NCBI GenBank assembly: GCA_965240465.1
Contig: OZ251219.1
Location: 800,001 to 864,000 of the forward strand
Reading direction: 5' to 3'
DNA length: 64,000 nucleotides
From: a bacterium
GTDB taxonomy: Bacteria; SAR324; JACQKK01
This document shows positions 1 through 64,000 of the stretch, one piece after another. A program made the translations under genes and the position numbers. Below the pieces are notes generated by a model that was not told the DNA's origin, made no database searches, and worked only from the letters and a program-made list of their open reading frames with translations. Each line of letters begins with the position of its first letter. Within the stretch, counting starts at the first letter, position 1.

Positions 1-2939
1 AATTATCACTACTTTCAGCTTGTATTTTCGCTCTATTTTTAGCTAGCTGCGGGGGGAGCAGTGGGGATGGCGGTGGGGATGGCAATGGGGATGGCAGTGG
101 GGGTGACAGTGTAGGTGGCAGTGGAGGAGGTGGAGTTGCTGACAAAGACGCCGATAACATACCCGACAGCGAGGATTTGTGCGAAAATAGCCTTGATGAG
201 AACTTCATCAGCAATAGCACCACCGACGACGACAAGGACGGTTGCGAGGACAGTACCGAAGACCAAGATGGTGGTGATGGCAGTGATGAAGATAATGATG
301 GCAAGGTAGGTGATGATGATAAATGTCCGCAGGGTGACACTAATTGGACGAGCGATGGTGACACCGACTACGACAGCGATGGTTGTCGGGATGACAGCCC
401 TGAAGACACTGATGACGACAATGACGAGGTAGACGATGTTAATGCAGAGGGCGAGGAGCTAGACAAATGCCGAAAAAGTCTTGATAAAAACTTCATCAGT
501 AGAACCACCACCGACTACGATTCCGATGGTTGCCAAGATGACAGCATTGAAGACACCGATGACGACAATGACGAGGTCAACGATGTTGATGCAGACGGCA
601 GCGAGCTAGACAAATGCCAAAAAAGTCTTGATAAAGACTTCATCAGCGATGACACCACCGACTACGATTCCGATGGCTGCAAAGATGACAGCCCTGAAGA
701 CACCGATGACGACAATGACGAGGTAGACGATTTTAATGCAGACGGCAGCGAGCTAGACAAATGCCGAAAAAGTCTTGATAAAGACTTCATCAGCAGCACC
801 ACCACCGACTACGATTCCGATGGTTGTCGGGATGCTGGCGAGGACACCGATGACGATAATGACGAGGTAGACGATTTTAATGCAGACGGCAGCGAGCTAG
901 ACAAATGCCGAAAAAGTCTTGATAAAGACTTCATCAGCAGCACCACCACCGACTACGATTCCGATGGTTGTCGGGATGCTGGCGAGGACACCGATGACGA
1001 TAATGACGAGGTCAACGATGTTGATGCAGACGGCAGCGAGCTAGACAAATGCCGAAAAAGTCTTAATAAAGACTTCATCAGCAGCACCACCACCGACTAC
1101 GATTCCGATGGTTGCCAAGATGACAGCACTGAAGACACCGATGACGACAATGACGGGGTAGACGATGTTGATGCAGACGGCAGCGAGCTAGACAAATGCC
1201 GAAAAAGTATTGATAAAAACTTCATCAGCGACGACACCACCGACCACGATTTCGATGGCTGCAAAGATGAAGATCCTTATGGAGAAGACACTGATGACGA
1301 TGATGATGGCAAAGATGATGATAGTGATAGCTGTGCCAAAGGTAACACAGGTTGGCTAAGCACCACTGACGCCATCACTGGCACTGACAAAGATGATGAT
1401 GGTTGCCGAGATGAGGGGGGCGAGGACAAAGATGATGGTGATGGCAGTGATGAAGATAATGATGGCATTTTTGGCACTGACATCAATAGCATTGAGCTTG
1501 ATAAGTGCGAAGACGGCGACAAAGGCTGGACGAGCAATGACCAAACCGACAACGACAGCGATGGTTGTCGGGATGCTGGCGAGGATCCCGATGACGACGA
1601 TGACACCATCCTAGACGTCACTGACGTGGATGACGACAACGACGGTCTAATAGAAATTGCCACTGCTGAGGAGCTAAACAACATCCGCTACGATTTGGAC
1701 GGTAGCCACTATGATGATGGCAGTAATCTATCTGATGTGGGCTGTCCTAGCTCTGGTTGCAATGGCTATGAACTACCCGGGGACATTATTTTAGAGCTTC
1801 CAACTGCCCCTGATACCAGAAATTGGGTACCCGTTGCGGGGGATTTTACCGCTACCTTAGAAGGCAATGGTTTCACCATCAGTAACCTAACCATTCTCAA
1901 TGACTCCATGAACACGGGCTTTCTTGTGGCCTTGGGGGTGGGGGGGACAGTCCAAAACTTGTCCTTTGTGGGAGGTTCAGTTACCAGTAGGAGCTGGGGC
2001 GATAGCGCCAACTTTATAGGGGTTCTGGCAAGCTTAAATCATGGAACAATATCGGGTGTTTCTGCAGGGGTTTCGGTTTCTGCCAATAACGGTCCTTATG
2101 ACAGGGTGGGTGGCTTGGTAGGTTGGAATGCTGGCACAATCCAGAACAGCTATACCACTGGCAAGGTTGATGGCGGTGGTGGCGATAATGATAGGGTAGG
2201 TGGCTTGGTAGGTTCTAATGGTGGCACCATTCAAAATGCCTTTGCCATTGGCTCTGCCATTGGCAATGATGGTGATAATGACGCGGTGGGCGGCTTGGTA
2301 GGTCATAATACTGACACAATCCAGAACAGCTATGCCACTGGCAAGGCTACTGGCGGTGCTGGTAGTAGTGATAGGGTAGGTGGCTTTGTAGGTGTGAATA
2401 GTGGCACAATCCAGAACAGCTATGCCACTGGCAAGGCTACTGGCGGTGCTGGCAATAATGATAGGGTAGGTGGCTTGGTAGGATATGATATTTCTGGAAC
2501 CATCGGTAACAGTTATTCCCTAAGTGCTGTTGATGGAGGGGCTGGTTTTGATAATGTGGGTCGCTTGGTTGGCCATGAAGATGGTAGTGGTAGTATTGCG
2601 AACAGCTATTATGATAAAAATAGTTCTATTGCAAACGGTACTCCATTAGTCTTGGGGATAGGCAAAACCAGCGACCAGCTGAAAACCATCAATCTGGATC
2701 CCCCCCACGATAATCAGGCTGCTTGCGAAGCAGCTGGGGGAACTTGGGATACTGTTAACACCGATCCATGTACTGGCGGAAATCTAGCTGGCTGGAACGC
2801 TTTTGACTGGGAATTCCAAGCTGGCTTCTATCCCACCCTCAAGTCCTACAAGGTGGATTCCAGCGATGCCCAAATCGCAGGCACTCTACTCTGTGGGCAA
2901 TTACCCGTAGCTGACTTCGTTCAGTGTCACACGCCTTAG
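1..2939 (+). CDS. Surface lipoprotein paralog 1 (5' partial): TSP3-like Ca-binding repeat stalk plus GLUG-repeat head
   Basis: The frame is open from position 3 (LSLLSACIFALFLAS-C, lipobox Cys at 48-50) and in frame with ORF 177..2939, so the true start is just outside the window. DxDxDGC/DDDNDxxxD repeats of 144-147 bp, then VGGLVGxNxGTIQNSYATG repeats. Confidence 0.85.
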   Translation, partial: LSLLSACIFALFLASCGGSSGDGGGDGNGDGSGGDSVGGSGGGGVADKDADNIPDSEDLCENSLDENFISNSTTDDDKDGCEDSTEDQDGGDGSDEDNDGKVGDDDKCPQGDTNWTSDGDTDYDSDGCRDDSPEDTDDDNDEVDDVNAEGEELDKCRKSLDKNFISRTTTDYDSDGCQDDSIEDTDDDNDEVNDVDADGSELDKCQKSLDKDFISDDTTDYDSDGCKDDSPEDTDDDNDEVDDFNADGSELDKCRKSLDKDFISSTTTDYDSDGCRDAGEDTDDDNDEVDDFNADGSELDKCRKSLDKDFISSTTTDYDSDGCRDAGEDTDDDNDEVNDVDADGSELDKCRKSLNKDFISSTTTDYDSDGCQDDSTEDTDDDNDGVDDVDADGSELDKCRKSIDKNFISDDTTDHDFDGCKDEDPYGEDTDDDDDGKDDDSDSCAKGNTGWLSTTDAITGTDKDDDGCRDEGGEDKDDGDGSDEDNDGIFGTDINSIELDKCEDGDKGWTSNDQTDNDSDGCRDAGEDPDDDDDTILDVTDVDDDNDGLIEIATAEELNNIRYDLDGSHYDDGSNLSDVGCPSSGCNGYELPGDIILELPTAPDTRNWVPVAGDFTATLEGNGFTISNLTILNDSMNTGFLVALGVGGTVQNLSFVGGSVTSRSWGDSANFIGVLASLNHGTISGVSAGVSVSANNGPYDRVGGLVGWNAGTIQNSYTTGKVDGGGGDNDRVGGLVGSNGGTIQNAFAIGSAIGNDGDNDAVGGLVGHNTDTIQNSYATGKATGGAGSSDRVGGFVGVNSGTIQNSYATGKATGGAGNNDRVGGLVGYDISGTIGNSYSLSAVDGGAGFDNVGRLVGHEDGSGSIANSYYDKNSSIANGTPLVLGIGKTSDQLKTINLDPPHDNQAACEAAGGTWDTVNTDPCTGGNLAGWNAFDWEFQAGFYPTLKSYKVDSSDAQIAGTLLCGQLPVADFVQCHTP

Positions 2940-2953
2940 GAGGACTTTACCTC

Positions 2954-2982
2954 TTGACTCTTGCCTCCTCAGGTGTTACGGT
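2954..2982 (+). promoter_or_regulatory. sigma70-like promoter for paralog 2 (TTGACT-17-TACGGT, extended -10 TG)
   Basis: TTGACT 2954-2959, TG 2974-2975, TACGGT 2977-2982. The arrangement is conserved in the other two spacers. Confidence 0.55.
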
Positions 2983-3022
2983 GGGAGTTGGTACCTTCAG
3001 GCATTCTGACATAGGACTCTCC

Positions 3023-6000
3023 ATGCGAAGATTATCACTACTTTCGGCTTGTATTTTCGCTCTATTTCTAGCTAGCTGCGGGGGGAGCGGGGGAGGTGGA
3101 GGAGGCGGGGGGCCTGCTGATGCCGATTCCGATGGCGTCCCCGACAGCAAGGATCTGTGCGAAAATAGCCTTGACGATAACTTCATCAGCGACGACACCA
3201 CCGACGCCGACAGGGACGGTTGCAAGGACAGCACCGAAGACCAAGATGGTGGTGATGGCAGTGACGAAGATAATGATGGCAAGGTAGGTGATGATGATAA
3301 ATGTCCGCAGGGTGACACTAATTGGACGAGCGATGGTGACACCGACTACGACAGCGATGGTTGTCGGGATGACAGCCCTGAAGACACTGATGACGACAAT
3401 GACAAGGTAGACGATGTTAATGCAGAGGGCGAGGAGCTAGACAAATGCCGAAAAGGCAATTTCTTCACCAGCGACAACACCACCGACTACGATTCCGATG
3501 GTTGCCAAGATGACAGCCCTGAAGACACCGATGACGACAATGATAGCGTGCTTGATGCTAGTGATAGCTGTGCCAAAGGTAACACAGGTTGGCTCAGCAC
3601 CACTGGCACTGACAAAGATAATGATGGTTGTCGGGATGCTAGCGAGGACAAAGATGGTGGTGATGGCACTGATGACGACAATGATAGCGTGCTTGATGTT
3701 AATGATAGCTGTCCCGAAGGTAACACAAATTGGCTCAGCACCACCGACGCCACCACTGGCACTGACAAAGATGATGATGGTTGTCAGGATGCTACCAGCG
3801 AGGACCGAGATGGTGGTAATGGCACTGATGACGACAATGATGGCAAAGCTGATGTTGATGATAGCTGTCCCGAAGGTAACACAAATTGGCTCAGCACCAC
3901 CGACGCCACCACTGGCACTGACAAAGATGATGATGGTTGTCAGGATGCTACCAGCGAGGACCGAGATGGTGGTAATGGCACTGATGACGACAATGATAGC
4001 GTGCTTGATGTTAATGATAGCTGTCCCGAAGGTAACACAAATTGGCTCAGCACCACCGACGCCACCACTGGCACTGACAAAGATGATGATGGTTGTCAGG
4101 ATGCTACCAGCGAGGACCGAGATGGTGGTAATGGCACTGATGACGACAATGATAGCGTGCTTGATGTTAATGATAGCTGTCCCGAAGGTAACACAAATTG
4201 GCTCAGCACCACCGACGCCACCACTGGCACTGATAAAGATAATGATGGTTGTCAGGATGCTACTAGCGAGGACCGAGATGATGGTGATGGCACCGATGAC
4301 GACAATGATGGCAAAGCTGATGCTGATGACAGCTGTCCCGAAGGTAACACAAATTGGCTCAGCACCACTGACGCCACCACTGGCACTGACAAAGATGATG
4401 ATGGTTGTCAGGATGCTACTAGCGAGGACCGAGATGATGGTGATGGCACTGATGACGACAATGATGGCAAAGCTGATGTTGAGGATAACTGTCCCGAAGG
4501 TAACACAAATTGGCTCAGCACCACTGGCACTGACGCCACCGACCGTGATTCCGATGGTTGCCGAGATGAGGGGGGCGAGGACCAAGATGGTGGTGATGGC
4601 ACTGATGACGACAATGATGGCAAAGCTGATGTTGATGATAGCTGTCCCGAAGGTAACACAAATTGGCTCAGCACCACTGACGCCACCACTGGCACTGACA
4701 AAGATGATGATGGTTGTCAGGATGCTACTAGCGAGGACCGAGATGATGGTGATGGCACTGATGACGACAATGATGGCAAAGCTGATGTTGATGATAGCTG
4801 TCCCGAAGGTAACATAAATTGGCTCAGCACCACTGGCACTGACAAAGATGATGATGGTTGTCAGGATGCTGGCGAGGATACCGATGGTGGTGATGGCACT
4901 GATGAAGATAATGATGGTATTTCTGGCACTGACGCCAATAGCATTGAGCTTGATAAGTGCGAAGACGGCGACAAAGGCTGGACGAGCAATGACCAAACCG
5001 ACAACGACAGCGATGGTTGTCGGGATGCTGGCGAGGATCCCGATGACGACAATGACACCATCCTAGACGTCACTGACGTGGATGACGACAACAACGGTCT
5101 AATAGAAATTGCCACTGCTGAGGAGCTAAACAACATCCGCCACGATCTGGACGGTAGCCACTATGATGATGGCAGTAATCCATCTGATGTGGGCTGTCCT
5201 ACTACTAATCCCGTAGGTTGCAAGGGCTATGAACTAACTCAGGACATCAGATTAGCAGATCTAACTGGCTCTGACACTAGCAACTGGGATCCCGTTGGTA
5301 ACTATGGCTATCCTTTTACCGCTACCTTAGAAGGCAATGGTTTCACCATCAGAAACCTAACCATTAGCAATGGCTCTAACTACACGGGCTTTTTTGGGGC
5401 CCTGGGGGGGACAGTCCAAAACTTGTCCTTTGTAGGAGGTTCAGTTACCAATACGTACGGGGGGGGTATCAGCTATACAGGGGTTCTGGCAGGTTATAAT
5501 TATGGAACAATATCGGGTGTTGCTACTGAGCTCTTGGTATCTGTCAGCCTAGGTTCCTATGGCGAGGTGGGCGGCTTGGTAGGTAATAATGGTGCACATC
5601 ATAGTAATAGTGGTGCAGCCCTCATCCAAAATAGCTCTGCCACTGGCAATGTTAATGGCGGTGGTGGTAATGACAAAGTAGGTGGTTTGGTAGGTTATAA
5701 TAAGACTGGCACCATTCAAAATGGCTCTGCCACTGGCAAGGTTGATGGTGGTGATGGTGATAATGACAAGGTGGGTGGCTTGGTGGGTAATAATACTGGC
5801 ACCATTCAAAATAGCTCTGCCACTGGCAAGACCGATGGCGGTGCTGGTGATGATGATAGGGTGGGTGGCTTGGTAGGTTGGAATGCTGGTGGCACCATTC
5901 AAAATAGCTCTGCCACTGGCAAGACCGATGGTGGTGATGGTGATGATGACAAGGTGGGTGGCTTGGTAGGTTGGAATGCTGGTGGTGGCACCATTCAAAA

Positions 6001-6613
6001 TAGCTCTGCCACTGGCAAGGTTGCTGGTGGTGCTGGTGATAATGACAAGGTGGGTGGCTTGGTAGGTTGGAATGCTGGCACCATCGGTGATAGCTATGCC
6101 ACTGGCTCTGCCACTGGCGGTGCTGGTGATGATGATAAGGTAGGTGGCTTGGTAGGAGATTATGTTTCTGGAACCATCGGTAACAGTTATTCCCTAAGTG
6201 CTGTTGATGGAGGGGATGGTGGTTCGGATAATGTGGGTCGCTTGGTTGGCAATAGAGATGGTAGTGGTAGTATTGCGAGCAGCTATTATGATAAAAATAG
6301 TTCTATTGCAAACGGTACTCCATTAGTCTTGGGGATAGGCAAAACCAAAGCCCAGCTGAAAGCCATCAATCTGGATCCCCCCGATAATCAGGATGGTTGC
6401 GAAGCAGCTGGGGGAACTTGGGATGCTGCTACCACCTATACATGTACTGGCGGGAATCTAGCTGGCTGGAACGCTTTCAACTGGGAATTCCAAGCTGGCT
6501 TCTATCCCACCCTCAAGTCCTACAAGGTGGATTCCAGCAATGCCCAAATCGCAGGCACTCTACTCTGTGGGCAATTACCCGTAGCTGACTTCGTTCAGTG
6601 TCCTACGCCTTAG
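3023..6613 (+). CDS. Surface lipoprotein paralog 2: TSP3-like stalk plus GLUG-repeat head
   Basis: ATG at 3023 after AGGA gives MRRLSLLSACIFALFLAS-C (lipobox). 156-bp stalk repeats, GLUG repeats, tail YPTLKSY...LLCGQLP...DFVQC. Confidence 0.85.
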   Translation: MRRLSLLSACIFALFLASCGGSGGGGGGGGPADADSDGVPDSKDLCENSLDDNFISDDTTDADRDGCKDSTEDQDGGDGSDEDNDGKVGDDDKCPQGDTNWTSDGDTDYDSDGCRDDSPEDTDDDNDKVDDVNAEGEELDKCRKGNFFTSDNTTDYDSDGCQDDSPEDTDDDNDSVLDASDSCAKGNTGWLSTTGTDKDNDGCRDASEDKDGGDGTDDDNDSVLDVNDSCPEGNTNWLSTTDATTGTDKDDDGCQDATSEDRDGGNGTDDDNDGKADVDDSCPEGNTNWLSTTDATTGTDKDDDGCQDATSEDRDGGNGTDDDNDSVLDVNDSCPEGNTNWLSTTDATTGTDKDDDGCQDATSEDRDGGNGTDDDNDSVLDVNDSCPEGNTNWLSTTDATTGTDKDNDGCQDATSEDRDDGDGTDDDNDGKADADDSCPEGNTNWLSTTDATTGTDKDDDGCQDATSEDRDDGDGTDDDNDGKADVEDNCPEGNTNWLSTTGTDATDRDSDGCRDEGGEDQDGGDGTDDDNDGKADVDDSCPEGNTNWLSTTDATTGTDKDDDGCQDATSEDRDDGDGTDDDNDGKADVDDSCPEGNINWLSTTGTDKDDDGCQDAGEDTDGGDGTDEDNDGISGTDANSIELDKCEDGDKGWTSNDQTDNDSDGCRDAGEDPDDDNDTILDVTDVDDDNNGLIEIATAEELNNIRHDLDGSHYDDGSNPSDVGCPTTNPVGCKGYELTQDIRLADLTGSDTSNWDPVGNYGYPFTATLEGNGFTIRNLTISNGSNYTGFFGALGGTVQNLSFVGGSVTNTYGGGISYTGVLAGYNYGTISGVATELLVSVSLGSYGEVGGLVGNNGAHHSNSGAALIQNSSATGNVNGGGGNDKVGGLVGYNKTGTIQNGSATGKVDGGDGDNDKVGGLVGNNTGTIQNSSATGKTDGGAGDDDRVGGLVGWNAGGTIQNSSATGKTDGGDGDDDKVGGLVGWNAGGGTIQNSSATGKVAGGAGDNDKVGGLVGWNAGTIGDSYATGSATGGAGDDDKVGGLVGDYVSGTIGNSYSLSAVDGGDGGSDNVGRLVGNRDGSGSIASSYYDKNSSIANGTPLVLGIGKTKAQLKAINLDPPDNQDGCEAAGGTWDAATTYTCTGGNLAGWNAFNWEFQAGFYPTLKSYKVDSSNAQIAGTLLCGQLPVADFVQCPTP

Positions 6614-6628
6614 GATGTACTTTACCTC

Positions 6629-6658
6629 TTGACTTCTTGCCTCTTTGGGTGCTACCTT
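6629..6658 (+). promoter_or_regulatory. sigma70-like promoter for paralog 3 (TTGACT-18-TACCTT, extended -10 TG)
   Basis: TTGACT 6629-6634, TG 6650-6651, TACCTT 6653-6658. Confidence 0.55.
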
Positions 6659-6698
6659 AGGGGCTGGCACTTTCAGGCATTCTGACATAGGACTTTCC

Positions 6699-9600
6699 AT
6701 GCAAAGATTATCACTACTTTCGGCTTGTATTTTCGCTCTATTTCTAGCTAGCTGCGGGGGGAGCAGTGGGGGTGGAGGAGGTGGAGTTGCTGACAAAGAC
6801 GGCGATGGCGTCCCCGACAGCAAGGATCTGTGTGAAAATAGCCTTAACGATAACTTCATCAGCAGTAGCACCACCGACGCCGACAGGGACGGTTGCAAGG
6901 ACAGCACCGAAGACCAAGATGGTGGTGATGGCAGTGACGAAGATAATGATGGCAAGGTAGGTGATGATGATAAATGTCCGCAGGGTGACACTAATTGGAC
7001 GAGCGATGGTGACACCGACTACGACAGCGATGGTTGTCGGGATGCTGGCGAGGATACCGATGACGACAATGACGAGGTAGACGATGTTAATGCAGAGGGC
7101 GAGGAGCTAGACAAATGCCGAAAAGGCAATTTCTTCATCAGCGACGACACCACCGACTACGATTCCGATGGTTGCCAAGATGACAGCCCTGAAGACACCG
7201 ATGACGACAATGATAGCGTGCTTGATGCTAGTGATAGCTGTGCCAAAGGTAACACAGGTTGGCTCAGCACCACTGACACCACCACTGGCACTGACAAAGA
7301 TAATGATGGTTGTCAGGATGCTACCAGCGAGGACCGAGATGGTGGTGATGGCACTGATGACGACAATGATGGCAAAGCTGATGTTAATGATAGCTGTCCC
7401 GAAGGTAACACAAATTGGCTCAGCACCACCGACGCCACCACTGGCACTGACAAAGATGATGATGGTTGTCGGGATGCTAGCGAGGACCAAGATGGTGGTA
7501 ATGGCACTGATGACGACAATGATAGCGTGCTTGATGTTAATGATAGCTGTCCCGAAGGTAACACAAATTGGCTCAGCACCACCGACGCCACCACTGGCAC
7601 TGACAAAGATAATGATGGTTGCCGAGATGAAGGGGGCGAGGACCGAGATGATGGTGATGGCACCGATGACGACAATGATAGCGTGCTTGATGTTAATGAT
7701 AGCTGTCCCGAAGGTAACACAAATTGGCTCAGCACCACCGACGCCACCACTGGCACTGACAAAGATGATGATGGTTGTCGGGATGCTAGCGAGGACCGAG
7801 ATGGTGGTAATGGCACTGATGACGACAATGATAGCGTGCTTGATGTTAATGATAGCTGTCCCGAAGGTAACACAAATTGGCTCAGCACCACCGACGCCAC
7901 CACTGGCACTGACAAAGATAATGATGGTTGCCGAGATGAAGGGGGCGAGGACCGAGATGATGGTGATGGCACCGATGACGACAATGATAGCGTGCTTGAT
8001 GTTAATGATAGCTGTCCCGAAGGTAACACAAATTGGCTCAGCACCACCGACGCCACCACTGGCACTGACAAAGATGATGATGGTTGTCGGGATGCTAGCG
8101 AGGACACCGATGGTGGTGATGGCACTGATGAAGATAATGATGGTATTTCTGGCACTGACATCAATAGTGCTGAGCTTGATAAGTGCGAGAACGGCGACAA
8201 AGGCTGGACGAGCGGAAGTGACACCGACTATGATTCCGATGGTTGTCGGGATGCTGGCGAGGATACCGATGACGACAATGACGAGGTAGACGATGTTAAT
8301 GCAGACGACAGCGAGCTAGACGAATGCCCCAAAGGCAATTTCTTCATCAGCGACGACACCACCGACTACGATTCCGATGGTTGCCAAGATGACAGCACTG
8401 AAGACACTGATGACGACAATGACGAGGTAGACGATTTTAATGCAGACGGCAGCGAGCTAGACAAATGCCGAAAAAGTCTTGATAAAGACTTCATCAGCAA
8501 CGACACCACCGACTACGATTCCGATGGTTGCCAAGATGACAGCACTGAAGACACTGATGGCGACAATGATAGCGTGCTTGATGTTAATGATAGCTGTCCC
8601 AGAGGTGACAAAGGTTGGACCAGCACCACTGGCACTGACAAAGATGATGATGGTTGTCAGGATGCTACTAGCGAGGACCAAGATGGTGGTGATGGCACTG
8701 ATGAAGATAATGATGGTATTTCTGGCACTGACATCAATAGTGCTGAGCTTGATAAGTGCGAGAACGGCGACAAAGGCTGGACAAGCAATGACCAAACCGA
8801 CAACGACAGCGATGGTTGTCGGGATGCTGGCGAGGATACCGATGACGACAATGACACCATCCTAGACGTCACTGACGTGGATGACGACAACAACGGTCTA
8901 ATAGAAATTGCCACTGCTGAGGAGCTAATCAACATCCGCCACGATCTGGACGGCACTCACTATAATGATGGCAGTAATTCATCTGATGTGGGCTGTCCTA
9001 CTACTAATCCCGTAGGTTGCAATGGCTATGAACTAACTCAGGACATCAGATTAGCAGATCTAACTGGCTCTGACACTAGCAACTGGGATACCATTGGTAA
9101 CTATGACTATCCTTTTACCGCTACCTTAGAAGGCAATGGTTTCACCATCAGAAACCTAACCATTAGCAATGGCTCCCAGTTCACGGGCTTTTTTGGGGCC
9201 CTGGGGGGGACAGTCCAAAACTTGTCCTTTGTAGAAGGTTCAGTTACCAGTACGCACGTGGGGAGTACCAGCTATATAGGGGTTCTGGCAGGTTATAATT
9301 ATGGAACAATATCGGGTGTTGCTACTGAGCTCTTGGTATCTGCCAGCCCAGGTTCCTCTGGTGATGTGGGCGGCTTGGTAGGTAATAATGGTGCACATCA
9401 TAGTAATAGTGGTGCAGTCCTCATCCGAAATAGTTCTGCCACTGGCAATGTTAATGGCGGTGCTAGTAATGACAAAGTAGGTGGCTTGGTAGGTTATAAT
9501 AATACTGGCACCATTCAAAATAGCTCTGCCACTGGCAAGGTTGATGGCGGTGATGGTAATAGGGATAGGGTGGGTGGCTTGGTAGGTCAAAATGATGCTG

Positions 9601-10331
9601 GCACCATTCAAAATAGCTCTGCCACTGGCAAGGTTGATGGCGGTGATGGTACTTATGACAAGGTAGGTGGTTTGGTAGGTAGGAATACTGGCACCATTCA
9701 AAATGGCTCTGCCACTGGCAAGACCGATGGCGGTGCTGGTGATAGTGATAGTGTGGGTGGCTTGGTAGGTGAAAATGCTAGTGGCACCATTCAAAACAGC
9801 TATGCTACTGGCTCTGCCACTGGCGGTACTGATGATGGTGACAGGGTAGGTGGCTTGGTAGGTTATAATAATACTGGCACCATCGGTAACAGTTATTCCC
9901 TAGGTGCTATTGATGGAGGGGCTGGAATCCATGATAGGGTGGATCGCTTGGTTGGCTATAGAGATGGTAGAGGTAGTATTGTGAACAGCTATTATGATAA
10001 GAATAGTTCTATTGCAAACGGTACTCTATTAGTCTTGGGGATAGGCAAAACCAAAGCTCAGCTGAAAGCCATCAATCTGGATCCCCCCGATAATCAGGCT
10101 GCTTGCGAAGCAGCTGGCGGAACTTGGGATGACACTGCATCATCATGTACTGACGGGAACCTAGCTGGCTGGAACGCTTTCAACTGGGAATTCCAAGCTG
10201 GCTTCTATCCCACCCTCAAGTCTTATACAGAAGATACTGATGCCAGTGGCAACCTTATCCAAATTGATGGCACTCTACTCTGCGGGCAATTACCCGAATC
10301 TGACTTTGTTCAGTGTACTCCTACGCCTTAG
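6699..10331 (+). CDS. Surface lipoprotein paralog 3: TSP3-like stalk plus GLUG-repeat head
   Basis: ATG at 6699 after AGGA gives MQRLSLLSACIFALFLAS-C. Same architecture; the stalk mixes the repeat types of paralogs 1 and 2. Confidence 0.85.
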   Translation: MQRLSLLSACIFALFLASCGGSSGGGGGGVADKDGDGVPDSKDLCENSLNDNFISSSTTDADRDGCKDSTEDQDGGDGSDEDNDGKVGDDDKCPQGDTNWTSDGDTDYDSDGCRDAGEDTDDDNDEVDDVNAEGEELDKCRKGNFFISDDTTDYDSDGCQDDSPEDTDDDNDSVLDASDSCAKGNTGWLSTTDTTTGTDKDNDGCQDATSEDRDGGDGTDDDNDGKADVNDSCPEGNTNWLSTTDATTGTDKDDDGCRDASEDQDGGNGTDDDNDSVLDVNDSCPEGNTNWLSTTDATTGTDKDNDGCRDEGGEDRDDGDGTDDDNDSVLDVNDSCPEGNTNWLSTTDATTGTDKDDDGCRDASEDRDGGNGTDDDNDSVLDVNDSCPEGNTNWLSTTDATTGTDKDNDGCRDEGGEDRDDGDGTDDDNDSVLDVNDSCPEGNTNWLSTTDATTGTDKDDDGCRDASEDTDGGDGTDEDNDGISGTDINSAELDKCENGDKGWTSGSDTDYDSDGCRDAGEDTDDDNDEVDDVNADDSELDECPKGNFFISDDTTDYDSDGCQDDSTEDTDDDNDEVDDFNADGSELDKCRKSLDKDFISNDTTDYDSDGCQDDSTEDTDGDNDSVLDVNDSCPRGDKGWTSTTGTDKDDDGCQDATSEDQDGGDGTDEDNDGISGTDINSAELDKCENGDKGWTSNDQTDNDSDGCRDAGEDTDDDNDTILDVTDVDDDNNGLIEIATAEELINIRHDLDGTHYNDGSNSSDVGCPTTNPVGCNGYELTQDIRLADLTGSDTSNWDTIGNYDYPFTATLEGNGFTIRNLTISNGSQFTGFFGALGGTVQNLSFVEGSVTSTHVGSTSYIGVLAGYNYGTISGVATELLVSASPGSSGDVGGLVGNNGAHHSNSGAVLIRNSSATGNVNGGASNDKVGGLVGYNNTGTIQNSSATGKVDGGDGNRDRVGGLVGQNDAGTIQNSSATGKVDGGDGTYDKVGGLVGRNTGTIQNGSATGKTDGGAGDSDSVGGLVGENASGTIQNSYATGSATGGTDDGDRVGGLVGYNNTGTIGNSYSLGAIDGGAGIHDRVDRLVGYRDGRGSIVNSYYDKNSSIANGTLLVLGIGKTKAQLKAINLDPPDNQAACEAAGGTWDDTASSCTDGNLAGWNAFNWEFQAGFYPTLKSYTEDTDASGNLIQIDGTLLCGQLPESDFVQCTPTP

Positions 10332-10346
10332 GATGGACTTTACCTC

Positions 10347-10375
10347 TTGACTCTTGCCTCCTCGGGTGTTACGGT
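10347..10375 (+). promoter_or_regulatory. sigma70-like promoter for paralog 4 (TTGACT-17-TACGGT, extended -10 TG)
   Basis: TTGACT 10347-10352, TG 10367-10368, TACGGT 10370-10375. Confidence 0.55.
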
Positions 10376-10415
10376 GAGGGTTGGCACTTTCGGGCATTCT
10401 GACATAGGGCTTTCC

Positions 10416-12347
10416 GTGCAAAGATTATCACTACTTTCGGCTTGTATTTTCGCTCTATTTTTAGCTAGCTGCGGGGGGAGCGGGGGAGGTGGAGTTGCTG
10501 ACCAAGACGGCGATGGCGTCCCCGACAGCAAGGATCTGTGCAAAAATAGCCTTGACGAGAACTTCATCAGCAGTAGCATCACCGACGCCGACAGCGATGG
10601 TTGTCGGGATGCTGGCGAGGATACCGATGACGACAATGACACCGTCCTAGATGTCGATGACGTGGATGATGATAATGACGGTCTGATAGAAATTCACGAT
10701 GCTACCGAGCTGAATAACATCCGCAATAATTTGTATGGCACTCATTATAATGATCTCTATAATTCATCTAACGCAGGCTGTCCTACTGCTGATCCCGTAG
10801 GTCCTACTACTGATCCCGTAGGTCCTACTACTGATCCCGTAGGTTGCAAGGGCTATGAACTAACTAATGACATCAGATTAGCGGATCTAACTGGCACTGA
10901 CACTAGCAACTGGGTTCCCGTTGGTAGAGCTACAAGTAGATATTTTTTCACCGCTATCTTAGAAGGCAATGGCAATACCATCAGTAACCTTATCATAGTT
11001 AGTGATACCCAAAATATTGGATTTTTTTTGGCATTGTATGGGACGGTCCAAAATTTGTCCTTTGTAGAAGGTTCAATTATCAGTACGCGCAGTAGCGATA
11101 TCAAAAGCTCCAGCAGGATAGGGGTTTTGGCAGGTAGGAATAATGGAACAATATCGGGTGTTACTGCTGGGCTTTCGGTATCTGCCGGCCCAGGTAGATA
11201 TAACTATGTGGGTGGCTTGGTGGGTAGTAATTATGGTGCTGGCATCATTCAAAATAGCTCTGCCACTGGCACTGTGAATGTTGGTAATGGTAATGATAAT
11301 TATAATTATGCAGGTGGTTTGGTAGGTGAAAATCTTGGTGGCAACATTCAGAATAGCTATGCCACTGGCACTGTGAATGGCAATGCTGGTAATGACACTT
11401 TAGGCGGCTTGCTGGGCTCTTCTTCTTCTAATGGCAACATTCAGAATAGCTATGCCACGGGCACTGTGAATGGCAATGCTGGTAATGACACTTTAGGCAG
11501 CTTGGTGGGCTCTTCTTCTTCTAATGCCACCATTCAGAATAGCTATGCCACTGGCACTGTGAATGGCAATGTTGGTAATGACACTTTAGGCGGCTTGGTG
11601 GGTAATCTTTTTGGCACCATTCAAGATAGCTATGCCACGGGCACTCTGAATGGCAATGCTGGCGATGACTATGTAGGCGGCTTGCTGGGTTATTCTGAGG
11701 GCAGCACTCAAAATAGCTATGCCACTGGCAATATTACTGGCAATGCTGGCGAGGACTATGTAGGCGGCTTGGCGGGTTATCTTTTTAATGCCACCACTCA
11801 GAATAGCTATGCCACTGGTACTGTGAATGGCAATGCTGGCGAGGACTATGTGGGAGGCTTGGTGGGTTATTTTCTTAATGGCACCATTCAGAATATCTAT
11901 GCCACTGGCAATATTACTGGCGGTGCTGATAATGACCTTGTAGGCGGCTTGGTGGGATATGCTGATAGTGGTGGAACCATCAGTAACAGTTATTCCTTAA
12001 GCGATGTGGATGGGGGCAGGGGAGCAGACAGAGTGGGACGCTTGCTTGGCATTAAAGATTCAGGTATAACACCAACCAACATCTATTATCATAGTGGTAG
12101 TACCCTAAGCAACGGGACCGAATTAGCCATTGGAACGTCCAGCGATGACTTGAAAGCCTTGACTGCCACTGGTACAGGCTGGAATGCTTTCAACTGGGAT
12201 TTTGGTTCAACAAGCCAATACCCCAGCCTCAAGTCTTATACAGAAGATACTGACGCCAGTGGCAACCCTATCCAAATTGATGGCACTCTACTCTGTGGGC
12301 AATTACCCGAAGCTGACTTCGTTCAGTGTCCTATGCCTACGCCTTAA
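10416..12347 (+). CDS. Surface lipoprotein paralog 4: very short TSP3-like stalk plus GLUG-repeat head
   Basis: GTG at 10416 is homologous to the ATG of paralogs 2 and 3. Lipobox FLAS-C, about 65-aa stalk, GLUG repeats, WDFGSTSQYPSLKSY tail. Confidence 0.85.
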   Translation: MQRLSLLSACIFALFLASCGGSGGGGVADQDGDGVPDSKDLCKNSLDENFISSSITDADSDGCRDAGEDTDDDNDTVLDVDDVDDDNDGLIEIHDATELNNIRNNLYGTHYNDLYNSSNAGCPTADPVGPTTDPVGPTTDPVGCKGYELTNDIRLADLTGTDTSNWVPVGRATSRYFFTAILEGNGNTISNLIIVSDTQNIGFFLALYGTVQNLSFVEGSIISTRSSDIKSSSRIGVLAGRNNGTISGVTAGLSVSAGPGRYNYVGGLVGSNYGAGIIQNSSATGTVNVGNGNDNYNYAGGLVGENLGGNIQNSYATGTVNGNAGNDTLGGLLGSSSSNGNIQNSYATGTVNGNAGNDTLGSLVGSSSSNATIQNSYATGTVNGNVGNDTLGGLVGNLFGTIQDSYATGTLNGNAGDDYVGGLLGYSEGSTQNSYATGNITGNAGEDYVGGLAGYLFNATTQNSYATGTVNGNAGEDYVGGLVGYFLNGTIQNIYATGNITGGADNDLVGGLVGYADSGGTISNSYSLSDVDGGRGADRVGRLLGIKDSGITPTNIYYHSGSTLSNGTELAIGTSSDDLKALTATGTGWNAFNWDFGSTSQYPSLKSYTEDTDASGNPIQIDGTLLCGQLPEADFVQCPMPTP

Positions 12348-12406
12348 TCTCCTACGGGGGAGAGGGTTAGAGCAGGGAGAGAGGGAAGGAGAGGGGGAGG
12401 GGGGCA

Positions 12407-13795
12407 TCAGTCCAGAGGAATGTGTTGCCCTGAGTGTATTAGGAATTTACCCTCAGGAAGAGGATCTGAGATAAAATGGGTATGCATGAAAGCTACTTTG
12501 GTTTTGAGTTTCAGGTAGTCATGGAAGTCGCCATGGATGAGTCCACCGCCGACATCTGCGATGACCAGTTGTTCTTGTCCGTTGGGAAATTGCTTAAACA
12601 TTTGATAACGCTCGGGAGGAAGCACGTCGGCAGCGTTCATTTTTTCTAGTATCTCATAGGAGACATGGTCTCCGGTGAGGTACAGTAGGGTTTCTTTGTC
12701 GTTATTGATTTTCATTCGTAGCCCTAGGGTGGGGATTGGGTGTATGGAGTGAAAGAAGAAGCATTGGGTGCCACAAATTAAATGAGGACTTAGATCTGGG
12801 GTAATAGGATGGAAGGAATGCATGGCTTGAGCTTCTGCTAGGGAGCAATCGTAGACGGCCATGAGTTTTACTAGCAAGCAGTAATAGATTTCCTTAGTGG
12901 TGTAGAGATTCAGAGGCTTATTGTGATTAACACATTCCACCACATCCAGATGATCTTCGTGTACGTGGGAGAGTACTAGGGCATCAATATCATAGAGGGT
13001 TATTTGGAGTTTTTTAAGGTGGCAAGACAGATAGGAGGGACTATCCCAGAGCATTAATTTTTCCTTGAGGCGGAAAATATATCCATTGGCGGGGTTATTG
13101 GGATCAAAGCCGTTGCTACCGCCGAGCACGATAATTTCGTTAGTGTCGGAGGATTTATCTAATGGTTTATGTGTAAGGGGGTAGGGAGGTATTTGTTCAC
13201 CTGTAGTGGATATATCTATGGTCAGGGTTTGTTCTCCGTAGGAGACACTGTAGAGGCTATTTGCTATTTGCTGGATATAGATAGCAGGGGAGGAGTTTTT
13301 TTCGGGATACAGGAGTTGTTTTTCATCGTTTTGGAGGGGATGGAATTCCACGATGTCCTGCAATTGGTAGGGTTTATCGGCATGGGGATTTTTAACTGCG
13401 AGGTGTTGAAATTCTTTATCTAGTTGTGTGGCTATTTGGGGTATTGTGCCTGAGTTGATCATTTCATCTTTGGTAGGTCCATAGATGGTAACTCGGAGCA
13501 TTTCGCTAATGCGTTTGCATTGGTTTATTTTTGCGAACACGCGAAATTTATGTCCGCGGTCTGGTCCTCGCTGGACGAAGAGAAAGTGGTAGAAGGGGAA
13601 TTCCAAAGCTACTTGGGAGCAGGATTGGTGATATAGTTGAGATGGTAGTACTACTGCTTCTGGCATGGGGAGTTTTTTAAGCAGGATAAATTTTAGTACT
13701 TCTGGTGGGCAACCGAACAAGATGTTACCTTGCAAGGTGCAGAGCAGTTGGGATCCTTTACAGATGGGAACAAGGGAGATTGTTTCGTTTCTCAT
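12407..13795 (-). CDS. MBL-fold metallo-hydrolase
   Basis: SHVHEDH metal-binding motif, HSIHPIPT and YLTGD motifs. Confidence 0.75.
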   Translation of the reverse strand: MRNETISLVPICKGSQLLCTLQGNILFGCPPEVLKFILLKKLPMPEAVVLPSQLYHQSCSQVALEFPFYHFLFVQRGPDRGHKFRVFAKINQCKRISEMLRVTIYGPTKDEMINSGTIPQIATQLDKEFQHLAVKNPHADKPYQLQDIVEFHPLQNDEKQLLYPEKNSSPAIYIQQIANSLYSVSYGEQTLTIDISTTGEQIPPYPLTHKPLDKSSDTNEIIVLGGSNGFDPNNPANGYIFRLKEKLMLWDSPSYLSCHLKKLQITLYDIDALVLSHVHEDHLDVVECVNHNKPLNLYTTKEIYYCLLVKLMAVYDCSLAEAQAMHSFHPITPDLSPHLICGTQCFFFHSIHPIPTLGLRMKINNDKETLLYLTGDHVSYEILEKMNAADVLPPERYQMFKQFPNGQEQLVIADVGGGLIHGDFHDYLKLKTKVAFMHTHFISDPLPEGKFLIHSGQHIPLD

Positions 13796-14229
13796 GAGAT
13801 TTTTTCCCTACAGAACGTCTGTAGATATTTGATGAGAGCAGGAATCTAGCCCCATTATCATAGGTTGATTGTTACTTATATTAAGGAGTTTGCTCATTAT
13901 ATTGGGATTATATTTGGCATTGTATTTGGGATTATTTTGCTTGATATATCTTGCTGTGCCTGTTGTCAGTATGAAGATCTGGGAACTTTATTGAGTATAA
14001 TATTAAAAGTTGTTACAGACAAGCCCATTATATTATATCCTTATTAAGAACAAATACAATGACAAAGAACGCACCTGCCAGTACTTTACTGTTGAACGGA
14101 TACCTTACTCATAAGTATTTTTGGCTCATAAGTATTCTTAGCATAGAATTTTGGTCAGTGCTGGGGGTTGTGGTGGTGGGGGGGGGGGGGGGGGGTATCA
14201 TTTAATAGGGATTGTTTAGCGGTTGGTTT

Positions 14230-16302
14230 TTAGTTTTTTAGTAGTTGGAGATAATCTTTAGTGATATTTAGAGCTTCTAGTAGCAGGGGGTCATCTTTTT
14301 GTTGATTATCGGCGTCATTTTTTTTCTTTTGCTGTTTTTTGTATTTGGTTTGTAGTCCTGCAACGGAGATGGTGGTTTTATTTTTGCGATGGGTAATATA
14401 TTCGCGGATTTCTTGGCGAATGTCTTTAAAGTGCGGGTTAGTTTTTCGGCGTTTTTCTGATAGTGCTTTCAGTTTAGTGGCTAAGGGTGCGATGTTATTG
14501 GCTTTGATGGATATTTTATCAGGCAGAGCATCCCAGGGAAGAGCATTTTTCAGGGCTGCTTCGCCGATGTCTAGGTGGCTGTTAAGCGAGGGGAAGATAA
14601 TATCTGGTACCACTCCTTTTTTTTGGGTGGAAGAATGGCTAGGACGATAGAATTGAGCGACTGTAGCCCTAAGTGCCCCGAGGTCTTTTCTTAGAGTAAT
14701 GATGTTTTGGACTGTTCCCTTTCCAAAGGTAGAGCTATCTCCCACCAGCACTGCCCGACCGTAGTCTTTCAGAGCACCGGCTACAATCTCCGATGCCGAA
14801 GCACTAAAGCGGTCTATCAAGACGACCAGCGGACCTTTATAGAAGGCTTGTTTTTGCTTTCCATCATAGCTAGATACACTTTTAAGATAACGAACCTTCA
14901 CCATAACAGATTTAGGAATAAACAGATTACTCATATTGATGGCTTCATCAAGAGACCCTCCGCTATTGCCTCTGAGATCCAGCAGAACGGCATCAATGGA
15001 CTGATCTACAAAACTGGCAAGGATTTTTTTTACGTCCCGAGTGCTACTTTTGTAGTTGCGATTGCCCCGTCTTTTTTGGGCAAAATCTTGATAAAATGAC
15101 GGCAAAACAATGACCCCTATTTTAATCGTACCAGCAGGCATTTCAGAAGGCATTCCAGAAGGCATTCCAGAAGACATTTCCAGCTGATGAATACTACTTT
15201 GAGCTTCTGATTCCTTCAGTTCTATTTTGTCTCTGCGGATGCTGATCTTCAACGATTTTGTAAATTCGCCAGTTTCGCGTATCAAGCTCAGTCTTACGAT
15301 AGTTCCTCTTTTACCTCTGATCAATTTTACGACTTCTCCCAGTGGTTGGTGGGTTACATCCTCCATTTTTCTGATCCTGCCCTGCCCAACGGCTACGATT
15401 CTATCAGCAGGTTTTAAGCCTTTATGGCGGGCTGCTGCTCCTCCGGGAACAATGGTGTTAACGACGGTATAGCCATCTTCCCAACGCAGTGTAGCCCCAA
15501 TGCCCTCCAGAGAAAGACGCATGGCAATGTTGAAATTGTCTAAATCATCTTGGTTGAGATAAGCTGAATGGGGATCATAAGAATAAGCGTAGGCGTTTAG
15601 AAACAAGCTCACGATGTTTTTATCTTTCAGCTGCTGATGACGCAACCAGACACTTCGGTAGCGTCTTCTAAGAGTTTCAAGAGTTTCTTTAGAACTCTTA
15701 CCTGAGGATTGTTCTTTCAGCTGCTCATGGTATAGTCTAGCTTGCCAGATTTTTTCAGCATCGGTACGACTACGAGGCCAATCAGCCGCAGAACGATCTA
15801 GCCAGATTTTTTGAGGGGCAATTACCACCACTGGTTTTTTCAGCAGTTTCTCAATGAAATTTTTTCTTTCCAGCAAGCGTTTCTTAAATCGCTTATGGAT
15901 TGCAAATGCCAATTTTACTTGCCCGCGGGGCAAGTCATTAACGAGCTGTGGAATATTACCTTGGAACTCCTTCACATCAGCAGCGAGGAAATAGCTGCGT
16001 TCGGCATCCAGGATGGTGAGATATTGCTCCAATGTGGAGCGTGCCAATTTATTGTTGTACGGCAAACGCGATAAATGATTGTTCTGCAGTTTCTTGACGA
16101 TATAACTCAGGTCTGCCTGAGAGTAGCTTTCTTGTGCCCTGGACTTTGCGGGGGCAAGGAACAAGATAGCGATCGCCAGCAACAGGCAAAGCATTCTTCC
16201 CTTACCCTTAGCAATTTTGCGTTGCTTTTTAGGCAGGTTCACATCCGCAGATTGCCACTTGGGTACAGGCGGGATACTAAGGTCAAGATGATCAAAATTC
16301 AT
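14230..16302 (-). CDS. prc: Carboxy-terminal processing protease (S41, Prc/Tsp)
   Basis: DPHSAY, LEGIGATL, PDZ segment, DLRGNSGGSL, SASASEI, GKGTVQ. The start may instead be the ATG at 16194. Confidence 0.92.
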   Translation of the reverse strand: MNFDHLDLSIPPVPKWQSADVNLPKKQRKIAKGKGRMLCLLLAIAILFLAPAKSRAQESYSQADLSYIVKKLQNNHLSRLPYNNKLARSTLEQYLTILDAERSYFLAADVKEFQGNIPQLVNDLPRGQVKLAFAIHKRFKKRLLERKNFIEKLLKKPVVVIAPQKIWLDRSAADWPRSRTDAEKIWQARLYHEQLKEQSSGKSSKETLETLRRRYRSVWLRHQQLKDKNIVSLFLNAYAYSYDPHSAYLNQDDLDNFNIAMRLSLEGIGATLRWEDGYTVVNTIVPGGAAARHKGLKPADRIVAVGQGRIRKMEDVTHQPLGEVVKLIRGKRGTIVRLSLIRETGEFTKSLKISIRRDKIELKESEAQSSIHQLEMSSGMPSGMPSEMPAGTIKIGVIVLPSFYQDFAQKRRGNRNYKSSTRDVKKILASFVDQSIDAVLLDLRGNSGGSLDEAINMSNLFIPKSVMVKVRYLKSVSSYDGKQKQAFYKGPLVVLIDRFSASASEIVAGALKDYGRAVLVGDSSTFGKGTVQNIITLRKDLGALRATVAQFYRPSHSSTQKKGVVPDIIFPSLNSHLDIGEAALKNALPWDALPDKISIKANNIAPLATKLKALSEKRRKTNPHFKDIRQEIREYITHRKNKTTISVAGLQTKYKKQQKKKNDADNQQKDDPLLLEALNITKDYLQLLKN

Positions 16303-16381
16303 GTATTAGGTACAGCGAGTGGTTTGACTTAATCTATGTTTAATGTAGCATGGGTTGATGGCAATGAGGAAGTATGAAATT

Positions 16382-16665
16382 CCTTATGAAGTGCCTTTTA
16401 TGAGATGCCTTATGAAGTACCTTATGAAGTGCCTTTTATGAGATGCCTTATGAGATGCCTTATGAAGTACCTTATGAAGTGCCTTTTATGAGATGCCTTA
16501 TGAAGTACCTTATGAAGTACCTTATGAAGTGCCTTTTATGAGATGCCTTATGAAGTACCTTATGAAGTGCCTTTTATGAGATGCCTTATGAAGTACCTTA
16601 TGAAGTGCCTTTTATGAGATGCCTTATGAAATGTCTTTTATGAGATGCCTTATGAAGTGCCTTTT
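16382..16665. repeat. Composite 12/14-bp tandem array (CCTTATGAAGT(A/G), CCTTTTATGAGATG)
   Basis: About 22 contiguous units between divergent prc and the Trm112-like gene, with no unique spacers. Confidence 0.95.
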
Positions 16666-16701
16666 GCGGTTTAAGTTATTTATTGTTTTGAGTTTTGCTG
16701 A

Positions 16702-16974
16702 ATGCCTATAAGCTCTGAGTTGTTAGCCCTGCTGATTTGCCCAGCCACAAAATCTTCCCTGCGGCTAGCTACCCCAGCATTGATTAAGCAGCTGAATCGG
16801 GCGATTGCTTCAGGACGGCTAAAAAATCGGGGTGGACAAGTAGTGGACACACCACTGGAAGAAGGTTTGATGAGTGCTGATAATCAATGGCTGTATGCAG
16901 TGAGAAATGATGTCCCAGTCATGCTGATAGCAGAGGCTCTGCCTTTGTCAGGGTTTCTAACTGCTGAGGATTAA
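16702..16974 (+). CDS. Trm112-like (UPF0434/YcaR) protein
   Basis: LLALLICP at the N-terminus and YAVRNDVPVML at the C-terminus. Confidence 0.75.
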   Translation: MPISSELLALLICPATKSSLRLATPALIKQLNRAIASGRLKNRGGQVVDTPLEEGLMSADNQWLYAVRNDVPVMLIAEALPLSGFLTAED

Positions 16975-16997
16975 GGTACTGTGGACTTCAGTGCCAG

Positions 16998-17038
16998 CAA
17001 AATAGTCTAACCAAAATAGTCTAACCAAAATAGTCTGA
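16998..17038. repeat. 14-bp tandem repeat x3 (CAAAATAGTCTAAC)
   Basis: Directly upstream of the bolA RBS. Confidence 0.9.
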
Positions 17039-17050
17039 CTAGGATAAACC

Positions 17051-17314
17051 ATGACCATCCCTTTATCAAAATTACGCCACTTGCTAGAGCAAGCCTTTGT
17101 TGATGGTCTGGTATTGCTGGAATGTCCCCGAGCGGATGATAATCATTTTCAATGTGTGGTAGTATCCCAGCGTTTTGAGGGATGTACTCAGGTATCCCAA
17201 CATAAGATGGTCTACCAAGCCTTAGGAAGCTTGATGGGCGAAGAAGTACACGCCCTGGCTCTGCAAACCTATACCCCAAAAGATTGGCAAGCAGCTCAAC
17301 AACAAACGAATTAA
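17051..17314 (+). CDS. BolA/IbaG family protein
   Basis: HFQCVVVSQRFEG, QHKMVYQAL and VHALALQTYTP motifs. Confidence 0.9.
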   Translation: MTIPLSKLRHLLEQAFVDGLVLLECPRADDNHFQCVVVSQRFEGCTQVSQHKMVYQALGSLMGEEVHALALQTYTPKDWQAAQQQTN

Positions 17315-17377
17315 GATGCTCGCATTTTAAGATGTTCGCCACCAGCTATGGTCTCCACCTTATTCCTTGACTAGCCG

Positions 17378-18238
17378 ATGACCTTCATCCGTTTGCTGAT
17401 ATTACTGGTGTTAGGCTGGGGGGTTGCTCTGGGATTGATGAGCATCAGACCAGAATTACCTCCCCCGCCTAAGGCCAAGCCGATAGGGAATGCTACCATC
17501 GGCACTCTGACCAGCTTGATGGAAAAACAGCTTCAACATCTTAGCGGCTGGCTACCCAACGATACCCCGCTCGGACCAGGTAGCTGGCTGGACAACGCCG
17601 CTAATGAGCAACTGGGATTACTCAGCGTTTTGCGTTCTGTTTTGAAGGCAGTCCGAGATCAAGCCTCCCGCTCGCAGAATGCTCTCAATCGTGAGGTTGA
17701 TCTGGCTTATTCTTCTTGGTCTGTTGACCCCCGCCGTTGGAATAGTCCTGCTCCAGAAATCCTTTACTTGCGAGGCATTGATGCCTTAAATCGCTACCGA
17801 GACATGCTCAGAAATGGGCAAGCTCAATTTAACACCACCCCCGATAGCATTAACGCCATGCTACAAGCGATATCCACCAGCCTCTCTCAACAAGTTTCCC
17901 TGCTCTCTGCAGACCAAGAAATATTCACCACCCAAAGAGATGACCTATTCTATCAATCCCGAGGAACAGCCCTGGCCTCCCACTTGCTGCTTCAAGCACT
18001 GCTGGCAGATTTTCAATCTTTCTTTTCGGAGCTCTCCGACCAAAGCTCTACCGAGCAAGTATTGAACCTCCTGCAACAAGCCCTTAAATCACTACAGCGT
18101 GCAGACTTCCGCCCCCTGATAATCACCCAAGGACGCGGCCCCAGCCTCACTGCAGATCACATCCAGCGTATCCGCCAACCACTCCGACAATCCCTGGAGT
18201 ACCTAAGAAAAGCTAGCTTGATAGTGGAAGATCTGTAG
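17378..18238 (+). CDS. DUF2333-like membrane-anchored protein
   Basis: N-terminal TM segment; WLPND...WLDN and DDLFYQSRG resemble DUF2333. Confidence 0.6.
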   Translation: MTFIRLLILLVLGWGVALGLMSIRPELPPPPKAKPIGNATIGTLTSLMEKQLQHLSGWLPNDTPLGPGSWLDNAANEQLGLLSVLRSVLKAVRDQASRSQNALNREVDLAYSSWSVDPRRWNSPAPEILYLRGIDALNRYRDMLRNGQAQFNTTPDSINAMLQAISTSLSQQVSLLSADQEIFTTQRDDLFYQSRGTALASHLLLQALLADFQSFFSELSDQSSTEQVLNLLQQALKSLQRADFRPLIITQGRGPSLTADHIQRIRQPLRQSLEYLRKASLIVEDL

Positions 18239-18242
18239 TAGC

Positions 18243-18335
18243 TTCTCAGCATGTCTTTCTCAGCATGTCTTTCTCAGCATGTCTTTCTCAGCATGTCTTT
18301 CTCAGCATGTCTTTCTCAGCATGTCTTTCTCAGCA
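18243..18335. repeat. 14-bp tandem repeat x6.6 (TTCTCAGCATGTCT)
   Basis: Perfect units starting 4 bp after the upstream stop codon. Confidence 0.95.
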
Positions 18336-18449
18336 CGAACCTAGCATGCCATCTTCAATGATTTGTTCTACTTAAATCATGCTACAATGGCTATTGTTAT
18401 TCACTAGCATAATACAAGCTCCAAAGCTAAACAGACCTGAAAATGAAGC

Positions 18450-19436
18450 ATGGCTAATTTAATTCAACCTCCCGCTTGGCAGCTGCCTGAATCAGCGGCT
18501 ACTCCAGAGCACATCTACCTTAAAAGACGCCAACTATTGCAAGGCATGGGTTTCCTCGGAGTGGGGGCTTTGGCTACCTTAGGCTTACCCGAGCCTGCTC
18601 AAGCTCGCACCACCGTGGCAGACACTCTTAAGGGACTTAAAAAACTAAATGCAAGGACTGATAATCGCTTTACTACCAAACGAACGCTAACTCCTCACCT
18701 CACCGCTGCCCGTTACAACAATTTCTACGAATTTCATTCCCGTAAAAATGTTTGGTCTCAGGCACAAAAACTCAGCGTGCGTCCCTGGACAATCAAGGTA
18801 GACGGATTGGTAGCCAAGCCAAAAACCTTTGATATTGACTACCTGATAAGATCCATCCCCTTGGAAGAACGCATTTACCGCCTCCGCTGTGTAGAAGCAT
18901 GGAGCATGGTCGTTCCTTGGGTAGGTTTTCCCTTGAGTACCCTGATAAAAAAAGTACAACCCCTGTCAAATGCTCGCTTTATTCAACTGAAAACCTTCTT
19001 TAGACCAGAAGAAGCCCCAGCTCAAGCCCGTAAATCATTCTTTGCCAATGCCCTTCCCTGGCCCTACAACGAAGCCCTCACCATCCCTGAAGCCATGAAC
19101 GAACTTACCTTCCTAGCAGTAGGACTCTACGGACGACAACTCCCAAAACAAAACGGAGCCCCCATACGCTTGCTCACCCCTTGGAAATACGGCTTCAAAA
19201 GCATTAAGTCCATCGTCAGCATTACCTTTACCAGCCAGCAACCACCTACATTCTGGAACACCTTGGGGCCCAAGGAATATGGCTTCTTCTCCAATGTAGA
19301 CCCAAAAATCCCCCACCCCCGCTGGTCACAAGCATTTGAACGCGATATCGGCACCGAAAAACGCATTCCAACCCGATACTTAAATGGCTACCAAGCCTTC
19401 GTGGGACATCTTTACCAGCGTGGTCGCAATTATTAG
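18450..19436 (+). CDS. msrP: Protein-methionine-sulfoxide reductase catalytic subunit
   Basis: Twin-Arg signal (KRRQLL), YNNFYEF, RLRCVEAWSMVVPW, PWKYGFKSIKSI. Confidence 0.95.
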   Translation: MANLIQPPAWQLPESAATPEHIYLKRRQLLQGMGFLGVGALATLGLPEPAQARTTVADTLKGLKKLNARTDNRFTTKRTLTPHLTAARYNNFYEFHSRKNVWSQAQKLSVRPWTIKVDGLVAKPKTFDIDYLIRSIPLEERIYRLRCVEAWSMVVPWVGFPLSTLIKKVQPLSNARFIQLKTFFRPEEAPAQARKSFFANALPWPYNEALTIPEAMNELTFLAVGLYGRQLPKQNGAPIRLLTPWKYGFKSIKSIVSITFTSQQPPTFWNTLGPKEYGFFSNVDPKIPHPRWSQAFERDIGTEKRIPTRYLNGYQAFVGHLYQRGRNY

Positions 19437-19439
19437 CTA

Positions 19440-19560
19440 CCTTGCTTAGTTGCCTTGCTTAGTTGCCTTGCTTAGTTGCCTTGCTTAGTTGCCTTGCTTA
19501 GTTGCCTTGCTTAGTCACTCCTTGCTTAGTCACTCCTTGCTTAGTTGCCTTGCTTAGTTA
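19440..19560. repeat. 13/15-bp tandem array x9 (CCTTGCTTAGTTG, CCTTGCTTAGTCACT)
   Basis: Begins 3 bp after the msrP stop. Confidence 0.95.
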
Positions 19561-19612
19561 CTATTCCTAGTTATTTGACTTAAAACCGTCGCCCTAATTA
19601 TCTTTGGCATCC

Positions 19613-20644
19613 ATGAAGGACACCTCACCATTGCTGCGACAAGGCAGCGTAAAGAATCTGCGTCAAGCCCAGCGTGAAGACCAACTATGGTTTGAATTTA
19701 CCGATAATTACTCGGTATTTGATTGGGGAAAAATGCCCGATACCATTGCGGGCAAAGGACAAGCCCTAGCTGAGTTGGCGGAGTATTTTTTTATTCGCTT
19801 GGCAGATGAGAAATTTTGGAATGAGAGTGGTTTATCCCAGCATCAGAAAGTGCAGCCTTATCTACCGATTGGGAATCATTTTTTGCGGAGTGAACAAAAC
19901 GCAATTCTGGTATCTCTGGTGGATATTCCCAGCATTAGTGCTAGTCAGCTGACTGGCATTCTGGTGTATGATTATAGTTATGGTCGTCAAGCACGCCAGT
20001 TGGTGCCTTTGGAGGTAATTTTTCGCTTTGGAGTACCCGCAGGTTCAAGTTTGCTAAAGCGAGAGAGCTGGTACTCATTTCCCATTCATGAGGGAGCAGA
20101 ATTTGAGGAGCCTCTGATAGAATTTTCCACCAAGCTGGAGAGCAAGGACCGCATGCTATCCTATCAGGAGGCGATATTGATGCTTGGGGGAGATTTTTCT
20201 GCCTTTAGGCGTTTGCATGGAAAATCTCAGGCGGTGGCATTGGGTCTAAAAAGTATTCTTCAAGAATGCGGTTTGAAATTGTGGGACGGCAAATTAGAAT
20301 GGGCTCGGTGGGATAACGACTTCCTACTTGTGGACAGCATTGGGCCTGATGAATTACGGGTCAGCCGAGAAGAGGTAGTTTTTAGCAAGCAGTTTCTGCG
20401 TGATTTTTACTCGGGTACTCCTTGGGAGAGTGCCGTCCATGAGGGACGTCGTTTAGCAAAAGAGCGTGCCGAAGTAGATTGGGTATCCATAGTCAAGGAG
20501 GACTTGAAGATTGAGCCGCCTCCCTTGGAAGAGCCGTGGCTTAGAACGGCTGAGTATCTTTATCAAGATTTTGCGGCATTGGTGATTAATCGGCAACCCA
20601 GTGATAATTTTATAAGGGCGTTTCGGGATCTCCAGCGGTCTTAG
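19613..20644 (+). CDS. purC: SAICAR synthase
   Basis: QGSVKN, FTDNYSVFDWG, PLEVIFR, EFSTKLE, LWDGKLE, VDSIGPDE. Start taken at ATG 19613. Confidence 0.88.
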   Translation: MKDTSPLLRQGSVKNLRQAQREDQLWFEFTDNYSVFDWGKMPDTIAGKGQALAELAEYFFIRLADEKFWNESGLSQHQKVQPYLPIGNHFLRSEQNAILVSLVDIPSISASQLTGILVYDYSYGRQARQLVPLEVIFRFGVPAGSSLLKRESWYSFPIHEGAEFEEPLIEFSTKLESKDRMLSYQEAILMLGGDFSAFRRLHGKSQAVALGLKSILQECGLKLWDGKLEWARWDNDFLLVDSIGPDELRVSREEVVFSKQFLRDFYSGTPWESAVHEGRRLAKERAEVDWVSIVKEDLKIEPPPLEEPWLRTAEYLYQDFAALVINRQPSDNFIRAFRDLQRS

Positions 20645-20674
20645 GCTCCAGTTGTTGCTGTGGCGAGGTATTTC

Positions 20675-21559
20675 ATGTTCGGTTATTTGTGGTTATTGGT
20701 TGTTAAGGATTTGCGGGTGGATTGGCGTGGTGGCGAGCATTTGCCATCCTTGTTGTTATTTGTGCTTTTAATTTGGCTGATATTTGCCTTTGCCTTTGGT
20801 ACTCAGAGCGTGGCGGAGTTTCGTACCACGCCATTGGTGATTAAGCGTGCTCGTTTGGCAGGGGCAACTCCCCAGCAGGTGAAGACCCTCCAGAGCATGG
20901 AAGGTGAACGACATCTCCAGCCTCAGTCGTGGGTTAGGGCTTTCAATTTGGCAGCTAGCCAGTTGCAAACCAGTTTTTCTGTCCCTCTTGACCGAGCCAC
21001 CTTGTTACAATGGAGCCACCAAACACCCTTGCAACGACACACAGCTGGGTTGCTGTGGATGGTTCTACTGCTTAGCGGAGTACTGGGATTAAATCGCTCC
21101 CTTTATCTGGAAAGACAAAACCACGCTTGGCAGGCACTATTAATGACTCCTACCCCCAGACCGCTACTTTGGTTGGCAAAATGTGTGTCTAACACTCTGG
21201 CTCTGTCAGCAGTTATGATGCTTGCCATCATTGTTTCGGGGATATCTTTTCAGCTCTCCCTTTTGTTGGTATTACCACCTCTGACCCTGATAATAGCAGG
21301 CGGCATTCTGGGATTTACCGCATTGGGATCGCTATTAGCAGCACTTACTACCAGCCTTTCAGGCAAGGAGATACTCTTGCCCTTAATTCTTTATCCTTTG
21401 CTTATGCCCTTAATACTTTCTGGGGTACAAAGCACTCAGTTGGTGCTGGATGGGTACTCTCTCAGCCAGACTCAGCCATGGCTGGCACTTCTTTTTTGTT
21501 CTGACATACTTTTTTTGAGCTGTGGATTCTTGCTTTCCAAGATTAGCTTCACTAGCTAA
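20675..21559 (+). CDS. ccmB: Heme exporter protein B-like membrane protein
   Basis: KDLRVDWR, GLLWM...GLNRSLYLE, EILLPLILYPLLMP pattern, with a long internal insertion. Confidence 0.78.
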   Translation: MFGYLWLLVVKDLRVDWRGGEHLPSLLLFVLLIWLIFAFAFGTQSVAEFRTTPLVIKRARLAGATPQQVKTLQSMEGERHLQPQSWVRAFNLAASQLQTSFSVPLDRATLLQWSHQTPLQRHTAGLLWMVLLLSGVLGLNRSLYLERQNHAWQALLMTPTPRPLLWLAKCVSNTLALSAVMMLAIIVSGISFQLSLLLVLPPLTLIIAGGILGFTALGSLLAALTTSLSGKEILLPLILYPLLMPLILSGVQSTQLVLDGYSLSQTQPWLALLFCSDILFLSCGFLLSKISFTS

Positions 21560-21568
21560 GTGGTACTT

Positions 21569-21615
21569 GGGGGGTTGGGGGGGAGGTGGAGGTGGGGGGT
21601 TGGGGGGTTGGGGGG
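21569..21615 (+). other. G-rich tract with G-quadruplex potential (five G6-G7 runs)
   Basis: G6-TT-G7-AGGTGGAGGT-G6-TT-G6-TT-G6 between ccmB and recO. Confidence 0.7.
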
Positions 21616-21682
21616 TACCAGAAAAACTAGCCTGGGCAGGGTAAAACATGGGAGAAGAGAAAGAGAATTAGGTTTGGGCAAG

Positions 21683-22462
21683 ATGCAGTTATTGTCATCA
21701 GAGAGCATTTTATTGAGGAGGCGTGAGTTCCAAGACAGCCATTGGATTATCACCTTTTTGACTGCAGACCGAGGCTTGATAAAGGGGGTGGTGCGGGGAG
21801 CACGAAAATTGACTTCCCGCGGAGTAGGCAATTTTGAGCCTCTGAGCTCGGGGGTGATTTACTATCATATCAATCCCAATCGCGAGTTAGTACAGATTCG
21901 TAAACGCGATAACGCTGCCCAAAGCTGGTGGCAAAGCCAAAGCTACGAGAAATTTTGCTATGGGAGCTATCTAGCCGAATTGATGGAGCTAGGTCCGATC
22001 GCAGCTGAGCAAAGCACTGCTTGTTATCAATTACTTAGTGAAGGTTTGAAGGAGGTATTTCAAGCTTCGCGGCTGCGTTTGCTCCCCTTGATACGATTGC
22101 GTTTTGAGTTGAAGTACCTACGCTTAATGGGTATTCAGCCTAGTTGGGATGTGTGTGTCAGTTGCGGCAAAGTTCCTCCTTGGTCTGGCATTGGTGGTTT
22201 ATCTTTTTCTCGGGGAGGGATTTTATGTCCTTTGTGTGTCCGTCAGAATTCACCTGCTCCGCCTATATCATCTTCCAGCCTAGCCTTCATAAGTGCTTGG
22301 CAAGGCGGAGGAAGGCCGCTGAAACCTCAGCAAATCTGGTTGGAGCAGCTACTAGCTGCACTCAGTGCCTATCTTTGCTACCAAGTAGGACGTCAGCCAC
22401 GCTCCTTGAAATTGCTACCCAATCTAGACGAATTAGCCAGTGGAGAACAACCCGCAACCTAA
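21683..22462 (+). CDS. recO: DNA repair protein RecO
   Basis: FLTADRGLIKGVVRGARK, RFELKYL, CVSC...CPLC zinc finger. Start taken at ATG 21683. Confidence 0.9.
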   Translation: MQLLSSESILLRRREFQDSHWIITFLTADRGLIKGVVRGARKLTSRGVGNFEPLSSGVIYYHINPNRELVQIRKRDNAAQSWWQSQSYEKFCYGSYLAELMELGPIAAEQSTACYQLLSEGLKEVFQASRLRLLPLIRLRFELKYLRLMGIQPSWDVCVSCGKVPPWSGIGGLSFSRGGILCPLCVRQNSPAPPISSSSLAFISAWQGGGRPLKPQQIWLEQLLAALSAYLCYQVGRQPRSLKLLPNLDELASGEQPAT

Positions 22463-22582
22463 GCTGGATCTGATTGGCTACTCACAAAGATTTTAGCAGC
22501 ATAGCCAATTTATTTTGTGTTAGTATCTCCTTACTTAGTCCTGTTCCGCCATTAGCTAAACCTTATTCTAACAAGTCCCTTA

Positions 22583-23056
22583 GTGCGTTTCACAATCTTT
22601 GTAAAGCACCCCAAACTATGGCTGGTGGCAAGCACGATATGCTTGCTTAGCCCAGTTACGATTTTTGCTCAATCAGTTGGCGAAACTGCCTGTGTGAATG
22701 CACCGCGTACCAGCTTGCGGGCAGGACCGAGTTTTAGGCATCGGATCAGCTGGCAGATAAATCAGAACATGCCCTTGAAGATAATTGCTCAGCAAGGGAC
22801 TTGGCTTAAAGTGGAAGACCTTAATCAAGACAGGTATTGGATTCTGGCTCGGATGTTGTCTAATGAATTCTCTTGCGTGGTAATTGCCAAGCCTGTAGTA
22901 CACCTTCGCCAAAGAGCATCCCACCGAGCTAGAGCTGTACTTGCGGTGGAAAAGGGAACCCCCTTTCGGGTGTTTGAAAGACAAGAAAAATGGCTGAAAC
23001 TAGATTATTATCAGCAAGAAATATGGGTCCATGAAAGTCTGGTTTGGCCTCAGTAA
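22583..23056 (+). CDS. Secreted tandem bacterial SH3-domain protein
   Basis: Signal peptide and two SH3-like units (LRAGP...WLKVED...YWI; LRQRA...WLKL...WVH). Confidence 0.75.
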   Translation: MRFTIFVKHPKLWLVASTICLLSPVTIFAQSVGETACVNAPRTSLRAGPSFRHRISWQINQNMPLKIIAQQGTWLKVEDLNQDRYWILARMLSNEFSCVVIAKPVVHLRQRASHRARAVLAVEKGTPFRVFERQEKWLKLDYYQQEIWVHESLVWPQ

Positions 23057-23125
23057 AACAAATAATTGCCTCCTTCCGTACCTAATCACTACTCTTAAAG
23101 AACCCCCTTTTTCCGTATCGCTATT

Positions 23126-23734
23126 ATGAATCAAAACACCCCTCTGAGAAAATCTCTTAACAAGGAAGCACTTAATCAATTGTTTCTAGAAGCTCGTTCT
23201 TGTAAGGAATGGCAGCCCATCCCCCTGGATAATACCCTGCTGGAAAAACTCTATGAACTTACCAAATGGGGACCCACCAGCTTTAATGACTGCCCTCTTC
23301 GGATTATTTTTGTAGCTAGCTCAGCCGCTAAGGAACGCCTATTGCCCGCCCTGATGCGCGGTAATGTCGCTCCCACTCAAGCAGCACCCATAACTGCCAT
23401 CTTGGCTTATGAGCTGGAATTCTGGCGTACCCTAGATCGTTTGCTACCCAATGCGAAGGTTGCCCACCTCTTCAAGGACAAACCCCAAGCAGCAGAAGCA
23501 GCGGCTCTCAGAGATGGCAACCTCCAAGCAGGTTATTTCATTTTGGCAGCCCGAGCACTAGGGCTGGATTGCGGCCCTATGGCAGGCTTTGATAGCAAAA
23601 AAATCAACCAAGCTTTCTTCCCTAATTCTTCCATCCGCACTAACTTCCTTTGTAACATTGGCTACGCCAAAACCGATAAAACTCATCCCCGCGGACCTCG
23701 CCTAGACTTCCAAGAAGTTTGCCAGATCCTCTGA
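23126..23734 (+). CDS. Nitroreductase family, RutE/malonic semialdehyde reductase-like
   Basis: QLFLEARS, KWGPTSFN, ARALGLDCGPMAGFD, NFLCNIGY. Confidence 0.88.
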   Translation: MNQNTPLRKSLNKEALNQLFLEARSCKEWQPIPLDNTLLEKLYELTKWGPTSFNDCPLRIIFVASSAAKERLLPALMRGNVAPTQAAPITAILAYELEFWRTLDRLLPNAKVAHLFKDKPQAAEAAALRDGNLQAGYFILAARALGLDCGPMAGFDSKKINQAFFPNSSIRTNFLCNIGYAKTDKTHPRGPRLDFQEVCQIL

Positions 23735-23790
23735 TGACTATTAATTTGAATCTGCAACCTCCTCATTCCATCACTTCTGCTGTGATCGGA

Positions 23791-23875
23791 TGACGCATCA
23801 CCCCTGGGGCATCACCTGGGGCATCACATGACGCATCACCTGGGGCATCACCTGGGGCATCACCTGGGGCATCAG
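23791..23875. repeat. 12-bp tandem array (GCATCACCTGGG) with variants
   Basis: About 7 units between convergent genes. Confidence 0.9.
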
Positions 23876-23884
23876 TAACTCAGA

Positions 23885-25264
23885 TTAGGGGGGGCCGAGT
23901 TGTAATTTCTTGATCTTCTTGTGCAGATTGCTACGGTCTAATCCCATTTCCGTGGATGCCTTAGATATATTCCACTTGCATTGTTGCAGTTTATGCCTCA
24001 AGTACTCAGCTTGAAAAGCCTGCTTCGCTTGGGAATAAGTTCCCTGTAGCCAATCAGGAGTTTCATTTTCCGCAGTGCCGCCAGCAGTACGCTTCAGGCT
24101 GGGGCCTAGGGCATCGTAGATGTCATCGGGGGTGATTTTCTCCTCTGTGTTGAGGATTATCAGACGCTCTATCACGTTTTTAAGTTCTCTCACATTACCG
24201 GGCCAAGGATGTTTTTCTAGTAGTTGCATGGCGTCGGGCTGGATTATTTTTTGTTTCCAGCCGTGATGTTTAGATAAGAATTCTAGATAGTAATTCGCCA
24301 ACAGGGGGATATCACCATGGCGATCTCTTAAAGGAGGTACTCGCAGGGGAAGTACATTGAGGCGATAGTAGAGGTCTTCCCGAAAATTAGCCGACCTGAT
24401 CTCATCTTCCAGCTGTTTATTGGAAGCAGCGATTACTCGCACATTGACGCAGATGGTTTCATTTCCGCCTACTCTTTCAAAGCGTTGCTCTTGGAGGACG
24501 CGTAAAATCTTGGCTTGGGTAGACATGCTCATATCGGCAATTTCATCCAGAAACAGAGTACCTTGGTGAGCTTGGTCAAACTTGCCTCTATGACGACCAA
24601 CTGCCCCAGTGAAAGATCCTTTTTCATGCCCAAACAGTTCGCTTTCAATCAGATTTTCAGGGATGGCAGCACAGTTTGTCTCCACAAAGGGTCCTTCTGC
24701 CCGCGGGCTTTGCTGATGAATGCTCCAAGCAATTGATTCTTTCCCAGTGCCATTTTCACCGTGGATTAGTACTCCGCTGTGGCTGGTTGCGACTAGCTGA
24801 ACCTTCTTTAGTAAATTGATAAAGCTGGAGCTTTTACCGATCAGGGGTCCGTGCCTGGGCAGCTGGATTTTCAGCACTTTATTTTCTTGGCTTAGCTGGC
24901 AATGTTTCAGGGCATTACGGATGTTAATAATTAAGGTTTCGCTGGAGAACGGCTTTTCCACAAAATGATAAGCTCCATTTTTGGTGGCGTTGACGGCATT
25001 TTCAATTGAGGCATGACCAGACATCATAATAACGGGTAGGTCGGGCTTTAGGGCTTGAATTTGCTTTAGGGCTTCCAATCCATTGATTCCTGGCATCCAG
25101 ACATCTAGCAACACGATTGAAATTACGTCATCAGTTTGTAATTTTTTCAAGGCTTCCTCTCCGCTGGATGCGGTAAGAGAGAGATAGCCTTCGTCTTGGA
25201 GCAAGTCCTGCAAGGATTCTCGGATGGTTGGTTCGTCATCCACGATGAGGACGGTAGATTTCAT
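23885..25264 (-). CDS. Sigma54-dependent response regulator, NtrX-like
   Basis: REC domain (LLDVWMPG), GENGTGKE, GSFTGA, WPGNVREL, C-terminal Fis-type HTH. Confidence 0.9.
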   Translation of the reverse strand: MKSTVLIVDDEPTIRESLQDLLQDEGYLSLTASSGEEALKKLQTDDVISIVLLDVWMPGINGLEALKQIQALKPDLPVIMMSGHASIENAVNATKNGAYHFVEKPFSSETLIINIRNALKHCQLSQENKVLKIQLPRHGPLIGKSSSFINLLKKVQLVATSHSGVLIHGENGTGKESIAWSIHQQSPRAEGPFVETNCAAIPENLIESELFGHEKGSFTGAVGRHRGKFDQAHQGTLFLDEIADMSMSTQAKILRVLQEQRFERVGGNETICVNVRVIAASNKQLEDEIRSANFREDLYYRLNVLPLRVPPLRDRHGDIPLLANYYLEFLSKHHGWKQKIIQPDAMQLLEKHPWPGNVRELKNVIERLIILNTEEKITPDDIYDALGPSLKRTAGGTAENETPDWLQGTYSQAKQAFQAEYLRHKLQQCKWNISKASTEMGLDRSNLHKKIKKLQLGPP

Positions 25265-25353
25265 AAGGTCTGCCTAGTTAAGATAGGGGAGGTTATGGTA
25301 TTTCTTAAGAAATGAGCAACTTATGGAAAGTTTAAGTCAAGCTTGCCACAAGC

Positions 25354-27612
25354 TTAGGTGAGTTTATAGGGCTTTTTTTTGGGTTTGGTAATAATTCTAT
25401 TGGGAGGTAGATGAGGTACAGGCAGAGTGAGAGTAAATAGGGATCCTCCTTTTGCCACCGCGGTGTAGGAAATAGATCCCTTATGATCGGTCATTATTTG
25501 TTTAACGATACTCAAGCCTAGCCCTTCTCCTTGTTTTTTGCTGGTGGTGTATGGTTCAAAGAGATGCTGATGAATGTTTTCGGCAACTCCGGGGCCATTG
25601 TCTTGGATGGTCAGCTGTACCCGTTGTTTTTCGGTTAGGAAATGTGTAGCCATGGTGATATGCCGCGGAGTTTTTTGATTACTGGAATGCAGGGCTGTAA
25701 TGGCATTTTCCAGCAAGTTGATAATGGCACCACGCATCTGTTCTTGATCTAGTAGCAGAGTAGGTAGCTGGGGAGTTAGTTGGAGAGTAAGTTTAATATC
25801 TTTAGCGAGGCTAGCACTATACAATTGAGCACTTTCTGCCACGATAAGGTTGAGGTCTGCCGATTGAAAGGCGGTTTCTGGCAGTTTTGCAAATTGAGAG
25901 AAACCCTTAACCATGTTTTTTAAGGCGTTCACCTGCTGAACTATGGTTTGGGTGCATTGAGAAACAACCTGAGCATTTTCACTAGTCAGGCCTTGACTTC
26001 TACGCTGAATACGCTGAGCACAAAGCTGAATTGGAGTGAGAGGATTTTTAATTTCATGTGCCATTCGTCGGGCGACTTCTCGCCAGGCTAGGGTACGCTG
26101 AGTGCGTTGCATGGCGGTGGCATTGCGAATGATTATCAGCATCTCGCTGCCTTCCTCTTTGGGAATCTCTACCAGACTTAATTCAAGCACCTCATCTTCA
26201 GTCGGGCTATGCAAGGTAAAATTGCTGGTATGATTAGAATCATTGCTCTTTTTAAGCACATCTTGCATTGTCTTTATCTTGTGTGCCAGTTCTTTGCCAA
26301 AAACAGTCGCCACCGATTTACCCTCCCACTGAACAGGAATGTCAGGTAACATCTTATGGGTAGTACCATTCAAAGCACTCACCCGACCCTTGGTGTTTAA
26401 GGCTACAATCCCAGCATCCACATGCTCCAACAGCATATCCACCATCAAGGCACGAGCGTTTAACTCCTGATGATTATGGTCCAAACGCTGACTCATAAAG
26501 TTAAAGGTTGACATAAGCCCCTGTAAGTCACGGCTGGAATTCTCTAAAACGGCATCACTGATACGATGCTGAAAATCACCCTTGGCCATCTTTCTAGTCG
26601 CCTCCACCAAATGGTCTACTGGATTAGTAAAATGCGGAGTCAAATGGCGAGCAATCAAAAAAGTACTCAATAAAATAAGAACCGTCATGGCCATCATAAA
26701 CAACCAAAAACCCTTGTATACTAATCGCTGTAAATTCAAATTCTCATCGCGTGCCAGCGTTAGACTCCCTAATGTCTCCGTTAAGCGAGCTGGGTACACT
26801 TGTAACAATTGAATCACCAAACTAGGATTGACTCGCAAGGTCTGCAGCAAACTGCGTACCTGAAATGAACCCACCTGCTGAGATACCAATACCCCCGCTG
26901 AACCAAACTCGCGAGCTTTTATGAAATCATCAGCATCAGGTGTCAAAAGGGTTTCCAAAACATCCCCATGCGATATCCAACGAGAAAGCATCACGTCCTC
27001 CCGCCCGTAGACTACTACTCCACCTCTAAAACCTGGCAATGATTGAATCATCCACCCTTGCTGCTGATAAGCTTCTTCATCTATAGGCAAGACCAGCTGC
27101 AGATTGGTCATAAATTTCTGTAGCTGATTATTTTCATTCTCTGCTAAAATGTCCGCCAAATAATCCCCGTGATTCAAAATCTTCAAGTACTGCTGGTTGG
27201 ATATCCGTCCTAAAGATTGGGTGGTCACCCCTACTACCAAGGCATGAAATACCAAAGAAGGTAGCGAAAAAGCCAAAAATGCAATCGTAAATTTGACCCT
27301 CAGCGAAGAACGAGCCAGCCAAGTGGACTTTTCCAACAAAGCCCGCACCACTAAGCGTAAGCCTAAGTAAAATAGCAGTGCAAATAGTACCGCAAATAAA
27401 AACAAAACCTGTATTTTCTGCTGAGCAGGCGATGACACCCCTAGCACATCCCCCCTAGATAATAACCACGCCAAAGCCAAGCCAGTGGATATCAAACTCA
27501 CAAATAGCAGAATGCTACTCACCTTCCCTAGCCAAGACAGCAACCGCCTACTCCCAACCAGCCACCCAGACATTATCCTCTTGGCTTCAGATCTCACTGC
27601 CATATTTCTCAC
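25354..27612 (-). CDS. Sensor histidine kinase, NtrY-like
   Basis: TM-HAMP-PAS architecture, AWREVARRMAHEIKNPLTPIQL H-box, DNGPG and GEGLGL. Confidence 0.88.
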   Translation of the reverse strand: MRNMAVRSEAKRIMSGWLVGSRRLLSWLGKVSSILLFVSLISTGLALAWLLSRGDVLGVSSPAQQKIQVLFLFAVLFALLFYLGLRLVVRALLEKSTWLARSSLRVKFTIAFLAFSLPSLVFHALVVGVTTQSLGRISNQQYLKILNHGDYLADILAENENNQLQKFMTNLQLVLPIDEEAYQQQGWMIQSLPGFRGGVVVYGREDVMLSRWISHGDVLETLLTPDADDFIKAREFGSAGVLVSQQVGSFQVRSLLQTLRVNPSLVIQLLQVYPARLTETLGSLTLARDENLNLQRLVYKGFWLFMMAMTVLILLSTFLIARHLTPHFTNPVDHLVEATRKMAKGDFQHRISDAVLENSSRDLQGLMSTFNFMSQRLDHNHQELNARALMVDMLLEHVDAGIVALNTKGRVSALNGTTHKMLPDIPVQWEGKSVATVFGKELAHKIKTMQDVLKKSNDSNHTSNFTLHSPTEDEVLELSLVEIPKEEGSEMLIIIRNATAMQRTQRTLAWREVARRMAHEIKNPLTPIQLCAQRIQRRSQGLTSENAQVVSQCTQTIVQQVNALKNMVKGFSQFAKLPETAFQSADLNLIVAESAQLYSASLAKDIKLTLQLTPQLPTLLLDQEQMRGAIINLLENAITALHSSNQKTPRHITMATHFLTEKQRVQLTIQDNGPGVAENIHQHLFEPYTTSKKQGEGLGLSIVKQIMTDHKGSISYTAVAKGGSLFTLTLPVPHLPPNRIITKPKKKPYKLT

Positions 27613-27771
27613 ATTTCTGTTACAATCATCCGATCGTGGTAATCACTAGAACCACAATCTATGGTATCAACAATCACTTTTTATAGATTACCATGAGCTA
27701 AACATTCTGGCCTCACCTACAAATTTTCGCTTTTGACACTAATCCCATAACATGGCAAACAGATGCCAACT

Positions 27772-27844
27772 GCTCCCGTAGTTAAACTGGATATAACGGT
27801 GGATTGCGATTCCGCTGTTCTAGGTTCGAGTCCTGGCGGGAGCA
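27772..27844 (+). tRNA. tRNA-Arg(GCG)
   Basis: Acceptor GCTCCCG/CGGGAGC, D stem GTTA/TAAC with GGA (A20 Arg identity element), anticodon arm GTGGA-TTGCGAT-TCCGC, T arm CTAGG-TTCGAGT-CCTGG. No encoded CCA. Confidence 0.9.
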
Positions 27845-28590
27845 TTTTTACGGGTAGTTTTCACTTTCTTTTTTCGGGGTTTTGCTAGCCAAGAGACTAA
27901 GATGCTAAATTCGTAGAGGATAGCTAGCGGCAAGGCTAGCAGCAGTTGAGTTATGGCATCGGGCGGGGTAAGAATTGCAGCTACGATGAAGGTCAGTACT
28001 AGGGCGTAGCGTCTATTTTTGGCTAGCCAGCGGGGGGTGATGAGTTTGGCTCTGGTGAGGAGTAGACTAATAAGGGGCAGTTCAAATACCAGTCCGAATA
28101 CAAATAGCAGGCGAGAGCTAAAGGAAAGGAAATCTCCTACTCTGAGGGAGGGGATGAGGTTTTCATCAAATTGTACTAGGAAATTGATGGCTTGAGGAAG
28201 GACTACTAAGTAGCAGAATAGGGCTCCGCCGACAAAGAAAGGATAAGATAGCAGCACAAAGGGCCAGATAGTGCGAGTTTCTTTTTTGAAGAGAGCAGGT
28301 TTAACAAACAGCCATATTTGCAACAGCAAAAAAGGAAAAGTGAGTAAAATAGCTGCTAAAAAAGCTGCTTTTAGGTGAGTTATAAAGGGGTCGGTGAGGG
28401 TGTCAAAATGCAGCTTTGTTTGAAAAGGTATCAGGGGTTTTTGGAGCAAGATGAGAATGTACTCGCTGAACGCCCAAGCGACAAGAAAGACCGTCGCCAC
28501 CACTGAAATGATGATAAGCAAACGTTTGCGTAGTTCACGCAGGTGTTCTATCAATGGCATGGGGGTATCGGCAGGAGGTTTTGTTGGCAT
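27820..28590 (-). CDS. tatC: Twin-arginine translocase subunit TatC
   Basis: MPLIEHLRELRKR, QIWLFVKPAL, FGLVFELP, AAILTPPD. Confidence 0.95.
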   Translation of the reverse strand: MPTKPPADTPMPLIEHLRELRKRLLIIISVVATVFLVAWAFSEYILILLQKPLIPFQTKLHFDTLTDPFITHLKAAFLAAILLTFPFLLLQIWLFVKPALFKKETRTIWPFVLLSYPFFVGGALFCYLVVLPQAINFLVQFDENLIPSLRVGDFLSFSSRLLFVFGLVFELPLISLLLTRAKLITPRWLAKNRRYALVLTFIVAAILTPPDAITQLLLALPLAILYEFSILVSWLAKPRKKKVKTTRKNAPARTRT

Positions 28591-28709
28591 GGGTCTAAGG
28601 ATTCGTGGTGAGGGAGCTGAGCCTTGCTTGTGTGTTCATTATACAAAATGTTACCTTGATATAAAGTCCTGGGGAGCAATAAATAACAGGGCAAACAGGA
28701 GAATTTCAG

Positions 28710-29771
28710 TTGAAGTTTTGGAAAAGAAAGCACACCTTGACAGGACTAGCCCGCACTTGTGGGTGAGCAGGAAAGCTCAGTCCGGTCGGGCTGAATGAAG
28801 TACTAGCAGAGTTATTACCCCCTAGGGCAGCAGAAGTGCTGGTTGGTTTAGCAGACCAAGATGATGCGGGGGTAGTGTATCTCAATGAGCGGCAAGCTTT
28901 AGTGCAGACTGCCGATTTTATCACTCCTCCGGTGGACGATCCCTATTTATTTGGTAAAGTGGCGGCTGCCAACGCCCTGAGTGATATCTATGCCATGGGT
29001 GCCGAGCCTCTCTGTGCCTTGAACTTGGTAAGTTTTCCAGAAGGAGTGTTGCCTCAGGCGGTTTTGAAAGATATTCTAAGGGGGTCTCTGGAACAGCTGA
29101 ATAATGCTGGTGCTTGGTTGGTAGGAGGACATTCGGTACAAGACCAAGAACCCAAATTCGGCTTGGCTGTCAGCGGTCTGGTTGACCCTAAGTGCATTTG
29201 GCGTAATCGCGGTGCCTGTCCTGCCGATGCCTTGTTACTAACCAAACCGCTAGGTAGCGGCATTCTGCTCAATGCTGCTCGTTCCAAACAGATCAGCCCA
29301 CTAGAACTCAAGCCTTGCTTGGATTCCATGCAGACCCTCAATAGCAGTGCCGCTGAAGTACTGAAGAAATTTACGGTTCATGCCTGCACCGATGTTTCGG
29401 GCTTTGGCTTAGCAGCTCACGCTTTGGAAATGGCTCGGGCCTCCAAAGTCTGTTTTCAGCTCTCATTGGCTACCATTCCACTTTTCCCTCACACCCTAAC
29501 TGCCATGGAAAAAGGTATCACCACCAAAGCCACCAACAGCAATAAACAATTCGTCAGCCCCCACCTCCAATGGAACACAAAACCACCACAACCACTGAGC
29601 GAAATCCTCTTTGATCCCCAAACCTCAGGAGGATTGCTGGCAGCCATCCCTCAACCAGAAATCTCCTCAGCTCTTAAAGAGCTCAAAAAGGTGGATGTTC
29701 TGGCATCCCAGATCGGAACCGTCACCCCGCTATCCAATAAAGATGCAATTTACTTGCTTGGTGGACCCTAG
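28710..29771 (+). CDS. selD: Selenide, water dikinase, selenocysteine-containing
   Basis: AGGAGA RBS 28697-28702, TTG start 28710, LTGLARTCG-UGA(28764)-AGKLSP in frame with ORF 28836..29771 (DDAGV, QTADF, NALSDIYAMG, DPQTSGGLL). Confidence 0.9.
28777..28794 (+). promoter_or_regulatory. Bacterial SECIS hairpin
   Basis: TCAGTCC-GGTC-GGGCTGA; the G-containing apical loop starts 17 nt after the UGA. Confidence 0.8.
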
Positions 29772-30556
29772 CCTCCATCTCCACTGCTACTGGCAGGTTC
29801 AGTTTCAGATCTTCTATTACCTCCAAATCTATAAGTATAACTCACTCCTAAGATAACAGCACCTGCATATCTATTATCCTCCACCGTCTCTTCAGGATAC
29901 AATTCCCATCGGGCACTGCGTAAGGCGAACCTCCAAGAACTGGCTTCGTCTATGTCCTTCTTAAACCCAAGACCAAAGTAAAGAGTACTATCTGATCCCT
30001 CGTTTTTGTCGGAAAGTAAAGCCGATTCGCCACGAGTACCACCTGAAAATTTGTATGTTTCTTCTACATCAAGTTTAGCATCGCCAAGCATCAGCATAAA
30101 TTGTAGGTCTTTCTCTAACTTAAAACGCCATTGGAATTCCAACATTCTCAGAGAAATTTTCGTAGTTGTCTCTGTTTTAAATGGTTCACCAGTAGAACTC
30201 CAGACATAACCGGGAAAGGCATTGTTGTTGGTTTTTTCACCCCGCATGGAATGGAATTGTAACTCCACCGCAAAAGCACGGTTTTTGTTTGTTTGACTGT
30301 CAAACTCTACTCCGGCGATCAGGGGAAGAGAGAGGTATGAGGTTTCAAAGTAGTCATCATTGTCATAAACATCGCCCTCAATATCGAATGACCCCCAATC
30401 AAAACTATGGCTAGCAAGCCCAATCCCTACATAGTATTGTTGTGCAAATACTTTTTGAGGGGCTACAAACAAAAAAGCCATCGCAATCACTGCCATTAGA
30501 CCGAAGAATTTGCTTAACAATTTTGCCTGCTGGCTAGCTATATTGGAAATACCCAT
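29768..30556 (-). CDS. Putative outer-membrane beta-barrel protein, copy 1
   Basis: Signal peptide ending VFA-Q, alternating beta-strand pattern, GVSYTYRF near the C-terminus, AGGAGG RBS. Confidence 0.6.
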   Translation of the reverse strand: MGISNIASQQAKLLSKFFGLMAVIAMAFLFVAPQKVFAQQYYVGIGLASHSFDWGSFDIEGDVYDNDDYFETSYLSLPLIAGVEFDSQTNKNRAFAVELQFHSMRGEKTNNNAFPGYVWSSTGEPFKTETTTKISLRMLEFQWRFKLEKDLQFMLMLGDAKLDVEETYKFSGGTRGESALLSDKNEGSDSTLYFGLGFKKDIDEASSWRFALRSARWELYPEETVEDNRYAGAVILGVSYTYRFGGNRRSETEPASSSGDGG

Positions 30557-30710
30557 TTTAGACCTCCTTAGAACAAAGAATTAGAAATAGACCGACACTC
30601 AAGAGGAATCGTCCTCAAGAGGAATCATCCTCAAGATGTTCCAACACTAGAGTACAACACGGCTGAAAGCAACACCGAACGCAATGCCTAATAAGTTTGT
30701 CTGGTGGACC

Positions 30711-31460
30711 CTAGCCTTCATATCCACTGCTGATGGCAGGTTTCTTCTTAATCCCCAGGCGATGAACATAACTTACTCCTACGATAATATCTGATATATC
30801 CCCATCCACCCCGAGAGCATTTCTCCACTCCGCACTGCGAAAGGATACCCTCCAAGCATTTGCTTCATTTATATCTCCCTCAATACCGAAACCTAAATGA
30901 AAACCATTATCTGAATGGTCTTCTCTTCTGCTACTACCAACCCCCTCAGTAGAGGCATTGGTGTACCTTCTGCTACGTTCTACATCAAGAGTGGTCATGC
31001 CAAATATCAACATAAGTTGCTTGTCAATCAAAAACCGACCTCGCAACTGCCCTTCTATCACCAACAGGGAAACCTGAGTACTTGACTCTGTTGCGATGGA
31101 TTTTCCAGTATCGCTCCAAGAACCACCGGGAATGGCATTGTAATTAGTTTTTTCATCATTCATAGAATGGTATTGCAACTCTATGGCAAAGCCGCGGTCT
31201 GCTTGCCAGTCAAACTCCATTCCAGCGATCAGGGGAGTAGAGGTAAATGAAGTTGCATAAATATTATTGTAGTCAGCAGGGACTTCAAAGGCGGCTATGT
31301 TTTTCTTCCCCCAAGAAAAATAATGACTATGAAATCCAGCCCCCAGATAAATCTGATCTGCAGTTGCTCTTAGGGGAGTAATAAATAAAACCACTACTAC
31401 CCCCAGACTAAAAAACTGAATTAATAAGCTGGCATTCTTGATAGCCTTGTCCTCGTTCAT
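30711..31460 (-). CDS. Putative outer-membrane beta-barrel protein, copy 2 (paralog of 29768..30556)
   Basis: Shares PLIAG.EFD, FA.ELQ.HSM..EKTN.NA.PG..WS.TG and RSA.W with copy 1. Confidence 0.6.
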   Translation of the reverse strand: MNEDKAIKNASLLIQFFSLGVVVVLFITPLRATADQIYLGAGFHSHYFSWGKKNIAAFEVPADYNNIYATSFTSTPLIAGMEFDWQADRGFAIELQYHSMNDEKTNYNAIPGGSWSDTGKSIATESSTQVSLLVIEGQLRGRFLIDKQLMLIFGMTTLDVERSRRYTNASTEGVGSSRREDHSDNGFHLGFGIEGDINEANAWRVSFRSAEWRNALGVDGDISDIIVGVSYVHRLGIKKKPAISSGYEG

Positions 31461-31643
31461 TTTCTATCTTGTTGAGTAAAAAGAATGAGAAACACATCTG
31501 GGATGTCCCAGATGTGTTTCTCAAATTATAGTACAACGTTGCCGAAAACAATCCTAAACAAGTAATGCAAATAAGCAACGAAAATAAGTAGCCCTGACCA
31601 CTCAGGCATCTTAGCAAGATGTCTTACAAGCTGAATTAAATAT

Positions 31644-31672
31644 TTGACATTAGCGATGCTTCTTGTGATAAT
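31644..31672 (+). promoter_or_regulatory. sigma70-like promoter (TTGACA-17-GATAAT, extended -10 TG)
   Basis: TTGACA 31644-31649, GATAAT 31667-31672, about 270 nt upstream of rnd. Confidence 0.5.
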
Positions 31673-31946
31673 CAATGGAATGCTCAACAATTTGGGGCTT
31701 CCGAGGGTTGACCAAAGGGCGGCCTTCTTAGCAAAGTGCGAATGTCTTTTTGCTAGAGGATGTTTGTGGATGTTTGTCTGCGGAGGTGGTTTTTAAGGAG
31801 GCTTTTTGCGGCAGATTACGGACTACTGAGGTAGGGATTATGTGGTTTGTCAATTAAAACGATATGAAGTTATAACAATAAGAAATAAATAAATTCTTAT
31901 CAAATAAGGTTTCGTATTCCTAAACATTCTAAAGAGAAATTGTCAT

Positions 31947-32690
31947 ATGGAAACTAATAAAAACGGACACCCAATAGAAAAACATACAGAGCAATTGGCT
32001 AAGGTCCCCACGGACGGTGAATTAACCAATGAACAAAATTATAAGATCTGTGAAGATATTCCCGAACCGCTACTGGAGCAATATTTATCCCAAAAGGAAA
32101 TAGCCATAGATACCGAATTGCACGGTTTGGAGCTATTTCGGGATCAAGTTTGCTTGGTGCAAATATGTGATCGGCAGAAACGGGCCTGTTTAATTTCTCC
32201 ACAGCCTGGTAGTTTGCCTCCTAATCTCAAGCATTTGTTGACATATGCTGGAGTAATGAAGGTATTTCATTATGCCATGGGAGATGTCACCTTTTTAAAG
32301 GTCAGCAATGGAGTGGATGTACATCCATTTCGCTGTACTAAAATAATGAGTAAATTGGTGCGTACTTATGCTCGTTCTCACAGTTTGGAAGCTTTGATTA
32401 GAGAAGTTATCGGCAAAACCGTAGATAAAAGTAACCAGAGCTCTGACTGGGGTAAGAAAAACTTGTCCTCCGATCAATTGCAATACGCGGTCAAGGATGT
32501 CTTATACCTGCTGGAAATATACGACGTGTTGCTGGATATGATGAAGCGTCGGAAAAATTATGCTACTGGCTGTCCCGTACAGGAGCTCAATGAGCGTTGT
32601 CAGGCTTTTCTTCCTTCCATGGTGGCTTTGGTAATAAATGGCTTTACAGCTCCAGAAGATAGGTTTAAGGTCAACCTTTACGAGCACTAA
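31947..32690 (+). CDS. rnd: Ribonuclease D (short DEDDy 3'-5' exonuclease)
   Basis: IAIDTELHGL, KVFHYAMGD, CTKIMSKL, QSSDWG, YAVKDV. Confidence 0.82.
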   Translation: METNKNGHPIEKHTEQLAKVPTDGELTNEQNYKICEDIPEPLLEQYLSQKEIAIDTELHGLELFRDQVCLVQICDRQKRACLISPQPGSLPPNLKHLLTYAGVMKVFHYAMGDVTFLKVSNGVDVHPFRCTKIMSKLVRTYARSHSLEALIREVIGKTVDKSNQSSDWGKKNLSSDQLQYAVKDVLYLLEIYDVLLDMMKRRKNYATGCPVQELNERCQAFLPSMVALVINGFTAPEDRFKVNLYEH

Positions 32691-32742
32691 CGAAGAGTGT
32701 AATTAGGCTATTGGTGTTGCGATTTTTGCCATTTGCTTTTTT

Positions 32743-33381
32743 ATGAGTACTGCCTCAAACGATTCTCCATTTTCACCTCCCTTGCTGTTAGCGGCTTTGT
32801 TTGCAGGAACACTGGCTATCTCATCTGTGCTGGCAGTCAAGATAGTACAAATAGGCGGGCTCTTTGCTCCTGCGGGGGTATTGGCTTTTTCCTTCACCTT
32901 TGCCTGCACCGATATAGCTTCTGAGGTCTATGGTAGAAAGGTAGCTACTCGCTTGGTATTGGTGGGCATGGTGGTGTTAGTAGTGGTGGGGCTGCTAAGT
33001 CTTTTAGCGGTGCTCTGGCCCGCAGCACCTATTTGGCAAGACCAAGAAGCTTTTGTAGCTATCATTGGTCGTAGCCCGCGTATAATAATTGCCAGTCTGG
33101 GTGCTTATCTGGTCAGCCAAAACTTGGACATCTTTATCTTTGAGCGTCTCAAGAGGGTTGAGAGTACTCGTTTTCTATGGCTACGCAATAATGTTTCTAC
33201 CGCGATATCGCAACTAGTAGATACCAACTTATTCATTGTACTGGCATTCTATGGCTCAGGATTCCCCCTTTGGCCGCTCATTTTTGGGCAATGGATGCTA
33301 AAGCTGGTGATCGCCGTCTTGGACACTCCCTTTGTCTATCTTGGCGTTTGGTTTTATAGAAGGAAGTCTCGCGTAGGCTAG
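32743..33381 (+). CDS. Queuosine precursor transporter (YhhQ/VUT family)
   Basis: TDIASEVYG, ASLGAYLVSQ, WLRNNVSTAISQLVDT, LDTPFVY. Confidence 0.88.
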   Translation: MSTASNDSPFSPPLLLAALFAGTLAISSVLAVKIVQIGGLFAPAGVLAFSFTFACTDIASEVYGRKVATRLVLVGMVVLVVVGLLSLLAVLWPAAPIWQDQEAFVAIIGRSPRIIIASLGAYLVSQNLDIFIFERLKRVESTRFLWLRNNVSTAISQLVDTNLFIVLAFYGSGFPLWPLIFGQWMLKLVIAVLDTPFVYLGVWFYRRKSRVG

Positions 33382-33456
33382 GTTCTCAGGGGGCGGGGTT
33401 CGGATGACATTGTTGATCTTCTGGTGGCAGGCTGGATTCAATCTCTAGAATATAAA

Positions 33457-34599
33457 TCACGCATTATTTTCTTGCTGTTCTAGTTGTTTCAGTACTTCCC
33501 GACCGATATTTAGCAAGGATTGTTGTATCAGAGGCAGTTTATTTTTGGCATTAGAGCTGATGAGGTCATTGACTAGCAGGGGTTGCCCTAGGTCACCGCT
33601 TTGGCGTAGGGCTAGATCTATCGGTATTCGCCCTAGGAAGGGGATGTTTTGCTGATGGCAGGCTTTTTGGACGGTTTGGCTATCAAAAATGGGACTTTCG
33701 GTTTGGCAGTGGGGACAGATAAAGCTACTCATATTTTCAACCATGCCCAAGACGGGGACGGAGATTTTTTCAAACATGGTAATCGCCTTGAGTGCATCCG
33801 AGAGAGCTACATCTTGTGGGGTGGAGACCATCACGGCTCCTGATAGTTGGACAATTTGAGATAGTGTCAGCGGGGCATCGCCGGTGCCTGGGGGCATGTC
33901 GATTACCATGAAATCACCGCCGGGCCAATCGGTATCTCTCAAGAGCTGTTCGATCACCTTATGGATAATAGGGCCTCTCCAAATGGTGGCGGCTGCTTGT
34001 TCTATCAGATTACCAATGGAGAGAACGGATAGTCCATAGGCGCGTAGAGGCTGGATACGTTGTTGTTCGCTGAGTTCAGGTTTTTGATTTTTGAGTCCGA
34101 GCATAATAGGCAGGCTGGGGCCATAGATATCGGCATCAAATATGGATACTCTATTTCCGAAGTGCTGGAGAGCCAGTGCTAGGTTGGTGGCTATGGTGGA
34201 TTTTCCTACTCCGCCTTTGCCGCTGCCGACTGTGATCACATGGCGATAGTTTTGCAGATAAGTATTTCGTGTTTTTGCTCTGGGAGTGCTATCAGGGAGG
34301 GTGTTTTCATTTTTTGGCAGGGTAGCTACAGGAGAGATTTGATCGGCCATTCCTATTTGGAGGTCAGTTAATCCTGGCAGTGCTTGGAGGTGCTGACGGA
34401 TTTGTTTAATTATCGTCCTTCGCAAAGCTACTTTAGGAGGTAGATCCAACAATATGGAGACTTTACCATTATTGGCTATCAGGCTACGGACAACAGGGGT
34501 TTTCTGCGGTGGGAGCTGGATTTTGCTGAGGGCTTGCTTGCACAGGTCTTGCAGTTTTTGCAGGTCGTGTGGTGGGTCTGGCGGTGGGTCGGAGGGCAT
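33457..34599 (-). CDS. mrp: Mrp/NBP35 (ApbC) Fe-S cluster carrier ATPase
   Basis: SGKGGVGKST, DADIYGPS, IWRGP, DMPPGTGD, ENMSSFICPHC. Confidence 0.92.
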   Translation of the reverse strand: MPSDPPPDPPHDLQKLQDLCKQALSKIQLPPQKTPVVRSLIANNGKVSILLDLPPKVALRRTIIKQIRQHLQALPGLTDLQIGMADQISPVATLPKNENTLPDSTPRAKTRNTYLQNYRHVITVGSGKGGVGKSTIATNLALALQHFGNRVSIFDADIYGPSLPIMLGLKNQKPELSEQQRIQPLRAYGLSVLSIGNLIEQAAATIWRGPIIHKVIEQLLRDTDWPGGDFMVIDMPPGTGDAPLTLSQIVQLSGAVMVSTPQDVALSDALKAITMFEKISVPVLGMVENMSSFICPHCQTESPIFDSQTVQKACHQQNIPFLGRIPIDLALRQSGDLGQPLLVNDLISSNAKNKLPLIQQSLLNIGREVLKQLEQQENNA

Positions 34600-34623
34600 G
34601 GATAAAGAAGGAATAAGAAAGAA

Positions 34624-34697
34624 TAAGCCGGCTGGGGATCGAACCCAGGACCCTCTGATTAAAAGTCAGATGCTCTACCTAGCTGAGCTACCGGCTC
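34624..34697 (-). tRNA. tRNA-Lys(UUU)
   Basis: Minus strand reads GAGCCGG...TCTGA-CTTTTAA-TCAGA...CTGGG-TTCGATC-CCCAG-CCGGCTT-A. No encoded CCA. Confidence 0.93.
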
Positions 34698-34762
34698 TTA
34701 GACATACTCACGCCAGCTGATGATGGTTTGCGATGGTGTTTGGTTTAGATTGCAGTTTGCAA

Positions 34763-34836
34763 TATCCCCAAGGGGATTCGAACCCCTGTTGCCGCCGTGA
34801 AAGGGCGGTGTCCTAGGCCGACTAGACGATGGGGAC
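34763..34836 (-). tRNA. tRNA-Glu(UUC)
   Basis: Minus strand reads GTCCCCA...CCGCC-CTTTCAC-GGCGG...AGGGG-TTCGAAT-CCCCT-TGGGGAT-A. No encoded CCA. Confidence 0.93.
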
Positions 34837-35093
34837 ATTATAGAAGCGGATGTTTTGAGTAAATGTCTGGCTGCCATTTTTTTTGAGCAAATAGACCAAG
34901 GTAGATGATTCTGGCGATATGGTTATCGTTCGTTAAAAACTGATGATAACGTTTGACTATCTGTCATGGAGATTTAATTTGTCAACCTGAGATCAGGATT
35001 TAGTATTCCAAGACCGCAAATGGTTTTTACCAAATCACTGGACTTATGGGTGATGAGCCGCGGCATGTAATATCTCAGCATCCTACCCCAGAT

Positions 35094-36548
35094 TTACCTA
35101 CGCCAGAAATAGGGAGTGAACAGCATGAAAACCGTCATCAGTTCTAAGCGTCCTGCCAGCATGCCCAGCATTAAAATCCATTTGGCAAAATCAGAGAGAG
35201 GTTCATAAGTTTGGCTAGGACCCAAAGTACCCACCGTAGGCCCGATGTTGTTCAAAGCCGAAATAGCAGCTCCCAAGCTAGTGAACAGATCCAGCCCGCT
35301 GAGGGTCAACAATAGGGTAAGTATCACAATACTCATAAAAAGTAGCAGCACGAAGCTATAAATCGCATACTGTATTTTTACGTCTATATGCAATCCGTTA
35401 AAGCGAGTATCCACCACCGCCCGCGGATGAGCTAAGCGGGTAATTTGGTTGCGAATGTTTTTTATCACCAGAGCCATTCGGATACATTTCATGCCTCCAG
35501 CAGTGCTACCAATGCAACCACCGGGTAGCATCATGGCTAGCAGTAGCAACTGGGAGAATGCTCCCCAAGCAACATAGTCCGCAGAAGAATATCCCGCCGA
35601 ACTAATGATAGATATGGCTTGAAAACTAGCCTTAGTAATGATTTGCTGCCAAGAAGGATAAACATTCTGGGCGTATAAATAGGCTACAAAGACCAAAACA
35701 CCGATCAAGCACACCGAAGCAAACCAGATTAATTCTTCATCCCGTAGCTGTCGCCAGCGATAACGCCGCGAGGTTAACAACCGATAATGCAAGCCGAAGT
35801 TAACCGCTCCCAAAAACATAAACACTATCACCACCCACTCAATCGCTAGGCTGTTCCAAGCCGCAATGCCATCGGGATGAGTACTAAAGCCTCCAGTGGA
35901 AACGTTGGTGAGAGCATGGTTTATGGCATCAAAAGTGCTCATTCCCAGCAACATTAAGATGGCGGTTTCTATAATGGTGAATAACAAATACACCGACCAT
36001 AAAATTCTAGCCGTATCATGTAAGCGAGGACTAAGCCCCCCCCTAGCAGATACACTAGCCTCACGCTGATAAAGTCGCAGGCTGGCAGCACCCCTTAAGC
36101 TAGGCAATACTATCAAACCTAAGGCAATCATCCCCATGCCCCCCAACCATTGAGTCAAACTCCGCCACAACAACATTCCCTTACCCATCCTACCGTAGTC
36201 CAAAAGCACAGTCGCACCAGTAGTAGTAAAACCAGAAACCGACTCAAATACCGCATCGGTAAATGAGGGCAGTACTCCACTCGCCCAATAAGGAATAGCT
36301 CCTGCTAACCCCGCCGCGCACCAAGACAAAGTGACCGCTAAAAAACCATCCTGCAAGGATAATTCATCGGTCTTACTTCCCCAATTCATTAAACCCCAAC
36401 CCACCGCTACCGATACCAGTGCCGAAAAAAGCAACACCCCCCAAGTAGATTCATTACTATAAAGAGCCACCAAGCTCGGCAATAATTGCACCGAACCAAT
36501 CAATAACAAACACACCCCCACCACTCTGAACACCGTCCTCAAGTGCAT
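35094..36548 (-). CDS. trkH: Trk potassium uptake permease
   Basis: FESVSGFTTTGAT, QWLGGMG, STGGFS, GSTAGGMK, NNIGP, GRLE. Confidence 0.93.
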   Translation of the reverse strand: MHLRTVFRVVGVCLLLIGSVQLLPSLVALYSNESTWGVLLFSALVSVAVGWGLMNWGSKTDELSLQDGFLAVTLSWCAAGLAGAIPYWASGVLPSFTDAVFESVSGFTTTGATVLLDYGRMGKGMLLWRSLTQWLGGMGMIALGLIVLPSLRGAASLRLYQREASVSARGGLSPRLHDTARILWSVYLLFTIIETAILMLLGMSTFDAINHALTNVSTGGFSTHPDGIAAWNSLAIEWVVIVFMFLGAVNFGLHYRLLTSRRYRWRQLRDEELIWFASVCLIGVLVFVAYLYAQNVYPSWQQIITKASFQAISIISSAGYSSADYVAWGAFSQLLLLAMMLPGGCIGSTAGGMKCIRMALVIKNIRNQITRLAHPRAVVDTRFNGLHIDVKIQYAIYSFVLLLFMSIVILTLLLTLSGLDLFTSLGAAISALNNIGPTVGTLGPSQTYEPLSDFAKWILMLGMLAGRLELMTVFMLFTPYFWRR

Positions 36549-36572
36549 ACTGCTCCTTGATTTAATTTTAGG

Positions 36573-36680
36573 TTAAACAAAGGCAGACTCATTACTATAA
36601 AGAGCCACCAAGCTCGGCAATAATTGCACCAAACCAATCAATGACAAACACACCCCCACCACTCTGAACACCAAGTGCAT
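36573..36680 (-). CDS. Putative 35-aa hydrophobic micro-ORF from the trkH N-terminus, copy A
   Basis: AAGGAG RBS and ATG; MHLVFRVVGVCLSLIGLVQLLPSLVALYSNESAFV*. Confidence 0.4.
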   Translation of the reverse strand: MHLVFRVVGVCLSLIGLVQLLPSLVALYSNESAFV

Positions 36681-36704
36681 ACTGCTCCTTGACTTAATTT
36701 TAGG

Positions 36705-36812
36705 TTAAACAAAGGCAGATTCATTACTATAAAGAGCCACCAAGCTCGGCAATAATTGCACCGAACCAATCAATAACAAACACACCCCCCCCACTCTGAA
36801 CACCAAGTGCAT
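36705..36812 (-). CDS. Putative 35-aa hydrophobic micro-ORF from the trkH N-terminus, copy B
   Basis: AAGGAG RBS and ATG; MHLVFRVGGVCLLLIGSVQLLPSLVALYSNESAFV*. Confidence 0.4.
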   Translation of the reverse strand: MHLVFRVGGVCLLLIGSVQLLPSLVALYSNESAFV

Positions 36813-36880
36813 ACTGCTCCTTGATTTAATTTTAGGTTAAACAAAGGTGGTAAGTGCTTCCTATGGTTCTAAGCAAGGCA

Positions 36881-39472
36881 TCAAGATACAGCTTGGAGGA
36901 GGTTTTTGAATACGATGCGATTAAATTTTATATCCACGAGCACATCGTGTCCTGCTTGGAGTTGTCCTTTAAGGATGGCACGGCTGATGGGAGTTTCCAG
37001 TTCTTTTTTGAGTAATCTTTTTAAGGGTCGGACTCCAAAGCGAGGTTCATAGCCTTGTTCTCCGAGCCATTTTCTGGCAGAGTTAGAGATATTCAGTTTA
37101 ATTTGTTTTTTGCTGAGGCGTTCACGGAGTGTTTCTAGTTGGAGGTCTACGATTTCTGTGAGATGTTTTTTTCCTAGGCTTTCAAACATTATGATGTCAT
37201 CCAAGCGATTGGTGAATTCGGGTGGGAAGCAGCGATAGACCTCTTGGAGTACCAGTTTGGTGGCTTGATTAGTTGGTCGGCCGCGTTCTTGAGCTTCTAG
37301 GATGTGATGTGAACCTAAGTTGGAGGTCATGATAAGGACGGTATTTTTAAAGTCCACGGTTCGTCCGTGGGAGTCAGTCAGGCGTCCTTCATCTAGTACT
37401 TGTAGGAGCAGATTGAAGACATCGGGGTGTCCTTTTTCTATTTCATCCAGCAGTACCACCGTGAAGGGACGGCGGCGTACTTTTTCGGTGAGTTGTCCTC
37501 CCTCTTCAAAGCCCACATAACCCGGTGGAGCCCCGATTAAGCGGGCGACTGAATGTTTTTCTGAGTACTCAGATATATCTATACGAACCATGTGGCTTTC
37601 GCCGCCGAATAGCTGTTCCGATAGCACCCGTGCCAGTTCTGTTTTGCCGACGCCAGTGGGTCCTAAGAACAGAAAGCTTCCCATCGGTTGAGCGGGATCA
37701 TTTACTCCAGCTCGGGCTCTCAGGATGGAATCGGCGACGGTTTTAACGGCTGCATCTTGTCCGATGACGCGTTCTTTCATATCTGTTTCAAGGTGCAAGA
37801 GTTTGTTGCTTTCGCCTTCTTTCAGGCGTGAGACAGGGACTCCCGTCCAGCGAGATACTACTTCAGCAATATCATCTGCGGTAACTTCTTCATTCAGCAA
37901 TCTTTGGCCTCCGCTAGCTGGTTTTTCTTCTAGGGCTACTTGACGTTTTTCCAGTTCTGTCAGTACTCCGTATTTCAGTTCAGCTACTCGCTGGAGGTTA
38001 TATTCTCGCTCGGCGACTTCCATGGCGTGCTTGGTTTCTTCTATCTTCTGCTTCAATTGATGACGCAAGCTCAGCTGTTTTTTCTCTTGTTCCCAGCTGG
38101 CTTTTTGCACTGACAACCGTTCGCCTAGGTTGACGAGATTTTTTTCTAGTTCCTGTAAGCGTTCTTTGGAGGCAGCATCTTTTTCCTTCAACAGCGATTG
38201 CTTTTCTACTTCCAGTTGTAGCACTCGCCGTGATAACTCATCCATTTCCGCGGGCATTGAGTCAATTTCGGTACGCATTTTGGCGGCTGCTTCGTCCATC
38301 AGGTCAATGGCTTTATCGGGCAGGAATCTGTCGGCAATATACCGATGAGATAACTCGGCGGCGGCTACCAAAGCCCCATCCTTAATACGCACCCCATGAT
38401 GAGCTTCATAGCGATCCTTCAAGCCTCGCAAAATGGAAATCGTGTCATCCACATTGGGCTGATCAACCATCACGGGTTGAAACCGTCGCTCTAAGGCTTT
38501 GTCTTTTTCCACGTACTTGCGATATTCATCCAGAGTGGTAGCTCCAATACAGTGCAACTCACCCCGTGCCAGCATGGGCTTGAGTAAATTACCCGCATCT
38601 AGTCCGCCTTCTACCTTGCCTGTTCCTACCACGGTGTGCATTTCATCAATGAACAAGATCACTTGTCCTGCGGTATCACGAATTTCCTTTAGTACCTTTT
38701 TTAGGCGTTCTTCAAACTCACCCCGAAATTTTGATCCTGCCAATAGACCGCCCAAATCCAATGATACAATTTGCTTATTTTGCAATCCATCGGGAACATC
38801 TCCTCGCACGATCCTTTGTGCTAGACCTTCTACAATGGCGGTTTTACCTACCCCTGGCTCGCCTATTAAAACGGGATTGTTCTTGGTACGACGGCTCAAT
38901 ACCTGCATCACGCGACGAATCTCTTCATCCCTCCCGATGACCGGGTCCAATTTCCCTTCCCTGGCCATAATGGTTAAATCACGACCGTATTTTAGCAAAT
39001 TCCCTTCTGAATTTTCCTCGCTTGAGCTACCTACTTTCTTGTTTTTATGCATTTCATTTACCGCAGTTGATAATCTTTGCCTGCCTACTATTGATAATAC
39101 CTTCGCGGCTTCATCATTACTACCCCCTCCTGCCAAAGCCAATAGCATATGCTCGGTACTAATGTATCCATTATGTAGCCTGCGTGCCTCAGATTCGGCT
39201 TCTGCTAATACCCGAGCAAAACCACGACTAGCATGAATTTGACCACCACCACTTACCTGCGATTGACGCTTGAGAACATTACGGGCTTCCTTTTGTATCT
39301 TTTCTACATCGCCCCCCGCCTTTTCTATCACCAGAGCCGCCAAGCTATCGGATTGTTCTAACAGGGTTTCCAGTAAATGTAACGAGGTTAACTCTGCGTG
39401 TTGCATGCTAAGAGCTTTATTTTGGGCGTCTTCCAAGGCTTGTTGAGCTTTGTCTGTGAAATTTTCTTGCAT
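36881..39472 (-). CDS. clpB: Chaperone ClpB
   Basis: Two AAA+ modules ([16 protein letters not shown]), long coiled-coil M domain, 863 aa. Confidence 0.97.
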
Positions 39473-39532
39473 GTTATATTTTGATAATGGCTAGTGGATT
39501 GTTCTTTATCTATGATGGGAAGAAACAAGCAA

Positions 39533-39618
39533 TTAATTCTTAGGATAGTTAATTCTTAGGATAGTTAATTCTTAGGATAGTTAATTCTTAGGATAGTCAA
39601 TTCTTAGGATAGTTAATT
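39533..39618. repeat. 16-bp tandem repeat x5 duplicating the greA 3' end (TTAATTCTTAGGATAG)
   Basis: On the minus strand each unit copies the last codons and stop of greA. Confidence 0.95.
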
Positions 39619-40079
39619 TTTGCGATAAGCACATTCAGGCATCCTTTGGGAATATGGATTTCCACCATATCATCTATTTTTTTGCCGATAAGAGCTCGTC
39701 CCACTGGAGTTTGAAAGGAAATGCGATTTTGTTTTAAGTCGGCTTCATCTGGACCCACGATCTGATAGCAGAGTTCTTCACCAGTATCTTGATCTTCTAA
39801 GTACACTGTAGCTCCAAAGGCGATCCGATCACTGGGATGATCGGAGAATTCCACCACTTGCAATTTGGGAAGCCGAGCATTTATCTCCTGAATTCGTCCT
39901 TCAATAAAACCCTGACGTTCCTTCGCAGCATGGTATTCGGCATTTTCGCGTAAATCGCCGTGTTCTCTGGCTTCAGCAATGGATTTTTTAATCGCAGGAC
40001 GCTCTACCGAAACTAAACGCTCCAATTCCTGTTTCAATTGCTCCATACCTATTTTGGTAATGGGAATTTGTTCTGACAT
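39597..40079 (-). CDS. greA: Transcription elongation factor GreA
   Basis: AREHGDLRENAEYHAAKE, YQIVGPDEAD, TPVGRALIGK. Confidence 0.97.
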   Translation of the reverse strand: MSEQIPITKIGMEQLKQELERLVSVERPAIKKSIAEAREHGDLRENAEYHAAKERQGFIEGRIQEINARLPKLQVVEFSDHPSDRIAFGATVYLEDQDTGEELCYQIVGPDEADLKQNRISFQTPVGRALIGKKIDDMVEIHIPKGCLNVLIAKINYPKN

Positions 40080-40355
40080 AAACCCTCACTTATTTACTTG
40101 AATTTGAAACCGGTATGAAAAGTATCCTTCATTAACACGGTTTTTCAGTTGATTATTCGGTTGCTAGTTCACACTGCCACCGGCGTAATTATCCCATGTT
40201 TCGTACTATAAAAACAATAGGATGCATATTTTCTACCGCAGCAGAAAAATGTCTATGAAGAATTCGGGAAAGAGGGATATAAACTTGGGTGCGATTATTT
40301 TTTCTAGGGCCGCTAACTTTGCACCTTTATTGCAATACTTTTAGAAATTCACTTT

Positions 40356-40409
40356 TTTAGGCATTTGTTTAGGCATTTGTTTAGGCATTTGTTTAGGCAT
40401 TTGTTTAGG
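40356..40409. repeat. 12-bp tandem repeat x4.5 (TTTAGGCATTTG)
   Basis: In the divergent intergenic region between greA and the M23 peptidase. Confidence 0.92.
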
Positions 40410-40566
40410 GATGTGTTTAGATAGTGCTAGCCTAGGAGTTCCATTAAAAAGTTGATATTTTACTCAGAATGGGAAACAATTAAGAAATAGTTATTGCCAT
40501 TGATTTTTATATCAGATAGGCTCGGATTCTGTGTTTTAATGGTACGCTTATATTTTGGAAGTGATT

Positions 40567-41499
40567 ATGTCGTGGAAAGATAATTGTGAATTCGTAATTA
40601 TATCTCCGGTGCATTCTCACATGTGGCGTTTTGCGGTTCCCGTTTGGGGACTGGTCGCCGTTTCCGTGCTAGCGATTACTTTTGCCATCGTGGGAGGACA
40701 TAGCCTGTATAACAGCTGGCAGAAAAATGCCGGCTATGCCAAAGCAGAAGTACTGCAGAATGACTACAATGAACAGCAAACAGAATTGCAACAGTTGAAT
40801 AATCAGCTGCTCTCTTTGGAGCATAAGATGGATCGTCTGGGCGAATTAGACCAAAAAATTCGTTTGATGACCAATCTTCAGGAACCGAGGGAAGATGGAT
40901 TCTTTGGAACTGGCGGCAGTACTGCTAATATCCACGCCTTACAAGTAATTGATGCCGAAAAACTTTCGCTGACGGAAATCCTAGAAAGAAACATTGAACA
41001 CCTGAGCGTACTAGCCACTCTGCAAGAAGACAGCTTTCATAACCTCAAAAGCCACCTAGCCGACAATAAAGATATCCTTGACCGTACCCCCTCTATTTGG
41101 CCCGTCAAGGGATTTATCTCTTCTCCTTATGGACCTCGCAAGGATCCCTTCACTGGTGAAATTAACATGCACCAAGGGGTGGATATTGTTGCTCCAGCAG
41201 GTGCCCCTATTAGAGCCTCTGCCGATGGCATTGTAACCGTGCAATCCGCTGACCCAGGTATGGGGCTGATGCTGGTGATAGACCACGGATATGGCGTGAT
41301 TACTCGTTATGGACACAATCAATCAAATCTGGTCAATGAAGGACAACGCGTAAGCCGCGGTGATGTCATTGCCCTGGTCGGCTCTACTGGGCGTAGCACT
41401 GGACCGCATACTCACTATGAGGTCCTCATCAGCAACATCCCCATTGATCCATCCCAGATGATGATCAGTAAAACTGCTCTACTCAACCACAATTACTAG
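40567..41499 (+). CDS. M23 family metallopeptidase with TM anchor and coiled coil
   Basis: TPSIWPV, HQGVD, TRYGH, STGRSTGPHTHYEV. Confidence 0.9.
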   Translation: MSWKDNCEFVIISPVHSHMWRFAVPVWGLVAVSVLAITFAIVGGHSLYNSWQKNAGYAKAEVLQNDYNEQQTELQQLNNQLLSLEHKMDRLGELDQKIRLMTNLQEPREDGFFGTGGSTANIHALQVIDAEKLSLTEILERNIEHLSVLATLQEDSFHNLKSHLADNKDILDRTPSIWPVKGFISSPYGPRKDPFTGEINMHQGVDIVAPAGAPIRASADGIVTVQSADPGMGLMLVIDHGYGVITRYGHNQSNLVNEGQRVSRGDVIALVGSTGRSTGPHTHYEVLISNIPIDPSQMMISKTALLNHNY

Positions 41500-41534
41500 C
41501 CTATAATACTAGCCCAGTTGCCCATGGCTGGGAG

Positions 41535-41700
41535 GGTCAGGGATGATGGTCAGGGATGATGGTCAGGGATGATGGTCAGGGATGATGGTCAGGGATGATG
41601 GTCAGGGATGGATGGTCAGGGATGATGGTCAGGGATGATGGTCAGGGATGATGGTCAGGGATGATGGTCAGGGATGATGGTCAGGGATGATGGTCAGGGA
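41535..41700. repeat. 13-bp tandem repeat, about 12.7 copies (GGTCAGGGATGAT)
   Basis: Near-perfect, with one 14-bp variant, between convergent genes. Confidence 0.95.
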
Positions 41701-41732
41701 ACTGCCTTAGCAACTACAATTACCAGCTTGGC

Positions 41733-41790
41733 CATGGTTTTGGAGGCATGGTTTTGGAGGCATGGTTTTGGAAGGTTATGGCTTTGGAGG
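41733..41790. repeat. 14-bp tandem repeat (CATGGTTTTGGAGG) echoing the 3' end of ORF 41776..42552
   Basis: Three copies next to the related TATGGCTTTGGAGG that encodes PPKP*. Confidence 0.85.
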
Positions 41791-42552
41791 AGACGCGCTG
41801 AGTTTATTCAGCAGTTGAGTGCGATTGGTGACTTGTTCTACTTGCTTAGTTACAATAAGTCTTAGGTGGTCGGCGAATGTCTGGGGATCATCTAAGAAAA
41901 CCATGGTAACTGCATAGCATTCCTTCTTATCGAGAAATGCATCTGGACCGGAATTCTTAATTTTGGTAAGTTTCACCCGTGCTACGCCTACCCGAATATC
42001 CAAATGAGGGCGTTCGTTGATGCAGCTTTCTATTCTTATTAGGAGTTCTGTGCCGGGCATGGGGGGGGGATGAGTCACATAGCATACTTCTATCCAGGCG
42101 GGAGCCAGTTGAATTGAATATCCCATGCATCCTTGCTGATAAATATGGGCGGGGAGTGCCCTAGTAGTCAGGTGTTCTGTCCTATAGCTATCTTCCCATA
42201 AACGCATAAATTCGCTGAGACGAACTTTCTCCTTATCGGGGATGGTGTGGTAGAGGTATTCGTTGTCCTGCTCTATATTAGGCACAGATTTATTATCTAC
42301 CCAGCCCAACATACCGCCATTGCGAGGAATATAACGATCATAATTTTCTCTTCCTTCTGGCGATTCACTATCCATATGGGGTATAGCTTGTTCTGGCTCT
42401 ACATCCCAGGTCTCTCGCCAGTTGGCATCATCCACTTCTTCCCCTGGTTCTGCGGGGTCCGCCCCATCGGCAAGGTGGGATGATGAAAATGTACGACTTT
42501 TTTCTATATCAGCTGGATGAGATTTTTTCATAGAACTGGAAGAATAATTCAT
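41776..42552 (-). CDS. Hypothetical protein
   Basis: 258-aa ORF with an acidic N-terminus, filling the gap; no family recognised. Confidence 0.6.
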   Translation of the reverse strand: MNYSSSSMKKSHPADIEKSRTFSSSHLADGADPAEPGEEVDDANWRETWDVEPEQAIPHMDSESPEGRENYDRYIPRNGGMLGWVDNKSVPNIEQDNEYLYHTIPDKEKVRLSEFMRLWEDSYRTEHLTTRALPAHIYQQGCMGYSIQLAPAWIEVCYVTHPPPMPGTELLIRIESCINERPHLDIRVGVARVKLTKIKNSGPDAFLDKKECYAVTMVFLDDPQTFADHLRLIVTKQVEQVTNRTQLLNKLSASPPKP

Positions 42553-42816
42553 TGGGTATAATGGAAAAGAAGAAAATTTTTATGGCACAGTTGCTTCTAT
42601 TAAGCATCAGACTAGCAAGAAGTAACAAATTATTCACACATGAAAAACAGGGCTGTATTAGAGAATCATTTTTTTGGAAAGAAAACAAAATAAACAATCT
42701 ATAACTGATGATAAAAAATATCTTTTGTTATTGCAAATCTGTTGCCAGTTTTTCTCAGATTATCCATCTTACCAGAATGGTAACCCCCAAAAGGGCAATC
42801 CTTTTGATATAAAAAC

Positions 42817-42845
42817 TTGACAAACTTAACCGTTATGGCGAAAAT
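42817..42845 (+). promoter_or_regulatory. Candidate rpsA promoter (TTGACA-17-GAAAAT)
   Basis: Perfect -35 box about 110 nt upstream of the start codon. Confidence 0.4.
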
Positions 42846-42956
42846 GGTGTCGCCTTGATTGATGCAGGGCAAAAAATTATTTCTTTGTATCCCTTTATTT
42901 TTTTGTGTTTGTCAGTGTGCTTTGATATCTGACAAATTTTTTAGCCCTTAACTTGT

Positions 42957-45293
42957 ATGACTGAAGAAAAACAAACCTCCTTAGCTGATACTCCCACTTC
43001 TTCTATTTCTCCCGCTGCCAAGACTGAACCTCTGCCTGCATCCTCTGCTGTGGTGGAAGAGGGTGGTATTGTCTTTTACGATGACGATGACGGTGCCGAT
43101 TTCTCTGAGCTGCTCAAAAAGGATCAAACAGAGTTAAAAGAGCATCGGGTTGTGCGTGGAAAAGTGGTGGCAGTGGGCAGTGAATTTGTCACGGTAGATA
43201 TTGGTTATAAATCCGAGGGTCAGATTTCTATTGATGAATTCCGCAATAATGAAGGCAAATTGGAGGTTAAAGATGGCGATGAGGTAGAGGTGTTCTTAGA
43301 AAGCATGGAAACTGCGGATGGGGAAGTTTTATTATCCAAAGACAAAGCCAATAAATTACAGATATGGGAGGAAATGGAGCAGGCATTTGAAGAAAAAAAG
43401 ACGGTGCGAGGTAAAATACTGTCGCGTATAAAGGGAGGATTGGCAGTTGATATTGGCATCAAGGCTTTTTTGCCCGGCTCTCAGATAGACCTACGCCCAG
43501 TACGCCAGCTAGATAAAATGCTGAATGAAGAATTTGATTTCAAGATCATAAAATTTAATAAAAAGCGTGCCAACATTGTTCTTTCTCGCCGCACCCTGCT
43601 GGAAGTGGATAGACATAAAAAACGACAGCAAACCCTAGATGAACTCAAAGAAGGAGCCCTGATCACTGGATGCGTTAAGAACATCACCGACTACGGACTA
43701 TTTGTTGACCTCGGAGGCATTGATGGCTTGCTACATGTCACCGATATCTCCTGGGGACGAGTTGCCAACCCTGCCGATGTCTATAGCGTCGGTGAAGAGG
43801 TTAAGGTGTTGGTACTGAAATTTGATAAAGAAAGCGAAAAAGTGTCCCTAGGAGTTAAGCAACAATATCCTAATCCTTGGGAAAAGGCGATTGATAAATA
43901 TCCAATCGGTAGTCGTGCCAAGGGCAAGATTGTCAGTCTGATTGACTACGGTGCCTTTGTGGAAATTGAATCCGGCATAGAAGGGCTGGTACATGTCTCA
44001 GAGATGTCTTGGACCCGCAAAGTGCATCGCCCTTCTGCTTTGTTTCAAATTGGAGATGAAGTAGAAGTGATAGTGAAAAGTATTGATATAGAAAATCAAC
44101 GCACTTCGCTGTCAATCAAGGAAGCCATTAGCAACCCTTGGGACGAAATCCACGAGCGTTATCCTGCTGGGGAAATTGTCACTGGAAAGGTTCGCAATGT
44201 GACAGACTTTGGGGTATTTGTCGGTCTGGATGAAGACATTGATGGCTTAGTGTACGTATCCGATATTTCTTGGAATACTCGCGATAGAAAACCCACCAAT
44301 TTTAAGAAAGATGATGAAATAACCGTCAAGATCTTAAGCGTAGACAAAGAAAAAGAACGGATATCTTTGGGAATCAAGCAATTGAATAGAGACCCTTGGG
44401 AAGAAATAAACCACACCACCGCTATAGGAGATGAAATAGAAGGACACGTGATGAGCGTCGCCCCCTTTGGGGTATTCGTGGAAATAGATTCAGGAGTGGA
44501 AGGATTGCTACACGTTTCTGAAATGGGTAGATACTCACCTCGCACAGCATTAGGCGAACTATACCCCATCGGAAGCCCTGTTAAGGTGATCGTACTTAAA
44601 CTGGAAATAGAAGAACGCCGCATCGGATTGGGATTGTCTGAAGAAGAACAGGAAGCACGCCGTATGCCAGAAACTCCCAACTCTGAAAATCTGCGTGAAG
44701 CGGTGAAAGAAGTAGCCGAAGAAGAAGCAATCGCAAATAAGGAAAAAAACGCAGTGACAGATAAAGAAGAAGCAACCAAAGAAGCTCTAGCAGATAAAGA
44801 AAAAGTATCCGAAGAAGCAACCAAAGAAGCCGTAGCAGATAAAAAAGAAGCATCCGAAGAAGCCCCTAAAGAAGCCATAACAGATAAAGAAGAAGCAACC
44901 AAAGAAGCTCTAGCAGATAAAGAAAAAGTATCCGAAGAAGCAACCAAAGAAGCCGTAGCAGATAAAAAAGAAGCATCCGAAGAAGCCCCTAAAGAAGCCG
45001 TAGCATATAAAAAAGAAGCAACCAAAGAAGCTCTAGCAGATAAAGAAAAAGTATCCGAAGAAGCAACCAAAGAAGCCGTAGCAGATAAAGAAGAAATTCC
45101 TGCCAACCCCGAGTCCACCGATTCTAAGTTCACCGATTCTAAGTTCACCGATTCTAAGTTCACCGATTCTGAGTTCACCGATTCTAAGTCCACCGATTCT
45201 AAGTCCACCGATTCTAAGTCCACCGATTCTAAGTTCACCGATTCTAAGTCCACCGATTCTGAGTTCACCGATTCTAAGTCCACTGACTCTTGA
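42957..45293 (+). CDS. rpsA: 30S ribosomal protein S1 with a long repetitive C-terminal extension
   Basis: Six S1 domains (VDIGYKSEG, AFLPGSQID, DGLLHVTDISW, EGLVHVSEMSW), then about 210 aa of low-complexity tail. Confidence 0.96.
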   Translation: MTEEKQTSLADTPTSSISPAAKTEPLPASSAVVEEGGIVFYDDDDGADFSELLKKDQTELKEHRVVRGKVVAVGSEFVTVDIGYKSEGQISIDEFRNNEGKLEVKDGDEVEVFLESMETADGEVLLSKDKANKLQIWEEMEQAFEEKKTVRGKILSRIKGGLAVDIGIKAFLPGSQIDLRPVRQLDKMLNEEFDFKIIKFNKKRANIVLSRRTLLEVDRHKKRQQTLDELKEGALITGCVKNITDYGLFVDLGGIDGLLHVTDISWGRVANPADVYSVGEEVKVLVLKFDKESEKVSLGVKQQYPNPWEKAIDKYPIGSRAKGKIVSLIDYGAFVEIESGIEGLVHVSEMSWTRKVHRPSALFQIGDEVEVIVKSIDIENQRTSLSIKEAISNPWDEIHERYPAGEIVTGKVRNVTDFGVFVGLDEDIDGLVYVSDISWNTRDRKPTNFKKDDEITVKILSVDKEKERISLGIKQLNRDPWEEINHTTAIGDEIEGHVMSVAPFGVFVEIDSGVEGLLHVSEMGRYSPRTALGELYPIGSPVKVIVLKLEIEERRIGLGLSEEEQEARRMPETPNSENLREAVKEVAEEEAIANKEKNAVTDKEEATKEALADKEKVSEEATKEAVADKKEASEEAPKEAITDKEEATKEALADKEKVSEEATKEAVADKKEASEEAPKEAVAYKKEATKEALADKEKVSEEATKEAVADKEEIPANPESTDSKFTDSKFTDSKFTDSEFTDSKSTDSKSTDSKSTDSKFTDSKSTDSEFTDSKSTDS
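44757..45092 (+). repeat. 123-bp (41-aa) coding repeat, about 2.7 copies, in the rpsA tail
   Basis: DKEEATKEALADKEKVSEEATKEAVADKKEASEEAPKEA units. Confidence 0.9.
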
Positions 45294-45357
45294 GTCCACT
45301 GACTCTTGAGTCCACCGACTCTCGAGTCCACTGACTCTCGAGTCCACTGACTCTTGA
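45111..45357. repeat. 15-bp coding repeat x12 continuing as 16-bp units x4 past the rpsA stop
   Basis: (A/G)AGT(T/C)CACCGATTCT in frame, then GAGTCCACTGACTCT(T/C) after TGA 45291-45293. Confidence 0.93.
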
Positions 45358-45395
45358 ATCCGCTAACAAATAGTCCTATTCCCTCTTCATGCCCT

Positions 45396-45620
45396 ATGGA
45401 AGAAAAAAATACGGAATCTAAAAATATCTTTGAAAAAAAGCTGGAACAGCTAGAAAACTTGGTAACCCAGCTGCAAGAGGAATCATTGCCGCTGGATAAA
45501 TCCCTGCAGGTATTTGAAAAAGCGGTAAATCTAAGCCGTGAATGCGACACTCACCTGAGCAAAACCGAACAAAAAATAAAAATGCTCATGCCGCTGGAAA
45601 ACTCTGAAGGCGACCGATAA
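45396..45620 (+). CDS. xseB: Exodeoxyribonuclease VII small subunit
   Basis: FEKKLEQLENLVTQL...LPLDKSLQVFE...C...L...EQKI. Start taken at ATG 45396. Confidence 0.9.
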   Translation: MEEKNTESKNIFEKKLEQLENLVTQLQEESLPLDKSLQVFEKAVNLSRECDTHLSKTEQKIKMLMPLENSEGDR

Positions 45621-45857
45621 CTGGCTTCTCCGACTGACATATCAGAGATGCCCCCAATAATAAGTATTACCCGATGCCGAGGGGGCGTTGTCCTTTTGGC
45701 AAAGAAGGTGAAATAGCGAACCACTTGCTTTTGCCGAGGGGGCAAAAAGAGGTAAAAATCTCTATCATATTCAGACAATTACTGGCTTTTTTCTTGCATA
45801 TACAAGCTCTGGAAGGATTTTCTCAGCTTTTCTAGACTTTCTTTTGCTTTTAGTGCC

Positions 45858-48800
45858 ATGGATATCAATCTGCATAAAAATATCAGGCTGATAAGCAAAG
45901 CCGTAATTCTGGCATTAGGGTTGATAGCTTTAGGGATGGGTCAGGCTACCGCCCAGTCTAAGGGAAAGAACAAGAAAAATAATTCCAAGCAGGTGCAATC
46001 TCAATTAGAGAAGAAGCTACTATTAGAAGATGCCGCCCAAGGTTTAATTCCTGATGGAGCCTTGTTTGGTCCAGGGAGTAGTAATACCCAGCTGGATAGC
46101 GAGAATGTGGAAACTTTGGAGATTGAGGATATTGATGATGAACTAGTGGATTTGGAAGATATCATTCGGGCAATGGAGGCTGCCGAGCAAGAGGAATTAG
46201 CGGTGGAAGAACCTCCCGTTGAGAGACCCGAGATAGTTGAAGAGCCAGTGGTAGTTGAAGAGCCAGAGGTGATTGAAGAGCTCGAAATAGCTGAAGAGCC
46301 AGAAATAGCCGAAGAACTAGAAATAGCTGAAGAGCCTGAGATAGTTGAAGAGCCAGAAATAGCCGAAGAGCCAGAGATAGTTGAAGAATTGGTGGTAGTG
46401 GAACCTGAACCTGAATTAATAGTTCGGGAGCCATTGGTTTTTTCAGGGGTTCGGCTGAGGCGGACGAAAGGGCAGCTGAGGTTGGATATTTTGTCTGATG
46501 AAAAGGTGGAGTTTGTGCGGGAGGAATCAGGTGATGATGGTTTGGCAGTGCGGATGCTATTTGCGAGGGATATTTCTTTTGCAAATGGAAGGAAAGAATT
46601 GCAATACAATGACGCCCTCTTGGAGCGTATTTTTGTAGAGAAAGCCCCTGAGAGTAAATTTCGTTTGGTGGTGGAGTTAAAATCTTTGGCTCCGAGCAAG
46701 GTCAGTGCTGGTAGGAGTGGTTTGGTGGTGCGGCTGGATGAGTCTGTTCAAGCAAGGGAATTACTGGGGGTGCGTTTAATTAGTGGCAATGATTTAAGTC
46801 GCTTACTGCTGGATTTATCATTGAGTACCCGATTTTCTTCTGTGTTTAGGCATGGCGAGCTGTGGGTGTTACTGCGAGATGTTAAACCTCTGACGAGCTT
46901 GCCGATTAGGCATGAAGATGGCAGATTGCGTTTGGAGTGGATAAAAAAGCAGCGCGGTAACACCATATTGAAGATACGGGTGAAGAATGAGGAGCTTGTT
47001 TCGCGGGTGATTCCATTGGATAATCCTGCTCGGTTGGTGATTGATATTATAGGCAAGCTTCCCTCATCGGGATTGCAAGGGGCTGATTCAATTGATTTGG
47101 GGCCTTACGCTCGGGAAAGGCGAGGAGGATATATTTCTTTGGATGAGGAGATGATTCGGGCACAGCAATTATTTGAGCAGGGATTGGGGACTATAGTAGG
47201 TCAGCAAGCATTTTGGGAGATTGGTGATATATTATTTCGTAAGGCCCAAGCGGGTGTTCGTAGTGGTTGGTATCGGGTGGTGCAGTTTTATGAGAACGGT
47301 CTGAGGGATTTACCTCGGGCGATGCTGTCGAGATATGGGGGGCGAGGATTTTATCAATTAGGGGCTGCTTATCGGGGGTTGGGTTTGCGGGAGCAATCGG
47401 ATGAGGCTTTAATGCGTTTGGGTGAGTTTTCAGGAGCTCCTGAGGAAGCCGATGCTTATTATTTGCTAGCTCGCAATGCTCTGGAGGTAAATAATGTTGC
47501 CCGAGCGGTGGATTGGTTTAGGAAGATGCGAGCTTTGGTAGTGACTGTATCGGCTGATGCTAGTGGTGCCGCGGGGGTGGAAGCCTTGTATTGGGAAGGG
47601 ATAACTTTGGAGCTGGGTGGTCATCATGACGAGGCTCTGGAAACTTTGGAGAGTGCCCTGCAATTGAACCCTAAATACACCCATAAAAAACCAGCTTTAC
47701 TGTTTGGCATCGCAGAGACTTTTGCGACAGAGGGTCCTTTGAAGGCACGAGGATTTTATACTCTTTTATTTGAGCTGGAAGGACGACGGTATTATGGGCT
47801 ACTTACCGCACGTGCTAGACAGCTCAATGCGGCTGGAATCCTACCAGAAGCCTTGTCAGAATTAGCTAAGTTGCGAGATTATGCTCCTCCTTTGCTGGCA
47901 CTGGCTGCGGAGCTACAAATGGCAAATCTCAGAGCATCTGGCGATGAGGAAGAACGTCAGCAAGCGATTCGGGGTTATCAACGGGTGATAGTTAGTGCTA
48001 GTGCCGATGCCGAATTAAAAAGGCGGGCGACCGAGGGCTTAGCAGCTTTATCTCGGGGACAGGCGGAACGTCTTTTGAGCGAAGGTCGGGTGAGTGAAGC
48101 CATAGCTCATTTGGAGCATTTACTAATCTTAGCAAGAGGGGCAGAACGGCGTTTATTGTTATCACGGTTAGGGGAATATCAATCTCAGCTGGTAGTGATG
48201 CTCGGCAGGCAGAGTGATTGGAAAGCTATTTTAACTAAGCAGCAGGAATTTGTCAGTCGTTGGCGGCAACTGCAATTTGCTCCTTTGGCGTTGTACTACA
48301 CTGCAATGGCTTTTGAGCGTAACAATAGAGCCACCGAGGCTGAATCAGCCTATGCCGAGGCCCTGCGAGCTGATTTTGGTCTGCTGAATGGCAAAGCTGC
48401 CTATCAACAAGGACAACTCTTATCCCGTCAGGGACGCTTTGATCGTTCCCGTAGGATCCTGGAACGCTTGCTACGCAGTGAATATGCAGACCAATACTTT
48501 CCTCAAGCAGGCATTCTGCATGCCTATGCCCTGGAAAAAATCGGACGCTTTAATGATGCTACCAGAGGTTATTTAGCCATAGTAAAACGATTGCGTCTTG
48601 ATAACTCATTCGCAGCCAAAATGGATCTAGCAGAAACACTCTATCAACTGGGTAAGCTCTACACCAACACAGAGCAACATCAAAAGGCTTTTAATGCCTA
48701 CCTGCAAGCCTCGCAACTGAAACCACGGCGTAAATCAACCCCACCAGAAATCCAGCATAGCACCTTCTTAGCTGCCGAAGCCCTCGCTCAACTCGGAAAA

Positions 48801-49034
48801 CCTCGGCAAGCACTGGCTCAATACAAAAAGGCTTTGGCTCAATATCCCAAACATACTCAAGCTCCTTGGGCACATTATCAAATTGGAGTACAATGGATGC
48901 GCTTAGGAAATTTCTCCCAAGCCCGCTCACAATTCAAACTGGTATCACAACTACCAGGAAAACCAAATGCCCTCTGGCGTTCACTGGCTCTGGAAAAAGA
49001 AAAGGATTTGGCTAAACGCACCGCAGGAGGCTAA
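45858..49034 (+). CDS. Large exported TPR-repeat protein with acidic repeat linker and AMIN-like segments
   Basis: Signal peptide (ATA-Q), EEPEI(A/V) repeats, LDNPARLVID, many TPR-like helices. Confidence 0.75.
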   Translation: MDINLHKNIRLISKAVILALGLIALGMGQATAQSKGKNKKNNSKQVQSQLEKKLLLEDAAQGLIPDGALFGPGSSNTQLDSENVETLEIEDIDDELVDLEDIIRAMEAAEQEELAVEEPPVERPEIVEEPVVVEEPEVIEELEIAEEPEIAEELEIAEEPEIVEEPEIAEEPEIVEELVVVEPEPELIVREPLVFSGVRLRRTKGQLRLDILSDEKVEFVREESGDDGLAVRMLFARDISFANGRKELQYNDALLERIFVEKAPESKFRLVVELKSLAPSKVSAGRSGLVVRLDESVQARELLGVRLISGNDLSRLLLDLSLSTRFSSVFRHGELWVLLRDVKPLTSLPIRHEDGRLRLEWIKKQRGNTILKIRVKNEELVSRVIPLDNPARLVIDIIGKLPSSGLQGADSIDLGPYARERRGGYISLDEEMIRAQQLFEQGLGTIVGQQAFWEIGDILFRKAQAGVRSGWYRVVQFYENGLRDLPRAMLSRYGGRGFYQLGAAYRGLGLREQSDEALMRLGEFSGAPEEADAYYLLARNALEVNNVARAVDWFRKMRALVVTVSADASGAAGVEALYWEGITLELGGHHDEALETLESALQLNPKYTHKKPALLFGIAETFATEGPLKARGFYTLLFELEGRRYYGLLTARARQLNAAGILPEALSELAKLRDYAPPLLALAAELQMANLRASGDEEERQQAIRGYQRVIVSASADAELKRRATEGLAALSRGQAERLLSEGRVSEAIAHLEHLLILARGAERRLLLSRLGEYQSQLVVMLGRQSDWKAILTKQQEFVSRWRQLQFAPLALYYTAMAFERNNRATEAESAYAEALRADFGLLNGKAAYQQGQLLSRQGRFDRSRRILERLLRSEYADQYFPQAGILHAYALEKIGRFNDATRGYLAIVKRLRLDNSFAAKMDLAETLYQLGKLYTNTEQHQKAFNAYLQASQLKPRRKSTPPEIQHSTFLAAEALAQLGKPRQALAQYKKALAQYPKHTQAPWAHYQIGVQWMRLGNFSQARSQFKLVSQLPGKPNALWRSLALEKEKDLAKRTAGG

Positions 49035-49213
49035 TATACTATTAGCTAACTGTTTCATTGCTCCTCCATTTAGAGTAAAACTACCAAAATGCTTTAATTC
49101 AATGTCTCCTAGCTCCTTATCTACCAAGCCACTATTCCAACCCCCTCAGCTCACTAAAGACAAAATAACCGAGCCAAAATAACCGAGCCAAAAGCAATAA
49201 ACTAAGAGCAAGC

Positions 49214-50560
49214 ATGGATGCTTTAAACCCCACCGATGTCCAAGACGCTGTTCACCCCGCTACTGAACCGCAGCCAGAAGATCGTACCACCTACAAGGCT
49301 TCTGCTATGGCTTTGATACCAGATCTCTTCTTGAAAAACCTGCAAAGGCTGGAAGAAGAAAATCGCATGCTCAAGCTTCGCCTTCAACAACAGCAAGAAC
49401 TGATGAGCGAAGGCTTTCTCGCCTTCCAGCAAAGTGCAGAAGAACTCCGAATTAAAATAAAAGGCGAAGCCCAAAACTACCTAGCTCATATCTTCGAAAG
49501 CCTACCCGTCGGCGTCATAGTTACCTCACCCCAAGGCCGTATAACTGCCATTAATCAAACTGGATCCGCCCTACTCGGACACAAAACCCCCCAACTATTA
49601 GGAAAATCCGCCCAGAAATTGTTGAAACTCCCCCACTCACCTAAAATGGCTATTACCAAAAACGCCCGCCAACACACCATCACATGGCAAACACCCCTGC
49701 ACGAATCACGAACCATTCATATCTCCATCTCACCACTGCTAGGAAGCGGCAAAACACTGGGCTTCCTTCTCAATATGGAGGATATGACCCTCATTCACAA
49801 ACTTAAAAAAGAAGCTCAAATGCAAGAACGCCTCGCCGCCATGGGACAAGTAGCCGCACATATCTCCCACGAAATCAGAAACCCCCTCGGTAGCATCGGG
49901 CTATTTACTTCTCTTATACAAAAAAATCTGCCCCCAGATGATAACAATCAACAACTGCTTACTCATATCTCCCGCGGCGTATCCAGCATGAATCACATCC
50001 TTACCGATTTGTTGCAATACACTTCTCCTAAAAAAATAACACTCCTAAAAAATGATCTTAACCCCTTGCTCACCGAAATCATTGACTTCAATCGCTACCT
50101 AGCTACCGAAAATCACCTCCTTATCAAAACCAACCTTGATAAAAAACCACAACTCATCAATGCCGATAACCTCCAACTTAAGCAATGCCTGCAAAACTTG
50201 CTCCTTAATGCCATCCAAGCTGCCAAACAACATGCAACCATACAAATATCCTCCCAAACTAAAACCATTACTGAAACCCGCCAACTCCGCACCCTAGGGC
50301 TAAGCCAGCCAGCTTCCGTCTGTGAAATACAAATCATTAATGAAAGCAATAATATCCCTCAGCACGTTATTAAGCAACTCTTTGAGCCATTCTTTACCAC
50401 TAAAACACACGGCACCGGACTCGGACTGACCATCGCACAGCAAATCATCCGCCAACACCAAGGCGATATTTTTGCCCAAAATACCCCCCAAGGAACCTGC
50501 TTTACCATCCGACTACCTCTAATTAAACCCCTAACCCGACGCCGAACGGTACTCAGTTAA
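49214..50560 (+). CDS. PAS-domain histidine kinase, FleS/FlgS-like
   Basis: FESLPVGVIV PAS, ISHEIRNPL H-box, FFTTKTHGTGLGL, no TM segment. Confidence 0.85.
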   Translation: MDALNPTDVQDAVHPATEPQPEDRTTYKASAMALIPDLFLKNLQRLEEENRMLKLRLQQQQELMSEGFLAFQQSAEELRIKIKGEAQNYLAHIFESLPVGVIVTSPQGRITAINQTGSALLGHKTPQLLGKSAQKLLKLPHSPKMAITKNARQHTITWQTPLHESRTIHISISPLLGSGKTLGFLLNMEDMTLIHKLKKEAQMQERLAAMGQVAAHISHEIRNPLGSIGLFTSLIQKNLPPDDNNQQLLTHISRGVSSMNHILTDLLQYTSPKKITLLKNDLNPLLTEIIDFNRYLATENHLLIKTNLDKKPQLINADNLQLKQCLQNLLLNAIQAAKQHATIQISSQTKTITETRQLRTLGLSQPASVCEIQIINESNNIPQHVIKQLFEPFFTTKTHGTGLGLTIAQQIIRQHQGDIFAQNTPQGTCFTIRLPLIKPLTRRRTVLS

Positions 50561-50647
50561 ACCATGCCTACCCATTCCAAAACTATTCTTGATTGACCGT
50601 TTTTTAATCAACCCCCCCCACCCCCCCCCCAAGAAAGGAAATTAATC

Positions 50648-52081
50648 ATGGAACCGATACTGATTGTTGATGACGAGGTAGAAATGCGTATTGCCATGTC
50701 AGAGACCCTGAAACACTCGGGGTACGAGGTAGAGCTAGCCCACACTGCTGCTGATGCTTGGAAAAAGCTCTCCCAAAAACCCTACTCGCTGGTAATTACT
50801 GACATGACCATGCCCAAAAAGAGCGGGTTAGAACTGCTGAAAGATATTAAAAAAGCTCAGCTGTCAATGCCCGTGATAATGGTAACTGCCTACGGCACCA
50901 TTGATACTGCCGTCAAGGCCATGAAAGAAGGTGCCTTTGATTACATCTTAAAACCTTTTAAGTTTGAGGTGTTCACCTTTGTGGTGGAAAGAGCCTTGTG
51001 CATCACTAAGAGCACTGCCAAATATAATTCTACCAGCCTGCAAAGCAAAGGTGAACCTCCCCTTGCCCTTAAAACAGATGATGCTGGCAAATCTAAGCAG
51101 GATTTTATCACCGCAGATGATGCCACCCAGAAATTGATGGACATGGCTAAGAACATCGCCAAGAGCAATGCCACAGTGCTGATTGAAAGCGAAAGCGGTA
51201 CGGGCAAGGAAATGCTAGCTAGTTTTATTCATCAACATTCGCCGCGGGCTGAAGGTCCTTTTGTGGCTGTCAATTGTGCTGCCCTGCCTGAGTCATTATT
51301 AGAGAGCGAGTTATTTGGTCACAAAAAAGGTGCCTTCACTGGGGCGATCCAAGATCACAAAGGAAAGTTTGAGCAAGCCCACAAAGGTACAATCCTGTTG
51401 GATGAGATCAGCGAGATGGCTCCCGCACTGCAAGCCAAGCTGCTGCGAGTGCTCCAAGAACATGAAATAGATAAAGTCGGTGGCAAAGAACCCCTAGCGA
51501 TAGACGTTCGTGTTATAGCCACTACCAATCGCGATTTATTTGCCTGCGTGGAAGCAGGAGAATTCCGCGAGGATTTATTCTACCGCGTCAATGTAATCCC
51601 CCTCTCTCTTCCTCCCTTGCGAGAGCGTAAGGGTGATATTCCCCTCCTAGCCGAGTACTTTGTACTCCGTCACGCGGCTAAGAATGCTTGCCAAGCCGTA
51701 GAAATATCCCCCGCCGCAATGGAAGTCCTATACCACTACAACTGGCGCGGAAATGTGCGTGAACTAGAAAATATCATGGAACGTGCTCTGCTGATGGTTG
51801 ACTCAGGAAACATAGAGCCAGCTCACCTTATGATGAATGCTGCCTCCATCAAGAAAAAAGCCCTCCTAGCACAAATAGGAATAACCATCGGCATGTCCAT
51901 GCAAGAAGCAGAACGACGCTTGATTATCGGCACCCTCAAAGCCACCCATGGCGAGGTCGCCAAAGCTGCAAAAATCCTAGAACTGCCGCTGAATACCTTG
52001 CAAGACAAAATAGATACCTACCAAAAAAAACTTCTCCTTCCTGAAGAACTGTTGGTGTCCTTATCTGCTAAAGCTAGCTAG
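50648..52081 (+). CDS. Sigma54-dependent response regulator, FleR/FlgR-like
   Basis: REC domain, ESGTGKE, GAFTGA, WRGNVREL, C-terminal HTH. Confidence 0.88.
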   Translation: MEPILIVDDEVEMRIAMSETLKHSGYEVELAHTAADAWKKLSQKPYSLVITDMTMPKKSGLELLKDIKKAQLSMPVIMVTAYGTIDTAVKAMKEGAFDYILKPFKFEVFTFVVERALCITKSTAKYNSTSLQSKGEPPLALKTDDAGKSKQDFITADDATQKLMDMAKNIAKSNATVLIESESGTGKEMLASFIHQHSPRAEGPFVAVNCAALPESLLESELFGHKKGAFTGAIQDHKGKFEQAHKGTILLDEISEMAPALQAKLLRVLQEHEIDKVGGKEPLAIDVRVIATTNRDLFACVEAGEFREDLFYRVNVIPLSLPPLRERKGDIPLLAEYFVLRHAAKNACQAVEISPAAMEVLYHYNWRGNVRELENIMERALLMVDSGNIEPAHLMMNAASIKKKALLAQIGITIGMSMQEAERRLIIGTLKATHGEVAKAAKILELPLNTLQDKIDTYQKKLLLPEELLVSLSAKAS

Positions 52082-52231
52082 GGAATAATCCTCATTCATA
52101 GCAGTAATACTCATTCTTCGGGTATGTTTATAATCTCAAGATTTTAGGGTACGCTGAGGTGGGCTAGGTTTTTAGCCTTAGGGCAATGTTTTTGGCCTTA
52201 AGACAATGTTTTCATCGGATAAGGAAAAATC

Positions 52232-53218
52232 ATGAAAAATCCTGTGCAAGTTGCCATAAGCGGGGCTGCTGGTCAATTGGCATATGCATTGCTGTTTCGC
52301 TTGGCTAATGGGGACGTGTTCGGTGCTGATCAGCCAGTGGAATTGCGTTTATTGGAAGTCTCGGCTGCGATGGGAACTTTGGAAGGGGTGGCTTTGGAAC
52401 TGGAAGATTGTGCTTTACCGCTATTGAGCGGTCTGCATCTTTCTGACCAGCCTGAGCAAACATTTGAGGGTGCCAATTGGTGCTTGCTAGTGGGTAGCAA
52501 ACCGCGGGGTGCGGGGGAGACTCGGGCTGATTTATTGTCTGATAATGGGAGCATTTTTGTATCTCATGGTCGGGCATTGGGTAGAGCTGCTAAGGATGTG
52601 CAAATCTTGGTGGTAGGCAATCCCGCTAATACCAATTGCTTAATTGCCTTGAGCAATGCGGTAGATGTTCCCAAAGAACGCTTTCAAGCGATGACAAGAC
52701 TAGATCATAATCGGGCGGTAACACAGCTGGCTAATAAGGCGGGGGTCGCGGTGGAAGAGGTCAGTGGTATGACCATTTGGGGTAATCACAGTGCCACCCA
52801 ATTTCCCGATTTTTATCATGCTCGCATCCGTGGTAAGCCTGCAATAGAGGTGATTGATGAGCTGGAGTGGTTAAAAAATGATTTTATTCAGTCTGTCCAG
52901 CAGCGAGGGGCTGAGATTATTAAGGCTCGGGGGTTATCTTCGGCGGCTTCGGCAGCCAATGCGGTGATAGATCATGTGCGTTCTATGATAAGTGCTACTG
53001 CAGAGGGCGAATGGTTTTCCAGTGCTGTTTATTCCTCGGGGCAATATGATTGTCCTGAGGGTTTAGTGAGTTCATTTCCCATTGCTGCCGATGGGAAAGG
53101 TGCTTGGAAGATTATTGAGGGATTGGAACATCCTCAGTTTGCCCGCGATAAAATAGTGCTGAGTTTTCGAGAGTTGCAAAGCGAGCGGGATTTAGTGCAA
53201 GAGTTGATTCCCGTCTGA
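52232..53218 (+). CDS. mdh: Malate dehydrogenase
   Basis: SGAAGQL, VVGNPANTN, MTRLDHNRA, WGNHSATQFPD, RGLSSAASAA. Confidence 0.96.
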   Translation: MKNPVQVAISGAAGQLAYALLFRLANGDVFGADQPVELRLLEVSAAMGTLEGVALELEDCALPLLSGLHLSDQPEQTFEGANWCLLVGSKPRGAGETRADLLSDNGSIFVSHGRALGRAAKDVQILVVGNPANTNCLIALSNAVDVPKERFQAMTRLDHNRAVTQLANKAGVAVEEVSGMTIWGNHSATQFPDFYHARIRGKPAIEVIDELEWLKNDFIQSVQQRGAEIIKARGLSSAASAANAVIDHVRSMISATAEGEWFSSAVYSSGQYDCPEGLVSSFPIAADGKGAWKIIEGLEHPQFARDKIVLSFRELQSERDLVQELIPV

Positions 53219-53262
53219 GCGGGGCTATTGGAGAAATATATCAAGGGGAGAGAGGATGTGGT

Positions 53263-54219
53263 TTGTTGTCTGAGTTATTGTTATTCAGCCCTGCCAAGGT
53301 GAATTTATGTTGGCAGGTAGGAGGTCGTACTGATGAGGGTTGGCATGAGGTTCGTGGGGTAATAGCGGCGGTTTCTTGGTATGATCGTTTGCGTATTAGG
53401 AGGACTCAGTTAGCAGGGATTCGGTTAAGGGTGAAGAAGGGGAAGTATGCTGAGGGTTTGGGTCCTCTTCGGGACAATTTAGTTTTGCGAGCAGCGCGGT
53501 CATTTGAGAGTGATTGGCTTAGGCGTCCCTTATCGGTAGAGATTGACTTAGAGAAGCGGATTCCCTTACAGGCGGGTTTAGGGGGAGGTAGTAGCAATGC
53601 GGCTTCGGTGTTGGTGGGCTTGCAACGTTTGTATGGAGATTGTGAGCATAAAAGAGGTGGTTATGGCTGTGGTGTTTGTGCGTGTTGTTCCCGCGAGCGA
53701 GATTCATTGACGGGGATTGCAGCTGAATTGGGAGCTGATGTGGTGTTTTTTTTACGTGCTCGTCCTAGTTGGGTAAGCGATCGTGGTCAGATGGTGCGAC
53801 CGTTAACCAATCCACTCCCGTGCTTGTGGTTGTTGATTGTCAAACTTCAGTTGGATATTAGCACTGCTTGGGCTTATCAGCAGTTGGGGCGACCACAAAC
53901 TTCTGCTTGGCGATGGAACAAGTCCCACCCGATGGAAAGTCCTTATCAGGTGGCAGCCCAAATGAAGAATGATTTTACTAGCCTGTTGTTGCAGCACTAC
54001 CCTGCTTTGCAAGAAGGACATACTCAGTTGCTAGCTACGGGAGCTCTGCAAGCCATGATAAGTGGTTCGGGTTCGGCAGTGTTTGGAATCTTTCCCGACT
54101 CCCAAACCTGCCAAATAGCTTGGAATAAGCTGGCTAGAACTCATCCTCAATGGACGGTACATGGATGCCACACATTACCTTTCCATGTGCATGGTTCTAA
54201 GCACCATACCATCGCCTAG
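53263..54219 (+). CDS. ispE: CDP-ME kinase
   Basis: SPAKVNL, KRIPLQAGLGGGSSNAA, LGADVVFF, SGSGSAVFG. Confidence 0.92.
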   Translation: MLSELLLFSPAKVNLCWQVGGRTDEGWHEVRGVIAAVSWYDRLRIRRTQLAGIRLRVKKGKYAEGLGPLRDNLVLRAARSFESDWLRRPLSVEIDLEKRIPLQAGLGGGSSNAASVLVGLQRLYGDCEHKRGGYGCGVCACCSRERDSLTGIAAELGADVVFFLRARPSWVSDRGQMVRPLTNPLPCLWLLIVKLQLDISTAWAYQQLGRPQTSAWRWNKSHPMESPYQVAAQMKNDFTSLLLQHYPALQEGHTQLLATGALQAMISGSGSAVFGIFPDSQTCQIAWNKLARTHPQWTVHGCHTLPFHVHGSKHHTIA

Positions 54220-54254
54220 CACTTATATCCTTTTAGCTCGCCCATAATTTATGG

Positions 54255-55793
54255 CTACAAGGTACCTCGTCTTAAAAACAAAATACACAAGGTTACCACC
54301 TCCAACTTACCTATTAGCATCGCTGTGATTGCAACCGTTATTCCTGTACTAGAAAAACTCTCCCAACCAGCCAATACCGTTAACCCCTTGGCTCCTTCGG
54401 CTGTTGTAAAGGCTGGACCCACATTGTTCAGGACACTCAAAATAGATGCCAAAGCTCCTAAGGCAGAATGACCATCCAGGGTCAGCAACAAGGATAACAC
54501 CAACCAGCAACTTAAATGCAGTAACAAAAAAGCTAACACTCCTCCTAAATCACTCCAACTATCATCGCCTGATAAATCTGTACTATGTCCCCACACCCCC
54601 GCAGGATGAAGTATCTGTAACATCCCTCTTTTAAGGTTATGACCCATCAATATAACCCGCTGCCAACGCACCCCACTACCTCCGCTAGCCGTACAAGCTC
54701 CCACCCACATCAGCAACAACGATAATGCCTGCATAAACGAACTGCCCGGTAAACCCCAACCATGTGAATACCCAGTCGTGCTTAACATGGATGCCGCATG
54801 AAAAAATCCCTCCCGAATGCCCTGCTCCAAGGAAACCCCAAACTTGCTCCATGACCACATCAAAAATACCGCCCCCAACACTACTAATACCACATACCAA
54901 AACCACTCCCGACGCATCCCAATACTAACTGCCCACCATCTCCTCCAACATACCAACCCCAGTAAAATAAAATTCATGCCTCCCAAACACATCCCCAAAC
55001 TTAACAGCCACATCCCCTCGGTACCCAAATCAGCAGGCAGTCTTCCTAATAAACCACCTGTGGACAAGGTACCCATCGCATATACCCCAGCTTCCCAAAC
55101 AGATAATCCCGTCCCCTTTAATAACAATGCCAAACACAGCGTCCCTCCCACATACACAGGAAGAACCCACCGCAATACCTGATTAAACTGCCAACCTAAA
55201 CCAAAATTGCTCCCTCCTTGAACTCCAAAACCCGGCAAAGGTAATAAACCTTGTATCAATAAAATAGTCCCCATCCCTCCCAACCACTGAGAAGAACCCC
55301 GCCACCAAATCAGCATCTCCGATAACTCCTCATCAGCTGAAAATAAACTAGCCGCAGTACCCGTAAAACCAGCTACCGACTCAAATAAAGCCCCACCCAA
55401 CCCCACCCCAGGCAAAACCAACCAATATGGAATACTTCCCAGCACAACCGCTACCCCAAAACAATAACTCGCCATCAAAAAAGGATTGCCCGATAACCAA
55501 CCCATCCCAACAACCGAAAACCAACGACCAGCTACCAAAAACCTTAGACCCAAACCTCCCGCCAACCATAAAAAACCCAATACCAACAACTTGCTCCAAG
55601 CCCGATCGCCTAACACTCGCCCCCAAATCGCGGTGCCGAGCAACATAATACCCAGCAATAACAACAATACCCCTGTTGTTCTAGCGGCTTCACTGCCAGA
55701 TATAACCCTGCTCCATCTATATTGTGTGAGGTTATATCTTAGAGAACCTATTTTTTTACTTATTATAGTAAGAATAAGCATTATTACATCCAT
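54255..55793 (-). CDS. Divergent TrkH-family cation transporter
   Basis: FESVAGFTGTA, QWLGGMG, LSTGG, STTGYS, NNVGP, IGKLE. Start uncertain. Confidence 0.8.
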   Translation of the reverse strand: MDVIMLILTIISKKIGSLRYNLTQYRWSRVISGSEAARTTGVLLLLLGIMLLGTAIWGRVLGDRAWSKLLVLGFLWLAGGLGLRFLVAGRWFSVVGMGWLSGNPFLMASYCFGVAVVLGSIPYWLVLPGVGLGGALFESVAGFTGTAASLFSADEELSEMLIWWRGSSQWLGGMGTILLIQGLLPLPGFGVQGGSNFGLGWQFNQVLRWVLPVYVGGTLCLALLLKGTGLSVWEAGVYAMGTLSTGGLLGRLPADLGTEGMWLLSLGMCLGGMNFILLGLVCWRRWWAVSIGMRREWFWYVVLVVLGAVFLMWSWSKFGVSLEQGIREGFFHAASMLSTTGYSHGWGLPGSSFMQALSLLLMWVGACTASGGSGVRWQRVILMGHNLKRGMLQILHPAGVWGHSTDLSGDDSWSDLGGVLAFLLLHLSCWLVLSLLLTLDGHSALGALASILSVLNNVGPAFTTAEGAKGLTVLAGWESFSSTGITVAITAMLIGKLEVVTLCILFLRRGTL

Positions 55794-56273
55794 ATTTTAC
55801 TTAAAAAAATACCATATTACTATCAATATTATTTACAATTTCCTTACAATCCTTTTATCAATAAACTTTACAATAAAGACATCAACGTGTAGAACAGAAC
55901 TAATAGCAGTTAAACACTCGTTGTAGAAGTAAATGTCTTTAATAAATGTGCTACACCTGAAGAGTCGCATAAAATAAGGTGCTTAAAAAAAAACAGGTGT
56001 TTAATCAAAGGAAAACAAGACATGTAATTCATGGTTCTGCCGTTATTTTGAGAAAATACGTTGATATTAACGGAGATGATTTTACTGAAAACTGATCATT
56101 TCAAATATTTTTTATTTTCAATAGCACGCAGTTTAGTCAATACATAATAAATAAAGTTGTGAGAAATAAATTAAAAAATGAGTCATATGTTTCTATTATG
56201 CTTTAATGCATAAAAACAATTCATACAAGTGACTATAACTGGCAAGTGCCATTTATTAGCATAGGAGAAAGTC

Positions 56274-56831
56274 ATGCAAAAGTTCCAAGATATTATTGAA
56301 AGAGTCGAACATGTTCGCATTCAATTGGGAAAGAACAAAAGTAAGTTTGCGGCTGAAATTGACATGAAGCCACAGACCTACAATAACTTTATTGGATCAC
56401 AGGCTAGCAAGCCCAATGTGGAGCTAATCTACGGAGTGGTCAATTCTTACGATGTGCATCCTCTCTGGATGCTCACCGGCAAGGGCCCCATATTTCAATC
56501 GTCCAAGCACGCTTCCAGCTTAGAAAACAAGAAACGTTTTGAGCTTCGCAGTGCTTTTCAATGGGATAATGGAGTCCAAGAAGACGACGTTTCTTCTCCC
56601 ATCAGCGAAGAAGAAATTCTAAAAGAAAGTCTGGATGATATAAACCCGCTTATGGAAGATCTAGATGCCCAAATACAGCAGCTAGAACGCTCTCAAATGC
56701 CAACCATGGAACGCATGGTCTATCTGTTGCAACGATACTTCAGAGTGCAGCCCCTGTTGGTATGCGAAGAAATGAAAAAAATGCTGGTGAACCTGCAAAA
56801 GCAACTCACTAAGCAAGAAAACTCTTCCTAG
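56274..56831 (+). CDS. XRE/Cro-C1-like HTH transcriptional regulator
   Basis: VRIQLGKNKSKFAAEI...WMLTGKG HTH pattern, AGGAGA RBS. Confidence 0.72.
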   Translation: MQKFQDIIERVEHVRIQLGKNKSKFAAEIDMKPQTYNNFIGSQASKPNVELIYGVVNSYDVHPLWMLTGKGPIFQSSKHASSLENKKRFELRSAFQWDNGVQEDDVSSPISEEEILKESLDDINPLMEDLDAQIQQLERSQMPTMERMVYLLQRYFRVQPLLVCEEMKKMLVNLQKQLTKQENSS

Positions 56832-56846
56832 TAATCCACCCACAAC

Positions 56847-56955
56847 CCAGGAGGGAAAAAACCAGGAGGGAAAACCAGGAGGGAAACCCAGGAGGGGAAA
56901 AACCAGGAGGGGAAACCAGGAGGGGAAAAACCAGGAGAGGAAAAACCAGGAGGGA
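56847..56955. repeat. Tandem array x8 of CCAGGAGGG(G)A(n) with variable run lengths
   Basis: Begins 15 bp after the regulator stop. Confidence 0.9.
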
Positions 56956-57114
56956 GCTTAGCTCCCTCCGACCCTCTATCCCATCTCATATCCCTACGGG
57001 GACAACACAAGCGACCTGTACCCTCCCCGAGACATAATAACTACCCGAAAATCTCCCCCCCCTCCCCCCGTAAAAAAACCCTAGCACTCCAAAGCTCCGC
57101 CCCCTCTGTCATCC

Positions 57115-57390
57115 CTAGCCCGCCCTTATCTCTCGCCCCCGCCCTGTATCTCTGCCCTGTATCTCTTAGCCCGCCCTTATCTCTCTCGCCCCCGCCCTGT
57201 ATCTCTGCCCTGTATCTCTTAGCCCGCCCTTATCTCTCTCGCCCCCGCCCTGTATCTCTGCCCTGTATCTCTTAGCCCGCCCTTATCTCTCTCGCCCCCG
57301 CCCTGTATCTCTTAGCCCGCCCCCTTATCTCTCTCCCTCCTGCCTGTATCTCTGCCCCGCCCTATCTACCCGCCCCTGCCCTATCTCTTG
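57115..57390. repeat. Pyrimidine-rich composite array (about 53-bp unit built from GCCCTGTATCTCT-like subunits)
   Basis: About 4-5 units immediately downstream of the antiporter stop. Confidence 0.9.
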
Positions 57391-57391
57391 C

Positions 57392-58540
57392 TTAGCTGAA
57401 AAAGCGATTGATTTCAATCACCCCAAGGGTGTCAAGCACTTGGCTAACGAAGTACAAGCCGTAAAGACCCAACAACAACAAACCGCCAACTCGTCCCATA
57501 CGCCAACGGCTGATAATCAGGGAGAAGAGCAAGGCTACCACCGTAAGGAGCAATAAAACAGTAGAGGCAGTAAGGCTCTCATTGCTGATCGGGATGTTCT
57601 CACCACGAACCGCAATGATAAACAACCACACCACTCCCAATCCTACCAAAATGTCAAAGATATTACTGCCTACCGCGTTGCTAATCGCCATATCGGCTCT
57701 GCCCCGACGGGCTACAAATAGCGAGCTCAACAGATCTGGCACAGAAGTACCCACCGCTAAAACAATCAAGGCGATAACCGCTTTGGGGATTCCCAGCGTA
57801 CTAGCCAAAATAACACCGCATTCTACCAATATCCAGCTCAATACGCTGATGCTGACAACCGACATCACGAATAGCCACACCTGATTGCTGTTTTTCTTGC
57901 CGGGCATTATAACCCGAAATATGCCGTCAATTACCCTAGTGACTCCTCTCCAAACTTGTGCGAACAGCGAGCCTCCCTTGGATTCATCCTTTTGTTTATC
58001 TTCTATTATGTCATCCAGTCCTTCTGCTTGATCCTTATAGGGAAATAGCTTACGCCATAGTGGTAGGGCAGCCAGATATACAAAATAAAATACCACGAAT
58101 ATCGCGGCTTCAGAAATTACTATTACACCATCGGCAAAAGCCCACAGTAGCAAACCAATGGAGATCAGATAAAAAGTCAAATCTCGCACCACCGGTTGCC
58201 AACTGACCATGGCACCAGTTACTAATGCAGAAGCCCCAACAATTACCAAAATATTGAATATCGCAGAACCCACAATGGTACCCGCACCTAATTCACCTAA
58301 CTCCACCGCTTTAGAAAGAGCAATCAAGGAAGTAAAAAACTCGGGCGCACTGGAACCCATAGCCATCAGAGTCGCCCCCGCCATATCCGAGGTAAGCTTA
58401 AGACGCCCAGAAAGATATTCCAGACTGTGAATGAAGTACTCATCGGTTACATGTGCCAAAGCATAAAACACCAAAACCAGCCCCACAGAAGCACCTAGAA
58501 CAATTAAAATATCCACAAAACTTTCTCCATTGAGAACCAT
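57392..58540 (-). CDS. Calcium/sodium antiporter (CaCA, YrbG/NCKX-like)
   Basis: GATLMAMGSSAPE, IVGSAIFN, AVGTSVPD, AVGSNIFD alpha repeats. Confidence 0.92.
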   Translation of the reverse strand: MVLNGESFVDILIVLGASVGLVLVFYALAHVTDEYFIHSLEYLSGRLKLTSDMAGATLMAMGSSAPEFFTSLIALSKAVELGELGAGTIVGSAIFNILVIVGASALVTGAMVSWQPVVRDLTFYLISIGLLLWAFADGVIVISEAAIFVVFYFVYLAALPLWRKLFPYKDQAEGLDDIIEDKQKDESKGGSLFAQVWRGVTRVIDGIFRVIMPGKKNSNQVWLFVMSVVSISVLSWILVECGVILASTLGIPKAVIALIVLAVGTSVPDLLSSLFVARRGRADMAISNAVGSNIFDILVGLGVVWLFIIAVRGENIPISNESLTASTVLLLLTVVALLFSLIISRWRMGRVGGLLLLGLYGLYFVSQVLDTLGVIEINRFFS

Positions 58541-58735
58541 TCAGTAACGGCCAAAAATAAATACCAAGTATCAAAAGCCTGCCAAATCCTGCCAAATCCT
58601 GCTATCAATGATGATAGTACTGATGCCGATAAGCAATACCAAAAAAGCACTGATAATGTCTAGACCAGATTGATAAAAATATAACCAAAACAGTTGCTAA
58701 ACCCTCACAAATGCGACACATAACCTATAAGCCAA

Positions 58736-59596
58736 ATGTATATGAACCAAGCCAACCCTAAGGCACAAAGTCATGCAGAAAGTCATGCAGAAAGCCATAC
58801 AGAAAGTCATGCAGAAAGTCCCCTTAGCCATAAGCATTTATCTGATGAGAGCATAAGCTACTTGTCTCTGAATCAGGTGCAACCCTGGCTGAATAAAGAA
58901 ATACCCTGTCTGAACTGTGGATTTGGAATCGCAGAACCTTGGCAAACAGATAGGCAACTAGCCATTAAATTATCCCAGAATTTGAAATTAGATAATCCAA
59001 GGGCATCGGTACAGCTTTTTAATCAGGTGCATGGAAATCGCTACTGGAAGGCAATCTCTACCAAAGAACAGCTCTATGATGCCCGAGGGAATTCTTGCCT
59101 TCAATATGATGGTGCCGAGGGTAAGCTAGATGTACTTCTGGTAATAAAAACTGCCGATTGTGTACCTATCCTGCTGGTAGATGGTCAAACAGGTCGCTAT
59201 GCGGTCTTGCATGCGGGCTGGCGAGGGATAGCTAGTGGAATTCTTATTCGCATCCTCCAAAACTGGCAGGTCTCAGGAGGATTAAAACAGGTACGACTAG
59301 TACTAGGGCCACATATCTGTACCAGCTGCTTTCAAGTAAAAACCGATTGTCTTCAGCAATTTTCGTCTCAATGGTTGTCGGGAGCGGTTCTAGAAAAGGC
59401 AAATCATTACTGGCTGAACTTGACTGCGGTCTTGATAACACAGGCTCTTTGGTGCGGATTGCAGACTCATCAACTAGGACTGGTTCCCCACTGCACCACT
59501 TGTGAAACCGATGAACAAGGGAAATATCAGTACGCTAGCTATCGGCGTATCGCCCCGCAACCGCGCCAAGTTAATCTATCTTATATTGGTGTTTAG
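58736..59596 (+). CDS. YfiH/PgeF family protein
   Basis: NQVHGN, KTADCVPILL, HAGWRG, GPHICTSCF. N-terminal SHAE x4 from a 12-bp repeat at 58767-58820. Confidence 0.88.
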   Translation: MYMNQANPKAQSHAESHAESHTESHAESPLSHKHLSDESISYLSLNQVQPWLNKEIPCLNCGFGIAEPWQTDRQLAIKLSQNLKLDNPRASVQLFNQVHGNRYWKAISTKEQLYDARGNSCLQYDGAEGKLDVLLVIKTADCVPILLVDGQTGRYAVLHAGWRGIASGILIRILQNWQVSGGLKQVRLVLGPHICTSCFQVKTDCLQQFSSQWLSGAVLEKANHYWLNLTAVLITQALWCGLQTHQLGLVPHCTTCETDEQGKYQYASYRRIAPQPRQVNLSYIGV

Positions 59597-59621
59597 CCAG
59601 CCAGAACAGGCATAGTATTCA

Positions 59622-60686
59622 CTATCTAATGGTGCTCATTTTAATGGTCAATAATATAATCGGTAGGAGCATTATCGGTAGCAAAAGCAACCAGATTTGT
59701 GGAGGTTGGGGGATCTGATTAATGTTCATGGTTATCGTTGTCTGGGGAGGAATGTTGGAACGCTGCCATGTTTGCCAAGTTACGCCATCAATGTTGCGAG
59801 GCAATGCTGGTTGAAGGGAGGCACCCTCGGCTTGGAGTAGTTTATCTGGGGTGATCAGGGACAGCTGCCTAAGGGCAACGGGAAATTTTCTTCGGATGGT
59901 CTTACTCCCCCACCAAGCAGGAAGAAAGTAACGATAAGCAGTCACTATTTCTCCGCTGGGTAACTCGCCCGAAAGCAACAGGATACTACCTTCAAAACGG
60001 TGCTTGATTCCCTCTGCTAGATAAATAATCTCCGCATACCGAGCTTCCTTAGGTAAATGGATAGGCTGAGCCTCCCAACTGAGGGGAGTTTTATTACTCC
60101 AGTGTAGTACCTCGGTGATCCAAATGCCTCCCACTTGAGCTTCGGTAGCCAGCACCGCTTCTTGGATAAATAACGCCGACTCAGCTGGACTTAAAAAACT
60201 AGGAACCGTGGCTACTGGAAGCGATATTTTGGCGTTCAGTTGGGCGTCCGATTTGGCAGTTTTGTCAAAGGCTAGGAGCTTGCTCTTCCAGACCTTTTCA
60301 TCCAGCTGAGCAAATACTTGGAACACCGCTCGGGGATTGGTACTTAATCCCTCAAAGAGATGTTTTCCCTGCTCATCAGCTTCAGCGACAGCCTGAACCT
60401 CGCCTTGCGGAAGATTTTGCTCGTCCAGTATAAATCGCACTAGCAACATCCTAGCTCCAGCTACTTTGGGAAGCTGAATGTCTAGCTGAGCATGTATCCT
60501 CCCTTTGCCGATACGCAAATCAACCTCAGCACTGCCAGCCTCAGCACTGCCGTTCTCAGCAGAAACGCTAAATCCAAGGCTCAACGCCCACAGAAAAAAT
60601 GGCACTGCCAGTAATCTAGCCCGCCATGACGAGAACAATGACGAGAACAATAACGCGATAAACAAGTAAATAAAATGTACCAACAA
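59622..60686 (-). CDS. Hypothetical exported protein with C-terminal TM anchor
   Basis: Hydrophobic N-terminus, beta-rich body, C-terminal IWLLLLPIMLLPIILL. Confidence 0.6.
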   Translation of the reverse strand: MLVHFIYLFIALLFSSLFSSWRARLLAVPFFLWALSLGFSVSAENGSAEAGSAEVDLRIGKGRIHAQLDIQLPKVAGARMLLVRFILDEQNLPQGEVQAVAEADEQGKHLFEGLSTNPRAVFQVFAQLDEKVWKSKLLAFDKTAKSDAQLNAKISLPVATVPSFLSPAESALFIQEAVLATEAQVGGIWITEVLHWSNKTPLSWEAQPIHLPKEARYAEIIYLAEGIKHRFEGSILLLSGELPSGEIVTAYRYFLPAWWGSKTIRRKFPVALRQLSLITPDKLLQAEGASLQPALPRNIDGVTWQTWQRSNIPPQTTITMNINQIPQPPQIWLLLLPIMLLPIILLTIKMSTIR

Positions 60687-60852
60687 GTGTTAATAAAACC
60701 GCCTGACAAGCTCCATCCTATTATGATCACAAATGCCTGCCTAATAAAAAACATCTTCTTCGCACAATTTTATTTGCACGATACCATTCGCCCGATCCCA
60801 TTCGCGTTCTGTAGGGACAGAACTCAAATAATCTCAGCTTTCCCCGAAGTGA

Positions 60853-62058
60853 CTAACAAGGAAAGCTGATCTTCCCTAGCCCAGGGATAAGACTTTCTCC
60901 TCGGAGGGTTTCATTGGCAAGGGCTGCAAATAGTAGGGCTTCTTTGGCTCGGGAAGGAACTCCCAGCTGTTGTGGATCCTGCCATTGCAGCTGAGGAAGG
61001 TGCTGCTGAAATTGGCGGCGAATATTATTCATAAGGGCTTGGTTGTGAATGCCACCCCCGCTGACAAAAAGAGGCAGGGGCTGGTCAGGCAGATTTTCCG
61101 CCCTTAGTGCCTGAGTTAGAGAATGAGCGGTAAATAAGCAGAGGGTAGCTAGAACATCTGCGGGGGATAGCTTTAGCTTTTGAGATTGGGAGAGATGCTG
61201 TTGCAGAAAGGCTTCCCCAAAGGCTTCAGGCCCGCTACTTTTTTGCTGAGATTGAGCAAAATAAGGATGCTGGCACAGCATCTTTAACCAGCCCTGATGA
61301 GGAGTTCCTTGTAGGGCTAGCTTTCCATCGTGATCCCAAGCTAGGTCGTTCCGAGGCCAGTAATGGCGGAAAGCCGCGTCCAGCAAGGAGTTAGCTGGTC
61401 CGCTGTCTTGGTATCGGGGTGGTTGGGCTGAATTTTTTTCTGGCAGCCAAGTATAGTTGGCAATCCCACCGAGATTGATGAAGAGACGGGGTTCAGAGGC
61501 AGAAAAGAGTAAGGCTTCGGCATAGGGTGCTAGCGGGGCTCCTTCTGAGCCCTGGGCGATTGCCTTTTGTCTAAAATCAGATATGGTAATGATGCCAGTT
61601 TTAAGGGCGATGTGATCGCCATCTACTATTTGGAGGCTTGCATGGCGGATTTTTTGATTATCTTTCCAGCTTTGGGGAGCATGATAAATGGTTTGCCCGT
61701 GGGAAGCGATGCAATCCACTTGCTGGGGGGCGATTTGCCAATCTTGAAGAGTTTTTAGGATCATGCGGGCGTGCTGGATTCCCAGCTGAGCGTTCAAGGT
61801 GGTAATTTTAGCCAATGGTGCTTGAGGCTTAAAAGCTACTTCTCTAATCAAGTTCCTTTGTGCCTTGGAATAAGGTACTCCCAGCTGCTTAAGCAGCTTC
61901 CAACAAGTGTTGCTACCATGTCCGCTGAATTGGGCTAGGGCTAGTTCTAAGCCATCCAGAGAAGTACCCGACATCAACCCTAGGATGCAAAAGCTGGGTT
62001 GAGAGACCCGTTTGATCAACTCTCCCAGACGATTATTCAGCGGGTGTTTGGGTGTCAT
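60853..62058 (-). CDS. anmK: Anhydro-N-acetylmuramic acid kinase
   Basis: GLMSGTSLDG, SHGQTIYH, GAPLAP, NLGGIAN, DSGPAN, KEALLFA. Confidence 0.95.
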   Translation of the reverse strand: MTPKHPLNNRLGELIKRVSQPSFCILGLMSGTSLDGLELALAQFSGHGSNTCWKLLKQLGVPYSKAQRNLIREVAFKPQAPLAKITTLNAQLGIQHARMILKTLQDWQIAPQQVDCIASHGQTIYHAPQSWKDNQKIRHASLQIVDGDHIALKTGIITISDFRQKAIAQGSEGAPLAPYAEALLFSASEPRLFINLGGIANYTWLPEKNSAQPPRYQDSGPANSLLDAAFRHYWPRNDLAWDHDGKLALQGTPHQGWLKMLCQHPYFAQSQQKSSGPEAFGEAFLQQHLSQSQKLKLSPADVLATLCLFTAHSLTQALRAENLPDQPLPLFVSGGGIHNQALMNNIRRQFQQHLPQLQWQDPQQLGVPSRAKEALLFAALANETLRGESLIPGLGKISFPC

Positions 62059-62117
62059 TTTATCTTTTCTGGTTGGCGGGAGGAAGAATAAGAGTCAATA
62101 GCTGATAGCGAGTTTTC

Positions 62118-64000
62118 TCACTTAAAGGCGCGTCGCAGCTGGATCTGTAGTGCCGTGTGCCTTAGCAAAGGACGGTCGTTTTTGGCAGCGATGGCAATGG
62201 CTTTGGGGCTACCCACTAAGATTGCCAGCTGCTTGGCACGGGTGATGGCAGTATAAAGGAGGTTCCGTTGAAGCATTATATGATGCTGAGTGACCATGGG
62301 GGTGATCACGGCAGCGTACTCGCTACCCTGGGCTTTGTGGACGGTAGTAGCATAGCCCAGCACGCAAGATTCCAACTCCTGATCTTGATAGGTGACCTTA
62401 CGCCCATCAAAGAGCAACAAGGTTTGGTTCTTATGAGGAAAATGAGCCACTATTTCACCGATATCACCATTAAAAACTTCATTATCGTAGTCGTTCTTGG
62501 TTTGCAGGATGCGGTCTCCTACTCGGTATTGCCTGTTCCCGCATTGGAAGGTCTGTCCAGTAGGATTTAGCTCTTGTTGCAATAATCGGTTCAGTTCATC
62601 TACTCCTACGGCTCCTCTTTTCATGGGTGCCAAAACTTGAATATCTCTTAATGGGTCTAGGTTAAATCTTTTGGGGATGCGTTCTGTAATCATGTAGATA
62701 ATCTTCTTAGCGGCGTCCTGAGGAGAATCAGCTGGCACAAAAAAGAAATCCTGAGGCTGTTGAGGATTCGGCTTGGTTAGGTCGGGCATGTTCCCTCTGA
62801 GAATGGCATGGGCATTAATAATAATGCGGCTAGACCTAGCCTGACGAAAAATGCTCTCCAAACGCACCGCAGGTAGTAATTTGCTTTTAAGCAAATCATC
62901 CAGCACCCGACCCGCTCCCACCGAAGGTAATTGCTCAACATCGCCCACTAGTACCAAATGACATCGCTCTGGTATCGCCCGTAACAAAGAATACATCAGC
63001 AGGGTATCCAACATGGAACTCTCATCTACAATCACCCACTCCGTAACTAAGGGATGCGAACGATTGCGTCCAAAACCCCTGGGAGAAGCCTCCAATAAAC
63101 GATGTACGGTAGTAGCTGTATGTCCTGTCGCAGTGGCTAGACGCTTGGCAGCTTTACCAGTGGGAGCACATAAAGCCAACTTGTCTAGCCTATCCCCTAA
63201 CAAAGCCAATATAAAATGCACAATGGTGGTCTTGCCCGTACCCGGACCTCCAGTGATAATCAGTACCTTAGATCTTAAGGCTTGCAAAATCGCTTCCCGT
63301 TGCTGCTCGCTGAGAGTCATGCCCGTATCCAACTCCGCCTTCTTTAGCTCCTCCTGCAACAGAATCTTTGAACTCGGCTGATCAGTGCTTCCCATCAATC
63401 TGCTTAGCATTTCCGCTATTTCGCGTTCGGCATGTTCTAGCTTATTCAGCTGTAACCATTGATTAGGTTCTGCTAGAATATCAGCATCAGCACCATCCAC
63501 AGCACCACCCACAGCACCACCCACAGCACCACCCACAGCATCATCCGCAATACCATCCACTTGCGTGCCATTTCCACTCTCAGTCTCCAAAGCATGAACA
63601 TATCCTGCTAAGCAGATCTTGTTGGCAGCTTCATCCATATCCTCCACTGAAGATCCCAGCATCTCGGCTGCCTGCTGCAAAATTGCACCCCGAGGCATGG
63701 CGGTGTGTCCACGATTGCTAGCCTCCTCCAAAGCATACAAAAGCCCCGCCTCCAAACGCTGAGGGTCATCCTGCCCAAGACCATTATGACGTGCCAATAC
63801 ATCCGCACTCCGAAACCCAATCCCCGATACCTCCAATGCCAACTGATAAGGCTTCTTCTGCATCACCTCCAAAGATCTATCCCCGTACAAGCTGTGAATC
63901 CGACCAGCAAACAAAGGCGATAAACCCGCTCCATGCAAAAATAAAAGCACCTCCCGTTGCTGACGCTGAACCTGCCACTCCTCCTCTAAAACCTTTATCA
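62118..64000 (-). CDS. recD2: ATP-dependent RecD2-like helicase (5' partial)
   Basis: GIGFRSAD, TGGPGTGKTT, APTGKAA, VDESSM, TVHKAQGSE. The frame stays open to the window edge. Confidence 0.93.
   Translation of the reverse strand, partial: IKVLEEEWQVQRQQREVLLFLHGAGLSPLFAGRIHSLYGDRSLEVMQKKPYQLALEVSGIGFRSADVLARHNGLGQDDPQRLEAGLLYALEEASNRGHTAMPRGAILQQAAEMLGSSVEDMDEAANKICLAGYVHALETESGNGTQVDGIADDAVGGAVGGAVGGAVDGADADILAEPNQWLQLNKLEHAEREIAEMLSRLMGSTDQPSSKILLQEELKKAELDTGMTLSEQQREAILQALRSKVLIITGGPGTGKTTIVHFILALLGDRLDKLALCAPTGKAAKRLATATGHTATTVHRLLEASPRGFGRNRSHPLVTEWVIVDESSMLDTLLMYSLLRAIPERCHLVLVGDVEQLPSVGAGRVLDDLLKSKLLPAVRLESIFRQARSSRIIINAHAILRGNMPDLTKPNPQQPQDFFFVPADSPQDAAKKIIYMITERIPKRFNLDPLRDIQVLAPMKRGAVGVDELNRLLQQELNPTGQTFQCGNRQYRVGDRILQTKNDYDNEVFNGDIGEIVAHFPHKNQTLLLFDGRKVTYQDQELESCVLGYATTVHKAQGSEYAAVITPMVTQHHIMLQRNLLYTAITRAKQLAILVGSPKAIAIAAKNDRPLLRHTALQIQLRRAFK

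What the first reader, a model, noticed from the sequence alone, without database searches (positions are those of the whole stretch)
12350..64000. Saw-tooth G/T versus C/A strand skew on a few-kb scale, independent of gene direction
By eye the + strand repeatedly starts G/T-rich, drifts to C/A-rich and resets abruptly in intergenic DNA (near 12350, 14160, 19600, 21560, 23880, 27820, 33380, 36850, 41530, 45860, 52150). Hand counts: 47341-47400 has 25 G/8 C and 49681-49740 has 6 G/24 C, both in + genes. 28021-28080 has 27 G/8 C and 55501-55560 has 4 G/27 C, both in - genes. A single-origin replichore skew or sense-strand bias does not explain this. A C-to-G reset is the polarity expected at an origin or a site of bidirectional ssDNA exposure, and several resets coincide with tandem arrays or G/C tracts.
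Basis: partly seen in the sequence, partly recalled or inferred. Interest (0 to 1): 0.75.

Follow-up and report, generated by a model that had tools for sequence, protein, structure and literature searches.

The report
Gene-phased G-to-C ramp in a bacterium
In this small bacterial genome and its sister species, nearly every gene starts G-rich and ends C-rich at silent codon positions, a strong pattern that close relatives lack and that is tied to genes rather than to replication origins.

Summary
The saw-tooth is real. All 4 hand counts are exact, and all 11 listed resets are upward skew jumps at gene boundaries. It holds across the whole 1.6 Mb genome.

It is not independent of genes. A ramp with abrupt resets looks the same on both strands, so the + and - gene examples both reflect one rule: the sense strand runs from G-rich (5') to C-rich (3').

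- Sense GC3 skew falls about 0.2 per kb from a fixed value at the gene start.
- It resets fully at transcription-unit boundaries and about half inside operons.
- A replichore offset of about ±0.1 is added on top.
- Large gene-specific offsets make up 69% of the variance and are conserved in the sister species.
- At fourfold sites only G and C exchange; T and A stay flat.

The pattern is strong in 2 of 2 genomes of the genus. It is weak or absent in 10 sampled relatives and in unrelated controls.

Origin-like replication, G tracts or tandem arrays, tRNA loss and amino-acid composition are rejected or unsupported as causes. The cause is not settled. I favour position-dependent, transcription-linked asymmetric mutation (0.4) over selection on Rho loading (0.3). 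My 6 paper searches found no bacterial precedent. The nearest analogue is the gene-end GC skew of fungi, which has the opposite polarity.

The parts
12348..12406 (.). Reset at a convergent gene boundary, in a G-rich tract
   Evidence: Jump of +0.30; sequence read.
12407..19436 (.). Long ramp across two - genes and two + genes. Plus-strand GC3 skew goes from +0.5..+0.7 to -0.6.
19437..19603 (.). Reset in an intergenic 13-nt tandem array
   Evidence: Jump of +0.39 to +0.43; array found.
19604..23734 (+). Run of + genes (purC-like, ccmB-like, recO, SH3, nitroreductase). GC3 skew goes from +0.3..+0.5 to -0.6, with a partial reset at 21560.
23885..27612 (-). Ramp over the response-regulator and histidine-kinase genes. 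Plus-strand GC3 skew goes from +0.1..+0.4 to -0.7, so the sense strand is G-rich at the 5' end.
27613..27819 (.). Strong reset; the region includes tRNA-Arg
   Evidence: Jump of +0.63 to +0.66; tRNA found.
36549..36880 (.). Strong reset in a 132-bp x3 repeat region
   Evidence: Jump of +0.64 to +0.68; repeat found.
36881..39472 (-). Ramp in clpB. Plus-strand GC3 skew goes from +0.7 to -0.3.
41500..41775 (.). Reset at a convergent boundary holding a 13-nt x12.7 array
   Evidence: Jump of +0.50; array found.
45858..50560 (+). Ramp over the TPR gene and the following histidine-kinase gene. GC3 skew goes from +0.4..+0.8 to -0.7.
50561..50647 (.).
   Evidence: Jump of +0.49.
52082..52231 (.). Reset upstream of mdh
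   Evidence: Jump of +0.39 to +0.46.
52232..55793 (.). Decline across a convergent pair with no reset at the 35-nt gap. Both units are G-rich on their sense strand. Plus-strand GC3 skew goes from +0.5..+0.7 to -1.0.
55794..56273 (.).
   Evidence: Jump of +0.67.
62118..64000 (-). Ramp in the recD2-like helicase gene. Plus-strand GC3 skew goes from +0.2 to -0.8.

Best explanation
What is shown. In this genus the sense strand of almost every gene carries a ramp. Silent positions are G-rich and C-poor at the 5' end and become C-rich and G-poor towards the 3' end. The ramp falls about 0.2 GC3-skew units per kb over the first 2 kb or so. It starts from a fixed value at the ORF start. It resets fully at transcription-unit boundaries and about half at ORF starts inside operons. 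An ordinary replichore offset of about +/-0.1 and large, evolutionarily conserved gene-specific offsets are added on top. Read on one strand across genes of both orientations, this gives the saw-tooth.

What is inferred (my preferred cause). The ramp comes from a transcription-linked, strand-asymmetric mutation pressure whose strength depends on position in the transcript. Where nascent RNA is not yet covered by ribosomes (each ORF start, most of all the first ORF of a unit), RNA polymerase is uncoupled and R-loop-like states leave the non-template strand single-stranded for longer. That strand then drifts in the same direction as the leading strand does in replication (G up, C down). Towards 3' ends this term fades. 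An opposite term then dominates, from convergent or antisense read-through or from a uniform template-strand effect.

The trait arose in the ancestor of this reduced-genome genus. The change that caused it was not identified.
For: Ramp in 682 genes of at least 900 nt:
- GC3 skew runs from +0.10 to about -0.17 across deciles.
- The mean slope is -0.32 per gene, 73% of slopes are negative, and t = -16.9.

The same slope appears in every gene class.
- Leading genes -0.35, lagging genes -0.31.
- By operon position -0.29 to -0.38.

Anchoring at the 5' end.
- The start value stays constant with gene length.
- The end value falls with length, from -0.01 to -0.15 in leading genes and from -0.17 to -0.36 in lagging genes.

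Reset sizes follow transcription-unit logic.
- Convergent boundaries: +0.31 to +0.47.
- Divergent boundaries: +0.32 to +0.38.
- Co-directional, long gaps: +0.20 to +0.25.
- Co-directional, gaps of 50 nt or less: +0.06 to +0.16.

It acts at the nucleotide level, not the tRNA level.
- All eight fourfold codon families and the twofold sites shift.
- Codon positions 1 and 2 shift more than in relative G008.
- The non-coding 100 nt upstream of starts are G>C in the genus (+0.05 to +0.08) but at or below about 0 in 5 of 6 sampled relatives; G004 reads +0.03 and -0.01.

The signature matches the replication asymmetry of the same genome.
- 5' minus 3': dG +0.071, dC -0.078, dT +0.010, dA -0.002.
- Leading minus lagging: dG +0.051, dC -0.063, dT +0.012, dA 0.000.

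Other points.
- Highly expressed translation genes (fusA, tuf, the rpsJ cluster) show little skew and no ramp, as expected if codon selection resists a mutational pressure.
- Gene-specific excess of G3 rises with protein hydrophobicity (rho = 0.28).
- The trait is specific to the lineage and holds for the same orthologues: G000 +0.16 to -0.17 against G008 -0.03 to -0.07 in 81 pairs.
Against: - A G-for-C exchange with flat T and A is not what plain cytosine deamination predicts.
- Between G000 and related strains in run X3, direct G<->C differences are the rarest class, 52 of 1404. Transitions make up 977 of 1404.
- No candidate cause was found. rho, mfd, rnhA, rnhB, a UDG, mutS, topA and nusG are each present in 5 of 5 genomes compared, namely G000, G001 and three relatives without the ramp.
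- The sign change to C-rich 3' ends needs a second term that I did not show.
- The ramp explains only about 10% of segment variance. Between-gene variance is 69%, and lead/lag, hydrophobicity, length, GC3 and neighbour orientation together explain only R2 = 0.23 of it.
- Ramp size does not change with protein conservation (rho about 0).
- No expression, R-loop or transcript-end data exist for this organism.
Confidence: 0.4

Rival explanations
1. Selection on Rho loading, a 'termination-potential ramp'. ORF starts are kept C-poor and G-rich so that Rho cannot load on RNA not yet covered by ribosomes. Gene ends are C-rich and G-poor so that Rho loads once the last ribosome leaves. The lineage has almost no hairpin-plus-U terminators.
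For: - Rho and NusG are present.
- Canonical terminators are found at only 21 of 761 3' ends in G000, and at 0-7% in all five genomes scanned.
- The axis that changes is C minus G, plus purine content (fourfold purines 0.458 to 0.395). Gene-level GC4 skew correlates with purine content at r = 0.82. C minus G is the axis reported to predict Rho termination (PMC13323073: abstract and passages found).
- Partial resets at operon-internal ORF starts and weak ramps in heavily translated genes fit exposure of uncovered RNA.
Against: - Relatives share Rho, NusG and the scarcity of terminators but have no ramp.
- C-rich 3' ends are strongest at convergent boundaries. There the neighbour's read-through RNA becomes G-rich, which is poor Rho substrate.
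- It requires strong selection at thousands of silent sites in a reduced genome.
- The ramp is no stronger in conserved genes.
- T is slightly higher at 5' ends.
- The identical signature of the leading/lagging asymmetry would be a coincidence.
- Relatives show no C-rich 3' UTR from which a Rho loading site could have 'moved'.
Confidence: 0.3
2. Replication-type cause. Resets are origin-like sites of bidirectional synthesis or ssDNA exposure, or lagging-strand fragments are primed at fixed places at gene boundaries. Exposure time of the template then falls linearly within each unit.
For: - The polarity fits, and the compositional signature equals the replichore asymmetry.
- In leading-strand coordinates both gene classes run from about +0.22 to about 0.
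- Unit size of 1-2 kb resembles Okazaki fragments (my recollection, no call).
Against: -: the model predicts that the ends of leading genes stay constant and their starts rise with length. Observed starts are flat (+0.28, +0.27, +0.26 for genes of 900-2200 nt) and ends fall.
- Reset size depends on gene orientation and operon status.
- The ramp is absent in the ribosomal-protein and EF region.
- The local amplitude exceeds the replichore term, which a fork-polarity model cannot give if oriC forks dominate.
Confidence: 0.05
3. Translational selection. Codon accuracy or processivity becomes more valuable along an ORF, so 'better' C-ending or A-ending codons replace G-ending ones towards the 3' end.
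For: - It would explain why the ORF is a unit, and the direction at twofold sites: G/(G+A) falls from 0.49 to 0.35 and C/(C+T) rises from 0.34 to 0.40.
Against: - tRNAs with C at the first anticodon position (C34; anticodon CNN) exist for 7 of 8 fourfold boxes.
- The ramp is weakest, not strongest, in translation genes.
- Resets inside operons are only about half.
- Non-coding flanks and codon positions 1 and 2 are also affected.
- Some gene segments use no C-ending codons at all among G/C-ending ones, giving GC3 skew of +/-1.0.
Confidence: 0.05
4. Mosaic history. Frequent small inversions scramble a replichore skew, or foreign genes arrive with other codon habits.
For: Between-gene variance is large at 69%. 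The cumulative skew curve is locally disturbed around the window.
Against: - Blocks would carry only the replichore amplitude of about +/-0.1 and would have no internal ramp.
- Gene-specific skew and ramps are shared by orthologues of G001 at 61% median protein identity (r = 0.64 and 0.56 over 141 pairs).
- Amino-acid mix explains little: expected SD 0.016 against observed 0.146.
Confidence: 0.03

Closest known systems
[quoted passage not shown]
   Same: Skews of opposite sign at the two gene ends, with intermediate values between them. The pattern is seen at fourfold sites, reaches into flanking DNA, changes amino-acid use along proteins, and leaves AT skew nearly uniform. The authors likewise argue against C-to-T deamination, and the cause is unresolved there too (mutational or adaptive).
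   Different: The polarity is reversed: fungi are C-rich at the 5' end and G-rich at the 3' end. Those are eukaryotic Pol II genes. Here the organism is a bacterium with operons, partial resets at internal ORFs, and a much larger local amplitude (GC3 skew up to +/-0.8 to 1.0).
Replication-associated GC skew of bacterial chromosomes
   Same: The same compositional signature at fourfold sites (G up, C down, T and A nearly flat). The genome also has an ordinary replichore skew with turning points near 600 kb and 1540 kb.
   Different: That skew keeps one sign over hundreds of kb and follows fork direction. The ramp repeats in every gene, follows gene direction, and is equal in leading and lagging genes.
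Transcription-associated strand asymmetry and 5'-proximal mutation gradients. Examples: non-transcribed-strand C deamination in E. coli, 5'-end strand-specific mutation in human genes, and decay of somatic hypermutation with distance from the promoter (all recalled, not read here).
   Same: A sense-strand asymmetry that is strongest near the transcript start and fades over 1-2 kb.
   Different: In bacteria only a uniform asymmetry along genes is described, as far as my searches went. Here the sign flips within genes, T and A are not involved, and the trait is confined to one genus.
Rho-avoidance purine bias of genes in bacteria with runaway transcription (Dierksheide et al. 2026, PMC13323073; abstract and found passages read)
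   Same: Silent-site composition along the C-minus-G and purine axis, tied to transcription direction rather than replication. Rho is present.
   Different: That bias is described as a property of whole genes. A search of its text for 'gradient' and 'along the gene' found 0 occurrences. Here composition changes sign along each gene.
N-shaped replication skew domains of mammalian genomes (recalled, not read here)
   Same: Linear decline of skew between abrupt upward jumps, and invariance under reverse complementation.
   Different: Those domains are hundreds of kb to Mb long and bounded by origins, with amplitude independent of length. Here the units are genes, the start value is fixed, and the end value depends on length.

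Membership tests
Replication-origin skew switch (chirochore boundary) | Skew sign follows fork direction and stays constant over a replichore | tested here: not met
   The ramp has the same slope in leading (-0.35) and lagging (-0.31) genes. A separate replichore-scale skew exists with turning points near 600 and 1540 kb.
Replication-origin skew switch (chirochore boundary) | Origin machinery (DnaA boxes, dnaA/dnaN neighbourhood) at the switch | not tested
   I did not look for this. About 860 boundary resets in 1.6 Mb make it implausible.
Multi-origin or fixed-phase lagging-strand exposure model | Exposure falls linearly from a unit boundary, so on the leading-strand sequence the unit end stays at baseline and the unit start rises with unit length | tested here: not met
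   Leading-gene starts are flat (+0.28, +0.27, +0.26) while their ends fall (+0.03, -0.08, -0.10) for genes of 900-2200 nt. Lagging genes behave the same way in the sense direction.
Multi-origin or fixed-phase lagging-strand exposure model | Resets are independent of gene orientation and operon structure | tested here: not met
   Convergent +0.31 to +0.47, divergent +0.32 to +0.38, co-directional long gaps +0.20 to +0.25, gaps of 50 nt or less +0.06 to +0.16.
Bacterial transcription-associated asymmetry (non-template C deamination) | Sense strand enriched in both G and T at neutral sites | tested here: not met
   At fourfold sites G goes 0.218 to 0.155 and C 0.227 to 0.310, but T goes 0.314 to 0.296 and A stays at 0.240. 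Gene-level r(GC4 skew, TA4 skew) = 0.09.
Bacterial transcription-associated asymmetry (non-template C deamination) | Strength scales with expression | not testable with these tools
   No RNA run is listed for this organism. The only proxy, the fusA/tuf/rpsJ region, shows weak skew.
Fungal-type opposite gene-end GC skew (PMC3315797) | Opposite skews at the 5' and 3' ends, present at fourfold sites, extending into flanks, affecting amino acids, with uniform AT skew | tested here: met
Fungal-type opposite gene-end GC skew (PMC3315797) | Polarity: C-biased 5' end and G-biased 3' end | tested here: not met
   Reversed here: G-biased at the 5' end and C-biased at the 3' end.
Rho-avoidance composition bias (PMC13323073) | Rho present in the genome | tested here: met
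   TIGR00767 scores 690 bits in G000, above the cut-off; it is also present in G001 and three relatives.
Rho-avoidance composition bias (PMC13323073) | Whole-gene sense-strand purine excess and low excess C | tested here: inconclusive
   True only for the 5' parts. Fourfold purine content falls from 0.458 to 0.395 along units and C overtakes G.
Rho-avoidance composition bias (PMC13323073) | Composition changes Rho-dependent termination | not testable with these tools
   This needs reporter or transcript-end data.
Translational codon ramp or accuracy gradient | Confined to codon choice, full reset at every ORF, strongest in highly expressed genes | tested here: not met
   Flanks and codon positions 1 and 2 are affected. 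Resets inside operons are about half. Translation genes show no ramp.

The most novel reading that the evidence does not exclude
The ramp is an adaptive positional code written in silent sites. In a lineage almost without hairpin terminators, every ORF start is made Rho-proof (G-rich, C-poor) and every gene end is made Rho-prone (C-rich, G-poor). Termination, polarity and protection of uncoupled RNA polymerase would then be set by a continuous C-minus-G gradient along each gene, not by discrete signals.
Probability: 0.3. Interest if true: 0.85.

Novelty: new variant of a known kind. Interest (0 to 1): 0.75.

Why it matters
Strand skews in bacteria are usually treated as a replichore-scale signal plus a uniform gene-strand term. 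Here a kb-scale ramp that changes sign within genes is larger than the replication signal. It alters protein composition along genes, and it is switched on in one genus and off in its relatives.

That on/off contrast within one family gives a natural experiment on an open question. The question is how far silent sites in bacteria are shaped by transcription-linked mutation, and how far by selection on nascent RNA such as Rho loading and transcription-translation coupling.

There is also a practical point. Tools that use GC skew to find origins, inversions or misassemblies would be misled in such genomes.

Tried and rejected
- G/C homopolymer tracts as reset markers. Skew around 259 runs of 7 nt or more is symmetric (+0.14 left, +0.21 right), so there is no jump.
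- Tandem-array or G-run richness as a co-trait. It does not co-segregate with the ramp: G008 has 12 arrays and 5.0 runs per 100 kb without a ramp, and G001 has the ramp with 0.5 runs per 100 kb.
- Gene loss as the cause. rho, mfd, rnhA, rnhB, UDG, mutS, topA and nusG are each present in 5 of 5 genomes.
- Loss of C34 (anticodon CNN) tRNAs. Rejected; the genome has 44 tRNAs.
- Loss of hairpin terminators in the genus. They are rare in all five genomes scanned. The window scan for promoter-like and terminator-like sites is at chance: 31 against 29.5 +/- 4.7, and 25 against 20.5 +/- 4.9.
- Specific 5'-3' or cross-boundary RNA pairing. Only z = -0.27 and -0.34 against mononucleotide shuffles, 150 pairs each. 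That is no more than composition gives.
- Amino-acid mix as the cause of gene offsets. Rejected.
- Link to protein conservation. None.
- Population mutation spectrum. Only contigs were available and only 40 of about 1570 differing places were listed, so no position-resolved test was possible.
- RNA data. No RNA holder is listed.
- The search for related loci returned only distant relatives, 65% identity or less. I used those loci as unrelated controls.
- Earlier-notes look-ups for skew findings returned nothing.


Full report
SETTING

The window is bases 800001-864000 of a single-contig genome of 1,599,138 bp with 45% G+C. It is bacterial. Of 40 long ORFs in the window, 36 have Pfam matches, among them sigma-54 activators, TatC, ClpB, RecO, TrkH and RecD2. 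There are three tRNA genes and no other Rfam hit. An earlier AI note calls the organism SAR324-related; I did not check that label.

Genes were called with a crude caller of my own. It takes the longest ORF of at least 90 aa, scores codon usage, and picks greedily. This gave 1180 genes covering 87.5% of the genome. Starts may be set too far upstream. 'Transcription units' here are only runs of co-directional genes with gaps under 50 nt. The origin (about 600 kb) and terminus (about 1540 kb) are read from cumulative skew.

- All four hand counts are exact.
- In the window, 500-bp GC skew spans -0.54 to +0.41.
- Genome-wide the SD of 500-bp skew is 0.202, against 0.066 expected from sampling.
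- The increments are positively skewed (+0.31 +/- 0.06), and jumps above 0.4 are 94 upward against 39 downward. This is a true saw-tooth: slow falls and abrupt rises.
- All 11 listed resets show upward jumps of +0.14 to +0.64. Six exceed the window's 95th percentile. All 11 sit at gene boundaries.
- There is no periodicity.

WHAT IT IS

A falling ramp with upward resets is unchanged by reverse complementation. The same ramp in + and - genes therefore means one rule on the sense strand.

The average ramp:
- In 682 genes of at least 900 nt, sense GC3 skew falls from +0.10 in the first decile to about -0.17 in the last deciles.
- The mean slope is -0.32 per gene, 73% of slopes are negative, and t = -16.9.

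What exchanges:
- At fourfold sites, by decile of my gap-defined units of at least 900 nt, G goes from 0.218 to 0.155 and C from 0.227 to 0.310. T (0.314 to 0.296) and A (0.240 throughout) hardly move.
- All eight fourfold families shift.
- At twofold sites G/(G+A) falls from 0.49 to 0.35 and C/(C+T) rises from 0.34 to 0.40.
- Gly, Val and Asp fall along proteins, while Gln, Thr, Asn, Lys and Pro rise.

At fourfold sites r = 0.09.

In the window, plus-strand GC3 skew per roughly 300 nt reaches +0.8 and -1.0.

ANATOMY

- The slope is alike in leading (-0.35) and lagging (-0.31) genes, with an offset of about 0.2 between the two classes.
- It is also alike in every operon position, from -0.29 to -0.38.
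- Reset size depends on boundary type:
  - convergent, +0.31 to +0.47;
  - divergent, +0.32 to +0.38;
  - co-directional with long gaps, +0.20 to +0.25;
  - gaps of 50 nt or less, +0.06 to +0.16.
- In 130 co-directional pairs with gaps under 50 nt, the upstream gene runs from +0.27 to +0.02 and the downstream gene restarts at +0.18. That is about half a reset.
- The ramp is roughly linear from the first codons.
- Genes of 2.7 kb or more show no mean slope. Many of these are repeat-rich Glug-motif genes with GC3 skew near -0.5.
- After stop codons the sense skew flips within about 50 nt.

VARIANCE

For 3855 segments of about 100 codons, the variance of GC3 skew is 0.146, of which 0.018 is sampling.
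- Leading versus lagging explains 5.6%.
- Adding distance from the start raises this to 15.2%, with a slope of -0.19 per kb.
- Between-gene differences account for 69%.

These gene offsets are not due to amino-acid mix. The expected SD is 0.016 against 0.146 observed. They rise with leading-strand position (rho 0.33) and with hydrophobicity (rho 0.28). Six predictors together reach only R2 = 0.23.

So the saw-tooth seen by eye is the average ramp plus large gene-specific offsets read across genes of alternating direction. One example is 52232-55793, where two convergent units are both G-rich on their sense strand, and the plus-strand skew steps down instead of resetting.

LINEAGE

With the same pipeline, slopes were as follows.

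| Genome | Relation | Genes | Slope | Note |
|---|---|---|---|---|
| G000 | this genome | 683 | -0.330 | |
| G001 | same genus | 165 | -0.392 | 400 kb of 1.72 Mb sampled; t = -10.4 |
| G008 | same family | 139 | -0.053 | |
| G009 | same family | 41 | +0.028 | |
| G004 | same family | 49 | -0.048 | |
| G006 | same family | 40 | -0.035 | |
| G011 | same family | 43 | -0.092 | t = -2.4 |
| G007 | same family | 10 | -0.026 | |
| G002 | same family | 7 | +0.019 | |
| G014 | sister family | 67 | -0.004 | |
| G015 | sister family | 49 | +0.051 | |
| G017 | sister family | 38 | -0.082 | |

As unrelated controls I used 37 of the 79 distant loci, those of at least 20 kb, in four G+C bins. Their slopes were +0.036, -0.002, +0.067 and -0.010.

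The SD of per-gene GC3 skew is 0.30-0.32 in the genus against 0.05-0.15 elsewhere.

For the same orthologues, G000 runs from +0.16 to -0.17 while G008 stays flat at -0.03 to -0.07 (81 pairs). G000 and G001 orthologues (141 pairs, median protein identity 61%) share gene-mean skew (r = 0.64) and ramp size (r = 0.56). The pattern is therefore maintained, not a relic.

Public contigs of two runs match the window exactly over pieces of 2.7-3.9 kb. These runs may be the source sample, so this is weak support against an assembly artefact.

TESTS OF CAUSES

(a) Origin-like or fixed-phase lagging-strand exposure. This predicts that, on the leading-strand sequence, unit ends stay at baseline and unit starts rise with length. 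Instead, starts are constant (leading about +0.27, lagging about 0 for genes of 900-2200 nt). Ends fall with length in both classes, from -0.01 to -0.15 and from -0.17 to -0.36. The better fit is a 5'-anchored ramp plus an additive replichore offset. Reset size also depends on gene arrangement.

(b) G tracts and tandem arrays are not causal.

(c) Translational selection. C34 (anticodon CNN) tRNAs are present for 7 of 8 fourfold boxes. The fusA, tuf and rpsJ region shows no ramp. Flanks and codon positions 1 and 2 are affected.

(d) Specific RNA pairing is not supported.

(e) Candidate gene losses: none was found among eight genes.

(f) Hairpin terminators are rare throughout the family.

(g) Signature. 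The 5'-minus-3' shift at fourfold sites (dG +0.071, dC -0.078, dT +0.010, dA -0.002) is parallel to the leading-minus-lagging shift (dG +0.051, dC -0.063, dT +0.012, dA 0.000).

(h) Strain differences in run X3 are mainly transitions (977 of 1404). G<->C differences number 52 of 1404. The G-for-C exchange is therefore an equilibrium outcome and not the result of direct transversions. From the figures, first decile against last, G/A changes 1.41-fold, T/C 1.45-fold and purine/pyrimidine 1.30-fold.

READING

Shown: a gene-phased, 5'-anchored G-to-C ramp on the sense strand, specific to this genus.

Inferred: I favour a transcription-linked, position-dependent asymmetric mutation pressure (0.4). 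Four points support it.
- The signature equals the replication asymmetry.
- The effect is very large in a reduced genome.
- It reaches non-coding flanks and amino acids.
- It is weakest in genes under strong codon selection.

Selection on Rho loading (0.3) explains the C-minus-G axis and the ORF-level resets in one stroke. It fits less well with relatives that share Rho, NusG and terminator scarcity but lack the ramp. It also fits poorly with the strongest C-richness lying at convergent ends. The remaining probability is spread over the minor rivals and causes I have not thought of.

LITERATURE

Six searches found no report of an intragenic GC-skew ramp in bacteria.
- The nearest analogue is the gene-end GC skew of fungi, with opposite polarity (PMC3315797; abstract and Discussion read).
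- The Rho and purine-bias paper (PMC13323073; abstract, outline and found passages) has 0 occurrences of 'gradient' or 'along the gene'.
- A 2023 review of strand asymmetries (PMC10030826; found passages only) has 0 occurrences of 'gradient'.
- PMC5909445, on R-loops and antisense RNA in E. coli, was seen only as a search listing.

Subscription journals are not covered, so a precedent may exist there. Other works named under Closest known systems are recalled and were not read here.

Noticed in passing
window 1-12347: Four tandem paralogous giant genes with the GLUG motif (about 1000, 1229, 1228 and 666 aa). They contain internal 90-156-bp repeats. Their sense GC3 skew is -0.3 to -0.9 although their all-site skew is positive. 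Similar genes lie at 691-716 kb and 793-800 kb of the genome.
   Followed up: partly
window 16374-16663, 18243-18335, 19440-19559, 23803-23874, 39533-39618, 41535-41700, 45112-45347: Near-perfect tandem arrays of 12-16-nt units (38-88 nt at 16374-16663) lie in intergenic gaps and at gene ends. Genome-wide there are 32 arrays per 100 kb, covering 5.6% of the bases. The density in relatives is 0.8-17 per 100 kb.
   Followed up: partly
window 14160-14196; whole genome: There is a G run of about 19 bases. The genome has 46 G or C runs of 10 or more, against 4 A or T runs of 10 or more. Relative G008 has a similar density of such runs and G001 has few.
   Followed up: partly
window 27771-27845: tRNA-Arg with anticodon GCG. 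The genome's 44 tRNAs include Arg CCT, GCG, TCG and TCT but no ACG. CGY codons would therefore be read by a G34 tRNA and not by the usual inosine tRNA.
   Followed up: no
window 36447-36847: A 132-bp unit is repeated three times (94% matches). It spans the 5' end of the TrkH gene and its upstream region.
   Followed up: no
genome 255696-271494 (outside the window): The rnhA gene is followed by four fragments of its C-terminal 40 codons, each with a stop. They are spaced about 3.0-3.5 kb apart, beside a 5-kb gene. This suggests a repeated segmental duplication.
   Followed up: no
window 42957-45347: A 778-aa ribosomal protein S1 homologue carries a Lys/Glu/Ala-rich repetitive tail (units of 21-123 nt). 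A 15-nt array runs across its stop codon.
   Followed up: no
window 21560-21616: The predicted recO ORF begins inside a (TTGGGGGG)-like array, so the true start is probably further downstream. A partial skew reset lies here even though the gap to the upstream gene is zero.
   Followed up: no
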